A stretch of DNA of 64,000 nt from an uncultured Gammaproteobacteria bacterium (lineage in GTDB: Bacteria > Patescibacteriota > Microgenomatia > UBA12405). Below are positions 1 to 64,000 of the stretch, one piece after another (within the stretch, counting starts at the first letter, position 1; every line of letters begins with the position of its first letter). Where the stretch lies: the NCBI GenBank assembly GCA_964549165.1, contig CAZJUH010000002.1, positions 1,896 through 65,895 on the forward strand. The letters run 5' to 3'. Position numbers and translations under genes: made by a program. Under the pieces are notes generated by a model that did not search any database, was not told the origin of the DNA, and worked only from the letters and a program-made list of their open reading frames with translations.

Positions 1-302
1 TTCGCGACCGCAAAACTCTCGCTGAAGACGGCATGTTCAGTGTTGTTTTAATGGTCAACAAAGAAGCTGGTATTCTATTCAAAGAGCCGATAATCCTTTC
101 CCGGGGTTTTGTTTTTATGAAAGAAAATACCGATCTTATCGATTATCTAAAAGAAGAAGTTGTCAAAAAATTTAGTGAAGTTATCAGTAAGCCGGCTAAT
201 TTCGAATATATTCGTACTGAAATTCAGGCCTATCTTGAAACTATAATCAAAGATAAAACAGGTCGAGAGCCAATGGTTTTACCTCTTATTATTGAAGTTT
301 AA
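1..302 (+). CDS. rnj: Ribonuclease J, C-terminal fragment (5' end lies outside the window)
   Basis: The ORF is open from the window edge. The tail ...ISRGFVFMKENTDL...REPMVLPLIIEV resembles the RNase J C-terminal domain. Confidence 0.5.
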   Translation, partial: RDRKTLAEDGMFSVVLMVNKEAGILFKEPIILSRGFVFMKENTDLIDYLKEEVVKKFSEVISKPANFEYIRTEIQAYLETIIKDKTGREPMVLPLIIEV

Positions 303-321
303 AATAGTTTTTATTAAATAA

Positions 322-357
322 TATTGTAGAGACGCATCATGATGCGTCTCTACAATA
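322..357. repeat. Perfect 36-nt palindrome TATTGTAGAGACGCATCAT|GATGCGTCTCTACAATA. Hairpin, probably a terminator, and a member of the GAGACGCAT palindromic repeat family.
   Basis: Seen directly: an 18-bp perfect stem immediately 3' of the rnj stop. The same arms recur inside alaS at 6459-6553. Confidence 0.7.
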
Positions 358-455
358 AAAAATATATTTCTATATTTCATTTGATAAACTTAATTGCTCG
401 CCTTTGTCTGCGATTTATCCCAGGCAGGACGAGCATTTTTGTTGTTTTATGTAGA

Positions 456-484
456 TTGGAGACAAAGATGAGCTGAGGTATAAT
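456..484 (+). promoter_or_regulatory. Sigma70-like promoter TTGGAG-17-TATAAT. The -10 ends 5 nt before the ATG at 490, so the transcript is possibly leaderless.
   Basis: Consensus -10 TATAAT at 479-484, a 17-nt spacer, and a 4/6 match at -35. Confidence 0.35.
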
Positions 485-489
485 CCTTC

Positions 490-768
490 ATGCCACTTTT
501 TGTAAAAGAAACCTCATCTAAGGGAGAGATTTGTGAATATACTCTAAATGATTTAGAGTACTCTTTTGTTACTGATTCCAATCAGGAAGTACAATTAACT
601 TTAGTAAGTAATCCTAAATTAGGCGGAGAAATAGAAACAAGGGAAGGGAAAAAATTTCACCTACCGTCTCTTATGGAAAATTCAAATCATTTACTCAATG
701 CTATTGAGTTTCGTTTTTTTAACAAAAAGGTTGAAATTCATTCTCTTGTTAAAGATACTAAAATTTAG
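490..768 (+). CDS. Hypothetical protein (92 aa)
   Basis: ORF lies downstream of a consensus promoter. No recognisable family. Confidence 0.4.
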   Translation: MPLFVKETSSKGEICEYTLNDLEYSFVTDSNQEVQLTLVSNPKLGGEIETREGKKFHLPSLMENSNHLLNAIEFRFFNKKVEIHSLVKDTKI

Positions 769-794
769 TTTATTTTTTACTGTTAAAATAACTC

Positions 795-2216
795 ATGGCT
801 AAATCACAGTTAAAGGATTTCAATACCAACCTCTCAGAATGGTTTACTGATGTTATTTTAAAATCAGAGCTTGCCGATTATGCCCCAGTTAAGGGCTGCA
901 TGATTATTCGTCCTTACGGCTATGCTCTTTGGGAGGGGATTCAGCAATTTTTAGATAAATTAATTAAGGAAAAAGGTGTTAAAAATGCCTATTTTCCGCT
1001 TTTTATCCCCATGCACTATTTGCAAAAAGAAAAAGAGCATGTCGAGGGCTTTTCTCCACAGCTGGCGGTGGTCACTATTGCTGGCGGTGAAGAGTTGACT
1101 GAGAAATTAGCTATTCGTCCCACTTCTGAAACCATCATATACGATATGTATAAAAAGTGGACATCGTCATGGCGCGATCTTCCAGTTTTAATTAACCAAT
1201 GGTGTAATATTGTCCGCTGGGAAAAAAGAACTTATCTATTTTTGAGAACTTCTGAATTTTTATGGCAAGAGGGTCACTGTGCCCATCTGACTCATGAAGA
1301 TTCAAATGAGATGGTGATATGGGCCTTAGATGCTTACGAAAAAACCTATCACGAATTAATGGCTATGTACGGAATCAAAGGTAAAAAAAGTCAATCAGAA
1401 AAATTTCCCGGTGCTGGTGATACCTATACTTTTGAATGTATGATGCCAAACGGCAAGGCTCTTCAGGCTTGTACTTCTCACGATCTTGGTCAAAATTTTT
1501 CCAAATCATTTGACTGGACCGTTCAGGATAAAAATGGTGAAAAAGCTTATCCTTGGCAAAATTCCTGGGGTCTATCAACAAGGGCTATCGGAGGTTTAAT
1601 TATGGCTCATGGTGATGAAAACGGCCTTAAACTGCCATCTCAAATTGCCCCCACTCAAATAGTCATTGTCCCCATACCTGGTCACGAAAAAGCCTTAAAT
1701 AAGGCCCAGGAAATTTTTTCTGATCTTAAAAAACAATTTAGAGTCGAAATAGACCTTGTTGACGGCGAAACTGCCGGCTTCAAATTTAACAAATGGGAAT
1801 TAAAAGGTATCCCTCTCAGACTTGAAATCGGAGACCGTGATGTCGCCAGTGACTCTGTTATTATTACTCGTCGAGATACCAGTGAAAAAATTACGGTAAA
1901 AAATGAAGATTGTAGTCTGAAGATTGAAGATTTACTAAAAGAAATTCAAAATAATTTATTTAATATTCACAAAAAATTTACCGAAGATCACACTTTTTCC
2001 ATTGATTCTTATGATGAATTTAAAAAAATTATGGACTCTTCTCGTGGTTTTATCAAGGCTCATTGGTGTGAAGACCCTCAGTGTGAAGCCGAAATAAAAA
2101 AAGACACTAAAGCTACTACTCGCTGTTTACCTCTTGATGCTCCAGAGGAAGAGGGGAAATGTATTCATTGTGGTCAGCCCTCTCATCACCGCTGGCTCTT
2201 TGCTTTGTCTTACTAA
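795..2216 (+). CDS. proS: Prolyl-tRNA synthetase, archaeal/eukaryotic-type class II, with a C-terminal Zn-binding motif
   Basis: Class II aaRS motifs are present, and the C-terminal CxxC...CIHCG tail is typical of archaeal-type ProRS. Confidence 0.9.
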   Translation: MAKSQLKDFNTNLSEWFTDVILKSELADYAPVKGCMIIRPYGYALWEGIQQFLDKLIKEKGVKNAYFPLFIPMHYLQKEKEHVEGFSPQLAVVTIAGGEELTEKLAIRPTSETIIYDMYKKWTSSWRDLPVLINQWCNIVRWEKRTYLFLRTSEFLWQEGHCAHLTHEDSNEMVIWALDAYEKTYHELMAMYGIKGKKSQSEKFPGAGDTYTFECMMPNGKALQACTSHDLGQNFSKSFDWTVQDKNGEKAYPWQNSWGLSTRAIGGLIMAHGDENGLKLPSQIAPTQIVIVPIPGHEKALNKAQEIFSDLKKQFRVEIDLVDGETAGFKFNKWELKGIPLRLEIGDRDVASDSVIITRRDTSEKITVKNEDCSLKIEDLLKEIQNNLFNIHKKFTEDHTFSIDSYDEFKKIMDSSRGFIKAHWCEDPQCEAEIKKDTKATTRCLPLDAPEEEGKCIHCGQPSHHRWLFALSY

Positions 2217-2220
2217 TTTT

Positions 2221-2254
2221 TTTTAGATTTTAGAATTTAGATTTTAGATTTTTC
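2221..2254. repeat. Tandem heptamer array (TTTTAGA x4, ending TTTAGATTTTTCC) immediately upstream of ftsK
   Basis: Seen directly. Related arrays occur at 5312-5331, 22521-22553 and 50964-51003. Confidence 0.5.
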
Positions 2255-2277
2255 CATTTTTACTCTATACTGTATTT

Positions 2278-4416
2278 ATGCCCCGCGGACGCAAGAAAAA
2301 TCGAATTCTCCCTACCCTAAAACTTAAGCCAGATACTGTCAAGTCAATTTTCTTCATCTTCTTTTTAATTTTGGCCATACTATCAGTATTTTCATTTCTT
2401 CAACAGGGGAGTATTGCTTCCGATGTAAACTTAATTTTAACTAAATATTTTGGGTGGGGTGCAGTTATGGTTCCCTTTTTATTTCTCCTTATCTCTTTTC
2501 TTTTTACAAAAGTTAAATCAGCTCTTCGCGAAGCCAATGTCTTTTTTGGTTTTTGTATTATGTTTTTTGCTCTTCTGGGTCTTTTCAAACAAGGATTTTT
2601 GGGTGCCTTCTTTTGGGAACAATTTTTAGCTTTATTTTCCGAAGTACTTACCTTTATTATTTTCTTTTTTGCTCTGATAGTCGGTTTTGTCGTTCTTTTT
2701 GATACTAATGTGGCTCAAATTTTTAAATTTTTTGCTCATCTTTTTCAAATGATTAAAAGATATTCGGTTGGCCAAAGCAATAAACTAAAAGATAAAAAAG
2801 CCAGAGAAATGGCTAAAAACCCCATCTATCAATCAGAAATGAATACCTCCTCTAGTTCTGAATTAAATCTAAATCGAGATAAAGATGTTTCAAAATCATC
2901 GTCAAAGGCTGATTTTGGAGTAGTCAATATTCCTCCCGTTATCAAAAATTCTTCTCCACTGACCTCTTCTGGCAATCAGACTTGGGTTTATCCCTCACTT
3001 TCAATTTTTGATAATACTCCCGGTGCCAAAGCAGATCGGGGAGATGTTCGTAAAAATGCTCAAATTATTGAGACAACATTAGAATCTTTCGGTATTACTG
3101 CTCGCGTTGCCGAAGTAAACGATAGTCCTTCTGTAACTCAATATGCCCTCGAGGTTTCTCTGGGGACAAAACTAGCCAAAATACTTTCTTTAAGCAACGA
3201 TCTAGCCATGGCCCTGGCTGCTCCTGGTGGCCAAATCAGAGTCGAAGCTCCCATTCCTGGAAGATCTCTTGTTGGTATTGAAATGCCAAACCGTTCTCTT
3301 GAAGTTGTCCCAATCAGGGCAATTTTGGAATCAGATATCATGAAAAATGCCAAAAGCAAAATTTCAGTTCCTCTTGGTCTTGATGTGGCTGGTCAGCCTA
3401 GAATTGCTGATATTTCCAAAATGCCTCACGTTTTAATTGCCGGTCAAACCGGCTCCGGAAAATCAATTTGTATTAATTCCTGGATTTCAACCCTACTTTT
3501 TCGAGCTTCTCCTGATGAAGTTCGTCTGATTATGGTGGATCCAAAACGGGTTGAACTTTCGCAGTACAATGGCATTCCCCATTTACTTACTCCTGTTATC
3601 GTTGAGCCAGAAAAAGTTGTTTCTGCCTTAAAATGGGCTGTTAATGAAATGGAGCATCGTTATAAGCTTTTTACCGAAGTTGGGGCAAAAAATATTGAAG
3701 GTTACAACAACATGTCAGGTTTTCAAGCTATTCCCTATATTTTGATTGTGATTGATGAGCTGGCCGAAATCATGCTTTTTTCTCCCGCCGAAGTTGAAGA
3801 CAATATCTGTCGTATTGCTCAAATGGCCCGGGCCGTCGGCATTCATTTAGTTTTAGCCACCCAGCGGCCATCAGTCAATATTATTACCGGTCTAATCAAG
3901 GCTAATATTCCAACTCGCATTGCCTTTGCTGTTGCCTCAATGACCGATTCTCGGGTCGTATTAGATACTCCAGGTGCCGAAAAATTACTTGGTCGGGGTG
4001 ACATGCTTTATATTCCTCCTGACTTGGCCAAGCCCGTCAGAATTCAGGGCTGTTTTATTTCCGATAAAGAAGTAAATCGCCTAATTGATTTTTTGAAAAC
4101 TCAGCGCAGTGGTGATTACAACGATGAAATCACAAAGCAGCCAGTTAGTAGTCCCAATTCAATTAGTAAAAATATGATGGTCAGTGATGGTGAGGAGCGC
4201 GATGCTGTCTTTGACGATGCCGTTAAATTAATTCAAGATACTGGCAAAGCGTCTGCCTCTTTTATGCAACGTCATTTAAAGCTTGGTTATGCCCGCGCCG
4301 CTAGAGTTCTTGATGAACTTCAAGCGGCTGGTATCGTTGGCCCAGTCAATGGTGCTAAGCCTCGAGAAATTTTAATTCCCCATAAAAGTTCTTCCGATAA
4401 TAATTTGGAAGAATAA
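2278..4416 (+). CDS. ftsK: DNA translocase FtsK/SpoIIIE
   Basis: N-terminal TM segments, Walker A GQTGSGKS, and a C-terminal gamma/winged-helix domain. Confidence 0.9.
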   Translation: MPRGRKKNRILPTLKLKPDTVKSIFFIFFLILAILSVFSFLQQGSIASDVNLILTKYFGWGAVMVPFLFLLISFLFTKVKSALREANVFFGFCIMFFALLGLFKQGFLGAFFWEQFLALFSEVLTFIIFFFALIVGFVVLFDTNVAQIFKFFAHLFQMIKRYSVGQSNKLKDKKAREMAKNPIYQSEMNTSSSSELNLNRDKDVSKSSSKADFGVVNIPPVIKNSSPLTSSGNQTWVYPSLSIFDNTPGAKADRGDVRKNAQIIETTLESFGITARVAEVNDSPSVTQYALEVSLGTKLAKILSLSNDLAMALAAPGGQIRVEAPIPGRSLVGIEMPNRSLEVVPIRAILESDIMKNAKSKISVPLGLDVAGQPRIADISKMPHVLIAGQTGSGKSICINSWISTLLFRASPDEVRLIMVDPKRVELSQYNGIPHLLTPVIVEPEKVVSALKWAVNEMEHRYKLFTEVGAKNIEGYNNMSGFQAIPYILIVIDELAEIMLFSPAEVEDNICRIAQMARAVGIHLVLATQRPSVNIITGLIKANIPTRIAFAVASMTDSRVVLDTPGAEKLLGRGDMLYIPPDLAKPVRIQGCFISDKEVNRLIDFLKTQRSGDYNDEITKQPVSSPNSISKNMMVSDGEERDAVFDDAVKLIQDTGKASASFMQRHLKLGYARAARVLDELQAAGIVGPVNGAKPREILIPHKSSSDNNLEE

Positions 4417-4421
4417 TCAAT

Positions 4422-5018
4422 ATGAAACGTGCTTCAACTATTCTCGAGTCTGCTCGCCTCGACCGGGAAATTGATTTTACTGATATTTGTAAAAAAACAA
4501 AAATTCCACTTCGCTATTTAATCGCCTTCGAAAATGAAAATACTAAAGATTTTCCCGAGGAGCCTTATTGTTCCCTAATGGTCAAGGACTATGCTGAGTT
4601 TTTAGGTTTAAATGGGGAAGAGCTTTTATCTCTATTTCGTCGCGATTATGATCGGCATCATCCCAATGTTGCCAAAAGTCGCTCCTTGTTTTCTTTAACC
4701 CCTCAATTTAGTTTTACCTTTTTTATTATTCTTCTCTCTCTATTTTTTGGTCTTTATTTAATCTCTGAATATTTAAAATTCAATCGCCCGCCTCATTTAG
4801 AAGTAAATTGGCCGGAGAATATTTCCGAGTCTTCAATTAAAATTTCCGGAAAAACTGATCCTGAGTCCACTGTTAAGATAAATGATTCTCTGGTCCTTGT
4901 TGATCTTGAGGGGAATTTTACCAAAGAACTTCAAATTTCTACACCTGAGGCTAAAATTATCATCGAAGCTAAATCTCCAGCTGGCAAAGTTACGATTGAT
5001 GAAAAAGTCCTAAAATAG
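4422..5018 (+). CDS. RodZ-like HTH (XRE) membrane protein
   Basis: N-terminal HTH, a single TM segment and a C-terminal beta-rich domain. Confidence 0.45.
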   Translation: MKRASTILESARLDREIDFTDICKKTKIPLRYLIAFENENTKDFPEEPYCSLMVKDYAEFLGLNGEELLSLFRRDYDRHHPNVAKSRSLFSLTPQFSFTFFIILLSLFFGLYLISEYLKFNRPPHLEVNWPENISESSIKISGKTDPESTVKINDSLVLVDLEGNFTKELQISTPEAKIIIEAKSPAGKVTIDEKVLK

Positions 5019-5032
5019 TCTATACTATTCTC

Positions 5033-5278
5033 ATGGATATCAATCAAATCGTCATCATCATTTCACTTTTGTCTATTTCCACCGTTGTTGTTATTGTCGG
5101 GATCTATCTCATTAAGTTAATAAAAGATCTAAGAGTAACAGTGGGTGAAACCAATAAAATCATTTCTTCAGTTTCTCAGCCTCTTTCTTCTTTTTCTGAA
5201 TTTTTAATGGGTTTCAGAAACGGTTTTTCTCTTTTTAATTCTTTTTTCAATAAAGACAAAAAAGAAAAAAATAATTAA
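5033..5278 (+). CDS. Small hypothetical membrane protein
   Basis: The N-terminal half has a single TM helix. No homology is recognisable. Confidence 0.3.
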   Translation: MDINQIVIIISLLSISTVVVIVGIYLIKLIKDLRVTVGETNKIISSVSQPLSSFSEFLMGFRNGFSLFNSFFNKDKKEKNN

Positions 5279-5311
5279 TTAATTTTTATTTGTTATTTAT
5301 TAATTATTCGA

Positions 5312-5331
5312 CTTTAGACTTTAGAATTTAA
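5312..5331. repeat. Short heptamer array (CTTTAGA x2 followed by ATTTAAT) upstream of ORF 5339
   Basis: Seen directly. Confidence 0.35.
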
Positions 5332-5338
5332 TAAATTT

Positions 5339-5701
5339 ATGTCTTGTTGTAATGATAAAGATTGCGATTGTCATCAACATAGTAGTTTTATTTTTGGTTT
5401 GATTATCGGCTTAGTTATCGCTGCTGTCGTTGCCATTGTTGTCTATAAAAATAACCGTGAAGTCGTCCTTTTAAAATTAAAAAAACAAATTGAAAAATTT
5501 ATTTCGGCCATAGGTCGATCTGCCTCTGGCGGAAAACCAAAATCAGAAGAAATTATCGAATCATTTATTACCCCTAATGTACCGAGAAAAAAAATTATCA
5601 AAAATATAAAGAAAGACGTTGTTATTCCTAAAAACCTAATTATTGCCGACACAACCCCGAAATCAATTTCCTCCAAGCCAAGGAAAATGTTTAAAAAATA
5701 A
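5339..5701 (+). CDS. Hypothetical membrane-anchored Lys-rich protein with a Cys/His-rich N-terminus. It contains a half-copy of the TCCGCC-NNN-GGCGGA element (5519-5533), which encodes RSASGG.
   Basis: TM helix plus the repeat-derived peptide. Confidence 0.35.
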   Translation: MSCCNDKDCDCHQHSSFIFGLIIGLVIAAVVAIVVYKNNREVVLLKLKKQIEKFISAIGRSASGGKPKSEEIIESFITPNVPRKKIIKNIKKDVVIPKNLIIADTTPKSISSKPRKMFKK

Positions 5702-7528
5702 TTGGAGTTTCCCTGCTATAATTCCTCTATGAACGCCAGGCAGTTAAAAGACATTTTTGTCAACTTTTTTGTTTCAAAGGGCCATGTCGAAATTCCCTCC
5801 GCCTCTCTTATTCCCGAAAACGATCCCACCACTCTTTTTATCTCTGCCGGCATGCATCCTTTAGTTCCTTATCTCTTGGGGCAGTCACACCCATTCGGAA
5901 AACGTTTAGTTAATGTTCAAAAATGTTTAAGAACCGGCGATATTGATGAAGTTGGCGACACCTTTCATCACACTTTTTTTGAAATGCTAGGCAACTGGTC
6001 ACTTGGTGATTATTTTAAAGAAGAAATGATTGCCATGTCTTATGAATTTTTAATCAAAATATTAAATTTAGACAAAAATAATCTCGAAGTAACCTGTTTT
6101 GCGGGTAATCAGTCTTCCGAAAAAGACGAAATTAGTGCCAGTAATTGGAAAAAATGTGGTATTCCAAAAAATAAAATAAAATTTATTACTGACAATTGGT
6201 GGGGTCCAGCTGGTACCACCGGTCCTTGTGGTCCGGACAGCGAAATGTTTTTTAATGGTCTTGAAATTTGGAATGACGTTTTTATGGAATTTAATAAAAA
6301 TGCCGACGGAACTTTTTCTAAATTAAAACAACAAAATGTTGATACTGGCATGGGAGTCGAAAGGACCACTGCTGTTTTATCCGGTCTTTCAGATAATTAT
6401 TTGACTCCTATTTGGCAGTCAATTATCAAAAAAATTGAAGAAATTTCGGGGAAATCATATGTAGAGACGAACTGCGTGCGTCTCTCTCAAACACAAAACG
6501 AAAATAACACATCACAAAACATTAAAGGAGACGCATACAATGCGTCTCTACAAATCCAAAAACCATTTCGTATTATTGCTGACCACATTCGTGCTGCTGT
6601 TTTTATCATTGCCGATGGAGTTGAGCCAAGTAACAAAGAAGCCGGATATGTTCTTCGCCGCCTTATTCGCCGGGCCATCCGTCAAGGAAAATTAATCGGA
6701 ATCGAAAATAATTTTCTAAAAATTGTCGCTCTGGTCGTTTTAGACAATCAAGATAATTATGCTGGAATTTATCCAGAACTTGATTTAAATAAAAATAAAA
6801 TATTAGAAACTTTAGAAGCCGAAGAAATTAGATTTCGTCGTACTCTTAACAAAGGTCTCGGTGAAATAACTAAACTAATTGATCGACAAAAAAATGTTTC
6901 TGGCAAACAGGCTTTTGATTTATATCAGTCTTTTGGTTTCCCGGTCGAAATGATTGCTGAAGAATTAAAAAAGAATAATTTATCCTTAGATTTGGCCGAA
7001 TTTAATCGTCTTAAAGATGAGCATCAAAAACAATCTCAAACTCTTTCGGCGGGCAAATTTAAATCAGGTCTTGCCGATCACAGTGAGATTATCACCAAAT
7101 ATCACACCGCCACTCATCTTTTACATGCTGCCCTGCGACAAGTTTTGGGCAAGCATGTTGAGCAGTCTGGTTCAAATATAACTGCTGAGAGGTTGCGTTT
7201 TGACTTTTTCCACCTTGAAAAAGTTTCCGATCTTGAGTTAAAAGAAATTGAAAAACTCATCAATGAACAAATAAATTTAAAATTGCCAGTTACAGTGGAG
7301 TCGATGAAATTTACTGATGTTAAAAAATCTGGGGCTCTGGCCTTTTTTGGCGCTAAATATCCGGAAATTGTTACTGTCTATATCATTGGTGATCCCAAAA
7401 AATATTTTTCCAAAGAAGTCTGTACCGGTCCCCACGTTGATAATACCGGTAAACTCGGAATTTTTGAGATTCAAAAAGAAGAATCCGCGGGTAGTGGCAA
7501 GCGCCGGATTTATGCTATTCTTAAGTAA
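5702..7528 (+). CDS. alaS: Alanyl-tRNA synthetase, ending after the editing domain (no C-Ala domain). The start is probably at 5729.
   Basis: N-terminal catalytic-domain motifs (FHHTFFEMLGNWSLGDYFK) and editing-domain HxxxH (HTATHLLHAAL). Only 608 aa, ending KRRIYAILK. Confidence 0.85.
   Translation: MEFPCYNSSMNARQLKDIFVNFFVSKGHVEIPSASLIPENDPTTLFISAGMHPLVPYLLGQSHPFGKRLVNVQKCLRTGDIDEVGDTFHHTFFEMLGNWSLGDYFKEEMIAMSYEFLIKILNLDKNNLEVTCFAGNQSSEKDEISASNWKKCGIPKNKIKFITDNWWGPAGTTGPCGPDSEMFFNGLEIWNDVFMEFNKNADGTFSKLKQQNVDTGMGVERTTAVLSGLSDNYLTPIWQSIIKKIEEISGKSYVETNCVRLSQTQNENNTSQNIKGDAYNASLQIQKPFRIIADHIRAAVFIIADGVEPSNKEAGYVLRRLIRRAIRQGKLIGIENNFLKIVALVVLDNQDNYAGIYPELDLNKNKILETLEAEEIRFRRTLNKGLGEITKLIDRQKNVSGKQAFDLYQSFGFPVEMIAEELKKNNLSLDLAEFNRLKDEHQKQSQTLSAGKFKSGLADHSEIITKYHTATHLLHAALRQVLGKHVEQSGSNITAERLRFDFFHLEKVSDLELKEIEKLINEQINLKLPVTVESMKFTDVKKSGALAFFGAKYPEIVTVYIIGDPKKYFSKEVCTGPHVDNTGKLGIFEIQKEESAGSGKRRIYAILK
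6459..6553. repeat. Composite in-frame insertion in alaS made of two GAGACG...CGTCTC hairpins. Hairpin A is arms 6463-6469 with 6479-6485. Hairpin B is 6528-6536 with 6540-6548. They flank a 36-nt AC-rich core.
   Basis: Seen directly. The arms match the intergenic palindrome at 322-357 (TGTAGAGACGCAT / ATGCGTCTCTACAA). The encoded segment VETNCVRLSQTQNENNTSQNIKGDAYNASLQIQ lies where AlaS normally has a short linker before R[IV]IADH. Confidence 0.6.
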
Positions 7529-9576
7529 TGGAGGCTTCCTATTATTGGCTCATTTCTATCACTACCCAGGCTGTTTCTGTCGGCTTAATAAAACGAGATA
7601 ATCCAAATACCTTGGTGGCCCTTGGTCCGGAAACCGAATGGCTTTCTGATAATCCTGATTCCTTTCTTCATTCTGTTGATATTTCTCTCTCTGCTGCTGC
7701 CGAAAAAGCTCTTTTGGAACCTGAGCAAGAACCGGAATTTAGTGCTTTTATCTTACCTCCAAGTTGGATTGGCAATGATGGCAAAATATTTTCCAATTAC
7801 TTAAAATTACTCGAAAGCCTCTGTCATTCTCTCGAGCTAAAACCACTTGGTTTTATTAGTAATGATGAGGCATTTATTGAATCAGTCAATAAAAATGATT
7901 CTTTTCCCCCTAGTTTTATTCTTGTTTATTTAGGAAAAAAAGAATTTTCTCTGTCCCTGGTTTATCTCGGAGAAGTTAAAAAACGCCTAAGTCAAACTTT
8001 AATCAATGATTTTTCCCCCGAGGATCTGGAAAATGCCCTTCTTACCATTCAAATGGAATCAGCTCTGCCACCTAGAATTTTAATTTTTGGTAATTTAAAC
8101 CAGGGTATTGTTGATGATTTAAAAAATTACTCCTGGGTTGGCAAAAAAAATATTGAAACTTTTCTTCATTTACCTGATGTTACTGCCTTTGAACCTGAAG
8201 AATTATTTAGTCTTTATAGCCAAACCGTTTCTTCTCAAATTGATAATAATCCGGTTGAAACCAAACTCGAAACTCCATCAACTCCACTAGTTGAAGAAGA
8301 AAATCTGGTTGAAGCTGAAACTATTTCTCCGGAAAACGAAGTTGCTCCCGAGGATTTAGGTTTTACTGAGACTGTCGAGCTAAACGAATCAAAGCCCAAA
8401 GTCAAAATCACTCTTCCGGCTTTTTCTTTTCCTAAATTTAAAATACCTCATCTAAATTTTAATCCTTGGTTTTTGTTGCCCCTGGCTTTATCCCCACTCT
8501 TAATTTTAATTCCTTATTTTTTGATAAAAGCCGAAATTACTATTAATTTTAACCCAATAGAAATAAATAAAGATTTTAATCTAAGCCTTGACTCAACTGC
8601 CACTTCAGTTTCAAGTACCCTTCTACCCGCTGATAAAAAGATTATCGATTTAAATTTTTCCGAATCACTTCCAACTACTGGTCAAAAAGAAACAGGTGAC
8701 AAGGCCAAAGGTGAAATCACTATCTTTAATAAAGCCGATAAAATTCAAAATATTTCTAAGGGAACTGTAATGACTGATAACTCAAACAAAAAATATGAAC
8801 TTTTAACTTCGATTCAGGTTCCCTCTTCTTCTTTTAATTTAGGCTCTGGGACTATTACTATGGGTCAGACAAAGGCAAATGCTATTGCTAGCGATATCGG
8901 CTCTGAATTTAATTTAAATAAAGACACTTTATTAAGTTTTAAAGATGATTCCAATCTCCTCGCCAAGGTAAATGAAGGCTTTACTGGGGGGAGTCGTCGT
9001 CAAATCCGAGTTGTTAGTGTTGATGATAAAAATAAATTAAGCCAATCAGTTGAGGCATCTTTGGGGACTCAAATTTCTCAAAAGATAAATTCAGATAGTA
9101 ATTACCGCGAGCTCTTAAAAGAGACTCTTTTTGTTGACAAAAAACAATTAGTTTTCAGCCGGGAGATAGGTGAAGAAGCCGAAACCCTAGAAGTTAATGC
9201 CAACTTAACTATTTCTCTTCTCCAAATTAATCCCCAGAAAAAAGATAGTATCATCAAAACTCTCCTAGCTAGTGATCAAAACTTTCTTCAGTCGGTGGCC
9301 TCTCCTTCTGATTTTACTTTTTCTTTTACTGCCACTAAAAACAGTTCTCAAAAATCAATCGGAAAACTAACCCTTACTGGTAAGACCTTACCCAAGATTG
9401 ACGTTGACCATCTTCGTTCACTTTTAGCTGGTAAAGATTTTACCAAAGCCATGAGGATAATTGAGTCTCAACCACGTGTCTACGATCGGAATATTCAAAT
9501 TATTCCCTCAGTATTTTCCTTTTTAAAAAGATTACCCCCCTCAGCCGATAAAATTACCATTATTTCTAAATTTTAA
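7528..9576 (+). CDS. Large hypothetical membrane protein (682 aa). The N-terminal cytoplasmic region is possibly actin-like/PilM-FtsA-like. It has a central TM segment and a Ser/Thr-rich extracellular C-terminus.
   Basis: Hydrophobic segment FLLPLALSPLLILIPYFLI. No confident family assignment. Confidence 0.35.
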   Translation: MEASYYWLISITTQAVSVGLIKRDNPNTLVALGPETEWLSDNPDSFLHSVDISLSAAAEKALLEPEQEPEFSAFILPPSWIGNDGKIFSNYLKLLESLCHSLELKPLGFISNDEAFIESVNKNDSFPPSFILVYLGKKEFSLSLVYLGEVKKRLSQTLINDFSPEDLENALLTIQMESALPPRILIFGNLNQGIVDDLKNYSWVGKKNIETFLHLPDVTAFEPEELFSLYSQTVSSQIDNNPVETKLETPSTPLVEEENLVEAETISPENEVAPEDLGFTETVELNESKPKVKITLPAFSFPKFKIPHLNFNPWFLLPLALSPLLILIPYFLIKAEITINFNPIEINKDFNLSLDSTATSVSSTLLPADKKIIDLNFSESLPTTGQKETGDKAKGEITIFNKADKIQNISKGTVMTDNSNKKYELLTSIQVPSSSFNLGSGTITMGQTKANAIASDIGSEFNLNKDTLLSFKDDSNLLAKVNEGFTGGSRRQIRVVSVDDKNKLSQSVEASLGTQISQKINSDSNYRELLKETLFVDKKQLVFSREIGEEAETLEVNANLTISLLQINPQKKDSIIKTLLASDQNFLQSVASPSDFTFSFTATKNSSQKSIGKLTLTGKTLPKIDVDHLRSLLAGKDFTKAMRIIESQPRVYDRNIQIIPSVFSFLKRLPPSADKITIISKF

Positions 9577-9577
9577 A

Positions 9578-10312
9578 ATGAGTTATCTTTATGTCAAAAG
9601 TCCGCCAAAGACTGTCAGGCGAAGAAGGGTTATTTCTTCCAGTCACAAAAAATATTTTGCCTCTTTTTTTCTTTTTTCGGGGATATTTTTATTTCTCTCC
9701 GCTATTTTACCCATTCTTCAGTTTCAGCTCGGTTATTCCACTAAATTTAATCAAATCCTAAACCCTTTATCACCTCAATTTTACAACCATCCTGGTTCAG
9801 TCCTTGGCGATGTAAATACTGATTACACCCAGCTTTCCAATTGGTTCGTCAATGATCCTGGGCAAAACATTTCTTCTCCTTTACCAAATTATTCTCTTTC
9901 TTCTTACTATGTTTCCATCCCAAAGCTAAAAATAAAAGAGGCGCAGGTTATTTTTGGTAGTACTGATTTAAAAAAAAGTTTAATTCATTATCCTAAAACG
10001 GCTCTCCCTGGTCAGTATGGTTCACCTGTAATATTTGGCCACTCGGTTTTACCTCAGTTTTTTAACCCCGAGTCTTATCTAACTATTTTTTCGACCCTTT
10101 ATAAACTAAAACAAGGCGATGAAATTTTTGTCAATTATGATCAAATTCAATATAAATATTTAGTTGAAGAAATGTTTGAAATTCAACCTACGGACCTTTC
10201 GGTCTTAGAGCAACGCTTTGATGGTCGTTACATTACTCTCATTACCTGTTCTCCCCCAGGGACTTATTTGCGTCGTTTAATTATAAAAGGTAGAATTGCT
10301 GACAACCTATGA
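9578..10312 (+). CDS. Sortase-family transpeptidase
   Basis: N-terminal TM anchor, catalytic His context (IFGHSV), the TLxTC motif (ITLITCSPP) and a conserved Arg (YLRRL). Confidence 0.7.
   Translation: MSYLYVKSPPKTVRRRRVISSSHKKYFASFFLFSGIFLFLSAILPILQFQLGYSTKFNQILNPLSPQFYNHPGSVLGDVNTDYTQLSNWFVNDPGQNISSPLPNYSLSSYYVSIPKLKIKEAQVIFGSTDLKKSLIHYPKTALPGQYGSPVIFGHSVLPQFFNPESYLTIFSTLYKLKQGDEIFVNYDQIQYKYLVEEMFEIQPTDLSVLEQRFDGRYITLITCSPPGTYLRRLIIKGRIADNL
9601..9624. repeat. Possible degenerate or deleted copy of the TCCGCC-AAA-GGCGGA element inside the sortase 5' end. It is read in a different frame from the other copies, giving SPPKTVRRR.
   Basis: Both outer arms match the family (TCCGCCAAAG...TCAGGCGAAG), but the central GCGGATCCGCC is replaced by ACTG. 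Confidence 0.3.
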
Positions 10313-10680
10313 ACTCTCTTGCGATCGACTTTGGTACCAAAAGAATTGGTCTGGCCTATTCTTTAAATAATATAATTTTTACCCTACCAATGCTTAATAA
10401 TGATGATGAAATTTTCAAAAAACTTTCTCAGATAGTTTTAGATTATAAAATTAATAAAATTTATGTTGGTCTTTCCGAGGGCAAGATGGCTCAGATTACC
10501 AAAACCTTTGTTTTAAAGCTTTCAAACATGATAAAATTACCTATCGAAACAGTTGAAGAGGCAGTCTCGACAATTGAAGCCGATAATCTTTTTCTCAAGA
10601 ATAAAAAAAAACATAAGGTGTATCAAAAAGAAATCGATTCTATGGCTGCCGCCATTATTCTAAATCGGGTTATTAATTAA
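10309..10680 (+). CDS. ruvX: Putative pre-16S rRNA nuclease / Holliday-junction resolvase-like protein YqgF (RuvX)
   Basis: N-terminal IDFGTKRIGLAYS, RNase H-like fold. Confidence 0.75.
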   Translation: MNSLAIDFGTKRIGLAYSLNNIIFTLPMLNNDDEIFKKLSQIVLDYKINKIYVGLSEGKMAQITKTFVLKLSNMIKLPIETVEEAVSTIEADNLFLKNKKKHKVYQKEIDSMAAAIILNRVIN

Positions 10681-10688
10681 TAGAAAGT

Positions 10689-10886
10689 ATGTTTAAAAAT
10701 CTAATTTCCCCTATTCAAGCTTGGTTGTTATCTCAGGGCCGTTGCGTTGGTTGCGGGGAAGAACTTTCCAAGGGTCAAAGAAAAGTTATTCGAGGACAAA
10801 CTACGGTTACTTGTCGTTGTGGTCGTATTTTCATTCATCATCACAAGACCGACACTTATCGCCGAGCTCTTTTCAATGAAATTTAA
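10689..10886 (+). CDS. Small Zn-ribbon protein (CxxC...CxC). It would end at the proposed mltG start.
   Basis: CVGCG...CRCGRIF motif. It may instead be the 5' part of a longer mltG reading frame. Confidence 0.25.
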   Translation: MFKNLISPIQAWLLSQGRCVGCGEELSKGQRKVIRGQTTVTCRCGRIFIHHHKTDTYRRALFNEI

Positions 10887-11805
10887 AAGTAGATTAGTTG
10901 CCATTTTTTTAGTTATTTTTTTCGTCCTAATTTTTTATTTTTATCTTTCTCTCTTGCCTCCATCCTCTGATTCATCCAAAAAAGTTTTTGTTATCAACGA
11001 GGGTGACAGTCTGTCAACGATTGCCCTTCGTTTAGAAAAAAATAAATTTATTAAAAATCGCTTTAGTTTTATTGTTTATAGTTATTTACTTGGGTTAAAC
11101 CAAAAAATTCAAGCCGGTAATTTTTATCTGACTTCATCCCAAAAAATACCGGATTTAATCAAAAATATTAGTCGCGGCGGGAGTACTGATTATTGGCTAA
11201 AAATTATTCCTGGTACCAGGGTTGAACAATTTTCTCCCAGTCCTGAGTTTACTCTTATAAGTCAGGATCTAGAGGGTAAATTATTTCCCGATAGTTATCT
11301 AATCCCGCAGGACTATACTCCCGAAAATATATTATCTATTATTGCCAAAAATTATCAGCAAAAATTATCGCAGGCCCAGCTTGGAGCTACTACTAAATAT
11401 TCCGATAAAGACGTCTTAATTATTGCTTCACTTTTAGAGCGTGAAGCCAAAGGATTAACTGACAAAAAAATTATTGCCGGAATAATTGACAATCGTTTAA
11501 GTACTCATATGCCTCTTCAAATTGATGCCACCATTCAGTATGCGAGGGATTCTCTCGGGAATACTATTGATTTTTGGAAACCTATCGCCAAAGCTGATAT
11601 AAATATTGTTTCTCCTTTTAACACTTACAAAAATCAAGGTCTACCCCCCGCGCCCATTTGCAATCCCGGTCTTGATTCCATTATCGCTGCTTATCATCCG
11701 AGTATTACTGATTATCTCTATTATATTCACAATACTACCGACCAAATTCATTATGCTTCAACTTTGTCGGAGCACAACGCCAACATTGCCAAATATTTAA
11801 AATAA
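10876..11805 (+). CDS. mltG: Endolytic murein transglycosylase MltG (YceG family)
   Basis: N-terminal TM segment and the YceG domain. Start chosen at the internal Met (MKFKSRL...). Confidence 0.75.
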   Translation: MKFKSRLVAIFLVIFFVLIFYFYLSLLPPSSDSSKKVFVINEGDSLSTIALRLEKNKFIKNRFSFIVYSYLLGLNQKIQAGNFYLTSSQKIPDLIKNISRGGSTDYWLKIIPGTRVEQFSPSPEFTLISQDLEGKLFPDSYLIPQDYTPENILSIIAKNYQQKLSQAQLGATTKYSDKDVLIIASLLEREAKGLTDKKIIAGIIDNRLSTHMPLQIDATIQYARDSLGNTIDFWKPIAKADINIVSPFNTYKNQGLPPAPICNPGLDSIIAAYHPSITDYLYYIHNTTDQIHYASTLSEHNANIAKYLK

Positions 11806-12891
11806 CTATTTCTCTTTTTTATTTACGAGATCGTTCAATATATTCCAACGTCTTTTTTTCTCACTCATTGGTATTTCATCTTTAAATAGTTTTGCCGACA
11901 CGGTTCCCCTTCGGGGTGAATATTTGTTTAAATAGGTAATTTCAAAATCAACCTTTTTACATACATCAACCGTATTTTGAAACGCTTTTTTATCCTCGCC
12001 GGGAAAGCCAATAATAATATCGGTTGAAAATCTGACATCAGTCACTTTATCTTTAATTTTTTTGACTAAATCTAAATATTCTTTTTGGGTATAGCCACGG
12101 TTCATATTTTTTAGCACTGTATCATCGCCAGATTGAAAGGGGAGATGAAGAAGCCTATCAATATTATGGTATTTACCTATAATTTCTATTAATTCATCCG
12201 AAAAATCCCAGGGGTTACTACTGATAAAAGACACTTTTGTTAATTCTTTTTTCGCCACCTCTTCAAGCAACTTCGGGAAAGCGCTTTTAATTCTTTTTTT
12301 ACCCATTGAAGATTGAAGATTGCAGATTGAAGATTGATTTAAATCTGCCCCATACGAATTTACGTTTTGTCCGATGAGTACAACCTCCTTAAATCCTCTT
12401 TTAATTGCCCCATCAACTTCTTTTAAAATATCCTCAATTTTACGTGATATTTCCTTTCCCCTGGCATAGGGCACAATACAATAAGAACAGTAGTTGTTAC
12501 AGCCGCTACTAATAGTAATTAAAGCTGCTCTTTTTTTATCTCTGAGTGCCTCCACTTCAAAGCTTATCTTTTTAATTGGTAGCATTTCATCGACTCCCTT
12601 AATATTTTTTTTAGAAATCGGCACCAAGCATCCCGTCAAAATAATTCTTCGTCTCGCCGAAGCATTTGCGGAGGCGGATTCCGCTTTTCTTATCTTATCT
12701 ATTAGTCCATACACCCTATTCTCGGCTGATTCCCGAATGACACAGCTATTGATAACAATAAGGTTAGCTTCTTTCCAGTTTTCTACGAGCCGATATCCTT
12801 TGTCTTGATAATAAGTCTTTATTCTTTCCGAATCAGATTCGTTTTGAGCACAGCCAAATGTTTTTAGATATAGTTTATTTTTTCGTAGCAC
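11806..12891 (-). CDS. Radical-SAM methylthiotransferase of the MiaB/RimO family (no TRAM domain seen)
   Basis: N-terminal MTTase domain (TFGCAQNESDSE), radical-SAM CxxxCxxC (SSGCNNYCSYC). Confidence 0.8.
   Translation of the reverse strand: MLRKNKLYLKTFGCAQNESDSERIKTYYQDKGYRLVENWKEANLIVINSCVIRESAENRVYGLIDKIRKAESASANASARRRIILTGCLVPISKKNIKGVDEMLPIKKISFEVEALRDKKRAALITISSGCNNYCSYCIVPYARGKEISRKIEDILKEVDGAIKRGFKEVVLIGQNVNSYGADLNQSSICNLQSSMGKKRIKSAFPKLLEEVAKKELTKVSFISSNPWDFSDELIEIIGKYHNIDRLLHLPFQSGDDTVLKNMNRGYTQKEYLDLVKKIKDKVTDVRFSTDIIIGFPGEDKKAFQNTVDVCKKVDFEITYLNKYSPRRGTVSAKLFKDEIPMSEKKRRWNILNDLVNKKEK
12305..12338. repeat. GATTGAA-type heptamer array (x5) inserted in-frame in the MiaB-like gene. 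It encodes NQSSICNLQSS.
   Basis: Seen directly. A near-identical array occurs at 26955-26987 in an unrelated gene. Confidence 0.55.
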
Positions 12892-13366
12892 GAATCATTT
12901 TACCACCACCCACTATTCCTCCAGCTCCGGTTAATAAAGCGATTAATCCAGGCCAGATGACTCCCGCGGCAGGCAAAGCCTCGGTGCCACTGTCGCTATT
13001 GACCGCATCCCAGTTAACATTGTCAACGCCAGTGGTTAGAGTAAAACTAATATTTGATCCACTACTGGTCAATACTACTTGATGATCCCCGTCAGTTAAA
13101 GCAGGGGAGCTATAGCTCCAATTTCCTGATTCATCGGCTACCGCAGTTCCTTTTTCTCCATCAATATCAATTTCAACCGAAGCACCAGCGGCCGCATCGC
13201 CCAATAATACTGGGCTTGAGCCTGTGTACCACCATTGCGATAACTGTCGGCCACTAGTGTTAACTCCACCAATCGATTTTAAATTAAAACCCCCAGCCAT
13301 AACTTTGTTTCCAGAAAACAAAAATAAAGCACCAACCATAAAAGAGAAAAATATTTTTTTAATCAT
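12875..13366 (-). CDS. Secreted surface protein with an Ig-like region and a sortase-type C-terminal sorting signal (LPAAG, hydrophobic stretch, basic tail)
   Basis: Signal peptide MIKKIFFSFMVGALFLFSGNKVMA. The C-terminus reads LPAAGVIWPGLIALLTGAGGIVGGGKMIRATKK. Confidence 0.6.
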   Translation of the reverse strand: MIKKIFFSFMVGALFLFSGNKVMAGGFNLKSIGGVNTSGRQLSQWWYTGSSPVLLGDAAAGASVEIDIDGEKGTAVADESGNWSYSSPALTDGDHQVVLTSSGSNISFTLTTGVDNVNWDAVNSDSGTEALPAAGVIWPGLIALLTGAGGIVGGGKMIRATKK

Positions 13367-13429
13367 AAATAAATATACAATAAAATCTATTTTATTGCAC
13401 TCCAGTCTCAATAATGAGATTATTATTTC

Positions 13430-14416
13430 ATGACAGACAATCAACCAAACCCTAGCTATCAAGATATTTTAGACAAGTACGCTGAAAGTATTAGCTCAAA
13501 AGAAAACCCCCAGATTCCTGAGGAAAAAATTATTAAACCCGAGCCGGAATTAGAACCAATTAATCCTCCTCAGTCCATCCTTACCCCAGAAGAAGAAATT
13601 GTTAAATCACCGCCTCAAATCGAAGCTCCTCCGACTCCTGAGGCAATTAACCCTCCTACGCCCCTCGTCTCGCCGGAGCCTTCTAGCGAAGGCGGATCTG
13701 ACCTTATTTCACCGCCTAAAAAAGAAAATCATTTCTTTAAATATCTCTTTTTCTTTTCCTTAATTGTTTTTATTATTGTCTTGGTTTTAGTCGTTATTTC
13801 TTTTTTAAATTCTCAAAAACCAATTTCAAATAGTCCAGAAATTCCCATAAATAATGTTTCCCCAACTTCTGCCCCGACTGATTTTTGCGAACTCAATGAT
13901 CAAAAACACTCAGTTGGTACAACTTTTTCTGCTAACGATGGCTGCAATACCTGTACCTGTGGGGAGGATTTAATCATTAACTGCACTACCAAAACCTGCG
14001 ACCTCACCCCAACTCTCCCCGCCACATCTTCACCATCTGCCAAACCATCAACCAGCACTCTTAAATCTCAAGTCGAAGATTGGAAAACTTATACCAAAAG
14101 TAGTGAAAATTTATCTTGGGATAAGTGCGAAGAAGAATCAACAGTTTCTGTAAGTCTCAAAGATGTGGTGTCAAAAAATCCAATTTTTACTAAAAGAATA
14201 GATGGTGTTTATTTAGCTTATTCTTTAAAATCAAATTTTACTGCCGAAGATATCGGTAAATTTGTCATGTGTCAAGCCGGAGGAGAATATCCTATAAAAA
14301 TTATTGAGGATAAAATTTTATGGGTTCATGCTTGTTCAACGGGAATTGCTCCAGATAATCCCAAATGTGAGGACACTCTCACTGCAATAAAAAAACTCTA
14401 TGGTTATGTAAAATAA
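13430..14416 (+). CDS. Hypothetical membrane protein: Pro/Glu-rich N-terminus, one TM segment, and a Cys-rich extracellular domain
   Basis: TM segment YLFFFSLIVFIIVLVLVVISFL. About 8 Cys in the ectodomain. Confidence 0.4.
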   Translation: MTDNQPNPSYQDILDKYAESISSKENPQIPEEKIIKPEPELEPINPPQSILTPEEEIVKSPPQIEAPPTPEAINPPTPLVSPEPSSEGGSDLISPPKKENHFFKYLFFFSLIVFIIVLVLVVISFLNSQKPISNSPEIPINNVSPTSAPTDFCELNDQKHSVGTTFSANDGCNTCTCGEDLIINCTTKTCDLTPTLPATSSPSAKPSTSTLKSQVEDWKTYTKSSENLSWDKCEEESTVSVSLKDVVSKNPIFTKRIDGVYLAYSLKSNFTAEDIGKFVMCQAGGEYPIKIIEDKILWVHACSTGIAPDNPKCEDTLTAIKKLYGYVK

Positions 14417-14418
14417 TT

Positions 14419-14988
14419 ATGAACAAATCAAACTTACTTTTACCCTCTGTCTTAGCTGTTTTATTTACTTCTATTTTAATTATTCTTTCTCCAAATTCTC
14501 AAAAACTATCTCTTTCTTCTCCCACCCCTAGTCCCATTTCTACCGAATCGATTTCCCCCACCCCCGACTTCACCGCCGATTGGAAAACATATAATGACGA
14601 ATTACTTAAAGTAGAATTTAAATATCCTTCGCATTATATCCAAGAAATCACTCAAAATAATAGCTATTATTCTGTTGACCTTTTAGGTTTGGATTACCAG
14701 ACCATTGACAGCGATATGGGAACTCAAAGAAGGGGTACTTTTTTTATTATCACTGAAAATCCAAAATGTAATTCAGGTGCAATAATTGGTGAAACATTAA
14801 TTACTTCTAACAAAATTTATACTATTTACAAAATTAATGGGTACGAAGGTCCGGATTACAAATCTGCTGTTTTAAAAAAACCAAACGGTGATTGTTTAAG
14901 TTTTGGTTGTATGTCAGAAAATCTTTGTGAAGAATCGATTTTTGAAGATTTTGTTTCCATTCTCTCCACCTTTAAATTTATCCCCTAA
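14419..14988 (+). CDS. Hypothetical secreted protein
   Basis: N-terminal signal peptide. Cys-containing C-terminus. Confidence 0.35.
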   Translation: MNKSNLLLPSVLAVLFTSILIILSPNSQKLSLSSPTPSPISTESISPTPDFTADWKTYNDELLKVEFKYPSHYIQEITQNNSYYSVDLLGLDYQTIDSDMGTQRRGTFFIITENPKCNSGAIIGETLITSNKIYTIYKINGYEGPDYKSAVLKKPNGDCLSFGCMSENLCEESIFEDFVSILSTFKFIP

Positions 14989-14997
14989 ATCTCCCCC

Positions 14998-15026
14998 TTG
15001 CTCTACATATAAATTAAGTATATAAT
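14998..15026 (+). promoter_or_regulatory. Sigma70-like promoter TTGCTC-17-TATAAT upstream of rpoB, with a 5' UTR of about 95 nt
   Basis: Perfect -10 at 15021-15026. Confidence 0.45.
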
Positions 15027-15122
15027 TCTCCACATTTGGCGAGCGGTTGGTACATAACTCGCTTGTCCGCGCAATTGCAAAGCTATTGGCGGATCGCTTC
15101 TCTTATATTTTTAAACTTAACG

Positions 15123-18100
15123 ATGCCTTCCGCAAAAAGAACTAATTGGGGTAAAAAATATCCTCAAATTCCTGCTTTAGATTTATTAGCTGTTCAAAAA
15201 GAATCCTGGGAAAAATTTCTCAAAACCGATCTCGAAGAAACCGTCCGTGCCATTTCTCCTATCTCCGATTACACTGGTAACAACTGGCTTTTAGAACTGG
15301 GTGAACTTTTTTACGATAAACTGACCTTAACTCCAGAAATTTCCCGTCTTAAGGGTTTAAATTATACTGTTCCCGTCTATACCAAGGCTAAACTTACCAA
15401 TAAAAGAACTGGTCTCGTCCGTGAAGAAGATGTTTTTCTTCTAAATCTTCCTACCATGACCCCCGAAGCTACCTTTATTATTAATGGTATCGAAAGGGGA
15501 GTTATCAATCAATTAGTTCGCTCTCCCGGAGTGTATTTCACCAGTGAAATCGATCCTGCCACTGGCAAAACTCTCTGCAATGCGGAGATTCGCCCAGTTC
15601 GTGGTTCTTGGCTCGAATTTTTCATCGGCAAAAAAGATGTTATTTTTGCCCGTATTGACCGTAAAAAGAAAGTTCCTGCGACCATTATTCTCAGAGCCGC
15701 CGGGGCCTTAACCGACAAACAATTAGTTGGTGAATTCGGAGATTATATCAATGGTACTATTACCGCTGACCCCACCAAAACTCAAGAAGAAGCCTATCTC
15801 GAATTTTATCGCAAGCTTCGTCCCGGTGAACCAGTTGTTCTTGAAAACGCTCAAAAATTTTTCAACGACCGCTTTTTTGATCTTCGAACTTACGAGCTCG
15901 GTCAAGTCGGCCGCCACAAAATCAATAAAAAGTTCTCCTTTAATTTCTCTGACGAAAATAAAGAAAATTGGGTTATCAAAAAAGAAGATTTAATCGCTAC
16001 TATCCGTCATTTAATTAAACTTCAAAAAGGTGAAGCGACTCATTTTGATGACATCGATTCTCTCGCCAATCGTCGTCTTCGCCGCTGTGGTGAAATCGTG
16101 GCTCAGGTCGCTCTTCGTCCTGCTATGGCCCGTTTTGAAAGAATGGTCAAAGAGAGAATGTCTCTACTTTCCACCAAAGAAAAACCGACTCCATCTCAAA
16201 TGATCAATCCTCAGCCCCTTATTTCTTCTCTCAATACCTTTTTTAGAAGCAATCAGCTTTCAGCTATTCTAGACCAGACCAATCCTCTGGCTGAGCTTGA
16301 TTTACTTCGACGAGTCACCGTAGTTGGTGTCGGCGGTTTAACCCGCGAAAGAGCGGCTTTTTCTATCCGCGACGTTCATTCTTCTCAGTATGGCCGCATT
16401 TGTGCCGTTCGTTCTCCTGAAGGTCCAAATATTGGTCTTGTTACTTACCTCGCTCTTTATGCCAAGGTCAATAAATATGGTTTTATTGAAGCTCCTTTCC
16501 GAAAAATTGTCAAAGTCGGTAAAAATTATACCTTTTCCGATGATGTAATTTATATGGATGCTGACGATGAATACGATCATCAGATTACTCATCTTGGCAT
16601 TAAAATAGAAGACAATGTTATTAAACAAAATTGGGTTCCGGTTCGTTTTCAAGGTGAATTTTCCGAAGGTCCCATCGATCAAGTCAAATTCATTGATATG
16701 GTACCAAACGAAATTGTCGGTGCCTCTGCTTCTTTGATTCCTTTTATTGACCATGACGATGCCACCCGGGCTCTAATGGGCTCTCACATGCAGACTCAGG
16801 CTGTCCCTTTGGTTCAGCCCGAAGCTCCCATTGTAGGTACTGGTATGGAAGCTGACGTTGCTTCTGCCATGAGTCGCTGTGTCTTGTCAAAAAACAGTGG
16901 TACTGTTACTTATGTTGACGCTGACAAAGTCATTGTTGACGATATTACCTATCCTATAACAAAATTTGAAAGAACTTCACCTTATGGTACTTGTTACAAT
17001 CAACAGGTTCTCGTTAACCTTGGCGATAAGGTCAAAAAGGGCGATGTCTTAATTGATGGTCCAGCTACCAGTCAAGGAGAACTTTCTATTGGTCGGAATT
17101 TACTCGTCGCTTACGCTTCTGTTGACGGTTTGGGTTACGAAGATTCCTTTTTAATTTCTGATCGTTTAGTTAAAGAGGATGTTCTCACCAATATTCAAAT
17201 CTTCGAATACAAAGCCGATGTGGTTGAAACTAAACTTGGCACTGAAGAATTAACTAAAGATATTCCGAATGTATCTGAAGCAGAACTGGCTAAATTAACC
17301 GAAGATGGCATTGTCATGATTGGCGCCACTGTTGGTCCAAACGATATTCTTGTTGGCAAAGTCGAACCTCGAGGTGAAAAAGAATTAACTGCTGAAGAAA
17401 GGCTATTAAGAGCTATTTTTGGTGAAAAAGCCCGAGAAGTCAAAGACACTTCTCTTCGGGTTCCCAATGGTGAGGGTGGAGTCGTCATCAAAATTGAAAC
17501 TTTAGGTAAAGAAGATGGTGATGAACTTGATCCTGGTGTCAATAAAGTTGTCAAAGTTTACGTCGCTCAGCTTCGCCGAATTCAAGAAGGTGATAAAATC
17601 GCTGGTCGTCATGGAAACAAGGGTGTTATTTGCCGAATTATGCCTGAATATGATATGCCCCACCTTGCTGAAGGAACCCCAGTTGATTTGGTTATGTCAC
17701 CTCTTTCAGTTATTGCCCGTATGAATCTTGGTCAAATCCTCGAAGTTATTTTAGCAGCTGCCGGCCAAAAATTAAACAAAAAATATGCCGTACCTGTTTT
17801 CGAAAAATATAGTGAAGCTCAAATTGGTAAAGAACTTACCGAGGCTGGTCTTGCTGTCACCGGAAAAACTAAATTATTTGATGGTCGCACCGGCGATGCC
17901 TTCGATCAAGATGTGGTTATTGGTGTTGGTTATATTCTAAAACTCGTCCATATGGTTGATGACAAGGTTCATGCTCGTTCTACTGGTCCCTATTCTCTCG
18001 TTACTCAGCAGCCTCTTGGTGGAAAAGCCAGAATGGGTGGTCAACGTCTCGGGGAAATGGAAGTTTGGGCTCTTGAGGCTCATCAAGCGGCTCATATTTT

Positions 18101-18329
18101 ACAGGAAATGCTGACTATCAAATCCGATGATATCGAAGGTCGAACGCATGCCTTTCAAGCTATTATTAAAGGTCAAGCTATTCCTGAGCCAGCCATTCCT
18201 GAGTCATTTAAGGTATTAACCAAAGAACTCGCTGGATTAGCACTTGATATTTCTCCTGTCGGAATGAAACCCGTCGCTGAAGAAGAAAAAGATGATTCAA
18301 AAGTTGAAGATTTAAAGGAGGACAACTAA
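15123..18329 (+). CDS. rpoB: DNA-directed RNA polymerase beta subunit
   Basis: Conserved RpoB blocks throughout. Start chosen at MPSAKRTNWGKK rather than the upstream in-frame Met. Confidence 0.9.
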   Translation: MPSAKRTNWGKKYPQIPALDLLAVQKESWEKFLKTDLEETVRAISPISDYTGNNWLLELGELFYDKLTLTPEISRLKGLNYTVPVYTKAKLTNKRTGLVREEDVFLLNLPTMTPEATFIINGIERGVINQLVRSPGVYFTSEIDPATGKTLCNAEIRPVRGSWLEFFIGKKDVIFARIDRKKKVPATIILRAAGALTDKQLVGEFGDYINGTITADPTKTQEEAYLEFYRKLRPGEPVVLENAQKFFNDRFFDLRTYELGQVGRHKINKKFSFNFSDENKENWVIKKEDLIATIRHLIKLQKGEATHFDDIDSLANRRLRRCGEIVAQVALRPAMARFERMVKERMSLLSTKEKPTPSQMINPQPLISSLNTFFRSNQLSAILDQTNPLAELDLLRRVTVVGVGGLTRERAAFSIRDVHSSQYGRICAVRSPEGPNIGLVTYLALYAKVNKYGFIEAPFRKIVKVGKNYTFSDDVIYMDADDEYDHQITHLGIKIEDNVIKQNWVPVRFQGEFSEGPIDQVKFIDMVPNEIVGASASLIPFIDHDDATRALMGSHMQTQAVPLVQPEAPIVGTGMEADVASAMSRCVLSKNSGTVTYVDADKVIVDDITYPITKFERTSPYGTCYNQQVLVNLGDKVKKGDVLIDGPATSQGELSIGRNLLVAYASVDGLGYEDSFLISDRLVKEDVLTNIQIFEYKADVVETKLGTEELTKDIPNVSEAELAKLTEDGIVMIGATVGPNDILVGKVEPRGEKELTAEERLLRAIFGEKAREVKDTSLRVPNGEGGVVIKIETLGKEDGDELDPGVNKVVKVYVAQLRRIQEGDKIAGRHGNKGVICRIMPEYDMPHLAEGTPVDLVMSPLSVIARMNLGQILEVILAAAGQKLNKKYAVPVFEKYSEAQIGKELTEAGLAVTGKTKLFDGRTGDAFDQDVVIGVGYILKLVHMVDDKVHARSTGPYSLVTQQPLGGKARMGGQRLGEMEVWALEAHQAAHILQEMLTIKSDDIEGRTHAFQAIIKGQAIPEPAIPESFKVLTKELAGLALDISPVGMKPVAEEEKDDSKVEDLKEDN

Positions 18330-21300
18330 TGTTTAAATTTAAAAATATGCTCGATTTTACTGGTATCGAGATTAAACTCGCTTCCCCAGAAGAGATTCTC
18401 TCCTGGTCAAGTGGTGAAGTTTTAAAACCGGAAACCATAAACTATCGTTCTTGGCGTCCTGAAAAAGATGGTCTTTTTTGTGAAAAAATCTTTGGACCCT
18501 CCCGTGATTACGAATGTTATTGTGGCAAATACAAAAAAATCCGATTTAAGGGTGTTATTTGCGATAAATGCGGAGTTGAAGTCACTACTAGCAAGGTTCG
18601 TCGTGAACGTATGGGTCACATTGCCCTAGCAGCTCCTATTGCTCATTTATGGTACCTTCGAAATACCCCCTCACCTTTAAGTGTGATTCTCGATGTTCCC
18701 CAAAAAGAGCTTGAAGCTGTCGTTTATTTTACAAAATACTTAGTTACTGCCATTGACGCCGATAAAAAGAAAGAAGCTTTAGTAAATCTGGAAATAAATT
18801 CTGAAAAACGCCAAAGTCAAATCGATGTTGACTCAAAAGAGTCAATTGAAAAACTCAAAGCTCAAACTGCCAAAGAGAAAAAAGATCTTGACAATAAAAT
18901 TAAAAATAAAGATCAGCTTTTAATTGCCAAAGAAGAGCGTGAGGTAAGGCTGAAGCAGGATGTTCAAAAAATTGAAAATAAAGCTACCAGCGAGAAAAAC
19001 CGCATCGAATCTTTAATCAAATTTCTTGAAGATAAGATCAAAAGCATGGAAGTTCTCTCTGTCCTTACTGACGAAGAAGAATTTTACTTAGCTCAGTTTA
19101 AAGCCGATATTTTTTATCAGGCCAAAATGGGGGCCGAGGCTTTACTTGAAGTCTTAAAAAATCTTGATTTACCTGAAACTGTAAAAAATCTTAAAAAAGA
19201 ACTAGCCAAAACCAGCAGCAAACTTAAAAAGAAAAAGATCATGTACAAAATCCGAATTTTAAATGGCATGATTGAAAATTCTATTAGTCCCGCCTGGACC
19301 ATCTTACAATATATCCCGGTTATTCCACCAGATCTTCGGCCTATGGTTCAGCTTACCGGTGGCCGCTTTGCTACTTCTGATTTAAATGATTTATATCGCC
19401 GTCTCATTAATCGTAATAATCGTCTTAAGAAATTAATCAAACTTGGCGCTCCTGAAATCATTCTTCGAAATGAAAAAAGAATGCTCCAAGAATCAGTTGA
19501 TATTCTCATTGATGCTCAAAAAGCCTCAAAGAATAAACGAAAAAGTAGCAAGCGTTTACCTCGTTCCCTTTCAGATCTACTTCGGGGTAAAAAAGGTCGT
19601 TTCCGACGTAATTTACTCGGGAAAAGAGTCGACTATTCTGGTCGTTCTGTCATTGTGGTTGGTCCCGAACTAAAATTAAATCAAGTCGGTCTTCCCAAGG
19701 AAATTGCTCTCGAAATGTATCGACCCTTTGTTCTCCGAGAGCTAATGGACAGTGGTCTGGCTGCCAATATCAAATCTGCCAAAAATTTAATTGATCACCG
19801 TATCAATGAGGTTTATGATATTTTGGAAAAAGTTACCAAAAATACTTACGTTCTCTTAAACCGGGCCCCCACTCTTCACAAACTTTCAATTCAGGCCTTT
19901 AAACCGGTCTTAACTGACGGTCTGGCTATTCGTCTTCACCCTTGTGTCTGTAAGGGTTTCAACGCCGACTTTGACGGAGACCAAATGGGGGTTCATTTAC
20001 CTCTATCCGCCGCCGCTCAAAGAGAAGCTAAGCACTTAATGTTGCCTTCGAGAAATCTTCTCAAACCTTCTGACGGGGCTCCAGTTTCTATTCCTTCTCA
20101 GGAAATGGCCGTCGGCTGTTATTACATCACCTCTGTCCGTTCCGAGGATATTTCCAAAGAAACTCAGTCTGATTTTAAAGACTTATCAATTATGGGAGAC
20201 AAGGATGAATTAATTTTAGCCTATCAATCAGGAAAAATTGGCTTAAGAGAATTAGTGGCTGTCAGAATCGAAGGTAAACTAATTAAGACTACTTATGGTC
20301 GAGTTTGGTTTAACTCTGTCTTGCCAAAAGAATTTGAGTTTTTAAATCTGCCTATGGCGGGAGCTAAAGCTTTAAATGACCTAATCGTTAAGTCTTTAGA
20401 AATTTCTAGTCGTTTAAAAACTGTCAAATTAATCGATTCCTTAAAAGATATCGGTTTTGCTGGTTTTACTCTCTCGGGACTTTCTCTCTCTATGCTTGAT
20501 ATGGGCTATCTTCCCGAAAAAAAATCAATTATTGCCGCGGCTGACAAGAGAGTCGTTGAAATTGAAAACAATTATAAAATGGGTCTAATTAGCAATGAAG
20601 AGAAAAAACGTCTCTCTCAAAGTGTCTGGATGGAAATTACCGAAAGTATTGCTGAAAAGACCTGGGAAACTTTAGACAGCGATTCTCCAATTCGCATTGT
20701 TTCCGCCGCTGGTATCAAGCGGGCCAGTAAAGATCAAATCAAACAGCTTTCTGGTATGAGAGGTCTGATGGTTGATCCTACGGGAAAAATCGTTCAACTA
20801 CCTACTAAAAGCAACTTTCGTGAAGGTCTTTCTGTGTTTGAATACATTACCGGTACTCGGGGCACTCGCAAGGGTCTGGCTGACACCGCTCTGCGTACTG
20901 CCGATGCTGGTTACTTAACTCGTCGTCTCGTTGATACCTCTCATGTCGCCATTACCCGCGAAAATGACTGTGGTACAACTCGTTTTTGGACTATTGATCG
21001 TAATGAAAAAGGTCGGGAAAAATTCTTTGGTCGTCGTCTTCTTGGTCGGGTTCTCGGTAGTGATGTCATTGATCCCAAAAACAAAAAAATTATTGCCAAA
21101 AAAGGTGATTTAGTCGACAATCATCTGCAAAGCATAATTGAGACCAGCGAAGTCAAAACCGTTGATGTTCGTTCTCCGCTAACTTGTAAATCAAAAATTG
21201 GCCTTTGTCGTCAATGTTACGGCTGGGATTTATCCAGTCGCCAGCTCGTTGGCTTTGGTGTTCCCGTTGGGGTCATCGCTGCCCAGTCTGTCGGTGAACC

Positions 21301-22069
21301 GGGTACCCAGTTAACTCTCCGAACTAAGCACACGGGTGGTGTTCTCGGAGTTGACGTGACTCAAGGTTTACCCCGTATTCAGGAATTATTCGAGGTCAGG
21401 ACTCCAAAATTACCCTCTCCTCTGGCTGAAATAGACGGCAAGGTAAAAATTAAAGAAAATATCGATGGCTATGAAATAAAACTCAGTGGTAAAGACAAAA
21501 ATAATGCCGCCAAAACCGTCAATTATTTACTTCCCAGCAATGTCACCCTATTAGTTGGTGATGGTGATTTGGTTGGCCAGGGAACTCAGCTTTGTTCTGG
21601 ACCGATTGATGTCAGAGAGATTCTCGAAGTATCGGGTCTTGAAGCTGCTCAGCGCTATCTGATAAATTCCATTCAAGGGGTTTATGAATCTCAAGGTATT
21701 GGTATTCACGATAAACACATTGAAGTAATTGTCAGGGAAATGAGCGATAAACTAAAAATTGAAGATCCAGGTGATACCAATTTCCTTTATGGTCAGGTGG
21801 TAACTAGGCCTGTTTATGAAGCTGAAAATGATAAAGCCAAAGAAAACGTCAAAGACGGCAAAGCTTCAAAAGGACACAAAGTTCTTTTGGGTTTAATTCA
21901 ATCGTCTTTGACCACAGGTTCATGGCTTTCTGCCGCTTCTTTCCAGCAAACTACCGGAGTCTTAACCGAGGCTTCGCTGCTGGCCGAGGTTGATAACTTG
22001 ATAGGTCTAAAAGAAAATGTTATTATCGGACGTCTTATTCCTGTCGGAAAAAGCCAGGAAATTAAATAA
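18329..22069 (+). CDS. rpoC: DNA-directed RNA polymerase beta' subunit
   Basis: Zn-finger CxxC, NADFDGD catalytic motif, and conserved C-terminal blocks. Confidence 0.95.
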
Positions 22070-22071
22070 AT

Positions 22072-22494
22072 ATGCCTACCTATAACCAACTAATTAGTAA
22101 ATGTCGCAAAGTTCGTCGTCTTAAATTAAGAACCGGAGCTTTACGGGATAATTTTAATAGTATCAAAAATAGTAGTGTTGTTACCTACAATCCTCAAAAA
22201 AAAGGAGTGGTAACGGTCGTTAAAACCATGACTCCCAAAAAGCCTCATTCAGCTTTGCGAAAAGTGGCCAAGGTTCGTCTCAGTAATCGGGCCACGGTAA
22301 CGGCTTATATTCCTGGAATTGGGCACAATTTAGCCGAACACGGTATTATTTCTATTCGCGGTGGTCGGGTCCGAGATCTTCCCGGTGTCCGCTACCATAT
22401 TATTCGCGGTAAATATGACGCCGGTGCTGTTGCCGGTCGTCAGCAATCCCGCAGTAAATATGGCGCGAAAAAATCCACTAAAGCTTCCGCTTAA
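22072..22494 (+). CDS. rpsL: 30S ribosomal protein S12
   Basis: Canonical S12 sequence ([11 protein letters not shown]...). Confidence 0.95.
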
Positions 22495-22520
22495 TATTAT
22501 ATGTTAAATTTATTAAAAAT

Positions 22521-22553
22521 ATTTAGAATTTAGGCTTTAGGCTTTAGATTTTA
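22521..22553. repeat. Heptamer array TTTAGAATTTAGGCTTTAGGCTTTAGATTTT between rpsL and rpsG
   Basis: Seen directly. Nearly identical to 50971-51003. Confidence 0.5.
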
Positions 22554-22569
22554 ATTTTTATTTTATTTT

Positions 22570-23052
22570 ATGTCACGCAAAGGTCAAAGCAAAATTAGAG
22601 AAGTTCTTCCTGATACCAAATATAACAGTATTGTGGTTACCAAATTAATTAATCGGGTGATGTATGCCGGCAATAAAAATGCAGCTCAAAAACAAGTTTA
22701 CGAAGCTTTAGATATTTTTAAAAAAGACAGTAAAAGCGAAGATATTATTACTACTCTAGAGCAGGCTCTTGACAATCTTAAACCCAAAGTTGAGGTTCGA
22801 CCTCGCCGTATCGGCGGAGCCGTTTACCAGGTACCCACTCCTGTTCGAGGCACTCGTCAATATTCTCTGGCCATCAGATGGCTTGTCACCTCTGCTCGTA
22901 AACGCCCAAATAAACAATTTCACACTTTTGCTGGGAAATTAGCCGCCGAGCTTTTGGCGACTCTAAACAACGAAGGAGCTTCGATAATGAAGCGTCAGGA
23001 AATCGAGAGAATGGCTGATGCCAACAAGGCCTTTGCCCACCTTAGATGGTAA
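22570..23052 (+). CDS. rpsG: 30S ribosomal protein S7
   Basis: Canonical S7. Confidence 0.95.
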   Translation: MSRKGQSKIREVLPDTKYNSIVVTKLINRVMYAGNKNAAQKQVYEALDIFKKDSKSEDIITTLEQALDNLKPKVEVRPRRIGGAVYQVPTPVRGTRQYSLAIRWLVTSARKRPNKQFHTFAGKLAAELLATLNNEGASIMKRQEIERMADANKAFAHLRW

Positions 23053-23069
23053 TATGTTAAGATATTTTA

Positions 23070-24404
23070 ATGTCGTTATTCTCGAAACCTAAAGTTGTTC
23101 TCTGGCCTAAAAAAGACAGCCTTGAAATCTATTTTGATAAAACTGACAACAATACTCTTTCTTTTGAAACTGATCTTTGGCAGGCACAGTCTGAGGACAG
23201 TCTCCAAAATTTAGCCAACTTTTTTCAAAAAAATAATATTTCGGAGGTTTACGTTATCTTGGACGATACTTACGTTATTATCAAAACCTTTATTTATGAT
23301 TCAGTAATTGCAACTCTTGATCCAAATGAGGTAGTTACTTTAGCCAAAGATTCGGTCGATTTCAAAATCTCACCCGAAGCCGTCACCTTTGATCTAGAGC
23401 CTGACAATGAGCGTACTTTAGTTCGTACCCGAATTTTTAATCAAGAAAAATTTCTCCTCCTAACCACCAATCTTGAAAAACTAGGCCTAAAAGTTATAGA
23501 TTTCGAAACTCTTTCTTCCGCCATTGCCAAGCTTTACGCTCATTTTGACAATGGTCAACATTTCTTTTTTTATCCTATAAATACGCACGATTATGTGGCT
23601 ATTCTTTCAAGCAAAGGTCACGTCTATTTGACTTCGATTATTAAAAAAACTTTGCCCGAGCTTAAAAAATTACTTAATTATTCCCAGGCTTTTTTCAATA
23701 ACCCGAAGCCTTCTCAGTATTTTCCCGGTGAAAATTACAATGAAAGTGAAATTTGCCAGCGCTTTCAAAAAGCGTCAAATTTACCTCTGCCAGTTCTTTC
23801 CTTTTTTGTTGGCACGGCCAAACCAAATTCTGCTATAATAAAACCAACAGAACCTCTTATTGATTCACCTCAAAGTCAAATTTCTATGGAAAATAATAAA
23901 AAAAATATTTTACCGATTATTGCTGTTTTTTTAATTACAATTTTAATCACTGCCGCCATTGTTTGGTTTGTTCTTAATCAAAATAATAAAAATACTGAAA
24001 TTAACACTCCTGCCGGTGATTCACTTCCTGAGACCAGTGAAATAAGCGCCACAGTTGTTAGCCAGGCTCCCACTCCAACTTTAGCTGAAATTAGTAAAAC
24101 CATAAAAATTCAGGTTTTAAATGCCACTGATATTAATGGTCAAGCTGCCACTATCAAGACGGAGTTAACCAGTCTTGGTTTTACTAGCGTTACCACCGGC
24201 AATAGGGCTAAAAAAGAAACTACCAATCAGATTCAAGCCAAAAAAGAAATTGCGACTGATTATTTTTTACAGAAAATTCCTCAATTTTCTAAGAGTACTG
24301 TTACCGAATTATCAGCCACTTCCAGTTACGACCTTATTTTTATTATTGGTACAGATCTTAAAGCGACCAGCACTCCCTCGGCTTCTCCTAGTATTAATCC
24401 TTAA
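23070..24404 (+). CDS. Hypothetical membrane protein with a C-terminal LytR_C-like domain
   Basis: A TM segment around residue 280, and a C-terminal IKIQVLNATDINGQA...DLIFIIGTDLK resembling the LytR/CpsA/Psr C-terminal domain. Confidence 0.4.
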   Translation: MSLFSKPKVVLWPKKDSLEIYFDKTDNNTLSFETDLWQAQSEDSLQNLANFFQKNNISEVYVILDDTYVIIKTFIYDSVIATLDPNEVVTLAKDSVDFKISPEAVTFDLEPDNERTLVRTRIFNQEKFLLLTTNLEKLGLKVIDFETLSSAIAKLYAHFDNGQHFFFYPINTHDYVAILSSKGHVYLTSIIKKTLPELKKLLNYSQAFFNNPKPSQYFPGENYNESEICQRFQKASNLPLPVLSFFVGTAKPNSAIIKPTEPLIDSPQSQISMENNKKNILPIIAVFLITILITAAIVWFVLNQNNKNTEINTPAGDSLPETSEISATVVSQAPTPTLAEISKTIKIQVLNATDINGQAATIKTELTSLGFTSVTTGNRAKKETTNQIQAKKEIATDYFLQKIPQFSKSTVTELSATSSYDLIFIIGTDLKATSTPSASPSINP

Positions 24405-24409
24405 ATACC

Positions 24410-25432
24410 ATGAAAATTTTAGTCACCGGTGGTTGTGGCTTTATCGGCAGCAATTTTATCCACTATTGGCTTTCTCGACACCCAGATGATTTTATTGTGA
24501 ATCTTGACAAGCTTACTTACGCCGCTAATCCCGCCTCTCTAAAAGATTTAGACGGTAGTTTTCACTATCAATTTATTCAGGGTGATATCTGTGATGAAAA
24601 TTTAGTCGACACAATTTTGTCAGACAAAATTGAGTTAATTGTTCATTTTGCCGCCGAATCTCATGTTGATCGGTCGATTGATGATCCTCTCCTTTTTGTC
24701 AAAACTAATGTCCTTGGAACCTATACTCTATTAAACTACGCCAAAAAACACGGTAATATTCGTTTTCATCACGTTTCCACTGACGAAGTCTTTGGCTCTA
24801 TTCCTTTTGGCTCATCGGCTCAGTTTTCAGAGCAGACTCCCTATGATCCTTCTTCTCCTTACTCCGCTTCAAAAGCAGCTTCAGATCATTTTGTCCGCTC
24901 TTTCCACAAAACCTTTGATTTGCCTATCACTATCACTAATTGCTCAAATAATTACGGTCCTTTTATGAATCCGGAAAAAATGATTCCTCGGATGATTACA
25001 AATATTATTGATAATAAAAAAATTCCTGTTTATGGCCGAGGAGAAAATTTTCGCGACTGGCTTTATGTGACTGATCACTGCTCCGCTATCGAGTCTGTCA
25101 TTGCTCGGGGGAAAATTGGTGACACTTATTGTATTGGCGGTCTTAAAGAAACTTCAACCAATATTGATCTTGTTAAAAAAGTTCTCAAGTTAATGGGTGG
25201 GGATGAGTCTCTGATTGAATTTGTGGCTGACCGGCCTGCCCACGATAATTATGCCGTTTCTTGGGAAAGAATACATCATGAGCTTGGCTGGGAACCCAAA
25301 GAGACTCTTGATTCTGGCCTTATCAAAATGATTGCCTGGTATAAGGAAAACGAATCATGGTGGCGTAGTGCCAAAACCGAAGCCGAAGCCTTTTATCAAA
25401 AGCTTAACGACTATAAAAATTTAAACAAATAA
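24410..25432 (+). CDS. rfbB: dTDP-glucose 4,6-dehydratase
   Basis: GGCGFIGS Rossmann motif, YSASKAASD catalytic motif. Confidence 0.85.
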   Translation: MKILVTGGCGFIGSNFIHYWLSRHPDDFIVNLDKLTYAANPASLKDLDGSFHYQFIQGDICDENLVDTILSDKIELIVHFAAESHVDRSIDDPLLFVKTNVLGTYTLLNYAKKHGNIRFHHVSTDEVFGSIPFGSSAQFSEQTPYDPSSPYSASKAASDHFVRSFHKTFDLPITITNCSNNYGPFMNPEKMIPRMITNIIDNKKIPVYGRGENFRDWLYVTDHCSAIESVIARGKIGDTYCIGGLKETSTNIDLVKKVLKLMGGDESLIEFVADRPAHDNYAVSWERIHHELGWEPKETLDSGLIKMIAWYKENESWWRSAKTEAEAFYQKLNDYKNLNK

Positions 25433-26004
25433 TGCCCTACGAACAAATAAGCGAAACAGATTTAAAGGGTGTTTTTAAAATTCAGCCAAAAGTTTTTATT
25501 GACGCGAGGGGTTATTATTCACCCACCTTAGTCGTCTCAGAGTTTGAAAAAGCCACTAGTGGTTCTTTTAACTTAATTCAAGTTGCCTCTTCATTCAATT
25601 CCGAAAAAGGAATTTTTCGTGGACTACATTATCAAGCTCCTCCCTATACGCAGGGTAAATTAGTTATGGTCACGGAGGGCTCAGTTTTAGATATTGCTCT
25701 CGATATTCGAAAAAATTCTCCCACTTTTGGCCAGCACATCACTGAGGTTTTAACTGCCAAAAAACAAAATCAACTTTGGGTTTCGCCAGGATTTGCCCAT
25801 GGTTATCTGGCTCTCGAAAATAACACCCGCTTCACTTATTTTGTCACCGGTGGGGTTTACTCACCTCAAAACGAAAAGGGAGTTAATGTTTTTGATTCTT
25901 CGCTCAAGATTGATTTACCTCTCAGTTGCGGTGAAATTAAGCTCAGTGACAAAGACCAGCTTTTACCAAATTTAAGCGATATTTTAAAAGAAAACTTATT
26001 ATGA
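25432..26004 (+). CDS. rfbC: dTDP-4-dehydrorhamnose 3,5-epimerase
   Basis: Cupin-fold RmlC motifs. Confidence 0.8.
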   Translation: MPYEQISETDLKGVFKIQPKVFIDARGYYSPTLVVSEFEKATSGSFNLIQVASSFNSEKGIFRGLHYQAPPYTQGKLVMVTEGSVLDIALDIRKNSPTFGQHITEVLTAKKQNQLWVSPGFAHGYLALENNTRFTYFVTGGVYSPQNEKGVNVFDSSLKIDLPLSCGEIKLSDKDQLLPNLSDILKENLL

Positions 26005-26903
26005 AAAAACAAATTTTAGGGACTGGCCTATCCGGCTTAGTAGGTTCGAGAGTAGTTGAGCTCAATCCAGATTTTAACTTTGCCGATGCTTCTCTTGAGA
26101 CTGGCGTCAATATTCTTGATAAAAAGGAATTAGAGCAGTTTTTTAAAGACAATCCCGAGTCTAATATTCTTATTCATTTCGCCGCTTTTACTGATACCAA
26201 TGCCGCCTGGAATCAAAAAGGGGATAAAAACGGTCTCTGCTATCAACTAAATGTCAACGGTACCCAAAACATAGTCGATTTATGTAAAGAGTATCATGAA
26301 TATTTAATCCATATTTCCACTGATTTTGTTTTTGATGGCACCAAAAAAACTGAATATACTGAAAAAGATTTACCTCATCCCCTCGATTGGTATGGGGAAA
26401 CTAAATATCTGGCCGAAAAATTAATTTTAGACTCCGGTCTCCCCGCTTCTATTGTTCGAATTGCCTTTCCTTACCGATCTTCATCAACCACCAAAGTCGA
26501 TTTTGTCAGAAAAATAATTAATAAACTTCAGAATAATGAGACGGTGACCATGTTTACCGACCAGAAAACAACTCCCACCTTTATCGATGACATTGGTCTC
26601 GGTTTGCGCTTTTTTATTGATAAAAAACCAAATGGTATTTACCATCTTGTCGGACCCACTTCCCAATCACCCTACGATACGGCCAAAAATATTGCTCAAG
26701 TTTTTGATTTAAACGCTGATTTAATTAAAAGCTCATCTCTTGAAGATTATCTGCGTACTCCTGGTGCCCGTCCTTATGCCAAAAACTTAAGTTTATCAAG
26801 TCAAAAATTTTCAACCGAATCCGGTTTTTTCCCTAGAAATCCTATTTCCGGTTTTGAAGAATTAAAACGGCAGCTTTCTCTCCCTCCCTCACCGCGTAGT
26901 TAA
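26001..26903 (+). CDS. rfbD: dTDP-4-dehydrorhamnose reductase
   Basis: RmlD-like short-chain reductase. Coupled to rfbC by a 4-nt overlap. Confidence 0.7.
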   Translation: MKKQILGTGLSGLVGSRVVELNPDFNFADASLETGVNILDKKELEQFFKDNPESNILIHFAAFTDTNAAWNQKGDKNGLCYQLNVNGTQNIVDLCKEYHEYLIHISTDFVFDGTKKTEYTEKDLPHPLDWYGETKYLAEKLILDSGLPASIVRIAFPYRSSSTTKVDFVRKIINKLQNNETVTMFTDQKTTPTFIDDIGLGLRFFIDKKPNGIYHLVGPTSQSPYDTAKNIAQVFDLNADLIKSSSLEDYLRTPGARPYAKNLSLSSQKFSTESGFFPRNPISGFEELKRQLSLPPSPRS

Positions 26904-28080
26904 CCCCTCTATCTTCCGGATAAATCATCGCAAAATTCGCCTGAATTACTTTATTGTTTGATTGAAGATTGGAGATTGAAGATTGATAATTAGTGGTCAC
27001 AATGTGCTGCGCGTATTTAAATTTAAAAACAAATTTTTCTTCAATTTCTTTTTCCTTAAACTCAGGAAAAATTTTTTTTAGATATCCAAAAAAATCTTTT
27101 TCAATCAAAGCATCTTTACAGGTAAAATATTTGTGATTTTGGGGTAAATATGTTCCCATGTAATAAATATTTTTATCGCCATAATTTTCTGTTCCAACTA
27201 AATTAGTGTGTTGAATAAAAGCCAGAAAAGGGGATTTGGTGTCGTTAATGTTGTGCCAATAAAATTTGCTTAAATTTTGTTTTGAAGAAAAAACTACCGT
27301 TACCGCTCCCAAATAACCAATATTTTCTATCGGCGCCGTACTAATAATTTTGTCATATTCTTTTTCTAATTTTCCAAAATCTAAAATCTCATTTCTCATC
27401 TCTATTCTTCCCCCCATCTTTTTGATTCTCTTTTCTAGTTCATCAATAATCAGTTGAAATCCACCATTCATATATCCCAAATATTCCCTTGCCACGCCAA
27501 AGCCTTTGGCGTCGGCGGGTTTTCCTTTCGAATTCCCCCTGGTATGAATTCTAGCCCACATCCAGGCCATTGAAATATCTTTATACCTATCACTAAATTT
27601 ACCTTTGAGCAGTGGCTCCCAGACAACTCGATAAGCTCTGTCTCCACACCATTTTTTCATCCATTTATAGGCTAAAACATTTTCAAATTTTTTCCAATTA
27701 TTTTTTTTTTCGAGATATATTTTGACCAGACCCAGTCGCAGTTTATCAATTAAACTGAGTGGCTTAAATTTCAATAAATCCATGGCTCCGGCAAAAGGAT
27801 ATACTTTCCCCTCGTAGTAAAGGGCCGTCTTACTCTCATACCATTTCAATTTATTTTCCAAGCCTAATTCTTTTATTAAGGCGATTATTTCTTTATCGCC
27901 TTTAAAAATATGATGATAGGCTTTTTCCAAATTAGTCCCCTCTATTTTAAATCCGCCTAAAAGTCCACCCAAATCCTCGCTCTTTTCAAATATAGTTACT
28001 TGATATTTTTTTTGTAATAGCCGATAAGCGGCTACAAGTCCAGTAATTCCTCCGCCCACCACTAATATTTTCGACTTCAT
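26842..28080 (-). CDS. FAD-dependent oxidoreductase (amine-oxidase / UDP-galactopyranose-mutase-like fold)
   Basis: N-terminal GGGITGL dinucleotide-binding motif. Its 3' end overlaps the rfbD 3' end by about 62 nt. Confidence 0.5.
   Translation of the reverse strand: MKSKILVVGGGITGLVAAYRLLQKKYQVTIFEKSEDLGGLLGGFKIEGTNLEKAYHHIFKGDKEIIALIKELGLENKLKWYESKTALYYEGKVYPFAGAMDLLKFKPLSLIDKLRLGLVKIYLEKKNNWKKFENVLAYKWMKKWCGDRAYRVVWEPLLKGKFSDRYKDISMAWMWARIHTRGNSKGKPADAKGFGVAREYLGYMNGGFQLIIDELEKRIKKMGGRIEMRNEILDFGKLEKEYDKIISTAPIENIGYLGAVTVVFSSKQNLSKFYWHNINDTKSPFLAFIQHTNLVGTENYGDKNIYYMGTYLPQNHKYFTCKDALIEKDFFGYLKKIFPEFKEKEIEEKFVFKFKYAQHIVTTNYQSSISNLQSNNKVIQANFAMIYPEDRGVNYAVREGEKAAVLILQNRK
26955..26987. repeat. 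GATTGAA-type heptamer array inserted in-frame in the FAD-oxidoreductase gene. It encodes NYQSSISNLQSNN.
   Basis: Seen directly. Paralogous to 12305-12338. Confidence 0.55.
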
Positions 28081-28126
28081 TTATGCTATGATACTATGTT
28101 TAAAATCAATTAATAAAACTAAAATT

Positions 28127-30238
28127 ATGGCAGAAGCTATTCAAGTCAGCAAAAACAGAGTCGTCCCGATGGATAAAGTTAGAAACATCGGCATTATCGC
28201 TCATATTGATGGTGGTAAAACCACCACTACTGAGCGCTTGCTTTTTTATACTGGCAATATCCACAAAATCGGTTCTGTTGATGAGGGAACTACTACCACC
28301 GATTCTATGATTCAGGAACGGGAGAGAGGGATTACTATTCAATCCGCCTGTGTCACCACCTATTGGAAAAATTATCGTATCAATATTATCGATACTCCGG
28401 GGCACGTTGACTTTACTGCTGAGGTAGAAAGATCTCTTCGCGTTCTCGACGGAGCCATTATGATTTTTGACGGTAATGCTGGGGTTCAGGCGCAAAGCGA
28501 AACTGTTTGGCGTCAAGCTGATAAATATCAAGTTCCTCGCCTCGCCTATGTCAATAAAATGGACAAGATTGGCGCTTCTTTTCAGGCCACCCTTGAGTCT
28601 ATCAAGCAAAAACTTCATGCTCCGATTGTGTCAGTGGTTTATCCCATCGGCGAAGAGCACGATTTTATGGGGGTCATTGATCTTATGGAGATGAAAATGA
28701 TTGTCTATGATAAAGATGAAGAAGGTATGGAATTTACCGTCAAAGATGTTACTCCTGAATATTTAGAGGCAGCCACGGCAGCCCGGGCGGCTATGGTTGA
28801 AAAAATTGCCAGTGAAGATGAGACTTTAATGGAAAAATTCCTAAGTGATCAGGAAATCTCTGTCGCTGAATTAAAAGCGGTTTTGCGCCACGCGACTATC
28901 AATAGAAAATTATTCCCAGTTTATTGTGGTGCTTCTTGGCGAAACAAGGGAATTCATCCCATTTTGGATGCCATTGTTGATTATCTTCCTTCACCTCTTG
29001 ATATTCCTCCCACCGAGGGTTTTGATATTGTAACGGGCGAGGTCATCAGTCGAAAAGCGGAAAATCAAGAACCTTTTTCCGGTCTTTTATTCAAAGTTCA
29101 ATCTGATCCTCATGTGGGTACTCTTTCTTATGTCCGGATTTATTCTGGGACCGTCAAAACCGGTCAAGAAGTATACAATCCCAATAAGCAAAAAAACGAA
29201 AGAATTGGCCGTTTACTGCTTATGCATGCTGATAAACGCGAAGGAATAGAAGAAGGTTATGCTGGCGAAATTATTGCTTGTATTGGTTTAAAAGAATCAA
29301 CTACCGGTGACACTCTTTGTGACAAGCTTCACCCCATTTCTCTGTCTCCCATTCAATTTTCCGAACCGGTAATTTCCCTCTCAATTGAACCGGAAACTGC
29401 CGATGATCAGGAAAAAATGGGAGCTGCCCTAAATCGTCTATCTTCAGAAGATCCGACTTTTAAAGTCTCATATAACCACGAAACTGGTCAAACTATTATC
29501 GCCGGTATGGGTGAACTCTACCTTGAAATTATCGTTGACCGTCTTAAAAGAGAATTTGGAGTTAATGTTAAAACCGGAGCCCCTCAGGTTGCTTATCGGG
29601 AAACTATCTCTGCTAACGCTGAAGGTGAGGGTAAATATATTCATCAGTCTGGAGGTCATGGTCAATACGGCCACTGTAAAATCCGCATTGAACCCAAAAA
29701 TAGAGGCGAAGGCGTGGAATTTGTCAACGCCATCAAAGGTGGAGTAATTCCCGCCAATTTTATCCCGGCCATTGAAAAAGGAGTTCGTGAGACTCTAACC
29801 AAGGGGATAATCGCTGGTTATCCTTGTACCGATATCAAAATTTCTGTTTATGACGGTTCTTATCACGATGTTGATTCATCTGAAGCCGCTTTTAAATTAG
29901 CCGGATCTTACGCCATTAAAGACGCTTTTGTTCAAGCAAACCCTTTAATTCTTGAACCTATCATGAAGTTTGAAGTAGCGACTCCTTCAGAATTTTTAGG
30001 CACCGTTATCGGTGACCTTTCTTCGAGGCGTGGTCAAGTTGGCGGTACTTCTGAAGCTTTTGGCTTTACTACCGTTACTGCCACTGTTCCACTTGAAGCT
30101 GTTCGCGGCTATGCTACTGTTATCCGCTCCTTGACTCAGGGTCGAGGCTCTTTTTACATGGAACCCAGTCACTATGACCCCGTTCCCCGTGATATTCAAG
30201 AAAAATTGACCATCAAAACCACCGACAAAAAAGATTAA
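28127..30238 (+). CDS. fusA: Elongation factor G
   Basis: GTPase motifs AHIDGGKTT, DTPGHVDF. Start chosen at MAEAIQV. Confidence 0.9.
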   Translation: MAEAIQVSKNRVVPMDKVRNIGIIAHIDGGKTTTTERLLFYTGNIHKIGSVDEGTTTTDSMIQERERGITIQSACVTTYWKNYRINIIDTPGHVDFTAEVERSLRVLDGAIMIFDGNAGVQAQSETVWRQADKYQVPRLAYVNKMDKIGASFQATLESIKQKLHAPIVSVVYPIGEEHDFMGVIDLMEMKMIVYDKDEEGMEFTVKDVTPEYLEAATAARAAMVEKIASEDETLMEKFLSDQEISVAELKAVLRHATINRKLFPVYCGASWRNKGIHPILDAIVDYLPSPLDIPPTEGFDIVTGEVISRKAENQEPFSGLLFKVQSDPHVGTLSYVRIYSGTVKTGQEVYNPNKQKNERIGRLLLMHADKREGIEEGYAGEIIACIGLKESTTGDTLCDKLHPISLSPIQFSEPVISLSIEPETADDQEKMGAALNRLSSEDPTFKVSYNHETGQTIIAGMGELYLEIIVDRLKREFGVNVKTGAPQVAYRETISANAEGEGKYIHQSGGHGQYGHCKIRIEPKNRGEGVEFVNAIKGGVIPANFIPAIEKGVRETLTKGIIAGYPCTDIKISVYDGSYHDVDSSEAAFKLAGSYAIKDAFVQANPLILEPIMKFEVATPSEFLGTVIGDLSSRRGQVGGTSEAFGFTTVTATVPLEAVRGYATVIRSLTQGRGSFYMEPSHYDPVPRDIQEKLTIKTTDKKD

Positions 30239-30335
30239 GAGTCTTTACAAGGTTTTTATTTCTCTCTTTTTGTGCTATCATCGGATAAATTACTCGAAAA
30301 AGCTTTAATTTTGTTTTTTTGGCTTCACTTCCATC

Positions 30336-30364
30336 TTGCGAATCTGAGGCCTTACTGATACAAT
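30336..30364 (+). promoter_or_regulatory. Candidate internal promoter TTGCGA-17-TACAAT in the 200-nt fusA-tuf spacer
   Basis: Hexamers seen directly. Untested. Confidence 0.3.
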
Positions 30365-30440
30365 TCTAAAGCGTTTTTCGCTACAATTATATTGTTATTA
30401 ATTTTCCGCGGAAAGCGGATATTTTACAAAAAACAAACAT

Positions 30441-31613
30441 ATGGCAGACGTCTATAAAAGAAACAAACCGCACGTTAATGTCGGTACTATTGGTCATGTT
30501 GACCATGGCAAAACTACTTTAACTGCAGCTATTACAAAAACCCAAGGAAACGCAAAATCATACGCTGATATTGCCAAGGGAGGCACCGTTCGTGATGCCA
30601 ACAAAATCGTTACTATTGCTATTTCTCATGTTGAATATGAGAGCGAAAAAAGACACTACGCTCATATCGACTGTCCAGGCCACGCTGACTATGTCAAAAA
30701 CATGATTACCGGTGCCGCTCAAATGGATGGCGCTATTTTGGTAGTTTCTGCTCCTGATGGCCCAATGCCTCAAACCCGCGAGCACGTTTTACTTGCAAAG
30801 CAGGTAAATGTTCCCGCCCTCGTCGTCTTTTTAAACAAAGTCGATTTAGTTACCGATGCTGAATTTTTAGATTTAGTTGAAATGGAAATAAGGGATCTTT
30901 TAACCAAATATGGTTATCCAGGCAGCGAAATTCCTATCATCCGTGGTTCTGCTCTTAAAGCCTTAAATGGTGATGCTGAAGGCATTGAATCCATTAAAAA
31001 ATTAATGGAAGCTCTCGATACCTATATTCCTGAGCCTATTCGTGAACTTGACAAGCCATTTTTAATGCCGATTGAAGACGTCTTTTCGATCAAAGGTCGC
31101 GGTACTGTCGCTACCGGTAGAATCGAACGCGGTCTCGTCAAAATCAACGACGAAGTCGAAATTGTCGGTCTTCGAGACACCAAAAAAGTCGTGGTCACTG
31201 GAGTCGAAATGTTCCACAAACAACTTGAACAAGGTCAAGCTGGCGACAATGTTGGTTTGCTTCTTCGGGGCATCGAAAAAGACGATATTGAACGCGGTCA
31301 GGTTCTAGCCAAAATCGGCACTATTACTCCTCACACCGAATTCAAAGCTGAAGTGTTGTTGCTCAAAAAAGAAGAGGGTGGTCGTCATACTCCAATTTTT
31401 GCTGGTTATCGACCTCAAGTCTTTATTAGAACCACTGACGTCACCGGCGAAGTTATCCTCCCTGACGGTGTCGAAATGGTTATGCCAGGTGATAATGCCC
31501 ATGTTACCATTAAATTAATAAAAGCCGTTGCCATGGAATCGGGCTTCCGTTTCGCTATCCGCGAAGGTGGTCTAACTGTTGGTGCCGGTGCTATCACTGA
31601 AATTATTAAATAA
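30441..31613 (+). CDS. tuf: Elongation factor Tu
   Basis: Canonical EF-Tu. Confidence 0.95.
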
Positions 31614-31615
31614 AA

Positions 31616-31924
31616 ATGAAAGGCACCCGGATTCGTATTAGACTTAAATCTTTTGACCACCGCCTCATTGACGAGGCGGCGGTCAAGATTGTTGAGGCTG
31701 CGATTACCGCCGGTGCTTCTGTTCAAGGCCCCATTCCTTTACCTACTGCCCGTAAACTCATTACAGTTTTAACTAGTCCTCATACCGATAAAAACGCTCG
31801 TGATCACTACGAAGTTTTGACTCACAAGCGTCTAATTGATATCTTCAGCACTAATCTTCGGACTGTCGACAGTCTTCAGCACCTCGACTTACCCTCTGGA
31901 GTTGAAGTTGAAGTCAAGATGTAA
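31616..31924 (+). CDS. rpsJ: 30S ribosomal protein S10
   Basis: Canonical S10. Confidence 0.95.
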   Translation: MKGTRIRIRLKSFDHRLIDEAAVKIVEAAITAGASVQGPIPLPTARKLITVLTSPHTDKNARDHYEVLTHKRLIDIFSTNLRTVDSLQHLDLPSGVEVEVKM

Positions 31925-31931
31925 TACCGCT

Positions 31932-32489
31932 ATGATTTCTGGATTCCTCACTCAAAAAAAATACATGACTAGTCTTTTTTCCGAAGCTGGTAAAAGGATA
32001 GGAGTTACTGTTTTAGAGGCGAGGCCCCTGACTGTCAACCGACTCCGAAGCAAAGACAAAGACGGTTACGAAGCTCTTCAGCTCAAAACTCACAAAAATA
32101 AATTAATAGAATTTAAATCTACCAGCGAAACTTATCCCGAACTAAAGACAGAAATCACTATCGATACGGTTTTTTCTCCCGGCGACCAGGTTTCAGCGAC
32201 CAGCAATAGTAAAGGTCGTGGATTTGCTGGTGTTATCAAGCGCCATGGTTTTCATCGCCAGCCTGTTACCGGCGGTCAATCCGACCGGGTTCGTGCCCCT
32301 GGTTCCATCGGTGCCCAGACTCCTGGAAAAGTCATTAAAGGTAAAAAAATGCCCGGACATTACGGTAATACTAAAGTTACAGTCTCCAATTTAAAAATTT
32401 TTAAAGTTGATAAAGATCAGAATTTACTTTATGTCACCGGTGCCGTTCCTGGCCATGTTAATTCTTGGGTTGTAATTTCTAAAAAATAA
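31932..32489 (+). CDS. rplC: 50S ribosomal protein L3
   Basis: L3 motifs. Start chosen at MISGFLTQKK. Confidence 0.9.
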   Translation: MISGFLTQKKYMTSLFSEAGKRIGVTVLEARPLTVNRLRSKDKDGYEALQLKTHKNKLIEFKSTSETYPELKTEITIDTVFSPGDQVSATSNSKGRGFAGVIKRHGFHRQPVTGGQSDRVRAPGSIGAQTPGKVIKGKKMPGHYGNTKVTVSNLKIFKVDKDQNLLYVTGAVPGHVNSWVVISKK

Positions 32490-32491
32490 TT

Positions 32492-33127
32492 ATGAAAGCA
32501 AGTTTATATAATCTCCAGGCAGAAAAGATAAAAGAAGTCACCCTTCCCGCTGCTTTTTTTGATGCCAAAATCAATGATGATTTAATTGCTCAGGCCATCA
32601 AAATTTATCTTCACAATCAACGCGCCGCTCATGCGGTCGCTAAACACCGAGGTGAAATTGCCGGAACTACCAAAAAAATGTATGCCCAAAAAGGTACCGG
32701 TCAGGCTCGTCATAGTACTGCCAAGGCTCCTCAATTTGTGGGCGGAGGTTCGGCCAACGGTCCCAGAGGTAATCAAAAAACTCCCATGCGTCTATCTCAA
32801 AAACTACGTCAATCAGCCTTAAAATCCGTCTTATCTAAATTTGCCAAAGATAAATCAATTATTGTCATTGACAAATTATCGGCGATTGAACCCAAAACAA
32901 AATCAGCTTCAGCTTTTATCGGAAAACTCGAAAAACAAATCGAATCGTTGGCAAATAGCCGTAAAATTGGTATCATAACCAGTCGTCATTTTGATAGCGT
33001 CCAGCGCGCTTTTAGAAACATTCCCGACATTAATTTAATCTCAGTTAGATCTCTCAATAGTTATGATTTAGCGAGACAAAATTATTTAATTTTTACGGCC
33101 ACCGCCTTAAAACAACTAAGCAAATAA
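32492..33127 (+). CDS. rplD: 50S ribosomal protein L4
   Basis: Operon position and L4 motifs. Confidence 0.9.
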   Translation: MKASLYNLQAEKIKEVTLPAAFFDAKINDDLIAQAIKIYLHNQRAAHAVAKHRGEIAGTTKKMYAQKGTGQARHSTAKAPQFVGGGSANGPRGNQKTPMRLSQKLRQSALKSVLSKFAKDKSIIVIDKLSAIEPKTKSASAFIGKLEKQIESLANSRKIGIITSRHFDSVQRAFRNIPDINLISVRSLNSYDLARQNYLIFTATALKQLSK

Positions 33128-33131
33128 AAAT

Positions 33132-33419
33132 ATGATTATTAAAAGGCCTTTAGTCACTGAAAAAGCCATCGCTGCCCAGTCAAATGGGAAGTATTCCTTT
33201 CTCGTTGATCAAAAAGCTAACAAAAATCAAGTCGCCGCTGAGTTTAAATCACTTTTTGGTATCAACGCTCTAAAAGTAAATTTATTTAATTTAAAAGGAA
33301 AGATAAAAACCAACTGGAAAACTCGTAGTCCCATTGTTCATCCCGATCGTAAAAAAGCCGTTATTACTATTAAAAAAGATCAAAAAATCGATCTTTTAAC
33401 CCTAAAAAATGAAAAATAG
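33132..33419 (+). CDS. rplW: 50S ribosomal protein L23
   Basis: Operon position and L23 motifs. Confidence 0.9.
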   Translation: MIIKRPLVTEKAIAAQSNGKYSFLVDQKANKNQVAAEFKSLFGINALKVNLFNLKGKIKTNWKTRSPIVHPDRKKAVITIKKDQKIDLLTLKNEK

Positions 33420-34152
33420 ATTATTAACCATCAAGAAAAAGCGCAGCGGTCGTGACTCTCAGGGTCATGTTTCAGTTCGCCACCGCGGTGGTGAACACAA
33501 ACGTTTTCTCCGTCTCATCGACTGGAAAAGAAACAAGATTGATGTTAAAGCCAAAGTTACCATTATTGAATACGATCCCAACCGCAGTGCCAACATTGCT
33601 TATCTCAGCTACGAAGACGGTTCTAAATCCTATATTTTAGCCACTGCCAACCTAAAGGTGGGTGATGTTATTGTCTCTTCTCCCAAGGCTCCCATCAAAG
33701 ATGGTAACAGGTTGCTTCTAAAAAATATTCCCGTTGGTACTCCTATCAACTGCCTGGAATTTCAAGCTGGTCGTGGGGCGCAGATAATTAAATCTGCCGG
33801 TTCTGCCGCTTTTATTCAATCAATTGATGTCAACAAGGTAACAGTTAAATTACCCTCCGGCGAGCTTCGCCTTTTTCCTGGTAACGCCTGCGCTACCATT
33901 GGTCAAATTGGTAATGTCGATCATTCAAACATTAAATTAATTAAAGCCGGTGATTCTCGCCACCGTGGCATTCGACCCTCTGTTCGGGGTGTGGCTCAAA
34001 ATCCTCACTCTCATCCTCATGGAGGCGGTGAAGGTCGCTCCAGTATTGGTATGAATCCCAAAACTCCTTGGGGTAAACCAGCCATGGGTAAAAAAACCAG
34101 AAAACATAAAAAAGCCTCAAATAAGTTAATTATTCAACGAAGAAAAAAGTAA
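33409..34152 (+). CDS. rplB: 50S ribosomal protein L2
   Basis: Canonical L2, C-terminal GGGEGR. Confidence 0.95.
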   Translation: MKNRLLTIKKKRSGRDSQGHVSVRHRGGEHKRFLRLIDWKRNKIDVKAKVTIIEYDPNRSANIAYLSYEDGSKSYILATANLKVGDVIVSSPKAPIKDGNRLLLKNIPVGTPINCLEFQAGRGAQIIKSAGSAAFIQSIDVNKVTVKLPSGELRLFPGNACATIGQIGNVDHSNIKLIKAGDSRHRGIRPSVRGVAQNPHSHPHGGGEGRSSIGMNPKTPWGKPAMGKKTRKHKKASNKLIIQRRKK

Positions 34153-34155
34153 ACT

Positions 34156-34431
34156 ATGGCTAGATCGTCAAAAAAAGGTCCCTACATCGATGCTAAATTG
34201 ATAAAAAAAACAGCGGCGAGTCACGATGCCACTCCTATTAAAACTTATGCCCGGGGTAGTCAAATTTCTCCTGATTTTGTCGGTCATCATTACTCTGTTC
34301 ACAATGGTCACAAATTTATTGAAGTTTATGTCACTGAAGACATGGTCGGTCATCGTTTTGGTGAGTTTTCCTTGACGAGAACCTTTAAAGGTCATGGTCG
34401 GATAGTTAAGCGGGTTATTGAAAAAACATAA
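34156..34431 (+). CDS. rpsS: 30S ribosomal protein S19
   Basis: Canonical S19. Confidence 0.95.
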
Positions 34432-34434
34432 AAT

Positions 34435-34881
34435 ATGGCTAAAGAAATTAATAAAACTACTACCAAAAAAGTTGTTGCAAAAAAAGTTGCTACTCCGGTT
34501 GTAGCCACTCCAGTAGTCCCCGAGGTCGAATTCAAATTATCAAAATACACCGATAAAAATTTAAAAATTTCTCCCCGAAAACTTCGTCTTTTGGCCACTT
34601 CAATCAAGAAGATATCCCCCGAAATTGCTTTAACTAAATTATCTTTGACCAATACCAAAGCTGCCAGAGTTTTGGTCTCGGCTCTAAAAACTGCCATTTC
34701 TGTCGCTAAAAATAATTACGATCTATCTCCCGAGACTCTTAAATTTGATACAATTACCGTCAACGAAGGTCCCAAAACCAAACGGATGGATAAATCTCAT
34801 GGCTCTCATTTTGCCAGAGGTATAATCATCAAACGTCACAGTTACTTAACCATAATCATTAAAGGTCAAGTCAAAAAATAA
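34435..34881 (+). CDS. rplV: 50S ribosomal protein L22 (Lys/Val-rich N-terminal extension)
   Basis: L22 core. Confidence 0.9.
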   Translation: MAKEINKTTTKKVVAKKVATPVVATPVVPEVEFKLSKYTDKNLKISPRKLRLLATSIKKISPEIALTKLSLTNTKAARVLVSALKTAISVAKNNYDLSPETLKFDTITVNEGPKTKRMDKSHGSHFARGIIIKRHSYLTIIIKGQVKK

Positions 34882-34884
34882 TTT

Positions 34885-35529
34885 ATGGGTCAAAAAATTA
34901 ATCCAATTGCTTTCAGGCTAAAAACCACCTCCACCTCTCCCGAGTGGCAGTCTTCCTGGTATGCCAGCAAAACCAAATATAAAGAGCTTCTTCTCGAAGA
35001 CTACAAAATTCGCCAGGTTTTACAAAAAAAACTATCTTCGGCGGGTATTGTTGCTATTCGAATTGAACGTTCAGCTAAAAAAATTAAATTAATTTTAATT
35101 GTTTCCCGTCCAGGTCTGGTCATTGGTCGTGGTGGTAAAGAGCTCGAAGCCACCAAGCTTGAAGTTCAAAAAATAATTGGCAAACAAAAAACCAAAACCA
35201 ACATTGATATTCAGGTTGAAGAATTTAAAAATACCGATTTATCAGCTAAATTAGTAGCTGAAAAAATTTCTTTTCAGCTTGCTAAGCGTATGCCTTACCG
35301 TCGCGTTGTTTTATCTGCCATTGAAAAATCTATGGCCGCTGGCGTCAAAGGGATAAAAGTAATTCTCTCTGGTCGTATAAATGGCGCCGAAATTAGTCGC
35401 CGGGAAAAATTTCATCAAGGCCAAGTTCCCTTAAGTACCATAAAAGCTAGAATTGATTATGCCGAAGTTCCGTGTCTGACCCGGTCCGGATATATCGGGG
35501 TTAAAGTTTATCTTTGCTTAACTCAATAA
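34885..35529 (+). CDS. rpsC: 30S ribosomal protein S3
   Basis: KH domain plus the S3 C-terminus. Confidence 0.95.
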   Translation: MGQKINPIAFRLKTTSTSPEWQSSWYASKTKYKELLLEDYKIRQVLQKKLSSAGIVAIRIERSAKKIKLILIVSRPGLVIGRGGKELEATKLEVQKIIGKQKTKTNIDIQVEEFKNTDLSAKLVAEKISFQLAKRMPYRRVVLSAIEKSMAAGVKGIKVILSGRINGAEISRREKFHQGQVPLSTIKARIDYAEVPCLTRSGYIGVKVYLCLTQ

Positions 35530-35530
35530 C

Positions 35531-35935
35531 ATGTTACAACCATCACGTACTAAATACCGAAAGCAATTTCGTGGTCGAATGAGAGGTAATTCTCAGGGTA
35601 ATTTAGTCGCCTTTGGTGAATATGGCTTAAAAGCCATGACTTGCGGCTGGATTACCAGCAATCAAATTGAAGCCGCCCGTCGGGCTATTGCCCATGCCAC
35701 CAAGAGAAATGGTCGTATTTGGATTCGTATTTTCCCTGACAAACCCTTTACTCAAAAAGGTGCTGGTGCCCCCCTTGGTGCTGGCAAAGGTGATGTCAAG
35801 GGTTATGTCTGTGTTATTCGTCCTGGTCGTATTTTATTCGAAGTTACTGGCATTACCTTGGCCGAGGCTCATGAAGCTTTGAAACTTGCCGCTGCCAAAT
35901 TACCAGTTATTACCAAAGTAGTTAAAAGAAAATAA
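35531..35935 (+). CDS. rplP: 50S ribosomal protein L16
   Basis: Canonical L16. Confidence 0.95.
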   Translation: MLQPSRTKYRKQFRGRMRGNSQGNLVAFGEYGLKAMTCGWITSNQIEAARRAIAHATKRNGRIWIRIFPDKPFTQKGAGAPLGAGKGDVKGYVCVIRPGRILFEVTGITLAEAHEALKLAAAKLPVITKVVKRK

Positions 35936-35950
35936 TTTACTAAAGATTTT

Positions 35951-36148
35951 ATGAAAAAAACTGATAAAATTGCCTACAAGCAAAAAACAAAAGAAGAATT
36001 GATTACTAATTTGGCTGATCTTAGAAAAAAATTGATGGAAGCCAAGAGTAAACAATATTTAGGCAATCAAAAAGATACTTCTGTTTTTAAAAAAATTCAG
36101 TCAGAAATAGCCTTAATTTCGACATTAATTAATCAAAATGACAGATAA
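35951..36148 (+). CDS. rpmC: 50S ribosomal protein L29
   Basis: Operon position, small helical protein. Confidence 0.85.
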   Translation: MKKTDKIAYKQKTKEELITNLADLRKKLMEAKSKQYLGNQKDTSVFKKIQSEIALISTLINQNDR

Positions 36149-36407
36149 AATTACTCCCAAAACTGGAAAAATTTTTACCGGCATTGTTGTCTCTGACAAA
36201 ATAGCTAGCACTATTGTGATCTCCTTGTCCTACACCTTTCGCCATCCTCTTTATCAAAAAATAGTCAAGAAAAATAAAAAAATTTATGCTGAAAATAATC
36301 TCAAGGCCAAAATTGGCGATACCGTTAAAGTTCGTGAAACTCGACCTTTAAGTAAACTCAAAAGATTCATTACCTTAGAAATTATTAAATCGGGCACCGC
36401 CGAGTAA
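36138..36407 (+). CDS. rpsQ: 30S ribosomal protein S17
   Basis: Canonical S17. Confidence 0.9.
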
Positions 36408-36408
36408 T

Positions 36409-36777
36409 ATGCTTCAACTTAGAACCCGTCTCAAACCAGCTGATAATTGCGGCGCCAAATCTCTCGAAATTATGCATATTTATATTGGTTCAAAGCACAA
36501 ACAGGCCGGTATTGGCGACACTGTTCTCGCCGTTGTCAAAGAAGCAATGCCCAATGGTCTTGTCAAAAAGAAAGAAAAAGTTAAGGCTGTTATCGTCCGT
36601 ACCAAAAAAGAATTAGGTCGTACCGATGGCTCATATATTCGTTTTTCCGACAATGCTGCTGTCATTATTGATTCTCAAAAAAATCCTCGGGGTACTCGCA
36701 TCTTTGGCCCAATTGCCCGCGAAATAAAAGATGCCGGTTATACCAAAATTGCTTCTATGGCCAAGGAGGTTTATTAA
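36409..36777 (+). CDS. rplN: 50S ribosomal protein L14
   Basis: Canonical L14. Confidence 0.95.
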
Positions 36778-36778
36778 T

Positions 36779-37099
36779 ATGAAAATTCAAAAAGGTGATA
36801 AAGTCGAAATTTTAATTGGTAAAGATAAGGGTCGCAGTGGGCAGGTTCTTCGTGTTTTTACTAAAAATGAAGAAATAATTATCAAAGGCTTAAATTTATT
36901 CAAAAAACATATAAAACCTAGTCAAGGTCAAAAAGGTGGTATTGTTGAAAAAGAAAGAGTCCTGAAAGTTAGTAAAGTCATGCTAATTTGTCCGAGCTGT
37001 GGCAAAAAAGTTCGCGTTGCTTACCAAATTGATAAAAACGGTGACAAATCAAGAATTTGTCGCAAATGTAAATCTATTATTATGCCGAGCAAAAAATAA
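36779..37099 (+). CDS. rplX: 50S ribosomal protein L24 with a C-terminal Zn-ribbon. Start at MKIQKGDKV, with an AAGGAGGT Shine-Dalgarno sequence at 36764-36771.
   Basis: KOW motif. CPSCGKK...CRKC. Confidence 0.9.
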   Translation: MKIQKGDKVEILIGKDKGRSGQVLRVFTKNEEIIIKGLNLFKKHIKPSQGQKGGIVEKERVLKVSKVMLICPSCGKKVRVAYQIDKNGDKSRICRKCKSIIMPSKK

Positions 37100-37104
37100 A
37101 TCAT

Positions 37105-37635
37105 ATGATATCACCTTATCTTAAAGAAATTAATCAAAAACTAACTCAGACACTGGGAATAAAAAATCCCAATGCTTTGCCTAAATTAACTAAAGTCGTT
37201 ATTAATTATCGTGTTTCCGAGGGTCGGGAAAGTAAAGAACTTTTAGCTGCCGCTGAAAAAGAATTAATGGCCATTACTGGTCAAAAACCACGTTTGGCCC
37301 GTTCCAAAAAATCTGTTGCGGCTTTTAAACTTCGTCAGGGAGAACCTCTTGCTTATAAGGTAACCCTTCGCTCTAGTCGGATGTATGATTTTATCAATAA
37401 GCTTTTTAACTTAGTCTTACCTCGTCTTCGTGACTTTAAAGGTTTGCCTTTAGATTCTTTCGATAAACAGGGAAATTATTCCCTCACAATTCGTGATCAA
37501 ACTTATTTTCCTGAGATAGATCTCGATGTTATCAATAAAATTCGATCAGTTGAAGTTACTCTATGTATTTCTGCTTCTTCAATCGAGGAGTCAAAAATGT
37601 TATTATCCACCCTGGGATTTCCCTTTGAAAAATAA
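37105..37635 (+). CDS. rplE: 50S ribosomal protein L5
   Basis: Canonical L5. Confidence 0.9.
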
Positions 37636-37637
37636 AT

Positions 37638-37823
37638 ATGGCCACCACTGCAAAAAAAGTTAGAGAACTAAAAAAATTAAAGTATTCTGTGCGTTACCAC
37701 AATCGCTGTCAGCTTTGTGGTCGACCTAGGGCATATATTCGCCTTTTCGGACTTTGTCGTTTATGCTTTAGAAAATTAGCCAACACTGGCGCCCTTCCTG
37801 GGGTTAAAAGAGCCAGCTGGTAA
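37638..37823 (+). CDS. rpsN: 30S ribosomal protein S14, Zn-binding (type Z)
   Basis: 61 aa with CQLCGR...CRLCFR. Confidence 0.9.
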
Positions 37824-37827
37824 ACCT

Positions 37828-38196
37828 ATGATTAACTCTCTTTCATGTGACTTATTAATTAGAATCAAAAACGGTAGTCGGGCTGGTCGAAAAAATATTT
37901 CGGCACCCTTATCAAAATATTCTGTTTCTATTCTGGAAAAACTTAAAAAACACGGATTTATTGCTGATTTTACTGTTGATTCAAAAGAAAGACTCATTTC
38001 CATAAGTCAGCCCCGAATTCAAGATTTGGAAATCTATTCGAGACCTTCTCGCCGTCTTTATTGTACTTCTTCTTCCGTTCCTTGGGGAAAAACTCCAAAT
38101 TCATTAATTATTATTTCCACTTCCAGTGGTTTGCTCTCTCAAAAAGAGGCCGTCACCAAAAAACTTGGCGGGGAGCTTGTCGCTGAAATTTGGTAA
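37828..38196 (+). CDS. rpsH: 30S ribosomal protein S8
   Basis: Canonical S8. Confidence 0.9.
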   Translation: MINSLSCDLLIRIKNGSRAGRKNISAPLSKYSVSILEKLKKHGFIADFTVDSKERLISISQPRIQDLEIYSRPSRRLYCTSSSVPWGKTPNSLIIISTSSGLLSQKEAVTKKLGGELVAEIW

Positions 38197-38202
38197 ATAT
38201 TT

Positions 38203-38742
38203 ATGTCACGCATCGGCAAACAGATTATTATTATCCCAGAAAATGTCACTGTCAAAAGTGAGGCCTCTCTGGTTACTATTACCGGTCCCATGGGAACCCT
38301 CAGCCACAATATTCCCCCCAAAATCCAAGTTATCGTCGAAAACAATCAAATAAAAGTTACTCGCCTCGCCGAAGATAAGCAAACCCGTTCGAGTCATGGC
38401 ACACTTCGGGCTCATTTAAATAATATCGTTAAAGGAGTCGTTACTCCATGGAAAAAAGAACTAGAAATTCGTGGCACCGGATACAAAGCCTCAGTTTCCG
38501 GTAATAAATTAACTGTTCTTGCTGGTTATATTCACCCCGTCTTTATTTTGGCTCCAGAAGGTATTACTATCATTGTCAACGAAGAAACCAAAATCATTGT
38601 TTCGGGCTCTAATCGAGAAGTTGTCGGTCAAATTGCCAGCAATATTCGAAAAATCCGTCCTCCAGAGCCTTATAAAGGTAAGGGGATTCGTTATCTAAAT
38701 GAATTTATTAAGTTAAAAGCCGGTAAAACCGCCAAAGCTTAA
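38203..38742 (+). CDS. rplF: 50S ribosomal protein L6
   Basis: Canonical L6. Confidence 0.9.
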
Positions 38743-38747
38743 AAAAT

Positions 38748-39092
38748 ATGACCACCCTTAATCAAAGTAAAACCAGACGTCTTCGCCGAGTTCGAGGAAA
38801 AATATCTCAAAATATTACTATTCCCCGTCTTTCGGTATTTCGGAGTAATTGTCATATTTGGGCTCAAATAATTGACGATAAACACGGCAAAACCTTAGTT
38901 TCTGCCTCCACCAAAACTGAAAAGACCAAGGGCACCAAATCCGAACAGGCTAAAGCCGTTGGTAAAGCCATTGCCAAACTAGCGGGGGTCAAAAAAATTA
39001 CCTTTATTAGATTTGATCGTGGTCTCTATCGTTATCACGGCCGGGTAAAAGCCTTGGCCGAGGGTGCCAGAGACGGAGGTCTAAAATTTTAA
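38748..39092 (+). CDS. rplR: 50S ribosomal protein L18
   Basis: Canonical L18. Confidence 0.9.
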
Positions 39093-39098
39093 AAAATT

Positions 39099-39554
39099 AT
39101 GTACCAAGACAGAGAAGAAAAAATAGTCAGTGAATTTACCGACAAAGTTGTCGAAATTAAACGTGTTTCTAAAAAAACTAAAGGTGGTAATCAGATTTCC
39201 TTTACCGCTCTAGTGGTTACGGGAGACAAGAAAAATCGAGTTGGGGTTGGTCATGGCCGGGCTAAAAGTGTCGCCGATGCTATTCAAAAAGCTATCAATC
39301 GGGGTCGAAAATCACTCATCGAAGTTCCTATTATTAATGGAACTATTCCTGCCTCCATCAAATTAAAATTCAAGGGAGCTGTTATTCTTCTTCGTCCCGG
39401 TAAAGAGGGAAGCGGTTTAATCGCCGGCGGTCCTATCCGCTCAGTTGTTGAGCTGGCCGGAATCAAAGATGTTGTCAGTAAAATCATTGGCTCAAGAAAT
39501 AAATCTATTAATGTTTGGGCCACCATTAAAGCGTTAGAGATTCTCAAAAAATAA
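39099..39554 (+). CDS. rpsE: 30S ribosomal protein S5
   Basis: Canonical S5. Confidence 0.9.
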   Translation: MYQDREEKIVSEFTDKVVEIKRVSKKTKGGNQISFTALVVTGDKKNRVGVGHGRAKSVADAIQKAINRGRKSLIEVPIINGTIPASIKLKFKGAVILLRPGKEGSGLIAGGPIRSVVELAGIKDVVSKIIGSRNKSINVWATIKALEILKK

Positions 39555-39555
39555 T

Positions 39556-40011
39556 ATGGATATTTTATCTTCTTTAAACAAAACCACTACCAAGCAGTCC
39601 AAGCGTGTCGGTCGGGGGATTGGTTCTGGAGTCGGCGGTCACACTACTGGCCGTGGTGCCAAGGGAGATAATGTTAGGGGTCACAGCAAATTAACCTTTG
39701 ACGGCACAAAAATCAAAAAAGGTTGGTTAAAAAGATTACCATTCCTACGGGGAAAACATCGTTTATTGCCCCTAAATGATACCTATATTGTTTCTTTAAC
39801 CCAAATTAATTCCTGGTTTAAAACTGGTGAAATTGTTGAGAAAAAAACTATTTTCGAAAAAATCCTCAGGACTACCAAAAGAGATTTAACTAAAAAAATC
39901 AAAGTCTTGTCTACCGGCAATCTTGATAAAAAATTAACTTTTAAAGGTCTTGAGCTTTCGGAGAAAGCGTCTTCAAAAGTATTAGCCTCAGGTGGTAAGA
40001 TAGAGTCATGA
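39556..40011 (+). CDS. rplO: 50S ribosomal protein L15. It follows rpsE directly, so no rpmD (L30) gene is present.
   Basis: [19 protein letters not shown]. Confidence 0.9.
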
Positions 40012-41288
40012 ATTATCTGACAAAATCATTGTCCCTTTATAAAGAGGGTTTAAAATCTCCCTTGCTTCGAAAAAAAATATTATTTACTCTGGGTATCTTA
40101 GTTCTTTTTCGTCTGATTGCTCATATTCCGGTCCCTGGTGTTAACCTCGCTTTATTAAAATCTTTTTTTGCTCAAAATCAGCTTTTATCTCTTCTCGATA
40201 TTTTTTCTGGTGGTACTCTCGCCAATTTTTCTATTGCCGCTTTGGGACTAAATCCCTATATCAATGCTTCGATTATGCTCCAGCTTTTGGGTTTTGTCAT
40301 TCCCGAGCTTAAAGAACTCCAAAAAGAAGGGGAATATGGGCAGTCCAAATTAAATCAATACACCAGAATTATTACCATTCCTCTCTCTATCTTTCAATCT
40401 CTTGGAATGTACGGCATTTTAAAATCTCAAAATATTATTGGGCAGCAGTCTATTTTAGTTATTGTCGCCCTGATTGCTTCGATGGTCACTGGCACGATGA
40501 TTATGATTTTTCTTGGTGAATTAATTAATGAATTTGGAATTGGAAATGGTATTTCCGTTATGATTTTTGCTGGGATTATTTCTCGCTTACCTGTGTCTGC
40601 CATTCAGTCGCTAAGTCTTGCTGATTTTTCCAATCCTCAAACCCTATTCAATCTAATCTTGTTCTTGGCTCTAGTAGTGGCCATTATTTTTGCTGTCGTT
40701 ACTATTGAAGAAGCAGTGTTTAGGATTCCCGTATCTTACGCTAAAAGAGCTCAAACAACCTATCTTCCCATAAAAGTAAACGTCGCCGGTGTCATGCCGA
40801 TTATTTTTGCTGTTTCCCTTGTTTCCCTGCCTACTCTTTTAGGTCAAGCTTTGAGTCGAGTTGGCAATCAAGCTATCGCCACCTTTGCCCGTAATTTATC
40901 CTCTGCCTTTAGTGGGACTAGTGTTCTTTATTTACTTACCTATTTTGTCATGGTTATTGCCTTTACTTTTTTCTATTCTACTGTTGTTTTTAAACCAAAA
41001 GATGTTGCCGAAGAGCTTCGTAAATCAGGCGGTTTTATTCCTGGAATTCGTCCCGGGATAGCTACTGAAAAAAGACTGGAATATTTACTTTATCGGGTTG
41101 TTTTCATCGGTGCCTTCTTTTTAGCCATGATTGCCGTCATTCCTTCTGTCATTCAAAAAATAACCGGGATAACTTCACTTAGTATTGGCGGTACTTCCGT
41201 TTTGATTGTTGTTTCCGTTATTTTAGAGTTAAATCGTAAAATTGAAAACGTGGTTCAAATGTATAATTACGATAAACTAACTTACTAA
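40008..41288 (+). CDS. secY: Preprotein translocase subunit SecY
   Basis: Ten TM segments and SecY signature blocks. Confidence 0.95.
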
Positions 41289-41296
41289 AACCCTTT

Positions 41297-41331
41297 CCCC
41301 GATAAATCGGGGCTTTCCCCTTCAAAAAGGG
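41297..41331. repeat. GC-rich hairpins CCCCGATAAATCGGGG and CCCCTTCAAAAAGGG upstream of the DUF559 gene. The second is the inverted partner of 41748-41760.
   Basis: Seen directly. Confidence 0.45.
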
Positions 41332-41336
41332 AATTT

Positions 41337-41735
41337 ATGAAAATTAATAATAATTTACTTACTCAAAGAGGACACAATCCTTACCTTCTTGAGTTAAGAG
41401 AATTATCGAGAGTAAATCGTCAAAATCCAACTAAAGCTGAATTATTAATTTGGAACACGATTTTACGGAAAAAATATTTAGGCTATAAATTTCTGAGACA
41501 AAAACCATTAAATCAATTTATTCTTGATTTTTATTGCTCAAAATTATTACTAGACATTGAAATTGATGGAGATTCCCATCTTAATCAAAAAAATCATGAC
41601 GATGGTCGGGACGAAATTTTATCTAGTCTCGGAATTAAAACTATTAGGTATAATAATGAAGCAGTATTAATGACCTTAAATACCGTTATAGAAGATTTAA
41701 AGGTTCAAATTAATAATCGACAGGATGAAATATAA
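41337..41735 (+). CDS. DUF559 / Vsr-like (restriction-endonuclease fold) endonuclease-domain protein, inserted between secY and adk
   Basis: Conserved DUF559 pattern: a Lys near the N-terminus, FLRQKP...F.LDFYC..L..D.EIDG..H, and a C-terminal IRY.N. Confidence 0.7.
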   Translation: MKINNNLLTQRGHNPYLLELRELSRVNRQNPTKAELLIWNTILRKKYLGYKFLRQKPLNQFILDFYCSKLLLDIEIDGDSHLNQKNHDDGRDEILSSLGIKTIRYNNEAVLMTLNTVIEDLKVQINNRQDEI

Positions 41736-41747
41736 TTTAATTAATTG

Positions 41748-41777
41748 CCCTTTTGAAGGGAAATGTCCCGAAGGGAC
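41748..41777. repeat. Hairpins CCCTTTTGAAGGG and GTCCCGAAGGGAC downstream of the DUF559 gene
   Basis: Seen directly. The first is the reverse complement of the upstream CCCTTCAAAAAGGG apart from a 1-nt loop difference. Confidence 0.45.
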
Positions 41778-41789
41778 AAAGGGTTTTTA

Positions 41790-42380
41790 ATGTTAAATTT
41801 ATTTATCATTGGCCCGAGCGGCTGCGGCAAATCAACTCAAGCCAAGTTAATTGCGGAGAAATATAACCTAACCCATTTATCTATGGGCCAGCTTCTTCGA
41901 GATGAAATTGCCGCTGATAGTGGTTTTGGCGATGAAGCCAAATCTTATCTTGATAATGGTAAATTAGTTCCCGACGATTTAATTTTTGATATTTTAATTG
42001 CTAAACTAAACACCTTAAACAATCAAAATTTTATCATCGATGGTTTCCCCAGGGTTTTAAATCAAGGCAAATATATGGAATATTATTTAAAGAAAAAAGA
42101 CTTGCCATTTTCTTTGTTAATTCATTTAAGTGTTACTTTTGGGGAAATATCTACTCGTCGTGCCAAACTTGGCGTTGAGTTTCAAGATGAGAATAGAACT
42201 GACAATACTCCCGAGGCTATTGCTTCCCGTCAGCAATTTTACGATGAGGGTATCGCTCCCATTCGTGAATATTTTGAATCAAAGGGCCTTTTTGTTGACA
42301 TTGACGGCAACCACCCCGTTGAACCTATCTTTAGCGATATCTGTCAGAAAATTGATAAATTATTAATTAACTCTAAATGA
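41790..42380 (+). CDS. adk: Adenylate kinase
   Basis: P-loop GPSGCGKST and the LID region. Start chosen at MLNLFIIGP. Confidence 0.9.
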   Translation: MLNLFIIGPSGCGKSTQAKLIAEKYNLTHLSMGQLLRDEIAADSGFGDEAKSYLDNGKLVPDDLIFDILIAKLNTLNNQNFIIDGFPRVLNQGKYMEYYLKKKDLPFSLLIHLSVTFGEISTRRAKLGVEFQDENRTDNTPEAIASRQQFYDEGIAPIREYFESKGLFVDIDGNHPVEPIFSDICQKIDKLLINSK

Positions 42381-42580
42381 AAGAACCACAAGTCAAAGGT
42401 ACTGTTACTGAGGTTTTACCCGATCAGTTATTTCGGGTCAAGCTCGAAGACGATCGTGTCATCGTCTGTTATTTAGCCGGCAAACTAAAAATGCACCATA
42501 TTCGCTGCCTTGCCGGTGACACTGTTTCGGTTGTTTTATCACCCGACGGCAACAAGGGTCGAATAACCTACCGCGGTTAA
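42377..42580 (+). CDS. infA: Translation initiation factor IF-1
   Basis: Canonical S1-like IF-1. Confidence 0.95.
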   Translation: MKEPQVKGTVTEVLPDQLFRVKLEDDRVIVCYLAGKLKMHHIRCLAGDTVSVVLSPDGNKGRITYRG

Positions 42581-42603
42581 GTTCTTGTTATTAAATTTAC
42601 TCT

Positions 42604-42632
42604 TTGATATTACTGGCAGTTTAGGTTACAAT
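42604..42632 (+). promoter_or_regulatory. Candidate promoter TTGATA-17-TACAAT for the alpha operon (rpmJ-rpsM-rpsK-rpsD-rpoA-rplQ)
   Basis: Hexamers seen directly. Confidence 0.35.
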
Positions 42633-42648
42633 ACCAAAGCCAAAGTTT

Positions 42649-42762
42649 ATGAAAGTAAAATCAAGCATAAAACCCCGCTGCAAAAATTGTAAAATCGTCA
42701 TTAGACGAGGTATAAAACGAGTTATTTGTTCCACCAAAAGACACACCCAAAAACAGGGTTAA
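42649..42762 (+). CDS. rpmJ: 50S ribosomal protein L36 (37 aa), absent from the ORF track because it is under 60 aa
   Basis: Manual translation gives MKVKSSIKPRCKNCKIVIRRGIKRVICSTKRHTQKQG, the Zn-ribbon L36 pattern. Confidence 0.85.
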   Translation: MKVKSSIKPRCKNCKIVIRRGIKRVICSTKRHTQKQG

Positions 42763-42766
42763 TTTT

Positions 42767-43183
42767 ATGAGAATTTCCGGAATTGAAATCCCTGATAATG
42801 AGAGAGCGCAGGTGGCTCTGACTCGATTTTATGGTATTGGTCCCAAAAATGTCATTAAACTAGCCAAAAAAGCTGGTATTGATTTAAATACCAGAATAAA
42901 AACTTTAAGTCGCGACGATATCGGATCTTTAATGAAAGCTCTCGAAGATTTTCAAACAGAAGGCGATTTAAAAAGAGAAATTCGTGAAAATATTGATCGC
43001 TTAAAAGCCATTAAATGTTATCGTGGAATCCGGCACATTGTTTCTCTTCCTGTCCGTGGTCAAAGAACCAAGTCTAACTCTCGTACTCGCAAGGGTAGAA
43101 AGAAAACAGTCGGTTCTCTTACCAAGGAAGCTTGGGCAAAAATTGAAACCCAGCAAAAAGCCGCTGACGTCGCAAAAAAATAA
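42767..43183 (+). CDS. rpsM: 30S ribosomal protein S13
   Basis: Canonical S13. Confidence 0.95.
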   Translation: MRISGIEIPDNERAQVALTRFYGIGPKNVIKLAKKAGIDLNTRIKTLSRDDIGSLMKALEDFQTEGDLKREIRENIDRLKAIKCYRGIRHIVSLPVRGQRTKSNSRTRKGRKKTVGSLTKEAWAKIETQQKAADVAKK

Positions 43184-43195
43184 AATTTTAACCAT

Positions 43196-43666
43196 ATGGC
43201 AACCACAAAAACAAATACCACTCCTGTCGTTACCGCTCCTGTCTCTGCCAAAGGCGGATCCGCCTCAGGCGGAAAAAAAACTAAATCTCTTCCCAAGGCT
43301 AAAAAAGTTGTTAAAAGTCTGGCCGAAGGTCGACTTTACATTCAGTCAACCTTCAACAATACTATCGTCACTATTACCGATATTAAGGGCAATACTCTCG
43401 CCTGGTCAAGTGCTGGTCAGTGTGGCTTTAAGGGTTCTCGTAAATCGACTCCCTATGCCGCCACCACTGCTATCGAAAAGGCTCTTGAGGCTGTCAGACC
43501 AATTGGAATTAAAAAATTAGCAGTTTATCTAAAAGGACCAGGTACCGGCCGAGATGCCGCTCTTCGTTTTCTTCGCGCCAAGCGAGATTTTGAAGTCGAT
43601 CTCATTGCCGATGTCACCCCCATTCCTCACAACGGCCCCAGGCCTCCAAAGGCCCGCCGAGTTTAA
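43196..43666 (+). CDS. rpsK: 30S ribosomal protein S11, with an N-terminal extension that carries a repeat-element insertion
   Basis: S11 core from [14 protein letters not shown] onwards. The extension contains [10 protein letters not shown]. Confidence 0.9.
43247..43273. repeat. TCCGCC-NNN-GGCGGA double-hairpin element centred on GGATCC, inserted in-frame in rpsK (encodes AKGGSASGG)
   Basis: Seen directly. Near-identical copies at 45640-45666 and 51003-51032, with a half-copy at 5519-5533. Confidence 0.65.
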
Positions 43667-43677
43667 AAAAAATTACC

Positions 43678-44307
43678 ATGAGAAGTACACTTGATACTAA
43701 ATGTCGACTTTGCCGTAGTGAAGGCGTAAAACTTTATTTAAAAGGCGCTCGTTGTTTTTCTCCTAAATGTCCCCTTGAAAAGAAAGGAGCTGTCAGGCCT
43801 GGAATGCACGGTACCAAAAGAAGTCGAAAGCCCACCGATTATGGGATTCAACTAAGAGCCAAACAAAAAGCTAAGCGTTTTTATGGAATTGCCGAGACTC
43901 AGTTCAAAAATTATTACACCGCCGCCAAAAAATTAAAAGGTTTGGTCGGTGAAAATTTATTAATTCTTATCGAAAGAAGACTGGACAATGTTATTTATCT
44001 ATCTGGTCTCTGTTTATCCAGAAGTCACGCCAAGCAGTTAATCAGTCATAAAGATGTTTTTGTAAATGGTAAAGTTTTAAATATTTCTTCTTATTTAGTA
44101 AAAGTAGGGGATGTCATTACTTTAAAAGCAAAAAATCTTAAAAAAAATGGCGAAACTTATAAATACGCCGATAAGGACTTTAAGGCTCCGCAGTGGATTG
44201 ATTTAGACAAATCCAAATCCAGCGCCAAAATCATTGCCCTTCCCATCATCGATCAGAATCATAACGGGATCGATGTAAATTTAATTATTGAATATTATTC
44301 AAGATAA
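43678..44307 (+). CDS. rpsD: 30S ribosomal protein S4 (Zn-binding N-terminus)
   Basis: CRLCRSEGVKL...CFSPKC. Confidence 0.95.
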   Translation: MRSTLDTKCRLCRSEGVKLYLKGARCFSPKCPLEKKGAVRPGMHGTKRSRKPTDYGIQLRAKQKAKRFYGIAETQFKNYYTAAKKLKGLVGENLLILIERRLDNVIYLSGLCLSRSHAKQLISHKDVFVNGKVLNISSYLVKVGDVITLKAKNLKKNGETYKYADKDFKAPQWIDLDKSKSSAKIIALPIIDQNHNGIDVNLIIEYYSR

Positions 44308-44322
44308 CAAAAGGAGAAAACT

Positions 44323-45243
44323 ATGATCGATACTAGTCGCTTTCATATTAAAACCATTAAACAAACTTCCACTTATGGCAAGTTTGAGCTTACTCCACTT
44401 GTTGGAGGTTTAGGTCACACCCTCGGTAATAGTCTTCGTCGAATTCTTTTAATCACTATTCCCGGTGCGGCAATCACTCACATTAAAATCGATGGTGCCA
44501 CTCATTTATTTACCACTTTACCTGGGGTAAAAGAAGATCTCGTCGAAATTTCGCTCAATCTAAAAAAGATTAAATTTGCCTATGCCAAGGAAGAACCTAC
44601 GATATTAATTTTAGACAAAAAAGGCAAGGGTATTGTTACTGCCGCTGATATTGCTGATAGCTCTGTCTGTAAGGTTTCTAATCCAGATCAGGTCATCGCT
44701 ACTCTAACCGACACCAAAGCCCACCTTAAAATTGAAATGACGGTTGAGCGTGGGGTTGGCTATTCTCTGGCTCGTGAACAAAAAACTGATATTGTTGGTG
44801 AAATTATCCTCGATGCCACCTTTACTCCCGTTTTAAAAGCCAATTATACTGTTGAGCCCACTCGTCTTGGTAAAAAGAGCAATTACGATAAATTAACCAT
44901 GGAGATTTGGACCGATGCTTCAATTGAGCCTCTCACTGCCCTAAAAATGGCCGCCAAAGATTTAATTAATGCCCTTGACCAGATTGTTGATACTCGTGAA
45001 TTCGAAGACGAAGTCATCACCCTCGACTCTATGCCCATCAACCAAATGGCTGAAATCTCAGTTGAAGAAATTGAATTACCTCTTCGGGTGACCAACGCCC
45101 TCAAAAAAGCTGATTATTCGACCATTAACGATTTAGTTAAGGCCGGTAGAGCCGATGTCAGTAAAGCCAAAAACGTCGGTGAAAAATCATTAAGAATTAT
45201 TGATGCCTGGCTTGAGGAAAAGGGCTTTTCCTGGAATAAATAA
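44323..45243 (+). CDS. rpoA: DNA-directed RNA polymerase alpha subunit
   Basis: N-terminal domain plus C-terminal domain. Confidence 0.95.
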   Translation: MIDTSRFHIKTIKQTSTYGKFELTPLVGGLGHTLGNSLRRILLITIPGAAITHIKIDGATHLFTTLPGVKEDLVEISLNLKKIKFAYAKEEPTILILDKKGKGIVTAADIADSSVCKVSNPDQVIATLTDTKAHLKIEMTVERGVGYSLAREQKTDIVGEIILDATFTPVLKANYTVEPTRLGKKSNYDKLTMEIWTDASIEPLTALKMAAKDLINALDQIVDTREFEDEVITLDSMPINQMAEISVEEIELPLRVTNALKKADYSTINDLVKAGRADVSKAKNVGEKSLRIIDAWLEEKGFSWNK

Positions 45244-45244
45244 G

Positions 45245-45727
45245 ATGAGACATCGAATTGCAGGCTATCATTTAGGTCGGACCATTAATCAAAGAAAAAA
45301 TCTGTATAGATCTCAGCTGCGCTCTTTGTTTACTTACGGTTTTATCAATACGACCGTTACCAAAGCCAAATCTATCCTGCCTCTGGCAGAAAAAATTGCC
45401 CTCGCCGCCGTCAAGGCCGACCTAAATTCTCGTCGCTATATTTTTACCTTTTTTCAAGATCGAAATATCGTAAATAGGATAGTAACAGCTTTTTCTACTA
45501 CTTTTCCCGGCCAGACTCAAAACTTTACTCAGTTAAAAAATGTAAAATTCCGGCAAGGGGATAATGCTTTAATTGTTCGATTAAGTTTTATCAAAGAGGT
45601 AAATAGTCTCCCCGTCATTAAAGAAAAAGAAAAAAAATCCGCCAAAGGCGGATCCGCCTCAGGCGGAGAAGTTAAAAAGAAAGTTCCTGCCAAGAAAGCA
45701 GTCGCAAAGAAGGAGACTAAAAAATGA
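45245..45727 (+). CDS. rplQ: 50S ribosomal protein L17, with a Lys-rich C-terminal extension of about 40 aa that carries the repeat element
   Basis: L17 core from MRHRIAGYHLGRT. The tail reads [17 protein letters not shown]. Confidence 0.9.
   Translation: MRHRIAGYHLGRTINQRKNLYRSQLRSLFTYGFINTTVTKAKSILPLAEKIALAAVKADLNSRRYIFTFFQDRNIVNRIVTAFSTTFPGQTQNFTQLKNVKFRQGDNALIVRLSFIKEVNSLPVIKEKEKKSAKGGSASGGEVKKKVPAKKAVAKKETKK
45640..45666. repeat. TCCGCC-NNN-GGCGGA double-hairpin element inserted in-frame in the rplQ 3' extension
   Basis: Seen directly. GCCAAAGGCGGATCCGCCTCAGGCGGA is identical to the rpsK copy. Confidence 0.65.
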
Positions 45728-46146
45728 AAGCTAAAACAACAGTTTTAAAAGGAAGCAATCCTGTTCGATTATGGATATTAGTTGACTTATCGGGTAAAAC
45801 TCTAGGTCGAGTCGCCACTGAAATTGCAGCCTTATTAATGGGCAAAAATAAAGCGACCTTCTCTTATCATCGTGATGATGGTGACTATGTCGTGGCCATC
45901 AACGCTAAAGATATTGTCGTTACTGGCAAAAAATTAAAACAAAAAATTTATTATCATCACACTGCTTATACCGGCAATTTAAACGAGTTATCTCTAAAAG
46001 ATCTTTTAAAGAAAGACCCGAGGAAAGTAATCGAATTTGCTGTTTACGGTATGCTTCCCAAAAATCATCTTCGGGCCAAAAGAATGCGTCGTTTAAAAAT
46101 ATTTATTAACGCCGAGCATAAATATGCTGAAAAATTAGGTAAATAA
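45724..46146 (+). CDS. rplM: 50S ribosomal protein L13
   Basis: Canonical L13. Confidence 0.95.
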   Translation: MKAKTTVLKGSNPVRLWILVDLSGKTLGRVATEIAALLMGKNKATFSYHRDDGDYVVAINAKDIVVTGKKLKQKIYYHHTAYTGNLNELSLKDLLKKDPRKVIEFAVYGMLPKNHLRAKRMRRLKIFINAEHKYAEKLGK

Positions 46147-46149
46147 AAT

Positions 46150-46566
46150 ATGGCTACTTCTAAAACATCAAAAAAAAACTTAACCACTTATGTCTATGCT
46201 CTCGGCAGACGCAAAGCTGCCGTGGCGACTCTAAAATTATTTAAAGGTAAGGGTGAATCAAGTATCAACTCTCGTCCTTTAAATAAATATTTTCCTCTCA
46301 CTTTCTCTCGTTTAGATTTACCCTTTGTTACCACTGAGACTCTAAATAAATACTACTTTAGCGCTAAAATTGTTGGTGGAGGCAAAACTGGCCAGCTCGC
46401 TGCTTTAATTTTAGCTATTTCTCGCGCCCTCAAAAAAAGTAATCCTGATATGACTTTAGCCTTAGCCCAGGCTAATTTACTGACAGTCGATGCCCGTGTT
46501 CGCGAACGCCGCATGGTTGGTACCGGTGGCAAAGCGAGACGCCAAAAGCAATCTCCAAAGCGTTAA
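46150..46566 (+). CDS. rpsI: 30S ribosomal protein S9
   Basis: Canonical S9 with a C-terminal ...RRQKQSPKR. Confidence 0.95.
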   Translation: MATSKTSKKNLTTYVYALGRRKAAVATLKLFKGKGESSINSRPLNKYFPLTFSRLDLPFVTTETLNKYYFSAKIVGGGKTGQLAALILAISRALKKSNPDMTLALAQANLLTVDARVRERRMVGTGGKARRQKQSPKR

Positions 46567-46585
46567 GCTAGTGGTAAAATAAAAA

Positions 46586-48304
46586 GTGGCCGAAAAACGT
46601 TCTAATAGTAATCTTAAGTTGTTTGTATTAGCCAAGCCTTATACTGGCCTTATTCTTCTGGTTCTGGCGGTCACTTTTACCTCTAATGGCTTAAATCTGA
46701 TACTTCCAAAGCTTGTTGCCCAAACTATCGACGTTTTTCGATCAAATAATTCTCTTCCCGTCACTTTTATTAGAAATTTTTCCTTGATTATTGTTTTTAT
46801 TTTTGTTTTTTCTTCTCTTCAAAGTATTTTACAAACCTATTTGTCAGAAAAATTTGCCCGTGATTTAAGGGAAAAATTAATTAATAAAATTTCTAATCAA
46901 CCCTATCTATTTATTCATCAGTTTACTCCAGAAAAATTGCTAACTAATTTAATCGCTGATGTCGACAATATAAAGCTGGTTATTTCTCAGGCCTTAATTC
47001 AGGTTTTTGCTTCCATCATTATCATTATTGGGGCCACTTATTTGTTAATTTCTATTAATTGGAAATTAGCTTTGATTGTTCTATCAATTATTCCCTTTAT
47101 TGTGGTTATCTTCATTCTTATTTTTCACAAAATCAGAAAATATTTCCTCCGCTCCCAGTCCATTATCGATAAGCTCAACCAAGTTATTAACGAAAGTATT
47201 ATTGCTTCCTCTTTAATTCGGATTATTAATTCTCAACAATGGGAATTCTTAAAATTTAGCGCTGTCAGCCAGGAAGCCCGGCAAGTTGGTCTGTCGATTT
47301 TAAAATTATTTTCCAGTTTAGTCCCACTTATTAGCCTGATTGCCAACGCCAGTATCGTGGCTATTTTATTAATTGGCGGCAAATCCATAGTTTTGGGGAC
47401 CTTCACTATTGGTTCTTTCACCGCTTTTATGAGTTACATCTCAATGCTTATCTTTCCAATCGTAGTTTTGGGTTTTATTAGTAATTTGATTGCTCGGGCT
47501 GCCGTTTCTTTTGAACGAATTAATCAGGTTTTAGAAGCTCCGGTTGAAAAAATTTATGGCGATATCGAGACCGAAATTAAAGGAAATATTGTTTTTAAGA
47601 ATGTAAATTTAATCCTAAATAATAAACAAATTCTTAAAAACGTTTCATTTAATCTCAAAGCCAATCGTAAAACGGCCATTCTTGGACCTACTGCCGCTGG
47701 TAAAACCCAGATTTTTTATCTGATTGCCGGTTTAATAAAACCGAGTTCCGGTCAAATTTTAATTGATAATGTCCCTCTTTTTGACTATTCCCAAAATTGC
47801 TTAAGCAGTCAGATTGGTTTGGTTTTTCAGGATTCTTCCATCTTTAATGCTACTATTTTGGAAAATATTAATTTTAAGAATAAAAACGATCCTAGTGCTG
47901 TTAATAAAGCCATTGAGACCGCAGAGCTTAAAAATTTTATTGAGACTCTACCCCATGGTTTAAATACTAAAATTGCTGAAAGGGGCAACAATTTATCCGG
48001 TGGTCAAAAACAAAGAATTACTTTAGCTCGGGCTTTGGTTCTTAATCCCAAGATTTTGTTATTGGACGATTTTACTGCCAGGGTTGACAAAGATACCGAA
48101 AAAAGGATTATTGCTAATTTAGACAAAAATTATTCCGAAACCACCGAAGTGATTATCACTCAGCAAATTTCTTCTGCCCTGGATGCCGATCAAATAATTT
48201 TAGTCATGGAAGGAGAGATTTTGGCGGTGGGCACTCATGCTTCTCTTCTGAAAAAATCTCCTGAATACAGACAAATTTATAATTCACAGCAGGATTTGAC
48301 ATGA
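46586..48304 (+). CDS. ABC transporter permease/ATPase (type I exporter, MsbA-like), subunit 1, with a GTG start
   Basis: Six TM segments plus an NBD (Walker A GPTAAGKT, signature LSGGQKQR). Confidence 0.85.
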   Translation: MAEKRSNSNLKLFVLAKPYTGLILLVLAVTFTSNGLNLILPKLVAQTIDVFRSNNSLPVTFIRNFSLIIVFIFVFSSLQSILQTYLSEKFARDLREKLINKISNQPYLFIHQFTPEKLLTNLIADVDNIKLVISQALIQVFASIIIIIGATYLLISINWKLALIVLSIIPFIVVIFILIFHKIRKYFLRSQSIIDKLNQVINESIIASSLIRIINSQQWEFLKFSAVSQEARQVGLSILKLFSSLVPLISLIANASIVAILLIGGKSIVLGTFTIGSFTAFMSYISMLIFPIVVLGFISNLIARAAVSFERINQVLEAPVEKIYGDIETEIKGNIVFKNVNLILNNKQILKNVSFNLKANRKTAILGPTAAGKTQIFYLIAGLIKPSSGQILIDNVPLFDYSQNCLSSQIGLVFQDSSIFNATILENINFKNKNDPSAVNKAIETAELKNFIETLPHGLNTKIAERGNNLSGGQKQRITLARALVLNPKILLLDDFTARVDKDTEKRIIANLDKNYSETTEVIITQQISSALDADQIILVMEGEILAVGTHASLLKKSPEYRQIYNSQQDLT

Positions 48305-50067
48305 CCAACTACACCTTAAAATTTTTTGATAAAGACACTCGGGAAAAACTTCATTTTTGGAGATTAGCCCGTCAATTTTGGCACATTTTAAAGGATGAAA
48401 AATCAAAATTAATTATTGCCACCATTTCCATCGCTGTTAATTCTGCGGCCAGCATTGCCGCTCCTTTTATTTTGGGTTATACCATTGACCATTTTATCAT
48501 CCAAAAAAATTTAAATGGCCTCACTAATTTTTCCTTAATTTTGGCCGGAATCTATTTAATCACTTTTGCGACTAATTTTATTCAGGTTCGCACCATGGGT
48601 ACTTTAGGCCAAAATATCTTATTTAAGCTCAGAAATTCCCTTTTTTCCAAAATTCAAAGCTTGCCTTTAAAATTTTTCAATCAAAATAAACTTGGTGATT
48701 TAATTTCTCGGATCAACAACGACACTGATAAATTAAATCAATTCTTTTCTCAACAATTAAACCAGTTTGTCGGCAATATTTTTACTCTTATTGGTATTGG
48801 TATCTTTATTTTCTTTATCAACTACCGTCTGGCTATGGTGACTTTATCCGCTGCTATTTTTTTGTTTATTATTACTTCAATTATTTCTCCCTGGATTGCC
48901 CGGCGCAATCGACTCAGTTTACAAAGTTTGGGTGGTCTTTCCGCCGAAGTTTCCGAAAGTCTTAATTATTTTAAAGTTATTGTCTCTTTTAACCGCCGTG
49001 ATTATTTTCGGGAAAATTTTAATCATTCCAACACTGAAAATTTTCAGATGTCCTTTCGTTCCGGTATTGCTAACAATTTAATGGGCCCCATCTATGACTT
49101 CTCTGGCAATTTGGCTACTTTATTAGTTTTACTTTATGGAATTTTTTTGATCACTCAAGGCCAACTGACAATCGGTATTTTAATTTCTTTCTTAAGTTAT
49201 ACCGATCGTTTTTATGGACCACTTCGTCAAATGGCCTCTCTTTGGGCCGGAGTTCAAACCGCCCTGGCAGCTTGGAACCGGATTTTTGAAATTCAGCACT
49301 TGAAATCGGACATGGAAATTTTACCCGAATCTAAGGAAAAAGATACCAAATCAATGATGCACTTTGAAAATGTAGTGTTTGGTTACGACGAAGAAAACCC
49401 GGTTCTGAAGAAAGTTAATTTCAATTTTCTAGAAGGCAAAACTTACGCCATTGTCGGTCCTACCGGCGGTGGTAAAAGTACCATTGCTTCGCTCATGTCT
49501 CGGCTCTACGATCCCCAAAAGGGTACCGTTTATCTCAACGATTGTGATATCCGTACTTATCAGCCCAAAGATTTATCCCAAAAAATTGGCTTTATCTTAC
49601 AGGAACAATATTTATTTACCGGTACGGTCGGGGAGAATATTGTTTACGGCAATCTGGAATTCAAAAAATATTCTAAAAAGAAACTGGAAAAATTATTAAG
49701 TGAATTAAATTTAGATTCTTTAATTAATAAATTCGAAGACGGCCTTGACACTAAAATTGTTTATAACAGTGAAAGCATTAGTCTAGGTCAAAAACAACTG
49801 ATTTCTTTTATCCGGGCTATCATCCGCCGGCCAGAATTATTAATTATGGATGAAGCTACCGCTAATATTGATACTGTTACCGAGGGCTTGTTGCAAACAA
49901 TTATTAATAAATTACCAAAAAATACCACTAAGGTTATTATTGCTCATCGTTTAAATACCATCAAAAATGCCGACGAAATCTACTTTGTTAACAATGGCCA
50001 GGTTGTCACGGCTCAGTCTCTTGAACATTCAGTCGAGATGATTACCAAAAGCAATAAGAACTCTTAA
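48301..50067 (+). CDS. ABC transporter permease/ATPase (type I exporter), subunit 2. Likely a heterodimer partner.
   Basis: Six TM segments plus an NBD (GPTGGGKST). The signature motif is degenerate (ISLGQKQL), which suggests an asymmetric heterodimer. Confidence 0.85.
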   Translation: MTNYTLKFFDKDTREKLHFWRLARQFWHILKDEKSKLIIATISIAVNSAASIAAPFILGYTIDHFIIQKNLNGLTNFSLILAGIYLITFATNFIQVRTMGTLGQNILFKLRNSLFSKIQSLPLKFFNQNKLGDLISRINNDTDKLNQFFSQQLNQFVGNIFTLIGIGIFIFFINYRLAMVTLSAAIFLFIITSIISPWIARRNRLSLQSLGGLSAEVSESLNYFKVIVSFNRRDYFRENFNHSNTENFQMSFRSGIANNLMGPIYDFSGNLATLLVLLYGIFLITQGQLTIGILISFLSYTDRFYGPLRQMASLWAGVQTALAAWNRIFEIQHLKSDMEILPESKEKDTKSMMHFENVVFGYDEENPVLKKVNFNFLEGKTYAIVGPTGGGKSTIASLMSRLYDPQKGTVYLNDCDIRTYQPKDLSQKIGFILQEQYLFTGTVGENIVYGNLEFKKYSKKKLEKLLSELNLDSLINKFEDGLDTKIVYNSESISLGQKQLISFIRAIIRRPELLIMDEATANIDTVTEGLLQTIINKLPKNTTKVIIAHRLNTIKNADEIYFVNNGQVVTAQSLEHSVEMITKSNKNS

Positions 50068-50082
50068 GAGTTAAAATAATTA

Positions 50083-50811
50083 ATGTCTTTAATCCAATCT
50101 TTAATTCTCGCTTTTGTTCAGGGTCTTACCGAATTTTTGCCTATTTCTTCTGATGGACACTTAAATTTAGTTCAATATCTTTTTGGTTTTTCCCCTTCTC
50201 TTACTTTTGATATTTATCTTCATCTTGCTACCTTTTTTTCAGTTATTTTTTTCTTCAGAAAAAGACTCTCATATTTTTTCTCAAATATAAAATATATTTT
50301 TATTGGTTCAATTCCAGTCATAGTTACTGGTTTTTTTTTAAAAGATTACATAACAACTATTTTTATTAATCCTAAACTTCTTCCTTTTTTCTTTTTAATC
50401 ACCGCCCTCTATACCCTCTTTACAAAATTTATTAAAAAACAAGATAAAAAAATCACCTATTTATCAGCCTTAATTATTGGTATATTTCAAGCTCTTGCTC
50501 TTCTCCCGGGAGTATCTCGAAGTGGGGGAACTATCTTTTCCGCCCTTCTTTTAGGTCTTTCGCCAATTAATGCTTTTAATTTTTCTTTTTCATTATTTAT
50601 TCCTGCCACATTTGGGGCAATTTTACTCGAAATAAAAAATATCTTATCTCTAAATATCCTAACCTTAAACAATCTTGTGGCTTTTATTGTTACCTTTTTA
50701 GTTGGACTACTTGCTTTAAACTTTCTTGAAAAAGCACTTACTAGCAACAGATTTTGGTTTTTCGGTATTTACACCCTAATTTTATCTCTGACTTTGTTTT
50801 TTGTTCTTTAG
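50083..50811 (+). CDS. uppP: Undecaprenyl-diphosphatase (BacA/UppP)
   Basis: GLTEFLPISSDGHL and PGVSRSG motifs. Confidence 0.85.
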   Translation: MSLIQSLILAFVQGLTEFLPISSDGHLNLVQYLFGFSPSLTFDIYLHLATFFSVIFFFRKRLSYFFSNIKYIFIGSIPVIVTGFFLKDYITTIFINPKLLPFFFLITALYTLFTKFIKKQDKKITYLSALIIGIFQALALLPGVSRSGGTIFSALLLGLSPINAFNFSFSLFIPATFGAILLEIKNILSLNILTLNNLVAFIVTFLVGLLALNFLEKALTSNRFWFFGIYTLILSLTLFFVL

Positions 50812-50963
50812 GCCTCGGCAATTTTGCCCGTAATCTGAATTTCTTTAAATTTTTTAATACTCTTGATTGTTTTTCTTAAAGCTTTAAAGCGCGCCTCAAA
50901 ATTTATTACCTCAACATAAAATTCCGACACTACCAAAAGCTCTTTATTTTTATTTTTCATATT

Positions 50964-51003
50964 TTTTAGGTTTTAGAATTTAGGCTTTAGGTTTTAGATT
51001 TTT
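50964..51003. repeat. Heptamer array TTTTAGGTTTTAGAATTTAGGCTTTAGGTTTTAGATTTTTCC, abutting the GGATCC palindrome
   Basis: Seen directly. Confidence 0.5.
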
Positions 51004-51659
51004 CCGCCAGAGGCGGATCCGCCTTTGGCTGAAGATTTTTTTTCAATTAGTTGTTTTCCAAAGCTAACGCAAAGCTGTTCGAGATCTAAAAGATGAAAAC
51101 CTTTTTTAGAAATCGCCCTTTCCATCGCCTCATTAACTTTTGTAGGTTCTTTGCAGTTAATATGCTCCGCATCGACTTCTGGATTTACGGTTTTAATCAG
51201 TTCTACCGGTATCAAAGCGATACTAGGGACACCCTTTGGAGTCGATTTTGTTTTTGTCCCCTTTGGAGTCGTCGGGCTACTTTGACCTGTCGTCAGAGAA
51301 TAGAGGTGGTTATTGGCCACGATTACGGTAATATCGATATTTAATCTGGCCGCGGCTATTAAATGACTAAGTCCTTCGCCATAAATTCCCCCGTCTCCAC
51401 CAATGGCAATTACATTTAACTCGGGATTAGCTAGTTTTATTCCCACCGCTGTCGGGATACATCGACCATGGAGGGAATGAACCCCCCAAGCCTTTACAAA
51501 ATCAGCCATATTACCGATACAGCCAATATCATAGACAATTACCGTCTTGTCTTGATCTAAATTCATTTTTGCCAAAGTATTTTGAAGTCCTGCGTAAATA
51601 ACATAATCTTCACATCCCGGACACCAGGTGGGGATAACCCCTGATCGCCAATTAGTCAT
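50994..51659 (-). CDS. korB: 2-oxoacid:ferredoxin oxidoreductase beta subunit (TPP-binding)
   Basis: CPGCGD-like motif (WCPGCED) and the TPP-binding GDGG block. Confidence 0.8.
   Translation of the reverse strand: MTNWRSGVIPTWCPGCEDYVIYAGLQNTLAKMNLDQDKTVIVYDIGCIGNMADFVKAWGVHSLHGRCIPTAVGIKLANPELNVIAIGGDGGIYGEGLSHLIAAARLNIDITVIVANNHLYSLTTGQSSPTTPKGTKTKSTPKGVPSIALIPVELIKTVNPEVDAEHINCKEPTKVNEAMERAISKKGFHLLDLEQLCVSFGKQLIEKKSSAKGGSASGGKI
51003..51032. repeat. TCCGCC-NNN-GGCGGA double-hairpin element at the 3' end of korB (minus strand). It is read in the same codon frame as the other copies and encodes [12 protein letters not shown].
   Basis: Seen directly. Its reverse complement differs by 1 nt from the rpsK/rplQ copies. 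Confidence 0.65.
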
Positions 51660-53235
51660 TGAGAGCCTCCTTTATTTCTTCCGGAAAGAATGGTCTTCCG
51701 TCATATTTTAATATTTTTTTAGTAAATTCAACTGTCATTTGTGATTTTAGCAGTGTTTCGAGCTGTGTCGTTGCATTATTTTCAATCAATATTTTTTCAT
51801 CAAAAGCATTAATTATTTGACCTATTTTAGGGTCAATTGGCCACATTCCCTTGATTTGCAAAAAGGCGTAATCTTCTTTATTATTCATTTCTTTTAAGGC
51901 CTCTAAAATTGCTCCCTTGCTTGAGCCCCAGGCGACAATAATTTTTTTGGCTTTATCGCTTCCATAAAGATTTACTTTGGGCATCGCCGTCAAAATATCT
52001 TTTATCTTATTTAATCTTAAATCAACGGCTTTTTTACTTTCCATTGCTCCTTCAACCGAAAATCCTTCATTATTATGTTCATAGCTATTATATAGTTTTA
52101 TTTTTTGCCTTTTTCCAGGGATTGCTTTTAGACTTTCAATTTTTTCTTCTTTTTCTTTATCAAAATTTTTTGTATTAGCACTGGACTCCGATAAGTTTTT
52201 ATCAGAAAGCATAATCACGGGAATATCAAATTTATTGGCCAGATTTAGTGCCAATTTACTTAATTCATAGGCTTCTTCATGGTCACCCGCGGCAAAGACT
52301 ATTTTAGGAAATTCACCGTGACCACTATGCACCGCAAAAAGTAAATCTCCTTGACTCGTCCAGGTTGGCATCCCGGTGGCTGGACCTGGCCGCTGGGAGA
52401 GGAAATAGACCACTCCTAGTCCTGCCTGAGCGTTGAAGCTGATTGTTTCTGTCATGAGCGCAAAACCACCACCTGAGGTGCCTACGGCCGCCCTAGCTCC
52501 TGCCATTGAAGCGCCTGAGGCAATTGAGGCTACGGCAATCTCATCTTCGGGATGAATTACCTTGATTTTAAATTCGTCAATATTTTTGGCTAAAAAGTGG
52601 AGTAAGCCTGAAGCTGGAGTCATGGGGTAGGCCACGAACATCTGAAGACCCGCTTTATACAGCCCCCACCCAGCCGCTTCGTTGCCGTCAACGATGATCA
52701 TTTTTTCTGCATTATTACCTTTATCTATAGGTAATTTTTGACAATTTTTCTCAGCCCAGTTATATCCTATTTCAAATGCTTTTAAATTGATAGAATCACA
52801 ACCAAAAGCCTCTTCAATATTTTTTTTAGCAAAATTCTTATCTAGATTAAGTAAAAAAGCAAGTAGCCCCAGGGAAATAGTATTGGTATAGAGATTTCCC
52901 CCAAGCTCACTACACATTTCTTTAAAAGGAATATCTATTTTACCGTCATTATCGGCAAAGACGAATGTTTCTTTTTTAAATTCGTTCTCGTGTTCTTGCC
53001 AGTGTCCAGCAACGAGTGATATAAAAATATCTAATTTTTTGTGAACACAGTAGACCTTATCAACCGAAAAACTAACCTGATAGGTATTGTGTCCTCCTCG
53101 GACTAAAGATGGATATTCCGAATAATCCTGGAGAAAATATCCGCTTTCATTTAACATTTTGGCAAGTAAGAGACCTGCCGACTTAATTCCTGTTCCTGCC
53201 GGCCCAGCAATTTTGATTGTCCATACTTTATTCAT
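51652..53235 (-). CDS. korA: 2-oxoacid:ferredoxin oxidoreductase alpha subunit, fused with an N-terminal gamma domain
   Basis: N-terminal gamma-like IAGPAGTGI, then the alpha-subunit core. Coupled to korB by an 8-nt overlap. Confidence 0.75.
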   Translation of the reverse strand: MNKVWTIKIAGPAGTGIKSAGLLLAKMLNESGYFLQDYSEYPSLVRGGHNTYQVSFSVDKVYCVHKKLDIFISLVAGHWQEHENEFKKETFVFADNDGKIDIPFKEMCSELGGNLYTNTISLGLLAFLLNLDKNFAKKNIEEAFGCDSINLKAFEIGYNWAEKNCQKLPIDKGNNAEKMIIVDGNEAAGWGLYKAGLQMFVAYPMTPASGLLHFLAKNIDEFKIKVIHPEDEIAVASIASGASMAGARAAVGTSGGGFALMTETISFNAQAGLGVVYFLSQRPGPATGMPTWTSQGDLLFAVHSGHGEFPKIVFAAGDHEEAYELSKLALNLANKFDIPVIMLSDKNLSESSANTKNFDKEKEEKIESLKAIPGKRQKIKLYNSYEHNNEGFSVEGAMESKKAVDLRLNKIKDILTAMPKVNLYGSDKAKKIIVAWGSSKGAILEALKEMNNKEDYAFLQIKGMWPIDPKIGQIINAFDEKILIENNATTQLETLLKSQMTVEFTKKILKYDGRPFFPEEIKEALND

Positions 53236-53337
53236 AATGTTTCTATTCTACTATACATTGCTTTTAATTTTAACTGTGTTAAACTACTCTCTGATTTGCG
53301 AACGCCTTCCTGCACCTCTTTAGTTGTGCTTGAATAA

Positions 53338-54597
53338 TTGTGGGCCAAATGCTCATCAATTATTATGTATCAACAAAATACTACTTCTCGTCCTGCACGC
53401 CACTTTGCTCATTTTTCCAGTCCTTCTCGCGCTTTTTCTTCACACCCTCGTTTTTCTGGGCCTTCCCGTGGTGCTCCCCATCGTCGTTTTGGCAGCATTA
53501 TTAATCCGGCCCTTTTTATTAAAAAAGCCGAGGAATTTACTAAAATTGAGGAAACTAATCCTGTTCATTCTTTTTCCGATTTTAATTTTAATTCCCAACT
53601 TTTAGCCAATATCAAGGCTAATTCTTATCTTAAACCAACTCCAATTCAAGATAAGTTAATTTCTGAAGTTATCGCTGGCCGTGACGTTCTCGGTGTCGCC
53701 AATACTGGTACCGGCAAAACCGCTGCCTTTGCCCTACCTTTAATTAATGAAATTATTAGAAACCCCCACAAAAGAATTTTAATTTTAGCTCCGACCCGTG
53801 AACTGGCTCAGCAGATTAAAGATGATTTCCGCTGCTTTACTCCTGGTCTTAAGGTGTATTTAGCTCTGGCTATTGGCGGTGCCTTTATGCGTGAACAAAT
53901 AATGGATATTCGTCGTGGTCCCAATGTCATTATTGGTACTCCGGGCCGGGTGATGGATCTCGGTCGTCGTCGGGTCATCAATTTTGCTCAGTTTGACACA
54001 CTCGTTCTCGACGAAGTCGATCGGATGCTTGATATGGGTTTTGTCGCTGATATTAAATCAGTTGTTTCTCAAATAACTCAAAAACATCAGACTTTATTTT
54101 TTTCCGCCACTGTCGATAAAAAAATAGAAACTTTAATTGACACTTTTTTGACGAATCCAGTTAAGGTTTCCGTCAAAACTACTACCACTTCTTCTCACGT
54201 TGACCAAAACGTTGTCAAAGTTGAACGTTATCGAAAAGAAGAAGTTCTCTGCGACATGTTAAAAAAACCAGAATTTAAAAAGGTTCTTATTTTTGCGTCG
54301 ACTAAAATGTATACCGAAAAACTCTATTTATCTTTACAACAAAAAGGCTTTAAAGTAGGTTCTATTCACGGCGACAAAAGACAAAGTCAGCGAATAACTA
54401 CAATTAGATCCTTTAAAAACGACAGTCTCAATATTTTAGTGGCGACCGATGTGGCCGCTAGAGGTCTTGATATTCATGATATTACCCACGTTATCAATTT
54501 TGATCAGCCAGCTACTTATGATGATTATATTCATCGTATCGGCCGCACTGGCCGGGCCGATCAAAAAGGTTACGCCCTGACCTTTATTGAGCCTTAA
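53338..54597 (+). CDS. DEAD-box ATP-dependent RNA helicase (Arg/Ser-rich N-terminal extension; the true start is uncertain)
   Basis: Q-motif, Walker A (TGTGKT), DEVD and SAT motifs, and HRIGRTGR. Confidence 0.85.
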   Translation: MWAKCSSIIMYQQNTTSRPARHFAHFSSPSRAFSSHPRFSGPSRGAPHRRFGSIINPALFIKKAEEFTKIEETNPVHSFSDFNFNSQLLANIKANSYLKPTPIQDKLISEVIAGRDVLGVANTGTGKTAAFALPLINEIIRNPHKRILILAPTRELAQQIKDDFRCFTPGLKVYLALAIGGAFMREQIMDIRRGPNVIIGTPGRVMDLGRRRVINFAQFDTLVLDEVDRMLDMGFVADIKSVVSQITQKHQTLFFSATVDKKIETLIDTFLTNPVKVSVKTTTTSSHVDQNVVKVERYRKEEVLCDMLKKPEFKKVLIFASTKMYTEKLYLSLQQKGFKVGSIHGDKRQSQRITTIRSFKNDSLNILVATDVAARGLDIHDITHVINFDQPATYDDYIHRIGRTGRADQKGYALTFIEP

Positions 54598-54643
54598 AAT
54601 CAAGCTCTTTTATTTCAAAAAGCGAAGGTGTTATACTCAAAGC

Positions 54644-55285
54644 ATGAAAAAAATAACTACTGTCAAAAAAACTGCTAGCAAAACAATTAAAAAAGCTCCC
54701 GTCATTACTCAACCTGTAAAAAAAGTTAATTTCACTCCTTTTATTGTTGTTTTAGCCCTTGCTGTTTTAGCTTTCCTTTATTACCGCTTTGGAGTCGTGG
54801 CCACCGTCAATGGCAAACCCATCTCTCGACTTGCCTATCTTCAAAATTTAATCAAGCTCGATCAAAAACAAACTTTAAAACAAATGGCCAATGAAGCCTT
54901 GATTTACCAAGAAGCTCAAAAGCAGGGAATTGAAATAGAAAAAAGTATAATTGACACTGAAATCGCCAGCATCGAAGCCAAAATAGTTGAACAAGGTCAA
55001 ACGCTTGAAGCCGCTCTAAGTGCTGAGGGTATGACTAAATCAGATCTAGAAGCCCAAATTCGAATTCAAAAAATTGCCGAAAAATTATCGAATCCCAATG
55101 TCGAGATCACTCAGGCCCAGATTGACGAATATTTAACAAAAAATAAATCTTATTTACCCGCTAATTCCACCAAGGAGCAGCTTCAAGAACTTGCCAAAAC
55201 TCAGTTAACCACCGAAATAAAAAATACGGCTGTCAACACCTGGTTTAGTGAACTCCAGAAAAACTCTCAAATCGTTATCCGCTAA
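54644..55285 (+). CDS. SurA N-terminal-domain-like periplasmic chaperone (membrane-anchored)
   Basis: TM anchor followed by a helical SurA_N-like region. Start chosen at MKKITTVKK. Confidence 0.4.
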   Translation: MKKITTVKKTASKTIKKAPVITQPVKKVNFTPFIVVLALAVLAFLYYRFGVVATVNGKPISRLAYLQNLIKLDQKQTLKQMANEALIYQEAQKQGIEIEKSIIDTEIASIEAKIVEQGQTLEAALSAEGMTKSDLEAQIRIQKIAEKLSNPNVEITQAQIDEYLTKNKSYLPANSTKEQLQELAKTQLTTEIKNTAVNTWFSELQKNSQIVIR

Positions 55286-55302
55286 TATTTTTTAAACTTA
55301 AT

Positions 55303-55335
55303 AAAAGCCCCTAAAAATTTAGGGGCTTTTTAATT
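55303..55335. terminator. Bidirectional rho-independent terminator: AAAAGCCCCTAAA-AA-TTTAGGGGCTTTT with flanking T/A runs, between convergent genes
   Basis: Seen directly: a 13-bp perfect stem with a T-run on both strands. Confidence 0.6.
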
Positions 55336-55565
55336 AATTTAATTTTTTCCTGACGATCTAATTTTTTTATTCTGGCTTCCTCAATCAAAGCTGCTGATCT
55401 ATCGGCAAATTCTGCAGAAAAGGCCACTTTTACCGGCCGTCTGGCCTTGGTATATTTTGCGCCAAGTTTAGACGAATTATGCTCTTCAATTCTTCTTTCC
55501 AAATTAGTCGTAATTCCCGTGTATAAAGTCCCATCATTACATTGCAAAATATATACAAAATACAT
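55311..55565 (-). CDS. GIY-YIG nuclease family protein (UPF0213-like)
   Basis: YFVYILQCNDGTLYTGIT...RRIEEHN motif set. Confidence 0.8.
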   Translation of the reverse strand: MYFVYILQCNDGTLYTGITTNLERRIEEHNSSKLGAKYTKARRPVKVAFSAEFADRSAALIEEARIKKLDRQEKIKLIKKPLNF

Positions 55566-55567
55566 TG

Positions 55568-55888
55568 TTAAAAAATATAAACTAATTTTTCAAAATCAAT
55601 TATTCGGTTGCTCTTATCAAGTTTAATTCCTTCGGCTTTATAAATTTTCCGACGGCTCTTATCTATTTTCGGGTCAGTCCAAATTTTACCGCTGCTATAA
55701 ACAATTCTATGCCACGGCACCTCGTCTCTTTTATCACTTTTCCATAAAATACTGGTTACCATTTGTGCCAAAATCGGATGTCCTCCCGCGGCGACGGCCA
55801 GTAAACCATATGTCGTCACTCTTCCCTTCGGAATCGATAAGGCCAGTTCCACTACTTTTCGGCTAAATTCCCCGGGCGCTTGTTTCAT
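55568..55888 (-). CDS. Alkyltransferase-like (ATL) protein. It has the MGMT DNA-binding domain, but the active-site Cys is replaced by Trp (PWHRIV).
   Basis: TYGLLA...PWHRIV, where canonical MGMT has PCHRV. Confidence 0.6.
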   Translation of the reverse strand: MKQAPGEFSRKVVELALSIPKGRVTTYGLLAVAAGGHPILAQMVTSILWKSDKRDEVPWHRIVYSSGKIWTDPKIDKSRRKIYKAEGIKLDKSNRIIDFEKLVYIF

Positions 55889-55891
55889 TTT

Positions 55892-57052
55892 TTATTTCTT
55901 CTTTTCTCTAAAATATTTTTTATTTTTTAATTTCTCTGGCAGTAAATCTTCCTTGGTGTACATGTCATAACCTTTTCCATATCCCAAATCTTTCATCAGC
56001 TTTGTTTCGGGATTAAGAATTGATAGGGGAATGGGTAAATTGCCGTAAGTTTGGACATCTTTTAAGGCGCTCATAAATGCGTCATAGGCGCTTCGGTCCT
56101 TTGGACACTTAGCGAGATATGTCACTCCATGGGCCAAATTTTCCTGACACTCAGGATAACCAATTGTTTCCACCGCCCGGAAAACCGCGTTGGCTACTAA
56201 TAATGCCGATGAAGAGGCAAGACCTATATCCTCCGATGCAAACACCACCATTCTTCTGGCAATAAATTTCGGATCTTCTCCCGCCGCCACCATTCGCGCC
56301 AGATAATAAAGTGCCGCATCCACGTCACTGGCCCGCATCGATTTGATAAACGCCGAAATTGTATTGTAATGTTCCTCGCCCTTTTTATCAAAACGTAAAA
56401 AAGAATTTTGCAGAGCATTTTTTAAAGATTCTATTTTTAAATCACCATACAAAGTTGAGGCATTATCAATCATGGTGATAGCCTGTCTGGCATCACCATT
56501 AGCCATATTGACGAGCCACTCTTTAGCACTCTTGGTCATCTTTATTTTCAAAATTTTTAGGCTCCTGTTTATGATTTCCCCCATCTCTTCCTCTGATAAT
56601 TCTTTTAAAACAAAAACTCGGCACCGGGACAATAAGGGAGCGATTACTTCAAAGCTAGGGTTCTCAGTTGTTGCTCCGATTAAAGTCAGAGCTCCCGTTT
56701 CCACATAAGGCAACAAAAAATCTTGTTGGGCTTTATTAAAACGGTGGATTTCGTCTAAAAATAAAATTTTTTTTATTAATCCGGGATTGTTTGATGAAAT
56801 TATTTTTCTAATATCATCTTTACTCGCCGACACGGCTGACATTTCGTATAGCTCAGCCTCTGCTTCTTTAGCAATTATTTTAGCCAGAGTTGTTTTCCCC
56901 ACTCCCGGAGGTCCCCAAAAAATCATTGAGAATATTTGATGATTTTCAATAGCGAGGCGCAGCGGTTTTCCTTCTCCTACTAAATGTTTTTGCCCAATAA
57001 ATTCGTCTAAATTCTTTGGTCTAAGGATGGCGGCTAGTGGTTCATTGCTCAT
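55892..57052 (-). CDS. rarA: Replication-associated recombination protein A (AAA+ ATPase RarA/MgsA)
   Basis: Walker A GPPGVGKTT, sensor motifs, and a C-terminal MgsA helical domain. Confidence 0.8.
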   Translation of the reverse strand: MSNEPLAAILRPKNLDEFIGQKHLVGEGKPLRLAIENHQIFSMIFWGPPGVGKTTLAKIIAKEAEAELYEMSAVSASKDDIRKIISSNNPGLIKKILFLDEIHRFNKAQQDFLLPYVETGALTLIGATTENPSFEVIAPLLSRCRVFVLKELSEEEMGEIINRSLKILKIKMTKSAKEWLVNMANGDARQAITMIDNASTLYGDLKIESLKNALQNSFLRFDKKGEEHYNTISAFIKSMRASDVDAALYYLARMVAAGEDPKFIARRMVVFASEDIGLASSSALLVANAVFRAVETIGYPECQENLAHGVTYLAKCPKDRSAYDAFMSALKDVQTYGNLPIPLSILNPETKLMKDLGYGKGYDMYTKEDLLPEKLKNKKYFREKKK

Positions 57053-57136
57053 GTCTCATATTATATTCTAGTTTATAATAATATAGTAACCAAAAAATTC
57101 TTATTGATTTTAATTATTTTTTTTACTTGGAAAAAA

Positions 57137-57925
57137 TTATCGAAATAATTTATTAATCTCTGGCATCATATTAATTGTTGTCTCATAGCCAATTTGAATA
57201 TATTTCTTTGCTTTTACAAAATCCAATACATTTATATCTTCCACTGGCGGTAGTATTTTTATGTCAGCCTTTTCCAGGTCAAGAATTGATAATTTTTTTA
57301 TCATCACTTGCATTGAAGAAAAAGCCATTTTTACAATATTAGCTCGGGAAATATTGCCATAATTTTTTGGAAATATCTTGCTGTAAAGCCCCACCGCGAT
57401 AATTTTTTCTTCAGGACTTGGTTCAACTTCGGAGGTGGGAATTGGATTGACCGCTCCACCGTCAATTAAAATTTTATCCTCAAACTTAACTGGAGAAAAA
57501 AGAGCGGGAATTGCACATGAGGCTCTAATGGCAGTAGCTAGTTTTCCTTTATCGAAAACATATTTATTTCCAGTGATAAGGTCAGCACAAACCGCTTTAA
57601 ATTTTATTGGTAAATCTTCAACCCTTTTTTCTCCACATAGTTCGTCCAAAAATGATTCCATTTTTTGCCCTCGCAGGAGTGCTGTTTTTGTTGGCCTTTC
57701 CATTAGTATTTTAAACAATTTTAAATAACCAATTTTGTCAACTATTTTTTCTAAATTTTTCTCATTCGGATCAGCTGCGTACAAACCTCCAATCATGGCT
57801 CCGACTGAGGTGCCAGCTATCTGTGTAATTTCAAAATTGTTTTCCCTTAAGGCTTTTATGACTCCGAGATGTGCCAATCCCTTTGATCCCCCACTTCCTA
57901 ATACTAAACAGATTTTTTTATTCAT
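57137..57925 (-). CDS. Patatin-like phospholipase
   Basis: GSGGSKG oxyanion motif, GTSVG nucleophile elbow, DGG catalytic Asp. Confidence 0.75.
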   Translation of the reverse strand: MNKKICLVLGSGGSKGLAHLGVIKALRENNFEITQIAGTSVGAMIGGLYAADPNEKNLEKIVDKIGYLKLFKILMERPTKTALLRGQKMESFLDELCGEKRVEDLPIKFKAVCADLITGNKYVFDKGKLATAIRASCAIPALFSPVKFEDKILIDGGAVNPIPTSEVEPSPEEKIIAVGLYSKIFPKNYGNISRANIVKMAFSSMQVMIKKLSILDLEKADIKILPPVEDINVLDFVKAKKYIQIGYETTINMMPEINKLFR

Positions 57926-57981
57926 TCGACAAATATAACATATTAGCAATCGAAATCTTTATATGCTATCAATCAATAATT

Positions 57982-58629
57982 TTACTGCTTAAGATCTGAT
58001 ACTTCTTTGGGGGTTAAATGTCTTGATTCCCCGGGAGTTAAATCTCCGATTTTCAAATTTCCAATTCTAATTCTTTTTAACCTCTTGACTCTTAGTCCGG
58101 CCTCCCAGCACATTTCTCTGATTTGTCTTTTTTTACCTTCAAACATAATTATATTTATTTTATTTTTTTCGATTCTCGCAATTTTATTAATGCCAAGTTT
58201 AATTTTATTATTTTTTATTTCTCTGTCGAGGACTACTTCATATTCTTTTTCTAAGTGAAATTTTGGATGTGTCAATTTTAAAGCCAGATCACCATCATTA
58301 GTTAGCAGCGTTAAACCTTCTGAGTCTTTATCGAGTCTTCCTACTGGATACAATCTATTTTTACTTTTTATAAGATCAATTACTTTTTGTCGTCCTCTTT
58401 CATCACTTACTGTTGATACTATTCCGACCGGTTTATAAAGCATAATATATTCCTTATTCTCGCGGGATATTATCTCAAGACCGTCAAGTGATATTTTTTC
58501 TTTTCCCTGTATTTTGTCACCCAAATTAGCTATAGTTTCGTTAATTTTAATCCTTCCCTCTTCAATTAATTTATCCGATCCTCTTCGAGAAGCGATTCCC
58601 GCCTCGGCCAAAAATTTATTTAAACGCAT
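57982..58629 (-). CDS. Pseudouridine synthase (RsuA/RluB family) with an N-terminal S4 domain
   Basis: MRLNKFLAEAGIASRR and the catalytic VGRLDKDSEGL. Confidence 0.85.
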   Translation of the reverse strand: MRLNKFLAEAGIASRRGSDKLIEEGRIKINETIANLGDKIQGKEKISLDGLEIISRENKEYIMLYKPVGIVSTVSDERGRQKVIDLIKSKNRLYPVGRLDKDSEGLTLLTNDGDLALKLTHPKFHLEKEYEVVLDREIKNNKIKLGINKIARIEKNKINIIMFEGKKRQIREMCWEAGLRVKRLKRIRIGNLKIGDLTPGESRHLTPKEVSDLKQ

Positions 58630-58640
58630 AGCATAGTATA

Positions 58641-59525
58641 ATGAATTTTATGTCGGATAAATACACCGCTCTTTGGGTTTCCCATTCTTCTATTTCCACT
58701 TTTCTCGAATGTCCTCGGGCTTACTATCTCAAAAATATCTATAAAGACTCCAAAAGTGGCCACAAAATTAAACTGATGTCGCCTCCTTTGGCTCTTGGTC
58801 AAGCTGTTCACGAAGTTATCGAATCTCTTTCGGAAATCAAAACTGATCTCCGTTTTAAAGAGCCCCTTCTTGATAAATTTGAAAATTCATGGAAAAAAAT
58901 CTCTGGAGAAAAGGGGGGATTCTTTGATAAAAATATTGAATATGACTATAAAAAAAGAGGCGAGGCTATGATCCGCCGAGTTGTCAATAATCCTGGTCCA
59001 CTTGGGGAATTGGCAATTAAAATAAACATGGATCTACCCTACTATTGGCTCTCTGAGGAGGACAATATTATTCTTTGTGGCAAAATTGACTGGCTCAAAT
59101 ATTATCCTGATAGTGATAGTGTCGAAATTATCGATTTCAAAACCTCTCGTCACGAAGAAGGGGAAGATTCTCTACAACTGCCTATTTACCATCTTCTCGT
59201 AAAAAATTGTCAAAATCGTGAGGTTACTGCCGCTTCTTATTGGTATCTTGATAGTAGCGACGAGTTGACTCCAAAAAAATTATCTGATGTAAAAGAGGCC
59301 CAGGAAAAAATTCTAAAAATTGCCAAGAGAATCAAATTACAAAAATCGCTTAGTAAATTTGATTGCCCCAGTGGCAAAACCGGTTGCCGTGCTTGTCGTC
59401 CTTATGAATCAATTCTCAAAGGCGAAGCCAAATTTGTTGGACTTGATGATTTTAAAGCTGATGTTTATGTCTTGGATAAAGATACAACGGGTTCGGATAA
59501 GGAAGGCGGGAGCAAAATACTTTAA
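58641..59525 (+). CDS. PD-(D/E)XK nuclease with a Cas4/AddB-like four-Cys (putative Fe-S) cluster. Stand-alone, with no cas neighbours.
   Basis: N-terminal C (LECPRAY), D...EIIDFK...K catalytic triad, and C-terminal CPSGKTGCRAC. Confidence 0.55.
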   Translation: MNFMSDKYTALWVSHSSISTFLECPRAYYLKNIYKDSKSGHKIKLMSPPLALGQAVHEVIESLSEIKTDLRFKEPLLDKFENSWKKISGEKGGFFDKNIEYDYKKRGEAMIRRVVNNPGPLGELAIKINMDLPYYWLSEEDNIILCGKIDWLKYYPDSDSVEIIDFKTSRHEEGEDSLQLPIYHLLVKNCQNREVTAASYWYLDSSDELTPKKLSDVKEAQEKILKIAKRIKLQKSLSKFDCPSGKTGCRACRPYESILKGEAKFVGLDDFKADVYVLDKDTTGSDKEGGSKIL

Positions 59526-60127
59526 AATAAACCCACTTGCGGCACCATTTCGACCTTGGGATAGGAAAAATTAACCTTAAAGCCTCTTTGGGTATTCCAT
59601 TTATCAATATATTTTAATTTTTTATTTTTCAAACCAAAATCATAAACTTCTTTGGTAACAACCACATCCATTTCGCAGTATTTTTTTAATTTAGCCAAAG
59701 ATTCTTTGGTGTGTTCTTGCCAGTAATAAACCGCGTTTAAGCCATTATCAATTTTGCCATGACCCAGTGTTTCAGCGGCAATTGAATTAAGGCTTAATCT
59801 AAACCCTATCGCATTTTTAATATGGTCCATAATATCAAAATGATTTATTTTTTTAAAATCATAGGGAGCTAGGGGAGCTAGCGCCGGGACGTCAAAATGA
59901 AGAGAATTAAAGCCGATAATTCGGTCTACATTTGAAAATAAAACCCACATTTTGTCAAAATCCTGCTCAAAAAAGCTTTCTATTTTTCCCTCTATTTCAT
60001 CAAAATTATCATCCAGTTTTCTTTTGTAAATTGAAACAATTGAAATTCCCAAATCAGCCGGATTATATCCCTCGATATCATCAAAAATTTTTTTAGTCTC
60101 AATATCAAAAATTACTTCACTTACCAT
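59522..60127 (-). CDS. DEDDy-type 3'-5' exonuclease domain protein (RNase H-like fold)
   Basis: Exo I FDIET, Exo II HFDVPAL, Exo III YCEMD. Confidence 0.55.
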   Translation of the reverse strand: MVSEVIFDIETKKIFDDIEGYNPADLGISIVSIYKRKLDDNFDEIEGKIESFFEQDFDKMWVLFSNVDRIIGFNSLHFDVPALAPLAPYDFKKINHFDIMDHIKNAIGFRLSLNSIAAETLGHGKIDNGLNAVYYWQEHTKESLAKLKKYCEMDVVVTKEVYDFGLKNKKLKYIDKWNTQRGFKVNFSYPKVEMVPQVGLF

Positions 60128-60212
60128 TGAATTAATAGAATATCACTTTTATTCTACATTGCCAAAGCCATAAATTAGGCATTTTTTTCTATATTTGATA
60201 TATTAGTAAGCT

Positions 60213-61058
60213 ATGCCCAGTTCCTTATATTCAACTTTTGGCTTTCGCCAAATTCTCCGGCCCATTAATCGAGATTTAAAACACCATTATCTTTCTTCTA
60301 CTTTAAGAGCCATTGTTGAAAAAGTTTCTCGCAATTTTACGATAAATCTTTCTTCGAAAACACAAGAAGCCCTAAAAAATGATCCGGTCCTTTTGATTTG
60401 TAATCATCCTGCCCAGGCTGATGTTTTACTTCTCCTGGCCGCTCTCCCCCCAAGACCCAAAACATATTTAGTGGTTATGCATGGTTTATGGTCGATTTTA
60501 CCAGCTATTAATAAATATCTCATTCCTGTTTATATTAATCACCGGGTTGAAGACTATCGTCATCCTGATTGGAAATTAAAACTTTTTAAAAAATTTCACT
60601 ATATTCCTGAGTATTCAAAAGAAGTGGCTCATCAAAAAAATATTAAAAGTATTAGCCTAGCAACTACTAAAATTGACGAAGGTTCTCTTGTTGGCATTTT
60701 TCCTACTGGCGGTTCTGAAAACGGTCGTGATTTTTTGCCAGGGGTTGGATACATTGTCAAAAATTTGAAATATCCGCAGAAAACCAAAATTATTATGGCT
60801 CATGTGAGTGGCACTTCAAGCTGGGATTTTATCCGTATTCTCCCTTTTATCGGCAAAATTATGCCTAAATTTAAAATCGAATTTTCCGATCCTCTGTCCG
60901 CCGATAATTTTAGTGGAGACAATGGTCGCTTTATTTCTTTAAAGCTTCAAAATGTTTACGATCGCTGGTCTCTGCCATTTTATCTCTTACCTAAATTTCA
61001 AAAGGCCGCCTATTATCTCCGTTCCCTTCTTTTCTTTTTTCTTTTCCGAGGTCAATAG
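60213..61058 (+). CDS. Putative lysophospholipid acyltransferase (PlsC-like)
   Basis: HX4D motif NHPAQAD, FPTGG block, and a hydrophobic C-terminus. Confidence 0.45.
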   Translation: MPSSLYSTFGFRQILRPINRDLKHHYLSSTLRAIVEKVSRNFTINLSSKTQEALKNDPVLLICNHPAQADVLLLLAALPPRPKTYLVVMHGLWSILPAINKYLIPVYINHRVEDYRHPDWKLKLFKKFHYIPEYSKEVAHQKNIKSISLATTKIDEGSLVGIFPTGGSENGRDFLPGVGYIVKNLKYPQKTKIIMAHVSGTSSWDFIRILPFIGKIMPKFKIEFSDPLSADNFSGDNGRFISLKLQNVYDRWSLPFYLLPKFQKAAYYLRSLLFFFLFRGQ

Positions 61059-61154
61059 AAAAATCGTGTTAGAATACGATGACATTGACTAAACTATAGC
61101 GGGCTTAATTTGTAGTATCTTAAGCGGGCATGCCCGCCGTAGCTTTAGCATAGG

Positions 61155-61228
61155 CGGGGATTGGCGCAATTGGCTAGCGCGCACGCATGGGGTGCGTGAG
61201 GTTGCAGGTTCGAATCCTGTATTCCCGA
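61155..61228 (+). tRNA. tRNA-Pro (anticodon GGG). The terminal CC is encoded 3' of this interval; the final A is not encoded.
   Basis: A hand-folded cloverleaf. The acceptor is CGGGGAT/ATTCCCG with a C1:G72 pair. The D-arm is GCGC-AATTGGCTA-GCGC. The anticodon arm is CACGC-AU GGG GU-GCGTG. The variable loop is AGGTT. The T-arm is GCAGG-TTCGAAT-CCTGT. The discriminator is A73. Confidence 0.7.
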
Positions 61229-61300
61229 CCCGCTCAAAGCTTCGCATTGAAGCGGGTCAGCCATAATGTGCAAAGCACTTTAGGCTGACTTAATTTAAAT

Positions 61301-61855
61301 ATGTCTCATCTTCCGTGGAAAACTCTATCATCAAAAATTGTCTATCAAAATCCGTGGATAAAAATCCACGAGGATAAAGTTATTCGGCCAGATGGCAAAG
61401 AAGGACTCTATGCTTTTTTAAGTAAGCCAGCCGCCGTTTTTATTTTAGCCAAAGACAAAGACGGTTTTTTCTATTTTATTCGTCAGTACCGCTATCCTCT
61501 CAAAAAATATATTTATGAACTTCCCGCCGGAGTTGTTGATGACCATCGCTACTTAACTAATGCCAAAAGAGAACTCAAAGAAGAAACCGGTCTTAGTGCC
61601 AAAAAATGGGTATCTCTTGGCAAATTTTATGTTGCCCCTGGACACGAAAATGTGGCGGTTCACTCCTTTTTGGCGCTAACTGTTGATGAACATTTACTTA
61701 GCCAAAAAAACCAAGAAGGCGATGAATCAATTCAAAAAATTATAAAATTATCGACAACTCAGGTAAAAAAATATATTAATTCCGGTAAAATCGAATGCGG
61801 TATTACTTTGGCCACCTGGAATCTGTATCTTAATTCTAAGTTTTACGCAAAGTAA
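61301..61855 (+). CDS. NUDIX hydrolase (ADP-ribose pyrophosphatase-like)
   Basis: Nudix box GVVDD...RELKEETGL. Confidence 0.8.
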   Translation: MSHLPWKTLSSKIVYQNPWIKIHEDKVIRPDGKEGLYAFLSKPAAVFILAKDKDGFFYFIRQYRYPLKKYIYELPAGVVDDHRYLTNAKRELKEETGLSAKKWVSLGKFYVAPGHENVAVHSFLALTVDEHLLSQKNQEGDESIQKIIKLSTTQVKKYINSGKIECGITLATWNLYLNSKFYAK

Positions 61856-63347
61856 ATTCAATCTTTTCTCCAATTTCAGGCAAAACTACTCGAGCTGGAT
61901 ACCCCCTCTCTTTAAAGGCCTCGGCCATTTTTGTTCTATTGTTATTGTTCCCATGGATAATACCAATTATTTCCAGTTCGTTTAAATTAAACCTATTGAT
62001 ATACTTAAAAGTGTCACTCTCGCCACTAATATGTCCGGTAAAAACATCTAAATGTTCAACTTTTGCGCCTCTAGTGCCATTTTTGTTAATGAGGTAGCCC
62101 TGGTCAGTCAATTTTCGCCCTTCGGTCCCCTCGACCTGATAACAGGTCAAAATAATGCCGTTTTTAGGATTTGTGCCAAAATTTTTATCAATATAATTTC
62201 TGACTCGACCATGACCGAGCATACCTCCACTCGTAATTACAATTGAATTCTGATTATTGGCTATCAAAGAGCGAGATATTTCTACCGATTCTCTATTGCT
62301 GGCAACTAGCTGACAATTATTTAATTCAAAACGCTTTTTACTGCTTAATAAATTTTTATAAAACTCAGGATCGTTACCAAATCTGCTCGTCATAAACAAA
62401 TCTGAATCTGCCACATAGGTCTCTTCAAATTTAGAAGCTAGAGGGGCATCTTTGTAAATTTTTGTATTTTGAGGAATATCCCCCTTTTCTTGGGCGTAGC
62501 GAATTATTTCTACTATTTCCTGGTTTCTTTGCATTGATATCGCCGGGATAGCGACTGATCCACCATCTCTTAAAATTTTATTTATTGAGCCAAGAAACTG
62601 TTCATACTTTTCATCAAAATTAACTGACTCTCTATCAAAATTAGTTGACTCTATCCAGAGGGCTTTTATTGGCAAATCTTTTGGATAGTCTCTTTCTTTT
62701 GTTTCTCCCCAGCCCCCACAAATCGCCTGAACTTCTTTGCCAATATCACCTGAAAACAAGATCCCCCCCGAAAGTCCCTCTTTTTCCATAATTATTGAAG
62801 CTGAGCCGGGGATGTGTCCGTTGTAGGTCCAGAGTGCCGACAATTTGTCGTGTTTATTGCCAATTCTTATTTGTCGACCCATTCTGACGGTATTGACATA
62901 TCCAAGTACCATATCTATGTCCTCGCAGGTATAAAGATTATCTTGATCTTTTTGAATTTTCGCCGAATCTTTAAGAATTATTTCCATTAGTTCCCTGGTC
63001 ATTTCCGTTGTTAAAGTTCTCGGGGTAGAGCTTTTTTTATAAAAAAGTGGCAGCCTAGCTACATGATCAGCATGAGCGTGAGTTAATAAAATATCGGTGA
63101 TATTTTTTGTATTGCCAAGATCCTCGGCGTTTCGGCTTTTTCCGTCAGGCAAAAAAGCATCGTACTTTCCTTGAAAAATACCAGCGTCAATCACAATTGT
63201 ACTTTCTCCGTGCCTTAGTTTATGGAGTGATCCGGTCACAATTCCTCCCGCCGCTCCATGCGACTCGATGCTGAATTTCTCTTCGAAACATTCAGCTGAT
63301 TTACTCATGCCTTGTTTATTTTCCCCATAATTATATCTAAACGTCAA
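61836..63347 (-). CDS. Metallo-beta-lactamase / beta-CASP family ribonuclease (RNase J / CPSF-like)
   Basis: HxHxDH motif (LTHAHADH) and a downstream beta-CASP-like region. 503 aa. Confidence 0.55.
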   Translation of the reverse strand: MTFRYNYGENKQGMSKSAECFEEKFSIESHGAAGGIVTGSLHKLRHGESTIVIDAGIFQGKYDAFLPDGKSRNAEDLGNTKNITDILLTHAHADHVARLPLFYKKSSTPRTLTTEMTRELMEIILKDSAKIQKDQDNLYTCEDIDMVLGYVNTVRMGRQIRIGNKHDKLSALWTYNGHIPGSASIIMEKEGLSGGILFSGDIGKEVQAICGGWGETKERDYPKDLPIKALWIESTNFDRESVNFDEKYEQFLGSINKILRDGGSVAIPAISMQRNQEIVEIIRYAQEKGDIPQNTKIYKDAPLASKFEETYVADSDLFMTSRFGNDPEFYKNLLSSKKRFELNNCQLVASNRESVEISRSLIANNQNSIVITSGGMLGHGRVRNYIDKNFGTNPKNGIILTCYQVEGTEGRKLTDQGYLINKNGTRGAKVEHLDVFTGHISGESDTFKYINRFNLNELEIIGIIHGNNNNRTKMAEAFKERGYPARVVLPEIGEKIEFTLRKT

Positions 63348-63445
63348 TATATTCTATTGTCACAACTTCGTCAACGAGATGTTTCTTCGCCTTTTCTTCG
63401 GTTTTGCCCCTTGACTTGATACTGTCACGCCTGTTATTACTTAAC

Positions 63446-64000
63446 TATGAAAAATAAAAAAGTAAAATCTGTAATTTCTCATACCAATTCTTCCCTTCAA
63501 GATAAAAAAGGCGAAGCCGTACGTCTGGCTATGGAGCAAATTACCAAAGCCTATGGTGAGGGTGCCATTATGAAGATGGGTGAACGCACTGATATGGATA
63601 TTGAAGTTATTCCTACTGGCTGTTTACCTCTCGATATTGCCTTAGGTGTGGGTGGTTTACCTCGTGGTCGAGTCACGGAAATTTTTGGTCCAGAAGCCTC
63701 AGGTAAGACTACGCTTTCTCTTCATGTCATTGCCGAGGCTCAAAAAATGGGGGGTACGGCTGCTTTTATTGATGCCGAGCACGCTCTCGAGCCAGTCCGC
63801 GCCGCCACTGTCGGTGTTGATCTTAATAATCTCTTAATTTCTCAGCCAGACAATGGTGAACAAGCTTTAGAAATTGTTGAGACTTTGGTTAGATCAAATG
63901 CCGTTGATGTTATCGTCGTTGATTCTGTGGCCGCTCTGGTTCCCAAGGCCGAAATTGAAGGTGAGATGGGGGATTCTATGATGGGGGTTCAGGCCCGGCT
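63446..64000 (+). CDS. recA: Recombinase RecA, N-terminal fragment (continues beyond the window)
   Basis: Walker [10 protein letters not shown] and L1-region motifs. Confidence 0.9.

What the first reader, a model, noticed from the sequence alone, without database searches (positions are those of the whole stretch)
322..6553. GAGACGCAT/ATGCGTCTC palindromic element: an intergenic 36-nt perfect hairpin, plus a two-hairpin composite inserted in-frame in alaS
Seen directly, 322-357 is a perfect 18-bp-stem palindrome, TATTGTAGAGACGCATCAT|GATGCGTCTCTACAATA, just 3' of rnj. Inside alaS, 6459-6490 (TGTAGAGACG...CGTCTCTC) and 6528-6553 (GAGACGCAT-ACA-ATGCGTCTCTACAA) carry the same arms and flank a 36-nt AC-rich core. 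The reading frame is maintained and encodes about 25-33 extra residues (VETNCVRLSQTQNENNTSQNIKGDAYNASLQIQ). By established knowledge of AlaS, this is where canonical enzymes have only about 10 residues between the G-x-x-Y segment and R[IV]IADH. The structure resembles a MITE-like element with terminal inverted repeats that has landed in a surface loop of an essential aaRS.
Basis: partly seen in the sequence, partly recalled or inferred. Interest (0 to 1): 0.8.

Follow-up and report, generated by a model that had tools for sequence, protein, structure and literature searches.

The report
REP palindromes inserted in-frame in alaS
A small mobile DNA hairpin of the REP type sits once between genes and once, as a two-hairpin unit, in-frame inside the essential alanyl-tRNA synthetase gene of a tiny "candidate phyla radiation" bacterium. 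This is a known kind of event (like the Rickettsia palindromic elements) in a new host, a new repeat family and a repeatedly hit protein loop.

Summary
322-357 is a perfect 18+18 palindrome. alaS (5729-7528) carries a 91-nt, two-hairpin unit (6461-6551) with the same arms. It is in-frame, has no stop codon and adds a net 29 residues. The closest orthologues (84% and 79% identity) and A. aeolicus AlaRS lack it.

It is best read as a GTAG-headed REP family rather than a classical MITE. The unit is 28 nt, GTAGAGACGCA-loop-TGCGTCTCTAC. The alaS copy is a dimer with the GTAG heads outside, which is REPIN-like.

The family occurs in many phyla and in IMG/VR contigs. RAYT-type tyrosine transposase genes co-occur with it, often carrying the hairpin in-frame inside their own ORF. 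One such gene lies on a Shapirobacteria-like contig, between rnj and proS, where the window has its intergenic copy. No RAYT lies in the window, which holds only two loci.

Among the 120 closest AlaS proteins, six carry this element at the same loop, and each one's nearest relative has an empty site. Other apparently hairpin-derived insert types hit the same loop. Related doublets sit in-frame in CysRS, MiaA and a recombinase.

Verdict: a real feature, a new member of a known kind (intragenic REP/RPE-like). Interest is moderate.

The parts
1..302 (+). 3' end of rnj (RNase J), with its stop codon at 300-302. The intergenic REP begins 19 nt downstream.
   Evidence: ORF 33..302. Window 255-306 matches the rnj 3' end of L198. 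That ORF in L198 is 67-75% identical to genes carrying the RNase_J_C Pfam domain in L190, L126 and L129.
322..357 (.). Intergenic REP singleton. The 28-nt core GTAGAGACGCATCATGATGCGTCTCTAC lies at 326-353. Four more bases on each side extend it to a perfect 36-nt palindrome.
   Evidence: I4, 100% complementary. (-24 kcal/mol, z = -10.7). (CM R1, 48 bits, E = 1.5e-15). The unit boundaries GTAG..CTAC come from 80 viral-contig copies whose flanks are not conserved.
5729..7528 (+). alaS, a short-form alanyl-tRNA synthetase of 599 aa. It is full length and open.
   Evidence: (Pfam PF01411 and PF07973 on the identical protein P0001).
6461..6551 (+). REP dimer of 91 nt with the GTAG heads outside (REPIN-like), inserted directly after the Tyr244 codon (6458-6460).
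   Evidence: filled versus empty sites. (folds as one long hairpin). (the same heterodimer at other loci in low-GC metagenome contigs).
6461..6486 (+). Hairpin 1, GTAGAGACG-AACTGCGTG-CGTCTCTC. It carries the GTAG head and has decayed: 6-7 bp of stem against 8 bp in P0044 and other copies.
   Evidence: 16.7 bits, E = 0.0012. (weak alone, z = -1.9). (alignment with intact copies GTAGAGACGCACTGCGTGCGTCTC).
6487..6526 (+). AC-rich spacer of the dimer. It encodes SQTQNENNTSQNIK.
   Evidence: The spacer is 73% identical to that of P0044. Related spacers (TCTCAAACACAA...AAATAATAATCAAA) occur in L193, L208 and L217.
6527..6551 (+). Hairpin 2, GGAGACGCAT-ACA-ATGCGTCTCTAC. It carries the GTAG head on the minus strand.
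   Evidence: (-14.8 kcal/mol, z = -6.7).. The exact 24-mer is found in 35 metagenome stretches.
6461..6559 (+). Codons 245-277, the extra peptide VETNCVRLSQTQNENNTSQNIKGDAYNASLQIQ. The net gain is 29 residues relative to P0002 and P0003.
   Evidence: no counterpart in 1RIQ for residues 247-273; pLDDT below 50 for 247-269.

Best explanation
**What it is.** Both loci are copies of one family of repetitive extragenic palindromes (REPs) with a GTAG head. The unit is a 28-nt hairpin, GTAGAGACGCA-(4-6 nt)-TGCGTCTCTAC. Its basal 9 bp are invariant and its apical pairs co-vary.

**The intergenic copy (326-353).** It is a singleton lying 19-23 nt after the rnj stop codon. In a related Shapirobacteria-like genome, the same locus holds a REP array followed by a RAYT gene.

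**The alaS copy (6461-6551).** It is a dimer of two different REP hairpins with the GTAG heads outward and a 41-43 nt AC-rich spacer. This is an 'HH dimer', or REPIN-like doublet, and it can fold as two small hairpins or as one long one. It landed directly after the Tyr244 codon. After small adjustments of the flanks it adds a net 87 nt. It has no stop codon, so it is presumably translated as 29 extra residues. These lie in the linker between the aminoacylation domain and the first helix of the tRNA-recognition domain.

**How it works (inferred).** A RAYT-type HUH/Y1 tyrosine transposase recognises the GTAG-headed hairpin on single-stranded DNA and copies it to new sites.
- Insertions that break genes are purged.
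- Insertions that fall in the open VET...ASLQ frame in a tolerant surface loop persist.
- In this window no RAYT is present. The copies are therefore either served in trans from elsewhere in the genome or are fossils.

**Shown versus inferred.**
- Shown: family identity, the in-frame insertion, the loop position, patchy recurrence at the same site, and co-occurrence with RAYT genes, including in a Shapirobacteria-like contig.
- Inferred: translation of the insert, mobilisation by RAYT, and neutrality of the insert.
For: **Same arms at both loci.**

**Insertion against empty sites.** Shown at the protein and DNA level and against solved AlaRS. An independent assembly is identical.

**A real family.**
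- 51 of 120 genome loci holding the 14-mer TTGTAGAGACGCAT also carry the palindromic partner. They come from Bacteroidota, Ignavibacteriota, Zixibacteria, Brocadiaceae, Desulfobacterota and Patescibacteria.
- 80 exact hairpins occur in IMG/VR contigs, with unconserved flanks.
- The apical stem pairs co-vary: 59 cells changed on both sides against 18 in shuffles, 95% of cells paired.

**Dimer architecture.** About 20 of 35 metagenome stretches holding the hairpin-2 24-mer are GTAG-outside doublets with spacers of roughly 12-120 nt. The same heterodimer, some copies with a related AC-rich spacer, appears at several unrelated loci. This matches the published description of HH dimers and of intragenic REP dimers encoding 20-30 aa (PMC3733652).

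**RAYT link.**
- RAYT-like ORFs overlap or adjoin the hairpin in 4 of 51 genome loci and 5 of 35 metagenome loci.
- The best NCBIfam hit is NF047646, REP-associated tyrosine transposase (E from 1e-11 to 1e-16). Pfam Y1_Tnp also hits. HUH and Tyr motifs are visible by eye.
- At least 7,980 homologues were found, and JGI names many of them RayT. 92 of the top 120 carry VETxxxxASL in-frame.

**Presence in this clade.** L198 reads rnj - REP array - RAYT (doublet inside) - proS - ftsK. It is syntenic with the window and 62-75% identical to Shapirobacteria-like loci.

**Independent gains.**
- Each of the six AlaS proteins with the element has an empty-site nearest neighbour.
- The flanking 40 codons follow the gene tree.
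- The window and P0044 doublets are 82% identical, while third codon positions of the two host genes are 50% identical.

**Other in-frame copies.** CysRS in a Patescibacteria MAG, MiaA, and a tyrosine recombinase.
Against: - **Low copy number here.** Only two loci (three hairpins) lie in 64 kb, even with a covariance model run with filters off. The high copy number that is the classical hallmark of REPs is not shown for this genome.
- **No RAYT or other Y1 transposase in the window.** tblastn, a family HMM and two recalled probes with positive controls all failed to find one.
- **RAYT hits are weak by curated standards.** They fall below NCBIfam's cut-off (43-61 bits against 80), and two of the three first ORFs tested fall below Pfam's cut-off.
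- **The GTAG is not an unpaired tag.** In the singleton it is base-paired with CTAC, unlike the unpaired tag in the published definition.
- **The insertion is not clean.** The net gain is 87 nt for a 91-nt unit, and 24 nt for the 28-nt single hairpin of P0052. No empty allele of the same species is available, so the junctions are inferred.
- **Junction similarity across alleles.** Five of six filled alleles share the left junction TCN-TAY|GTAGAG. This could mean one old insertion with many losses, very short gene conversion, or target preference.
- **Translation is not shown.**
- **In vivo transposition is unproven in general.** To my knowledge, REP transposition by a RAYT has not been demonstrated in vivo for any system.
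Confidence: 0.78

Rival explanations
1. It is a classical MITE. That is, a deletion derivative of an insertion sequence, with terminal inverted repeats TGTAGAGACGCAT, moved by a DDE transposase and making target-site duplications.
For: The outer arms of the alaS unit are inverted repeats (I1: 28 nt, 82%). At 91-103 nt the unit is in the MITE size range.
Against: - No direct repeat flanks any of the six alaS copies or the intergenic copy (read from the sequences).
- The autonomous-looking unit is only 28 nt.
- The inner arms pair with the outer arms as two separate GTAG-headed hairpins.
- The only transposase family enriched next to or around copies is RAYT/Y1.
Confidence: 0.04
2. There was one ancient insertion in the AlaS loop of an ancestral Shapirobacterium. 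Repeated precise or imprecise loss followed, and/or short-tract homologous recombination spread it between alaS alleles. Repeated transposition into the same site did not occur.
For: - Five of six filled alleles share the junction Ser-Tyr|VET (TCN TAY|GTAGAG), and all share CTAC|AA on the right.
- The window and P0044 doublets have exactly the same length of 91 nt.
Against: - Each filled allele's nearest neighbours are empty. This would need many independent losses.
- The hairpins differ in stem and loop variant: a doublet; THDRA; TLRAT; TRLIT.
- The flanking 40 codons follow the gene tree, with no sign of a shared recombination tract.
- The doublets are 82% identical where neutral sites of the host genes are saturated, at 44-50%. 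This argues against vertical descent, unless constraint on the insert is strong.
Confidence: 0.12
3. The extra segment is a selected, lineage-specific functional module of AlaRS, or a selected mRNA structure that regulates alaS translation. Its resemblance to the intergenic palindrome is secondary.
For: - The length is conserved between the window and P0044, and all genuine in-gene copies use the same VET...ASLQ frame.
- A -31 kcal/mol hairpin inside an ORF could slow ribosomes.
Against: - The closest relatives do without it.
- The same loop carries unrelated insert types in other lineages. I read these as hairpin-derived mainly from the peptide patterns. At the DNA level, one LPCQGEV allele shows clear small hairpins and one VIASE allele shows only weaker structure.
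- The same element is found in unrelated proteins and in intergenic DNA across phyla.
- Hairpin 1 of the window copy is decaying.
Confidence: 0.05
4. The intergenic copy at 322-357 acts mainly as an RNA element for rnj: a 3' stabiliser or partial terminator. This does not exclude a REP origin.
For: - It lies 19 nt after the rnj stop codon in a co-directional gene row and is very stable.
- REPs are typically found downstream of ORFs and are thought to act this way (PMC3733652).
Against: - No T-run follows on the + strand. The only terminator-like call is on the minus strand, where no gene ends.
- There are no expression data.
Confidence: 0.25

Closest known systems
GTAG-tagged REPs and their intragenic dimers (Di Nocera, De Gregorio & Rocco 2013, BMC Genomics 14:522, PMC3733652; e.g. 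Opitutus terrae uvrA)
   Same: - A short palindrome with a terminal GTAG.
- Dimers with the GTAG outside and 20-100 bp spacers.
- Singles and dimers found inside known genes, where they encode 20-30 residues.
- Association with RAYT genes.
   Different: - The text search found no GAGAC, GTCTC or GTAGAG string in that paper. However, its family consensus sequences are in figures that are not held, so identity with one of its 24 families cannot be excluded.
- Here the GTAG is itself base-paired in singletons.
- The host is a CPR/Patescibacteria lineage, which is not among the phyla listed there.
- Copy number in the window is low.
REPIN-RAYT systems of Pseudomonas and Enterobacteria (Bertels & Rainey 2011, PMC3116915; Bertels et al. 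2017, PMC5581495)
   Same: - Two inverted REPs plus a spacer that can fold into one long hairpin.
- Doublets with a conserved spacer at several loci.
- A Y1/HUH RAYT gene next to REPs.
   Different: - Those REPINs number in the hundreds per genome and are essentially extragenic. Their REPs flank the RAYT gene.
- Here the hairpin or doublet commonly lies in-frame inside the RAYT ORF (92 of the top 120 homologues).
- The same basal stem sequence is shared across phyla.
- The RAYT-like proteins score below the curated family cut-off.
Rickettsia palindromic elements (RPE; Ogata et al. 2000, as cited in PMC3733652)
   Same: Palindromic repeats inserted in-frame in genes for functional, often essential, proteins of a small-genome, host-dependent bacterium. 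They are presumed to be tolerated in surface loops.
   Different: - RPEs are a different sequence family. According to PMC3733652, RPE-4 and RPE-6 are CGTC-tagged.
- RPE-1 elements are longer palindromic insertions, by my recollection 100-150 bp.
- No dedicated transposase is known for them.
E. coli REP/BIME with TnpA-REP (Messing et al. 2012, PMC3479197; Corneloup et al. 2021, PMC8266576)
   Same: A GTAG-headed hairpin is the recognition element of a domesticated HUH/Y1 transposase that acts on single-stranded DNA.
   Different: No biochemistry exists for this family. The stem sequence and the RAYT clade are different.
Bacterial MITEs (e.g. Correia/NEMIS, RUP, ERIC)
   Same: Small, non-coding, inverted-repeat-bounded mobile DNA that can land inside genes.
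   Different: MITEs are 70-300 bp with 15-30 bp TIRs, make target-site duplications and derive from DDE-type IS. None of this is seen here.

Membership tests
REP (GTAG-tagged repetitive extragenic palindromes) | A short (20-40 nt) palindromic stem-loop | tested here: met
   The core is 28 nt, and 36 nt with its extension.
REP (GTAG-tagged repetitive extragenic palindromes) | A conserved GTAG tetranucleotide at one end of the hairpin (unpaired in the published definition) | tested here: inconclusive
   GTAG is invariant at the 5' end in 41 of 41 variants and in both window loci. In singletons it pairs with CTAC. In the dimer hairpins only GT is unpaired.
REP (GTAG-tagged repetitive extragenic palindromes) | Many copies dispersed in the genome | tested here: inconclusive
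   The 64 kb holds only 2 loci and 3 hairpins, and the rest of the genome is not available. At the family level there are dozens to hundreds of copies across genomes, metagenomes and viral contigs. Some 20-25 kb contigs carry several copies each.
REP (GTAG-tagged repetitive extragenic palindromes) | Association with a RAYT (REP-associated tyrosine transposase) gene | tested here: met
   Met at the family level and within the clade. RAYT-like ORFs lie at 4 of 51 genome loci and 5 of 35 metagenome loci, including the Shapirobacteria-like contig L198. Not met inside the window.
REP (GTAG-tagged repetitive extragenic palindromes) | Dimers in inverted orientation with 20-100 bp spacers | tested here: met
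   The alaS unit has a 41-43 nt spacer. About 20 further doublets were found.
REPIN | Two inverted REPs plus a spacer that fold into one long hairpin and recur as a unit at different loci | tested here: met
   The long-hairpin fold is the minimum-energy structure. The same heterodimer occurs in L193, L198, L208 (twice), L211 and L217, some copies with a related spacer.
REPIN | A population of near-identical copies within one genome, served by a single-copy RAYT flanked by REPINs | not testable with these tools
   Only 64 kb of the source genome is readable. L198 shows a REP array 5' of a RAYT, with a doublet inside the gene.
MITE | Target-site duplication flanking the element | tested here: not met
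   The junctions read TAT|GTAG...CTAC|AAATCC. There is no direct repeat in any of the six alaS copies or in the intergenic copy (read).
MITE | 70-300 bp, with 15-30 bp TIRs matching the ends of a DDE-type IS | tested here: not met
   The unit is 28 nt. No IS with these ends was seen. The only enriched neighbouring enzyme is a Y1 transposase.
Rickettsia palindromic elements (RPE) | In-frame insertion of a palindromic repeat in genes for functional proteins | tested here: met
   Seen in alaS, cysS, and miaA and a recombinase. This shows that it works like an RPE.
Rickettsia palindromic elements (RPE) | Sequence membership in RPE-1 to RPE-8 (CGTC-tagged for RPE-4 and RPE-6) | not tested
   No RPE sequence was compared here. 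The head is GTAG and the hosts are not Rickettsiales, so membership is unlikely (PMC3733652).
Rfam RNA families | A match to any curated covariance model | tested here: not met
   Nothing was found at either locus at E up to 1.

The most novel reading that the evidence does not exclude
Two linked readings are not excluded by the evidence.

(i) The Tyr244/R-I-I-A-D-H loop of Shapirobacteria AlaRS is a genuinely targeted insertion hot spot, not merely a tolerant loop.
- At least four different apparently hairpin-derived insert types occupy it: GTAG 'VET..SLQ', 'LPCQGEV..DGGV', 'VIASE..IATS' and 'RPVKGGG'.
- Nearly all real in-gene copies of the GTAG element use one reading frame.
- This would point to a structure- or sequence-directed insertion mechanism, or to reuse of the hairpin or peptide.

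(ii) This REP family travels together with its RAYT as one unit, because the hairpin lies inside the transposase ORF.
- That would explain why the same basal stem is found from Bacteroidota to CPR bacteria and in viral contigs.
- It would contrast with the prevailing picture of vertically inherited, lineage-specific REPIN-RAYT pairs.
Probability: 0.25. Interest if true: 0.75.

Novelty: new member of a known kind. Interest (0 to 1): 0.5.

Why it matters
In-frame palindromic insertions in essential genes are a textbook curiosity of Rickettsia, and have been catalogued for a few REP-rich free-living bacteria. This finding adds several points.

- **A new host group.** The same process operates in ultra-small CPR/Patescibacteria genomes. 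It hits tRNA-related housekeeping enzymes (AlaRS, CysRS, MiaA), and it hits the same AlaRS loop repeatedly.
- **Practical use for annotation.** Length variation and 'odd' low-complexity segments in CPR proteins can come from mobile hairpins. VET..ASLQ-type peptides are a recognisable signature.
- **A system for studying REP spread.** The pair of a 28-nt hairpin and a roughly 180-aa RAYT that often carries the hairpin inside its own gene offers a compact system for testing how REPs are recognised and spread.
- **A natural experiment in loop tolerance.** It shows how well an essential aminoacyl-tRNA synthetase tolerates loop insertions.

Tried and rejected
- **Rfam, E-value mode, on 1-8000.** Only a chance miRNA hit at 386-449, and nothing at either locus.
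- **Full-text search for the arm sequences.** Only primers in unrelated papers.
- **Full-text search for CPR/Patescibacteria together with REP, REPIN or RAYT.** No paper combining them appeared among the top-ranked results.
- **Unbiased clustering of ORFs near the hairpins.**
  - The largest cluster ('UvrA') was just heterogeneous ABC ATPases, and I dropped it.
  - The three-member cluster turned out to be the RAYT-like family.
- **Search for a Y1 transposase in the window and in CPR loci.** I used tblastn, a family HMM with --max, and two probe sequences recalled from memory (IS200 TnpA and E. coli RAYT). These probes served as leads only, and the RAYT probe recovered the positive controls. 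Nothing was found.
- **Test for a recombination tract around the insert.** The flanks follow the gene tree.
- **Comparison of window ORF 490-768 with the small ORF at the same place in L128, and with NCBIfam.** No similarity.
- **Cluster look-up for organism names of the AlaS proteins.** No names were returned. The Shapirobacteria assignment therefore rests on the names of 70-73% identical AlaS homologues.
- **AlphaFold model.** Only mediocre: mean pLDDT 67.6, with the N-terminal 20-89 unresolved. I used it only for the local statement that residues 247-269 are low-confidence between two helices, and ran no fold search.
- **Intrinsic-terminator reading of the intergenic hairpin.** No T-tract on the coding strand.

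Full report
**1.

- Positions 322-357 form a perfect 18+18 palindrome, TATTGTAGAGACGCATCA|TGATGCGTCTCTACAATA. It starts 19 nt after the stop codon of the ORF ending at 302. As RNA it folds at -24 kcal/mol, z = -10.7.
- The 9-mer GAGACGCAT occurs four times in the window against 0.18 expected.
- The alaS ORF (5729-7528, 599 aa) carries two hairpins. The first is GTAGAGACG-aactgcgtg-CGTCTC(TC) at 6461-6486. The second is (G)GAGACGCAT-aca-ATGCGTCTCTAC at 6527-6551.
- The minimum-energy fold of the whole unit is one long hairpin, in which the outer arms pair with each other and so do the inner arms (-31.2 kcal/mol, z = -7.5).
- A covariance model built from 41 hairpin variants and run without filters finds exactly these three hairpins in the 64 kb. 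The next-best matches have E above 4.

**2. It is an insertion**

- The AlaS protein matches homologues end to end. Sources name several homologues at about 70-73% identity as Candidatus Shapirobacteria. The organism is therefore most likely a member of that CPR/Patescibacteria group; this is an inference.
- The two closest orthologues are P0002 (84% identity) and P0003 (79%). They have 7 residues between the conserved Tyr and R-I-I-A-D-H, where this protein has 36. The net gain is 29 aa, or 87 nt.
- Against A. aeolicus AlaRS (1RIQ), the HMMER alignment breaks into two pieces. Query 2-246 matches chain 4-259, and query 274-435 matches chain 261-424. Residues 247-273 have no counterpart.
- The AlphaFold2 model is of only moderate quality (mean pLDDT 67.6). 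Residues 247-269 have pLDDT below 50 and lie between a confident helix (227-240) and the long helix that contains R-I-I-A-D-H (267-295).
- An independent Logan assembly of the same organism has an identical alaS, insert included. It differs from the window at 15 of 10,048 nt overall. The insert is therefore not an assembly artefact.

**3. What the element is**

*A widespread family.*
In 51 of these, the reverse-complement arm follows within a few bases.
- The hosts are Bacteroidota, Ignavibacteriota, Zixibacteria, Brocadiaceae, Desulfobacterota, Gammaproteobacteria and two Patescibacteria MAGs (L008, L076).
- IMG/VR contigs hold 80 exact copies of GTAGAGACGCA-N-TGCGTCTCTAC, up to several per contig. 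Their flanks are not conserved, which fixes the unit as the 28-nt GTAG...CTAC palindrome.
- Across 41 distinct variants the basal nine pairs are invariant. The apical pairs co-vary: 59 cells changed on both sides against 18.3 in shuffles, and 95% of cells paired.

*It matches REPs.*
- A short palindrome headed by GTAG is the defining look of REPs.
- The published survey of GTAG- and CGTC-tagged REPs describes dimers with the GTAG termini outside ('HH') and 20-100 bp spacers. It also describes intragenic singles and dimers that encode 20-30 residues (PMC3733652).
- The alaS unit fits that description exactly.
- Rfam has no model for it.

**4. The doublet is itself a dispersed unit**

- The exact 24-mer of hairpin 2 occurs in 35 metagenome stretches. 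About 20 of these are GTAG-outside doublets.
- In low-GC contigs the same heterodimer recurs at different loci: L193, L198 (twice), L208 (twice), L211 and L217. The partner hairpin is GTAGAGACGCACTGCGTGCGTCTC. Some copies have a related AC-rich spacer, TCTCAAACACAA...AAATAATAATCAAA.
- Several copies lie in-frame in real genes:
  - MiaA/IPP transferase (L202, L203, L210);
  - the N-terminal SAM-like domain of a tyrosine recombinase (L193, L208);
  - CysRS of a Patescibacteria MAG (L008, peptide IVETHCYASKMSTETHVNASLQ).

**5. The likely mobilising enzyme**

*How it was found.*
- Unbiased clustering of ORFs near the hairpins gave one specific family of about 180 aa, with an M-P-N-H-x-H-G (HUH) motif and a C-terminal Y-I-x-x-N-P motif.
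- Its only NCBIfam hit is NF047646, REP-associated tyrosine transposase. E-values run from 1e-11 to 1e-16, but the scores are below the curated cut-off. Pfam gives Y1_Tnp.
- A profile search found at least 7,980 homologues. JGI calls many of them 'REP element-mobilizing transposase RayT'.

*The hairpin sits inside the gene.*
- In 92 of the 120 best hits, the hairpin lies in-frame inside the RAYT ORF as VETxxxxASL[QHR]. It usually sits about 15 residues after the HUH motif, and sometimes about 35 residues before it.
- This count is biased upwards, because the query contained that peptide.

*How often RAYT and REP co-occur.*
- Such genes overlap or adjoin the REP in 4 of 51 genome loci and 5 of 35 metagenome loci.

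*Presence in this clade.*
- Contig L198 (GC 0.32) has the order rnj 3' end - ORF - duplicated rnj 3' end - REP array (1391-1578) - RAYT (1622-2278, with the doublet inside at 1925-2066) - proS - ftsK.
- Its RNase J, ProRS and FtsK are 62-75% identical to those of Shapirobacteria-like loci that share the window's gene order.
- So this clade does encode the enzyme. The window's intergenic palindrome lies at the very junction (just after rnj) where that relative has its REP array and RAYT.
- The window itself has no RAYT or other Y1 transposase.

**6. Recurrence at one loop**

*Insert types among the 120 closest AlaS proteins.*

| Insert type at the Tyr / R-I-I-A-D-H loop | Number of proteins |
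|---|---|
| None (short loop; 7-10 residues in nearly all, 11 in P0049) | 85 |
| GTAG element ('VET..SLQ') | 6 |
| 'LPCQGEV..DGGV' | 9 counted by the classifier; the loop listing shows 11 |
| 'VIASE..IATS' | 4 |
| 'RPVKGGG..' | 3 counted by the classifier; the loop listing shows 4 |
| Non-palindromic 'QCWVD' segment | 13 |

- The six with the GTAG element are the window protein and P0044 (doublets), and P0052, P0073, P0108 and P0112 (singles with three different stem/loop variants).
- I read the LPCQGEV, VIASE and RPVKGGG types as hairpin-derived mainly from their peptide patterns. At the DNA level, one LPCQGEV allele shows two clear small GC-rich hairpins. One VIASE allele shows only weaker structure and contains CGTCATTGCGAG.

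*Evidence on independent gains.*
- For each of the six GTAG-bearing proteins, the nearest neighbour with the loop masked is an empty-site protein.
- The 40 codons on either side follow the gene tree.
- The window and P0044 doublets are both 91 nt long and 82% identical. The two host genes are only 50% identical at third codon positions.
- Several independent gains, or transfers of the element alone, are therefore more parsimonious than one old insertion with many losses.
- However, the shared left junction TCN-TAY|GTAGAG in five of six alleles keeps three alternatives alive: target preference, very short conversion tracts, or common origin.

*The insertions are not clean.*
- The window shows a net gain of 87 nt for a 91-nt unit. 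P0052 shows 24 nt for a 28-nt hairpin. Some flanking bases were evidently lost or changed to restore the frame.

**7. Mechanism, with the status of each step**

- Shown: family identity, the in-frame insertion, its position in a loop, the patchy distribution, and co-occurrence with RAYT.
- Inferred from established knowledge of TnpA-REP/RAYT and the IS200/IS605 family: the GTAG-headed hairpin is recognised on single-stranded DNA by an HUH/Y1 enzyme and copied without target duplication.
- Inferred: selection removes disruptive copies. One of the three frames through GTAG is closed by TAG, and the surviving in-gene copies use the V-E-T frame. The insert is translated and tolerated.
- The intergenic copy may additionally stabilise the rnj 3' end, but it lacks a T-tract.

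**8. Comparison and novelty**

- It works like the Rickettsia RPEs and like the intragenic GTAG/CGTC REP dimers already catalogued (PMC3733652).
- It is organised like a REPIN (PMC3116915).
- Membership in the REP superfamily is supported on four features: palindrome size, the GTAG head, dimer architecture and the RAYT link. It is unproven on copy number in this genome. It deviates in that the GTAG is base-paired.
- It fails the MITE criteria: no target duplication, a 28-nt unit, and no DDE IS.
- I found no paper linking CPR bacteria with REP, REPIN or RAYT in the held library.
- I therefore rate it a new member of a known kind, of moderate interest. Two side observations could raise its value if confirmed: the multi-family hot spot in AlaRS, and REPs embedded in RAYT ORFs across phyla.

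Noticed in passing
window 43244-43273, 45638-45667, 51003-51032, 5519-5533, 45376-45390: A second palindromic repeat family, TCCGCC-NNN-GGCGGA. It mostly occurs as tandem pairs (TCCGCCAAAGGCGGATCCGCCTCAGGCGGA) lying in-frame in ORFs, where it encodes [11 protein letters not shown] or SASGGK. The ORFs are 43184..43663 (+), 45194..45724 (+), 50997..51671 (-) and 5339..5701 (+).
   Followed up: partly
L061, L070, L103, L001, L198, L217, L212, L201; proteins P0121-P0240: RAYT-like tyrosine transposase genes carry the GTAGAGACGCA hairpin, or a doublet, in-frame inside their own ORF. It lies about 15 residues after the HUH motif or about 35 residues before it. 92 of the 120 best homologues show VETxxxxASL. 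I found no mention of this arrangement in the REPIN/RAYT papers I read.
   Followed up: partly
AlaS homologues P0008, P0012, P0014, P0015, P0018, P0029, P0030, P0037, P0043, P0099, P0101, P0107, P0113, P0118-P0120; loci L128:10796-10838 and L129:10835-10860: The same AlaS loop carries unrelated insert types in other Shapirobacteria-like lineages: 'LPCQGEV..DGGV', 'VIASEAKQS..IATS' (which contains CGTCATTGCGAG, reminiscent of CGTC-tagged REPs) and 'RPVKGGGSDEIGDGGF'. At the DNA level one LPCQGEV allele shows two small GC-rich hairpins, and one VIASE allele shows weaker structure. P0120 also has an extra 'SSLRGGTT' segment at a second site (columns 436-443).
   Followed up: partly
all genuine in-gene copies (AlaS x6, CysRS, MiaA, recombinase, RAYT, L088 antiporter, L096, L106): Nearly all copies inside recognisable genes are read in the V-E-T...A-S-L-Q frame. 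The other open frame (x-R-D-A...C-V-S-T) is hardly used, although only one of the three frames is closed by TAG. This is unexplained.
   Followed up: no
window 386-484: A long imperfect hairpin (arms 396-417 and 452-473) lies between the REP and ORF 490-768. It folds at -32.1 kcal/mol, z = -4.1 (I7, 89). A promoter-like site lies at 457-484, matching 10 of 12 positions. Rfam gives only a chance miRNA hit.
   Followed up: partly
window 303-794, compared with L126:4909-4917, L128:4836-5154, L129:2168-2921 and L198:543-2291: The rnj-proS interval is highly variable among syntenic relatives.
- L126: 8 nt.
- L128: an 81-aa ORF.
- L129: a flavodoxin-like gene.
- L198: an ORF, a duplicated rnj 3' end, a REP array and a RAYT.
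- Window: the REP, a structured region and a 92-aa ORF with no detectable relatives.

The ProRS type also differs: 473 aa with ProRS-C_1 (Pfam-annotated in the syntenic L128, whose ProRS is also 473 aa; the window's is 473 aa by ORF length) against about 565 aa with an editing domain.
   Followed up: partly
IMG/VR contigs, e.g. L133/L142/L177 (UViG_3300030005_000010), L153/L160 (UViG_3300028650_000022), L138/L165/L174 (UViG_3300028772_000064): Predicted viral contigs of about 20-25 kb carry several (about 4-9 in total) exact copies of the 28-nt hairpin (loop variants AAAATCTT, AAGATTTT and others). No RAYT gene lies in the fetched stretches.
   Followed up: no
L211:5149-5345: A Shapirobacteria-like contig has three GTAG-family hairpins immediately upstream of alaS. 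It also has a different GTAG-headed palindrome, GTAGGAACACGCCATGGCGTGTTCCTAC. Its AlaS loop carries the 'RPVKGGG' insert.
   Followed up: no
window 2221-2252 and 5310-5330: Short heptamer arrays occur in two intergenic regions: TTTTAGA x4.6 downstream of proS, and GACTTTA x3 upstream of ORF 5339.
   Followed up: no

Follow-up and report, generated by a model that had tools for sequence, protein, structure and literature searches.

A family of TTTAG-centred heptanucleotide repeats in gene junctions of a Ca. Shapirobacteria sub-clade

The 64-kb stretch of DNA analysed here (the window) carries short tandem arrays of a TTTAG-centred heptamer, and the sequence comparisons offer good support for the view that these constitute a heptanucleotide SSR family, (TTTAGRN)2-5. 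Bacterial 7-base repeats of this class have been described before and are still unexplained; the closest published parallels are the TAACTGA heptamers of Beggiatoaceae and the GGGAATC heptamers of Xanthomonas. If the family acts at all, it may do so as a single-stranded RNA leader segment ahead of the next start codon, a reading that we put forward tentatively and rate somewhat below an even chance.

A sequence-only reading had placed such arrays at four positions in the window, and all four were confirmed there, each with a period of 7:

2222..2249, + strand: array 1, four TTTAGAN units (TTTAGAT TTTAGAA TTTAGAT TTTAGAT)
5306..5333, + strand: array 2 (ATTCGAC TTTAGAC TTTAGAA TTTAATA)
22522..22549, + strand: array 3, in the rpsL-rpsG spacer (TTTAGAA TTTAGGC TTTAGGC TTTAGAT)
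50965..50999, + strand: array 4, five units (TTTAGGT TTTAGAA TTTAGGC TTTAGGT TTTAGAT)

The unit sequences found are thus TTTAGAT, TTTAGAA, TTTAGGC, TTTAGGT and TTTAGAC. The proposed number of four to five heptamers per locus applies to arrays 1, 3 and 4 but not to array 2, where two perfect units (5313-5326) are flanked by the degenerate ATTCGAC and TTTAATA. Array 1 follows the proS stop (2216) and precedes the ftsK ATG (2278), array 2 ends 12 nt before the ATG of ORF 5339-5701, and the rpsG ATG (22570) lies 20 nt beyond the end of array 3. Three of the four loci had been put at 20-60 nt upstream of a + strand start codon; the last unit in fact ends 12-28 nt before the + strand ATG, and the spacing is variable (12, 12, 20 and 28 nt). 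Pfam confirms the flanking ProRS, UppP/BacA and KorB-like TPP enzyme, and homologue tables confirm FtsK, S12 and S7.

Array 4 stands between the end of korB and the ATG (50960) with which a small - strand ORF begins, and two further features adjoin it:

50808..50960, - strand: small conserved ORF of 50 aa, with its start codon 4 nt from array 4
51006..51029, no strand assigned: GGATCC-centred palindrome GCCAGAGGCGGATCCGCCTTTGGC, next to array 4

The small ORF has no Pfam match, and an ORF of 52 aa occupies the same place in the relatives L135, L136 and L137. Three loci face a downstream ATG; locus 4 is turned the other way and presents the CTAAA sense to its downstream gene. The last unit of array 4 supplies the TAA (50994-50996) that is the stop of the korB ORF. 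The palindrome folds well (z = -3.95) and is lacking in L135, although array 4 is present there; it represents an insertion of its own, by which the korB reading frame is lengthened.

Exactly four places in the window carry tandem TTTAGRN heptamers, and looser patterns revealed no further arrays in it. The two-unit pattern TTTAGNNTTTAG matched 11 times against 0.58 expected, always on the + strand, and the three-unit pattern 7 times against 0.00 expected, while Tandem Repeats Finder called period 7 at all four loci. The arrays are thus head-to-tail 7-nt units in at least two copies and above chance, as intergenic heptameric SSRs are. An exact-run comparison of repeat periods, which is too strict for arrays with heterogeneous units, gave 3 runs at period 7 against 0.1 expected. 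Elsewhere in the window, lone TTTAG pentamers are spread over the two strands without bias (139 vs 156), and matches to TAG-N4-TAG-N4-TAG in the window are confined to the + strand of loci 1, 3 and 4. An Rfam search returned nothing but tRNA-Pro. The fixed orientation on the chromosome that had been proposed holds at 4/4 loci, all on the + strand, and the GC skew of the window is negative throughout; no rule of orientation, be it relative to genes or to the chromosome, is significant at 4-5 independent loci.

Two identities were rejected. Telomere-like TTTAGGG repeats do not apply, as the units differ and the arrays lie inside a bacterial chromosome. Iterons are repeats of ~17-22 bp adjoining a rep gene or an origin, and a 7-bp period sets successive duplex sites ~240 degrees apart; the suggestion of a protein-binding iteron was not borne out, given a unit of 7 bp, neighbours that are proS/ftsK, rpsL/rpsG and uppP/korB, and the absence of any replication gene or origin context.

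Three or more units bring a TAG into every + frame and a TAA into every - frame, so that such an array is untranslatable in six frames. As a consequence, the ‘always intergenic’ location is forced and uninformative. The arrays contain no ATG, GTG or TTG, and their RNA folds no better than shuffled sequence (z from -1.3 to +0.9). All 13 arrays compared end in TTTAGA(N) followed by a T-run, and a 5' TTAATT flank is common to several of them. A Shine-Dalgarno-like motif precedes 7/70 genes of the window and 0/4 of the array-adjacent genes.

The window comes from a Ca. Shapirobacteria genome, that of an uncultured CPR bacterium, and orthologous regions from relatives were gathered via homologue searches and contig look-ups. 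L129, L131 and L133, retrieved through FtsK homology and not through the motif, have arrays at loci 1 and 2 in 3/3 cases, with 2-3 units at the former and three TTTAG units each at the latter. The linker bases at locus 2 differ; all 9 units there retain TTTAG, and position 7 can be any of the four bases. Overall DNA identity between the window and the other species keeping arrays is 75-84%. Array 3 is identical in the same-strain contig L128, and the rpsL-rpsG spacer, 6 nt long in L124 and 18 nt in L126, is filled in L121 by a 149-nt insert of unrelated sequence; this array is lineage-specific. Array 4 is kept in L135, absent from L136, in which the junction of korB with the small ORF is 3 nt, and replaced in L137 by (AATTACG)4. 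A fusA array is present in the sister species (L121 and L122) and lacking in the window, and L138 is without arrays at a proS-ftsK junction of 23 nt and a locus-2 junction of 2 nt. Across array-free relatives, the junctions that bear arrays elsewhere span only 2-23 nt, and it is well supported by these alignments that the arrays probably arose by insertion or expansion inside minimal junctions. Conservation between the same genes thus goes together with variation in length (2-5 units) and in linker sequence. The confinement of the family to one sub-clade of Ca. Shapirobacteria is likewise well supported, and so is a mode of change in which units appear to be gained or lost and linker bases substituted around a near-intact TTTAG core, with new copies arising at other junctions.

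Much of this pattern could be had without function. The arrays may be a slippage product that survives only in gene junctions, because heptamers of this kind would truncate any ORF, and whose core persists by unit turnover and not by selection. At every locus, whether an array is present depends on the lineage, unit number varies between species, relatives have different heptamers at the same junctions, and the six-frame stops account for the location without invoking any function. Heptameric SSRs are, moreover, over-represented in many bacteria, for which a polymerase-footprint explanation has been given (PMC4692102). A scan of a genome collection with a pattern of four TTTAGNN units gave at least 120 loci; among the matches listed, Microcoleus and Bacteroidota predominate, the window's own genome does not appear, and many phyla are represented, which marks the motif class as widespread and heterogeneous. 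However, adjacent units in our arrays differ in their linkers and are identical in their cores, unlike the outcome of recent homogenisation, as in the perfect (TTTAGAT)n arrays of Microcoleus among the same matches. Retention at three orthologous junctions across species only 75-84% identical, and the terminal TTTAGA(N) plus T-run shared by 13/13 arrays, also speak against functionless slippage, which we regard as possible but doubtful.

The sequence-only reading had also offered a further mobile repeat family, and of its proposals ‘another repeat family’ holds best. The near-identical block that it saw in arrays 3 and 4 is real (30/31 positions), even though locus 3 is recent; a stretch of 23 nt is the same in the L121 fusA array and in locus 1 of the window; the 5' TTAATT and the 3' T-run recur in several arrays; and new insertions lie exactly at the 5' edge of a start codon. 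Such features would suit a small non-autonomous copy-paste element of ~30-45 nt, TTAATT-(TTTAGNN)n-T-run, spreading between junctions. The mobile part of the proposal fares worse, since no terminal inverted repeats, consistent target-site duplications or associated transposase were seen: by MITE criteria, no inverted arms flank the arrays, and filled and empty sites differ by no consistent duplication. Each unit has only two free positions, and arrays may to some extent be alike by chance. An ATTAG seed is already present at locus 1 in the array-free L138, and the phase of the array runs into degenerate ATTAGNN units there, which looks like in-situ expansion. We therefore consider transposition of this kind decidedly unlikely.

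Changes in unit number might instead switch expression, as contingency repeats do. At hmw1A of Haemophilus influenzae, 7-base repeats lie between promoter and start codon and their number can set expression (PMC8262952, PMC12721329), a precedent for heptanucleotide repeats in upstream regions. The hmw1A arrays are long and hypervariable and belong to a host-adapted pathogen, whereas the TTTAG arrays are short (2-5 units), stable within species and located before housekeeping genes (ftsK, rpsG, fusA). Unit number is constant in five within-species pairs, the members of which come from different samples (window/L128, L129/L130, L131/L132, L133/L134 and L121/L122), a comparison of little power because the pairs are 99.6-100% identical. 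Phase variation is scarcely credible as the explanation of the family.

A promoter or UP-like role, the other suggestion made from the sequence, agrees with the spacing at locus 1, where the last unit forms part of a promoter-like block:

2243..2271, + strand: ftsK promoter-like block, TTTAGA (last unit), 17 nt, TATACT, 6 nt to ATG

From this arrangement we infer a putative ftsK promoter. The spacer between TTTAGA and TATACT is 17 nt in the window and 18 nt in three relatives, so that TTTAGA-17/18 nt-TATACT-6 nt-ATG is kept in four species, and four other species, the array-free L138 among them, conserve ATTTTTACTC-TATACT-GTAYTT-ATG. A leaderless-type layout, with TATAAT or TATACT 5-9 nt ahead of the start codon, recurs at other operon starts of the window, and the arrays are A/T-rich, like UP elements. 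The arrays could then be DNA-level elements giving -35 or UP-like contacts at transcription-unit starts. At loci 2 and 3 and at the L121 fusA gene, however, only 12-20 nt separate the last unit from the ATG, with no -10 box at a workable distance, the rpsL-rpsG and locus-2 junctions are operon-internal and near zero-length in relatives, locus 4 is reversed relative to its gene, and L138 retains the TATACT-6-ATG block without an array. A generic promoter scan does list the ftsK block, but at 28 hits against 15.7 expected it is barely above background in such A/T-rich DNA. Sigma-70 -35 or UP elements lie at -35 to -60 from the transcription start with a -10 box 16-18 nt further downstream, and of the five junctions (loci 1-4 and the L121 fusA gene) only locus 1 has this -10 spacing. 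The promoter reading fits locus 1 alone, and as an account of the family it is unlikely.

The RNA leader reading fits more of the junctions. At 4/5 independent junctions (ftsK, ORF 5339, rpsG and the relative's fusA), the array has the sense of the downstream gene and would be transcribed into leader or intercistronic RNA as UUUAGRN repeats, which would end 12-28 nt before a start codon devoid of a Shine-Dalgarno sequence. The array may thereby offer initiating ribosomes at the next cistron a landing or spacer segment that is single-stranded, free of starts and rich in stops, and could be read unit by unit by a single-strand-binding protein; candidate readers are ribosomal protein S1, a cold-shock-domain protein or a HutP-like oligomer recognising a UAG every 7 nt. 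In the case of ftsK, the last unit would also occupy the -35 position of a leaderless-type promoter. It counts against a leader role that array 4 has the opposite sense to its downstream gene and that the distance to the ATG is not fixed. The arrays are also dispensable, because array-free relatives manage with junctions of 2-23 nt, and other inserts at the same junctions, such as AATTACG in L137 and the inverted CCAAT/ATTGG insert in L121 at a junction that bears an array in the window, point to tolerance rather than specific need. Among other Patescibacteria in the matches listed from the collection scan, a start codon is faced in the CTAAA sense at 4/8 loci and in the TTTAG sense at 0/8, counts that derive from crude ORF-based gene starts and are indicative only; because the CTAAA sense is the commoner there, a strand-specific RNA motif is not general.

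For the mechanism, HutP provides a lead by analogy, not a claim of membership. The RNA recognised by HutP has three UAG triplets with spacers of 4 nt between them; one face of the hexamer binds such a site, and the crystallised RNA was XAG three times with U4 spacers (PMC2425495). Three or more UUUAGNN units contain at least three UAG triplets with 4-nt spacers, which is the HutP arrangement at the level of sequence. The HutP spacers are sequence-independent, whereas the TTTAG arrays conserve TT before TAG, and loci 1-3, unlike the hut leader of Bacillus subtilis, offer neither a second site nor a terminator for such a protein to open: the fold analysis gave no terminator-like hairpin after arrays 1-3, and the one after array 4 is the separate palindrome. 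For cold-shock proteins, the CspB site is one heptanucleotide (PMC1904285). It is conceivable that TTTAG at 7-nt spacing is the binding code of an oligomeric single-stranded-RNA-binding protein that co-ordinates translation of the essential genes ftsK, rpsG and fusA, but we regard this as a long shot. Such a protein would be HutP- or TRAP-like, or a chain of cold-shock or S1 OB-folds taking one heptamer each; a Pfam search of 27 window proteins gave no HutP, cold-shock, S1 or other repeat-binding domain.

Reports that 7-base repeats are in excess between bacterial genes go back to 2007 (cited in PMC4692102). TAACTGA heptamers are known from marine Beggiatoaceae and some Cyanobacteria and Bacteroidetes, in 2-6 forward copies just upstream of start codons without a ribosome-binding site, including in ribosomal-protein operons with fusA (MacGregor 2015, PMC4679880). 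They share with the TTTAG arrays a 7-base unit often interrupted by related heptamers, an almost entirely intergenic location, an occurrence in ribosomal-protein operons and at fusA, the lack of predicted RNA structure, functionally incoherent downstream genes and, in both cases, an unproven function. The predominant orientation toward start codons lacking a ribosome-binding site is comparable in part: 3/4 window arrays plus the L121 fusA array face such a start, at 12-28 nt, and array 4 is reversed. The motif itself differs, TTTAG plus two free bases against TAACTGA; TAACTGA has stops in every frame of the forward strand and the TTTAG arrays have them on both strands; and TAACTGA lies mostly 1 nt from the start, compared with 12-28 nt from the ATG. 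The TTTAG arrays are also found in CPR/Patescibacteria, a phylum other than those of the TAACTGA hosts, and are counted here as four loci per 64 kb. The GGGAATC or GGGGA(T/C)T heptamers of Xanthomonas and Nostoc were described by Rehm et al. (2015, PMC4692102), who cite the cyanobacterial STRR heptamers, and two Xanthomonas species retain them at shared gene junctions, with extensive variation of length and sequence. Like the TTTAG arrays they are intergenic, commonly of ~4 units, and built of heterogeneous units with conserved and free positions; unlike the A/T-rich, unstructured TTTAG arrays, they are G-rich and can form G-quadruplexes.

The heptamers of Xanthomonas, Nostoc, Beggiatoaceae and cyanobacteria have been described in detail and lack an accepted function. 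The repeats presented here add a lineage of the CPR whose genomes are small and whose genes are very closely spaced. Close species there allow a base-by-base comparison of empty with filled junctions, and the conserved 5-nt core with two free positions makes the choice between binding code and slippage debris testable. For annotation, the arrays mark gene boundaries, and one of them ends the korB frame lengthened by the palindrome insertion. Were the binding code to prove true, the arrays would represent a small post-transcriptional regulon written in SSRs in a Shine-Dalgarno-poor CPR lineage.

The four TTTAG-heptamer loci of the sequence-only reading were confirmed by direct reading and by Tandem Repeats Finder, which called a period of 7 at each of them in the window:

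2222-2249, + strand: array 1, TTTAGAT TTTAGAA TTTAGAT TTTAGAT, between the genes for ProRS and FtsK
5313-5326, + strand: array 2, TTTAGAC TTTAGAA, with degenerate ATTCGAC and TTTAATA on its flanks, between an 81-aa and a 120-aa ORF without family match
22522-22549, + strand: array 3, TTTAGAA TTTAGGC TTTAGGC TTTAGAT, between the genes for S12 and S7
50965-50999, + strand: array 4, TTTAGGT TTTAGAA TTTAGGC TTTAGGT TTTAGAT, between the genes for UppP and a KorB-like TPP enzyme

The count of four to five heptamers per locus held at loci 1, 3 and 4 and failed at locus 2, which has two perfect units. TTTAGNNTTTAG was matched 11 times in the window where shuffles predict 0.58, and a three-unit pattern 7 times versus 0 expected. 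The fixed orientation claimed for the arrays stands, as 11/11 matches to TTTAGNNTTTAG lie on the + strand of the window, and so does the near-identical block common to loci 3 and 4 (30/31 bases). Isolated TTTAG pentamers outside the arrays show no strand bias in the window (139 vs 156), and relaxed patterns found no further arrays there. The arrays form a genuine, non-random family of repeats.

Because seven is not divisible by three, a run of three units puts a TAG into each + frame and, via CTAAA, a TAA into each - frame. Such an array therefore cannot sit within a gene, and its forced intergenic position carries no information on function. ATG, GTG and TTG are absent from both strands of the arrays. 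Other repeats of the window do lie in coding sequence, among them a GGATCC-centred palindrome of the CCGCCAAAGGCGGATCCGCCTCAGGCGG type:

43244-43273: in frame in the N-terminal tail of the S11 ORF
45638-45667: in frame in the C-terminal tail of the L17 ORF
51002-51033: in frame at the end of korB

All three copies encode approximately one 10-residue sequence, and a further copy lies within a MiaB-like gene of the related contig L129 (20147-20180); it looks like a small palindromic element that survives in the tails and loops of proteins. The window has another heptamer family, (ATTGAAG)n (+ strand; 12305-12337 and 26960-26986), within variable loop regions of - strand ORFs, which encode a MiaB-like radical SAM protein and, in the other case, an amine oxidase; the repeat has TGA in all + frames, leaves the coding strand open and is translated as an SSIFNLQ-type peptide. 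In L129, the GGATCC palindrome is inserted inside an (ATTGAAG)n array. The 187-nt spacer ahead of ORF 490 holds a perfect 36-nt palindrome (TATTGTAGAGACGCATCA/TGATGCGTCTCTACAATA, 322-357), listed as terminator-like on the - strand.

By its S7 and FtsK homologues, the window belongs to Candidatus Shapirobacteria, a lineage of the Candidate Phyla Radiation (CPR). The same array between rpsL and rpsG is found in a 14.7-kb contig of run SRR13007705, which matches the window at 99.993% identity. Beside array 4, a 50-aa ORF (50808-50960, - strand) begins 4 nt from the repeat and is probably a real gene, because a 52-aa ORF is called at this position in three relatives; array 4 reads CTAAA in its sense. 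On the other side, the korB frame passes through the GGATCC palindrome at 51006-51029 and ends at a TAA from the last heptamer of the array. The ProRS upstream of ftsK is archaeal-type in the window (795-2216, 473 aa, with a ProRS-C_1 domain) and in L129, and bacterial-type with an editing domain at the corresponding place in L131 (8266-9948, 560 aa), a gene replacement at a fixed locus. The window encodes RpoC in one 1246-aa ORF; two ORFs are found in L121 (5709-9426; 298 + 942 aa) and L122 (3350-7032; 619 + 602 aa); the division may be genuine or may stem from misassembly or a frameshift error.

Relatives were retrieved by protein homology and synteny and not by the TTTAG motif, so the comparison of junctions is unbiased toward arrays; with 75-84% DNA identity to the window they are different species.

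Array junctions in the window and in contigs of related species.
proS-ftsK (locus 1): window, 4 units; L129, L131 and L133, 2-3 units (e.g. TTTAGAG TTTAGAC); L138, no array, 23-nt spacer
Before ORF 5339 (locus 2): window, 2 units; L129, L131 and L133, 3 units each; L138, no array, 2 nt
rpsL-rpsG (locus 3): window, 4 units; no array in any compared relative (L124, 6 nt; L126, 18 nt)
korB-small ORF (locus 4): window, 5 units; array also in L135; L136, no TTTAG array, 3 nt
Before fusA: L121 and L122, TTTTAGATTTTAGAATTTAGAC, ending 12 nt from the ATG; window (28081-28126), no array

On this comparison, every array fills a junction that measures no more than 2-23 nt where relatives lack the array. 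Three of the arrays have been retained between species, their core hardly changing and their linkers varying freely, and other junctions have acquired new ones. At locus 2 in the three relatives, TTTAG is kept in 9/9 units, A predominates at position 6, and each of the four bases occurs at position 7. All 13 arrays end with TTTAGA(T/C/A) followed by a T-rich heptamer, and TTAATT precedes several. Unit number was constant in five same-species pairs from different samples, which at 99.6-100% identity have little power. Two junctions hold other sequences: L137 has (AATTACG)4 in place of the TTTAG array between korB and the small ORF (10896-10934), and L121 has an unrelated 149-nt CCAAT/ATTGG-rich, inverted-repeat-like insert between rpsL and rpsG (9852-10000). 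These junctions seem to accommodate short repeats in general.

Heptameric repeats are reported to be over-represented in many bacterial genomes, and polymerase slippage has been proposed as their origin (PMC4692102). The main rival to a role as RNA leader is that the arrays are functionless slippage debris tolerated at gene junctions, in keeping with their turnover across species, with relatives that dispense with them and with the different heptamers at corresponding junctions. Debris is harder to reconcile with arrays retained across species, with TTTAG cores that stay intact next to changing linkers and with a terminal motif common to all arrays; we rate this explanation somewhat below the leader reading.

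The closest published description is that of the TAACTGA repeats of Beggiatoaceae by MacGregor, whose function is unknown and for which S1, Csp or CsrA were suggested as binders (PMC4679880). Like the TTTAG arrays, these occur in 2-6 copies, sometimes interrupted by related heptamers, are nearly all intergenic owing to stop codons, lie within ribosomal-protein operons and before fusA, and lack RNA structure. The TAACTGA repeats are directed at start codons without an RBS; most of the TTTAG arrays also point toward their downstream ATG, but from 12-28 nt away, and array 4 is reversed. The GGGAATC arrays of Xanthomonas described by Rehm et al. have mostly about four units and recur between corresponding genes of two species, varying in length and sequence (PMC4692102). 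Membership in either sequence family was rejected, as the motifs differ; the TTTAG arrays are the same kind of element and add a new A/T-rich example from a CPR lineage to the known class of bacterial intergenic heptameric repeats. Of the fourth mobile repeat family suggested earlier, the repeat family holds, while mobility was not demonstrated. A search for four TTTAGNN units, with each species represented by one genome, returned at least 120 loci; among the matches listed were Cyanobacteria, Bacteroidota, Acidobacteriota and several Patescibacteria, so the motif class is widespread. Among the same listed matches, with gene starts taken roughly from ORFs, the arrays vary in their direction with respect to adjacent genes; in other Patescibacteria it is more often the CTAAA sense that points toward a start codon. 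Microcoleus loci (e.g. L016, L031, L049) carry perfect (TTTAGAT)4-6 in a recurring context, GTCAGTCGAT-array-TGACCCCACGGATAAATCCGGGGGCTTGA, with ATG or TTG 5 nt away on the opposite strand, which suggests a dispersed composite element.

A promoter or UP-like element, as the sequence-only reading had it, is plausible at ftsK only. There, 17 nt (18 nt in relatives) separate the last unit, TTTAGA, from a downstream TATACT box that is itself 6 nt before the ATG. In L129, L131 and L133 the array is followed by a nearly invariant TTTTTCTATTTTTACTC-TATACT-GTATTT-ATG, and the 23-nt spacer of the array-free, more distant L138 retains ATTTTTACTC-TATACT-GTACTT-ATG; the block belongs to ftsK and not to proS, because the upstream ProRS type differs between genomes. 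As TATAAT/TATACT recurs 5-9 nt before the start at several to many operon starts (490, 2278, 5033, 15036, 57052(-), 58629(-)), it is reasonable to infer a leaderless-type promoter for ftsK, its -35/upstream position occupied by the array. Elsewhere the promoter reading fails: the arrays before ORF 5339, rpsG and fusA (L121) stop 12-20 nt short of the ATG, lack a suitably spaced -10 box and sit at operon-internal junctions that are almost zero-length in relatives, and array 4 is reversed. A protein-binding iteron is not supported: a 7-bp period sets successive sites ~240 degrees apart around duplex DNA, a spacing that would suit a protein on duplex DNA poorly and would not matter to one that binds single strands.

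Arrays are oriented in the sense of the downstream gene at 4/5 independent junctions, and their RNA folds no better than shuffles (z = -1.3 to +0.9, scored against shuffled sequence); the separate GGATCC palindrome alone is structured (z = -3.95). GGAG/GAGG/AGGA precedes only 7/70 window genes, none of them array-adjacent, so initiation must use something besides Shine-Dalgarno pairing. We tentatively favor a reading, possible though short of probable, in which the array is transcribed ahead of the next cistron as a single-stranded leader or spacer, where a U/A stretch without structure or start codons, rich in stops and placed ahead of the initiation codon, would serve Shine-Dalgarno-independent initiation, possibly bound by a protein reading single-stranded RNA unit by unit. 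A core and a free linker at 7-nt spacing would be the pattern expected from such a reader. Published precedents for the 7-nt geometry are HutP, where a hexamer face binds three UAG triplets with 4-nt spacers (PMC2425495), and the cold-shock protein CspB, with a binding site of one heptanucleotide (PMC1904285); no HutP- or CspB-like factor was found among the window proteins scanned. Together, the rarity of Shine-Dalgarno-like motifs and the TATAAT/TATACT boxes close to the start codon at many operon starts suggest that leaderless mRNAs and Shine-Dalgarno-independent initiation are widespread in this CPR organism.

Follow-up and report, generated by a model that had tools for sequence, protein, structure and literature searches.

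Heptamer arrays in the window

The DNA analysed here, called the window throughout, is a single stretch of 64,000 nucleotides from an uncultured, ultra-small Shapirobacteria/Woesebacteria-like CPR (Microgenomates) bacterium. It holds seven arrays of period 7, located in genes and in spacers, and one weaker heptamer-like stretch (Table 1). The gene arrays lie in genes for a methylthiotransferase (below, MiaB), an FAD oxidoreductase (FAD) and proline--tRNA ligase (ProRS). The FAD gene adjoins dTDP-rhamnose and LytR genes.

Table 1. Heptamer arrays of the window and the genes that carry them
Feature	Position	Strand	Description
Proline--tRNA ligase (ProRS) gene	795..2216	+	carries array 3
Heptamer array 3, ProRS gene	1904..1932	+	CAATCTT unit, opposite strand is sense; repeat family D2
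Intergenic array (TTTTAGA)n	2221..2252	+	26 nt upstream of FtsK-like start; repeat family D3
Intergenic array (GACTTTA/TTTAGAC)n	5310..5330	+	9 nt upstream of ORF 5339
MiaB/RimO-family radical-SAM methylthiotransferase gene	11806..12891	-	361 aa, without TRAM domain; carries array 1
Heptamer array 1, MiaB-like gene	12305..12337	-	sense CAATCTT CAATCTG CAATCTT CAATCTT CAAT(GGG)
Intergenic array (ATTTAGA/TTTAGGC)n	22521..22553	+	rpsL-rpsG spacer; orthologous arrays in L212, L216
FAD/NAD(P)-dependent oxidoreductase gene, PRK07233 type	26842..28080	-	412 aa; carries array 2
Heptamer array 2, FAD-oxidoreductase gene	26957..26992, core 26960-26986	-	sense TAATTAT CAATCTT CAATCTC CAATCTT CAATCAA
Weak heptamer-like stretch in FAD gene	27376..27404	-	sense TAGAGAT GAGAAAT GAGATTT TAGATTT; peptide IEMRNEILDF
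Intergenic array (TTTTAGG/TTTAGGC)n	50964..51002	+	between convergent genes; adjoins palindromic D1 element

The original prediction placed four to five copies of a GATTGAA-like heptamer in each of two minus-strand genes, a MiaB-like methylthiotransferase and an FAD oxidoreductase. The arrays are real and both gene assignments were confirmed. TRF reports a period of 7 with 4.7 copies and 92% matches in MiaB and with 3.9 copies and 90% matches in FAD, and the two arrays have a 29-nt core of GATTGAA copies in common. CATTGAAGATTGAAGATTGCAGATTGAAGATTGAT was seen at 12304-12338 and GATTGAAGATTGGAGATTGAAGATTGAT at 26960-26987. The minus-strand peptides DLNQSSICNLQSSM and TNYQSSISNLQSNN had been translated correctly; in the proteins they appear as QSSICNLQSS (MiaB residues 186-195) and (NY)QSSISNLQS(N) (FAD residues 366-374). 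The count of two genes was too low, however, since a third array of the CAATCTT unit, in the ProRS gene, had been missed; there (GAAGATT)n is translated as NEDCSLKIEDL. The 12-mer GATTGAAGATTG, with at most one mismatch, occurs eight times against 0.83 expected, a number reached in 0 of 100 shuffles, and in a scan of the window its matches are confined to the MiaB, FAD and ProRS arrays. An assembly artefact is excluded because the MiaB and FAD arrays recur in L001, a separate assembly of this organism, and orthologues from other samples have them as well.

A shared reading frame of the two arrays is uninformative: since 7 and 3 are coprime, a 7-nt repeat of this unit gives the cyclic peptide QSSIFNL in any frame. 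Strand is a different matter. The reverse strand of a CAATCTT array contains TGA, and in the ProRS array, which is read on that strand, both potential in-frame TGA codons are altered, to TGT and TTA. The unit of the spacer array at 2221..2252, TAGATTT, is unlike AAGATTG at two of seven positions and gives stops on either strand. A rule tying array orientation to the replication strand would agree with the single orientation of all seven window arrays, but the ProRS array is flipped in the relative L212, and the leading strand cannot be told from the GC skew (-0.076).

Distribution and length polymorphism

In 233 kb of Shapirobacteria-like DNA, TRF finds 36 arrays, 27 of them with period 7 (orthologous arrays counted per genome), compared with 21 of about 160 arrays in 1.2 Mb of control loci. 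The latter were fetched from metagenomes via RpoC and, with identities of at most 54% among the matches listed, served as a control set only. Units are particular to a clade or a genome: the CAATCTT unit is found in the window and in L122, L124, L206, L208 and L210-212, AGATGTC/AGATCTC at four sites within 1.6 kb of L215, and AATTACG and AATTTTC in L213. CAATCTT is dispersed, with arrays in three window genes and, in L206, also at another FAD site. The original prediction was right to see one repeat family, though its action as an in-frame insertion is not supported. With 64 kb from the source genome and about 20 kb from each relative to draw on, the evidence for the family comes from few independent loci. 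Genomes with (GATTGNA)n arrays belong to several phyla and are generally rich in heptamers, period 7 being found in 382 of about 570 arrays and 206 of the 382 having other units (both counts among the matches listed). Heptamer-rich genomes are spread over many phyla. A literature search of partial coverage found no account of heptamer arrays in CPR bacteria, which is weak evidence of novelty.

The weak stretch at 27376..27404 marks the site at which L206 has a long CAATCTT array of polymorphic copy number. L206-type FAD proteins of 399, 406 and 413 aa carry one, two or three copies of SSIINLQ and are otherwise identical, and assembly contigs also end inside the array. Only in-frame variants were seen among the intact alleles, one of 397 aa included. 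The change of this longer array in steps of 7 aa (21 nt) only supports the earlier claim that selection keeps the frame. Array length is constant among orthologues at the MiaB and FAD loci of the window; in the P0124 cluster of 17 members, all 15 listed members have 403 aa.

These observations bear on the idea that the arrays are contingency switches, in which gain or loss of a single unit would frameshift the MiaB or FAD enzyme as in neuO of E. coli. Coding heptanucleotide repeats that are in frame only at copy numbers divisible by three are a known phase-variation switch (PMC13001214). The variable copy number of the L206-type array, which breaks assemblies, is in keeping with such a switch, as is the position of the FAD gene beside rhamnose and LytR cell-surface genes. 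Nevertheless, we consider phase variation very unlikely. The MiaB and FAD arrays of the window are short, each with an interrupted central unit, and perfect period 7 extends over 18 nt at most; the constant length of the orthologous arrays and the in-frame state of every intact L206-type allele are likewise at odds with switching, ProRS is an essential enzyme, and the tRNA modifier MiaB has a housekeeping role.

Array slots and encoded peptides

The arrays are located in variable or tolerant protein segments, and most do not lengthen the protein. The description of the arrays as inserted holds loosely for MiaB, whose array allele exceeds the array-less allele of L216 by 4 aa (12 nt, not whole heptamers), but not for the other two hosts, in which the segment filled by the array is as long as in relatives without one. 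Slot length is constant across 120 homologues for FAD, with or without an array, and across 120 homologues for ProRS, and the ProRS array causes no indel relative to the T. thermophilus enzyme (1h4q). In comparison with the MiaB structure 7mjz, a 10-aa gap falls exactly at the array. Residues 187-195 are the sole segment with pLDDT below 50 in the AF2 model of MiaB, the FAD array is predicted to form a short helix (residues 365-374, pLDDT 77-87), and the ProRS slot has the pattern I..L...I..LL in most homologues.

The same slots can be filled in other ways. Array-less FAD alleles have KKQITRNK or REKIKNLN in the slot, and in proteins more than 90% identical it holds either QSSIYNLQSN or KKQITRNKQSG. 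In L212 the reverse-complement array occupies the same 36-nt slot of ProRS. The array ends blend into conserved flank codons, NY (AATTAT-C) in FAD and SM (TCAATG) in MiaB.

A small mobile or templated element of 29-30 nt, copied in frame in the manner of Rickettsia palindromic elements, would explain why the core common to MiaB and FAD has its variant base at one and the same unit in both, why the arrays are patchy among close relatives, and why the MiaB array allele is longer than the array-less one. Such an element is nonetheless a remote prospect in our judgement. FAD and ProRS are of unchanged length, the 12-nt difference in MiaB matches neither the block nor a whole number of heptamers, the array ends merge into conserved flank codons, the arrays are neither palindromic nor folded, and their length varies by site. 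The window does contain a true in-frame insertion family, a 30-nt palindromic element (D1), and it behaves otherwise: D1 is a discrete 10-aa insert, present or absent, and in relatives it occurs even within a heptamer array. The heptamer arrays are unlike D1 in that they are not discrete insertions.

Selection might instead act on the peptide QSSIxNLQS, with the DNA repeat incidental. The I..L spacing would fit a heptad in a helix, a helix is predicted for the FAD segment, and the I..L...I..LL pattern of the ProRS slot would suit such a peptide. We find this explanation extremely improbable, since codons and not residues alone are conserved; moreover, the MiaB segment is disordered, the slot in ProRS can also hold IEDCSLKIED, an unrelated peptide from the reverse strand, and relatives carry quite different sequences in the slots.

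Conservation of the array nucleotides

The arrays are old, being common to orthologues down to 67% amino acid identity. The codons of the FAD array are identical over this whole range; all seven codon columns are identical in five genomes, compared with 34% gene-wide (P about 5e-4, or about 2.8e-5 with residue-specific rates), and in the MiaB array six of seven are identical. Synonymous sites within the arrays are unchanged and the adjoining flank codons have diverged. It had been proposed that orthologues with the same residues but unrelated codons would speak against the original prediction; the orthologues retain the codons as well, and the prediction was not refuted. The internal variant TCC of the FAD array is kept in four of five lineages, which argues against ongoing homogenisation of the units.

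Two sources of this similarity were considered and rejected. Recent import of the arrays by homologous recombination is rejected because divergence at the codons beside the array equals that in the rest of the gene. Also rejected is continuing conversion of the MiaB and FAD arrays by one another in the same genome, the orthologous arrays (TCC in 4/5 FAD) being more alike than the two arrays of the window (TGC vs TCC).

Conservation of nucleotides would be expected if the arrays were tandem cis-acting sites, each consisting of the hexamer CAATCT/AGATTG and one spacer base, for a putative clade-specific DNA- or RNA-binding factor. Purifying selection would then act on the nucleotides, and the coding context would be tolerated rather than causal. 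The contrast between unchanged synonymous sites and diverged immediate flanks is consistent with such sites, as is the comparison of 52 units, in which CAAT is invariant and position 7 the most variable, although orthologues were counted repeatedly and the units are not independent. In addition, intergenic arrays have a TAGATTT core just 5' of start codons, and AGATT lies on the plus strand in 7/7 window arrays. Yet the proposal names no candidate factor, the orthologous slot lacks an array in otherwise normal close relatives, the orientation in ProRS varies between relatives, and scans for promoters and RNA structure were negative. On balance we hold cis-acting sites to be unlikely.

RNA structure at the three arrays was no better than in shuffles (z = -0.5, +1.7 and 0.0), and the fold test revealed no palindrome or hairpin at the heptamer arrays. 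Promoter matches on the plus strand of the arrays (0, 1 and 0) likewise did not exceed those in shuffles. A promoter reading of this strand and an RNA-structure reading of the arrays were both rejected on these grounds. An Rfam search returned tRNA only. The base that varies among units is A on the plus strand, changed to C, G or T, and only one of three A's varies; no template copy was found among the repeats of the window, and it is unlikely that the arrays are the target of a diversity-generating retroelement (DGR).

Origin and maintenance of the arrays

The explanation that we favour, with moderate confidence, is that the arrays are heptanucleotide simple-sequence repeats of a clade-specific 7-nt family (sense CAATCT+N), present in spacers and genes, and not transposed inserts. 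Arrays in genes would survive only where the protein tolerates a peptide of seven-residue period, for which the modelled disordered loop of MiaB, the short surface helix modelled in FAD, and the I..L-periodic segment of ProRS, presumably a heptad helix, would be suitable. The sense strand would have to be free of stops, being either CAATCTT or the reverse strand once its TGA codons had mutated, and the total length of the array would have to keep the frame. Slipped-strand events would then change the length of long arrays in blocks of three units (21 nt, 7 aa). The arrays in MiaB and FAD, which are short and have an interrupted central unit, are length-stable. The data show the membership of the arrays in one family, their age and location, filtering for frame and stops, the 21-nt steps in a relative, and synonymous sites without change. 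The constancy of the unit may be due to slippage, to unit-to-unit correction or to some constraint at the nucleotide level, and the encoded peptides are probably by-products.

Some observations sit uneasily with simple-sequence repeats. Plain slippage leaves unexplained why one unit stands at several unlinked sites of one clade, and an interrupted four-unit array keeps its synonymous sites while the rest of the gene drops to about 60% same-codon identity. The persistence of TCC in the FAD lineages speaks against ongoing homogenisation. The exchange of QSSIYNLQSN for KKQITRNKQSG and the two orientations in ProRS are block replacements of a kind that cannot arise by slippage alone.

A further possibility, which we think rather unlikely though worth stating, is that in each clade a single heptanucleotide unit is written into many sites, essential genes among them, and maintained there by a process that is directed by sequence. 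A factor that recognises CAATCT+N arrays could be responsible, or else templated short-patch synthesis. Such a process would replace coding segments of equal length and could flip them in place, and selection on the nucleotides would hold the arrays constant, implying a function at the DNA or RNA level. If it exists, proliferation of the kind known from cyanobacteria as STRR would be a widespread and mechanistically unified trait of several phyla, not a cyanobacterial curiosity.

Heptanucleotide repeats within conserved genes allow the genetic code to be used as a measuring device. Synonymous sites tell that nucleotides are kept rather than the peptide, stop codons indicate the tolerable strand, and alleles in 7-aa steps reflect slippage filtered by frame. 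Metagenome data alone could address the nucleotide-level constraint and the origin of period 7. The arrays also have practical consequences: they mislead alignment-based phylogeny, break up CPR assemblies, and give enzymes, ProRS and MiaB among them, peptides that are specific to the lineage.

Comparison with known repeat systems

The simple-sequence arrays resemble the short tandemly repeated repetitive (STRR) heptanucleotides of heterocyst-forming cyanobacteria, reportedly described by Mazel et al. in 1990. To our knowledge, STRR sequences have been known since then without an accepted origin or function. Both consist of tandem 7-nt units, fall into several lineage-specific unit families and occur in many dispersed copies. 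STRR are known from cyanobacteria and are mostly intergenic, whereas the arrays described here belong to a CPR bacterium and lie in protein-coding housekeeping genes, where they are translated in all three frames, filtered for stops, and unchanged at synonymous sites. The window unit is unlike STRR1-3 and the host is not a heterocystous cyanobacterium, and the resemblance is of kind only. [quoted passage not shown]

The neuO gene of the E. coli K1 phage CUS-3 has a coding repeat, AAGACTC, that encodes a heptad peptide and changes by strand slippage; with 3-53 perfect copies and most alleles out of frame, it is a true switch (PMC13001214). Like the window arrays, it places a 7-nt repeat in an ORF, gives a heptad peptide and needs a copy number divisible by three for the frame. 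In contrast, the window arrays have four to five interrupted copies, do not vary in length between orthologues and have housekeeping genes as hosts, and copy-number variation with out-of-frame alleles was not seen at the window loci. Borg tandem repeats proliferate in a genome-specific manner, and those within ORFs are filtered by frame and give low-complexity protein segments (PMC9879509). Borg in-ORF units are divisible by three, whereas the window unit has 7 nt, and therefore only blocks of three units (21 nt) are neutral.

Rickettsia palindromic elements (RPE), which Ogata et al. are said to have found inserted in frame in protein genes in 2000, are mobile, palindromic and 100-150 bp long, and each contributes a discrete peptide. 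As in the window, repeated DNA is tolerated in frame at surface-exposed positions of conserved genes. The heptamer arrays differ in that they are not palindromic, vary in length and mostly leave the length of the protein unchanged, and the better analogue of RPE within the window is D1.

Three heptamer arrays form one repeat family

Three conserved genes in the window carry a tandem 7-nt repeat (CAATCTT, complement AAGATTG). By direct reading, the array in the MiaB-like gene is CATTGAAGATTGAAGATTGCAGATTGAAGATTGAT and that in the FAD oxidoreductase gene is GATTGAAGATTGGAGATTGAAGATTGAT; TRF assigned both a period of 7, with 4.7 copies at 92% matches and 3.9 copies at 90%, respectively. The 12-mer GATTGAAGATTG, allowing at most one mismatch, occurs 8 times in the window versus 0.83 expected, a count that none of the shuffles reached, and its matches are confined to these two arrays and a third in ProRS. 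Repeat grouping within the window likewise placed all three in one family (D2). The two stretches are as the original prediction described them, and the peptides it quoted are correct on translation; its two-locus family is indeed one shared family, but incomplete, the ProRS array having gone unlisted.

Coordinates of arrays, host genes and other repeats (window unless a locus is named; L, DNA loci from relatives or scanned genomes; P, homologous proteins)
Feature	Position	Strand	Remarks
ProRS gene	795-2216	+	conserved array host
ProRS array	1904-1932
MiaB/RimO-family radical-SAM methylthiotransferase gene	11806-12891	-	conserved array host
MiaB array	12304-12338	-	also given as 12305-12337
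PRK07233-type FAD oxidoreductase gene	26842-28080	-	conserved array host
FAD array	26960-26987	-	core 26960-26986
RmlD-like ORF	26001-26903	+	overlaps FAD gene at 26842-26903
Palindromic element TCCGCCAAAGGCGGATCCGCCTCAGGCGGA	5504-5536, 43244-43276, 45638-45670, 51003-51035	either	10-aa peptide or close variant
Intergenic arrays, TTTTAGA/TTTAGGC	2221-2252, 5310-5330, 22521-22553, 50964-51002	+
Polymorphic second FAD array	L206 10650-10689		relative 67% identical; P0167, P0389-P0402
Window counterpart of second FAD array	27376-27404		weak heptamer-like stretch only, IEMRNEILDF
AGATGTC/AGATCTC arrays	L215 9370-9402, 10214-10245, 10596-10626, 10893-10919		all one absolute orientation
Inverted array pair, rpsG-rpsL spacer	L213 5653-5745

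Names on close homologues place the host among Shapirobacteria/Woesebacteria-like CPR bacteria, and an independent Logan assembly encodes an identical MiaB protein. With a length of only 361 aa and a MiaB/RimO profile match that ends at ~362 of 429, this protein appears to be missing the C-terminal TRAM domain; the same goes for its CPR homologues, which have 326-397 aa. At their 3' ends the FAD gene and the RmlD-like ORF converge and share 62 nt, and the FAD array lies 57 nt past the stop of that ORF.

Conservation at the nucleotide level

The FAD array codons CAA TCT TCA ATC TxC AAT CTT CAA TCA are unchanged in genes whose proteins are 85, 83, 76 and 69% identical, while the flanking codons of those orthologues show synonymous differences at almost all positions. 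Across five genomes, one codon is kept in 7/7 array columns with a conserved degenerate residue, versus 74/220 (34%) in the rest of the gene (P about 5e-4; about 2.8e-5 when recomputed with residue-specific same-codon rates from FAD, EF-G and EF-Tu: Q 0.45, S 0.15, I 0.27, N 0.26, L 0.08). The MiaB array keeps its codon in 6/7 columns versus 40%. Array substitutions are mainly non-synonymous (F/Y/C/S in the central codon, S/T, Q/E), and 4/7 fall on unit position 7. Among 52 units, which are not independent since orthologues were counted repeatedly, CAAT never varies; conservation is ~88% at positions 5-6 and 67% at position 7. The outcome that the original prediction had named as evidence against itself, equal residues written with unrelated codons in orthologues, is clearly the opposite of what was found. 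Selection of the peptide at the protein level is contradicted by these codon data, and also by ProRS, where the peptide is that of the reverse strand.

Frame, strand and stop codons

A heptamer array cycles through the three frames with a period of 21 nt and, because 7 and 3 are coprime, (CAATCTT)n yields one cyclic peptide, QSSIFNL, in any frame. The shared frame of the two arrays, which had been pointed out, is thus uninformative. As read from the sequence, (CAATCTT)n has zero stop codons in any frame and the complement (AAGATTG)n includes TGA, which explains why CAATCTT is the sense unit in MiaB and FAD. ProRS uses the opposite strand as sense (AAT GAA GAT TGT AGT CTG AAG ATT GAA GAT TTA), and precisely the two codons that are TGA in a perfect array are replaced, by TGT and TTA. 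Owing to this opposite sense, a stretch of up to 14 bases in the ProRS mRNA is a perfect complement of the MiaB and FAD mRNAs (GAAGAUUGAAGAUU / AAUCUUCAAUCUUC); this match is probably incidental, as it is missing in relatives with the other ProRS orientation.

The ProRS slot exists in two orientations. It reads IEDC[SR]LKIEDLL (sense GAAGATT) in the window, P0242-45, P0250, P0255, P0268 and P0286, and I[SF]NL[QE]STISNLL (sense CAATCTT) in P0246, P0248, P0256/7 (= L212) and P0316. Compared with the L212 slot, that of the window agrees at 24/30 positions in reverse complement and at only 10/36 on the direct strand. Alignment of the slot with T. thermophilus ProRS needs no gaps, and the majority of homologues show a heptad pattern there (I/L..L...I..LL); the two orientations may go back to a genuine inversion of the slot in place, or to two separate origins upon this pre-existing pattern.

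Array slots in orthologues

The MiaB loop is hypervariable among 120 homologues (majority sequence GADFNEESTVSMGKK). In the close clade (82-91% identical) it reads [EK][EQ]S[ST]I[CFY]NLQ[ST]S, and in other homologues it is occupied by unrelated inserts, PSKSPFDKGD, ISDVRSQMSEN and IKMSDVSSQISEK among them. An 88%-identical allele without the array (L216; AAT GAA GAA TAT ATA GTA TCT ATG) is shorter by 4 aa (12 nt), a length not divisible by 7. The array peptide QSSICNLQSS (residues 186-195) falls in a 10-residue gap relative to the B. uniformis MiaB structure 7mjz and coincides with the sole segment below pLDDT 50 in the AlphaFold model (187-195); it is predicted to be a disordered loop following a barrel strand. 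The FAD peptide QSSISNLQS (366-374) lies on a short predicted helix (365-374, pLDDT 77-87). The FAD slot showed zero length difference among the homologues compared, its contents being QSSI[FYS]NLQSN, KKQITRNKDG, REKIKNLNKT, NYQLSIINYQL, palindromic inserts or NYQLRITNYELE, the last a perfect (AATTACG)3.6 array in L213. No indel was found in the ProRS slot in 120 homologues.

The term "in-frame insertion" is therefore loosely fair for MiaB alone. A mobile insert resembling the Rickettsia palindromic elements (RPEs) is unlikely, given that two of three loci show no length change, that the array ends blend into conserved codons (NY = AATTAT-C, SM = TCAATG) and that the arrays contain no palindrome. 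On the evidence of a 64-kb window and few independent loci, the arrays are real, older and more widespread than the original prediction held, and are not the "second repeat family acting as an in-frame insertion" that it proposed.

The window also contains a 30-33-nt palindromic element (D1), translated in frame in four different ORFs. It is a discrete RPE-like in-frame insertion, apparently mobile, and probably the first repeat family that the wording "second" implied. In P0361, P0363 and P0366 the corresponding 10-aa block, SAKGGSVSGG, sits inside the MiaB heptamer array; it is missing from other members of that 90% MiaB cluster. MiaB residues ~183-197 and FAD residues ~364-378 are hot spots of further lineage-specific inserts in homologues (PSKSPFDKGD, NPSALRASPLDKGDT, PSKPTPNPSLDKEGRTEMDKLS, LNPPPTPPLTRRGD; P0008, P0053, P0056, P0137, P0140, P0157, P0191, P0240 and others), which, judged by back-translation, appear to stem from GC-rich palindromic repeats.

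Array dynamics and distribution

The FAD gene of L206 contains a second CAATCTT array, of 5.7 units. L206-type proteins in a single 90%-identity cluster are 399, 406 or 413 aa long, differing solely in having 1, 2 or 3 copies of SSIINLQ, a step of 21 nt (CAATCTT CAATCTT CAATTAT); one further allele has 397 aa, and several contigs terminate within the array (assembly breaks). This variation is slippage in frame-preserving steps, and it supports the proposal of selection on length. The window MiaB and FAD arrays have the same length in all orthologues compared; in the P0124 FAD cluster, all 15 listed of 17 members have 403 aa. Within that cluster (P0375-P0388, >90% identical) the slot holds QSSIYNLQSNKKIIHS or KKQITRNKQSGKIIQA, of equal length, which at the protein level is an allelic block replacement. 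Phase variation at the two window arrays is unlikely, since they are short, interrupted and constant in length, and ProRS, host of the third, is essential.

Occurrence is patchy by genome: in the window each of the three loci has its array, on a 145-kb contig ProRS and MiaB do, on a 94-kb contig FAD alone does, and more distant genomes have none (contigs matched by length across the homologue tables for MiaB, FAD and ProRS).

Period 7 accounts for 27/36 tandem arrays (>=2.8 copies; orthologous arrays counted per genome) in 233 kb of Shapirobacteria-like DNA (window plus 10 loci), 7 of them in the window, versus 21 of about 160 in 1.2 Mb of control loci. Units are clade-specific: CAATCTT in the window and relatives; AATTACG, AATTTTC and AATTATC in L213. 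L215, whose MiaB is 65% identical, has four arrays inside 1.6 kb, three within MiaB (RSQISDVRSQI, MSDVSSQIS, RSQISDVR) and one in the adjoining opposite-strand gene.

The window's intergenic unit TAGATTT differs from AAGATTG at 2 positions, and both of its strands contain stops; these arrays could be the same family minus the coding filter. Three of the four finish 9-26 nt before a start codon, and that in the rpsL-rpsG spacer (22521-22553) keeps its place in L212 and L216. The likeness of TTTTAGA/TTTAGGC to plant-type telomere repeats is probably coincidence.

In the genome collection, (GATTGNA)x3.7 matched at least 120 loci, and the matches listed include Chloroflexota, Cyanobacteria, Acidobacteriota, Bacteroidota, Verrucomicrobiota and two Patescibacteria. 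Of the roughly 570 arrays at these listed loci, 382 have period 7, 206 of those with other units; therefore heptamer-rich genomes are a recurring type, reaching well beyond cyanobacteria. One locus, L059, has 26 period-7 arrays with other units. In Chloroflexales, such as Oscillochloris sp. ZM17-4, (GATTGCA)n arrays often occur in inverted pairs, close together and with the potential to form hairpins (mostly Chloroflexales: L003, L010, L035, L045, L051, L060, L090, L099, L108, L111, L112), and L213 has a comparable pair.

Origin of the arrays and known systems

[quoted passage not shown] Slipped-strand events would generate and resize them; within genes they would be filtered by frame, stop codons and structural tolerance, the encoded peptides being by-products. 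Plain slippage does not account for one unit shared by several loci, for the constancy of synonymous sites in arrays that are short and interrupted, or for equal-length replacements, and for these reasons a nucleotide-level function, with the arrays as cis-acting elements, or a sequence-directed process writing one heptanucleotide unit per clade may lie behind them. Promoter and RNA-structure scans of the arrays gave no support. The unexplained property is nucleotide-level constancy, and the odd one is the presence of two orientations in one slot.

A literature search of incomplete coverage found nothing on heptamer arrays in CPR bacteria. The closest known systems are the cyanobacterial STRRs, the neuO repeat, the in-ORF tandem repeats of Borgs (PMC9879509) and the Rickettsia RPEs. 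The heptanucleotide coding repeat of neuO is in frame only at copy numbers that are multiples of three (PMC13001214). Like the arrays described here, STRR heptamers sit within a functional gene, that for RNase P RNA (Vioque 1997, as cited in PMC2858038).
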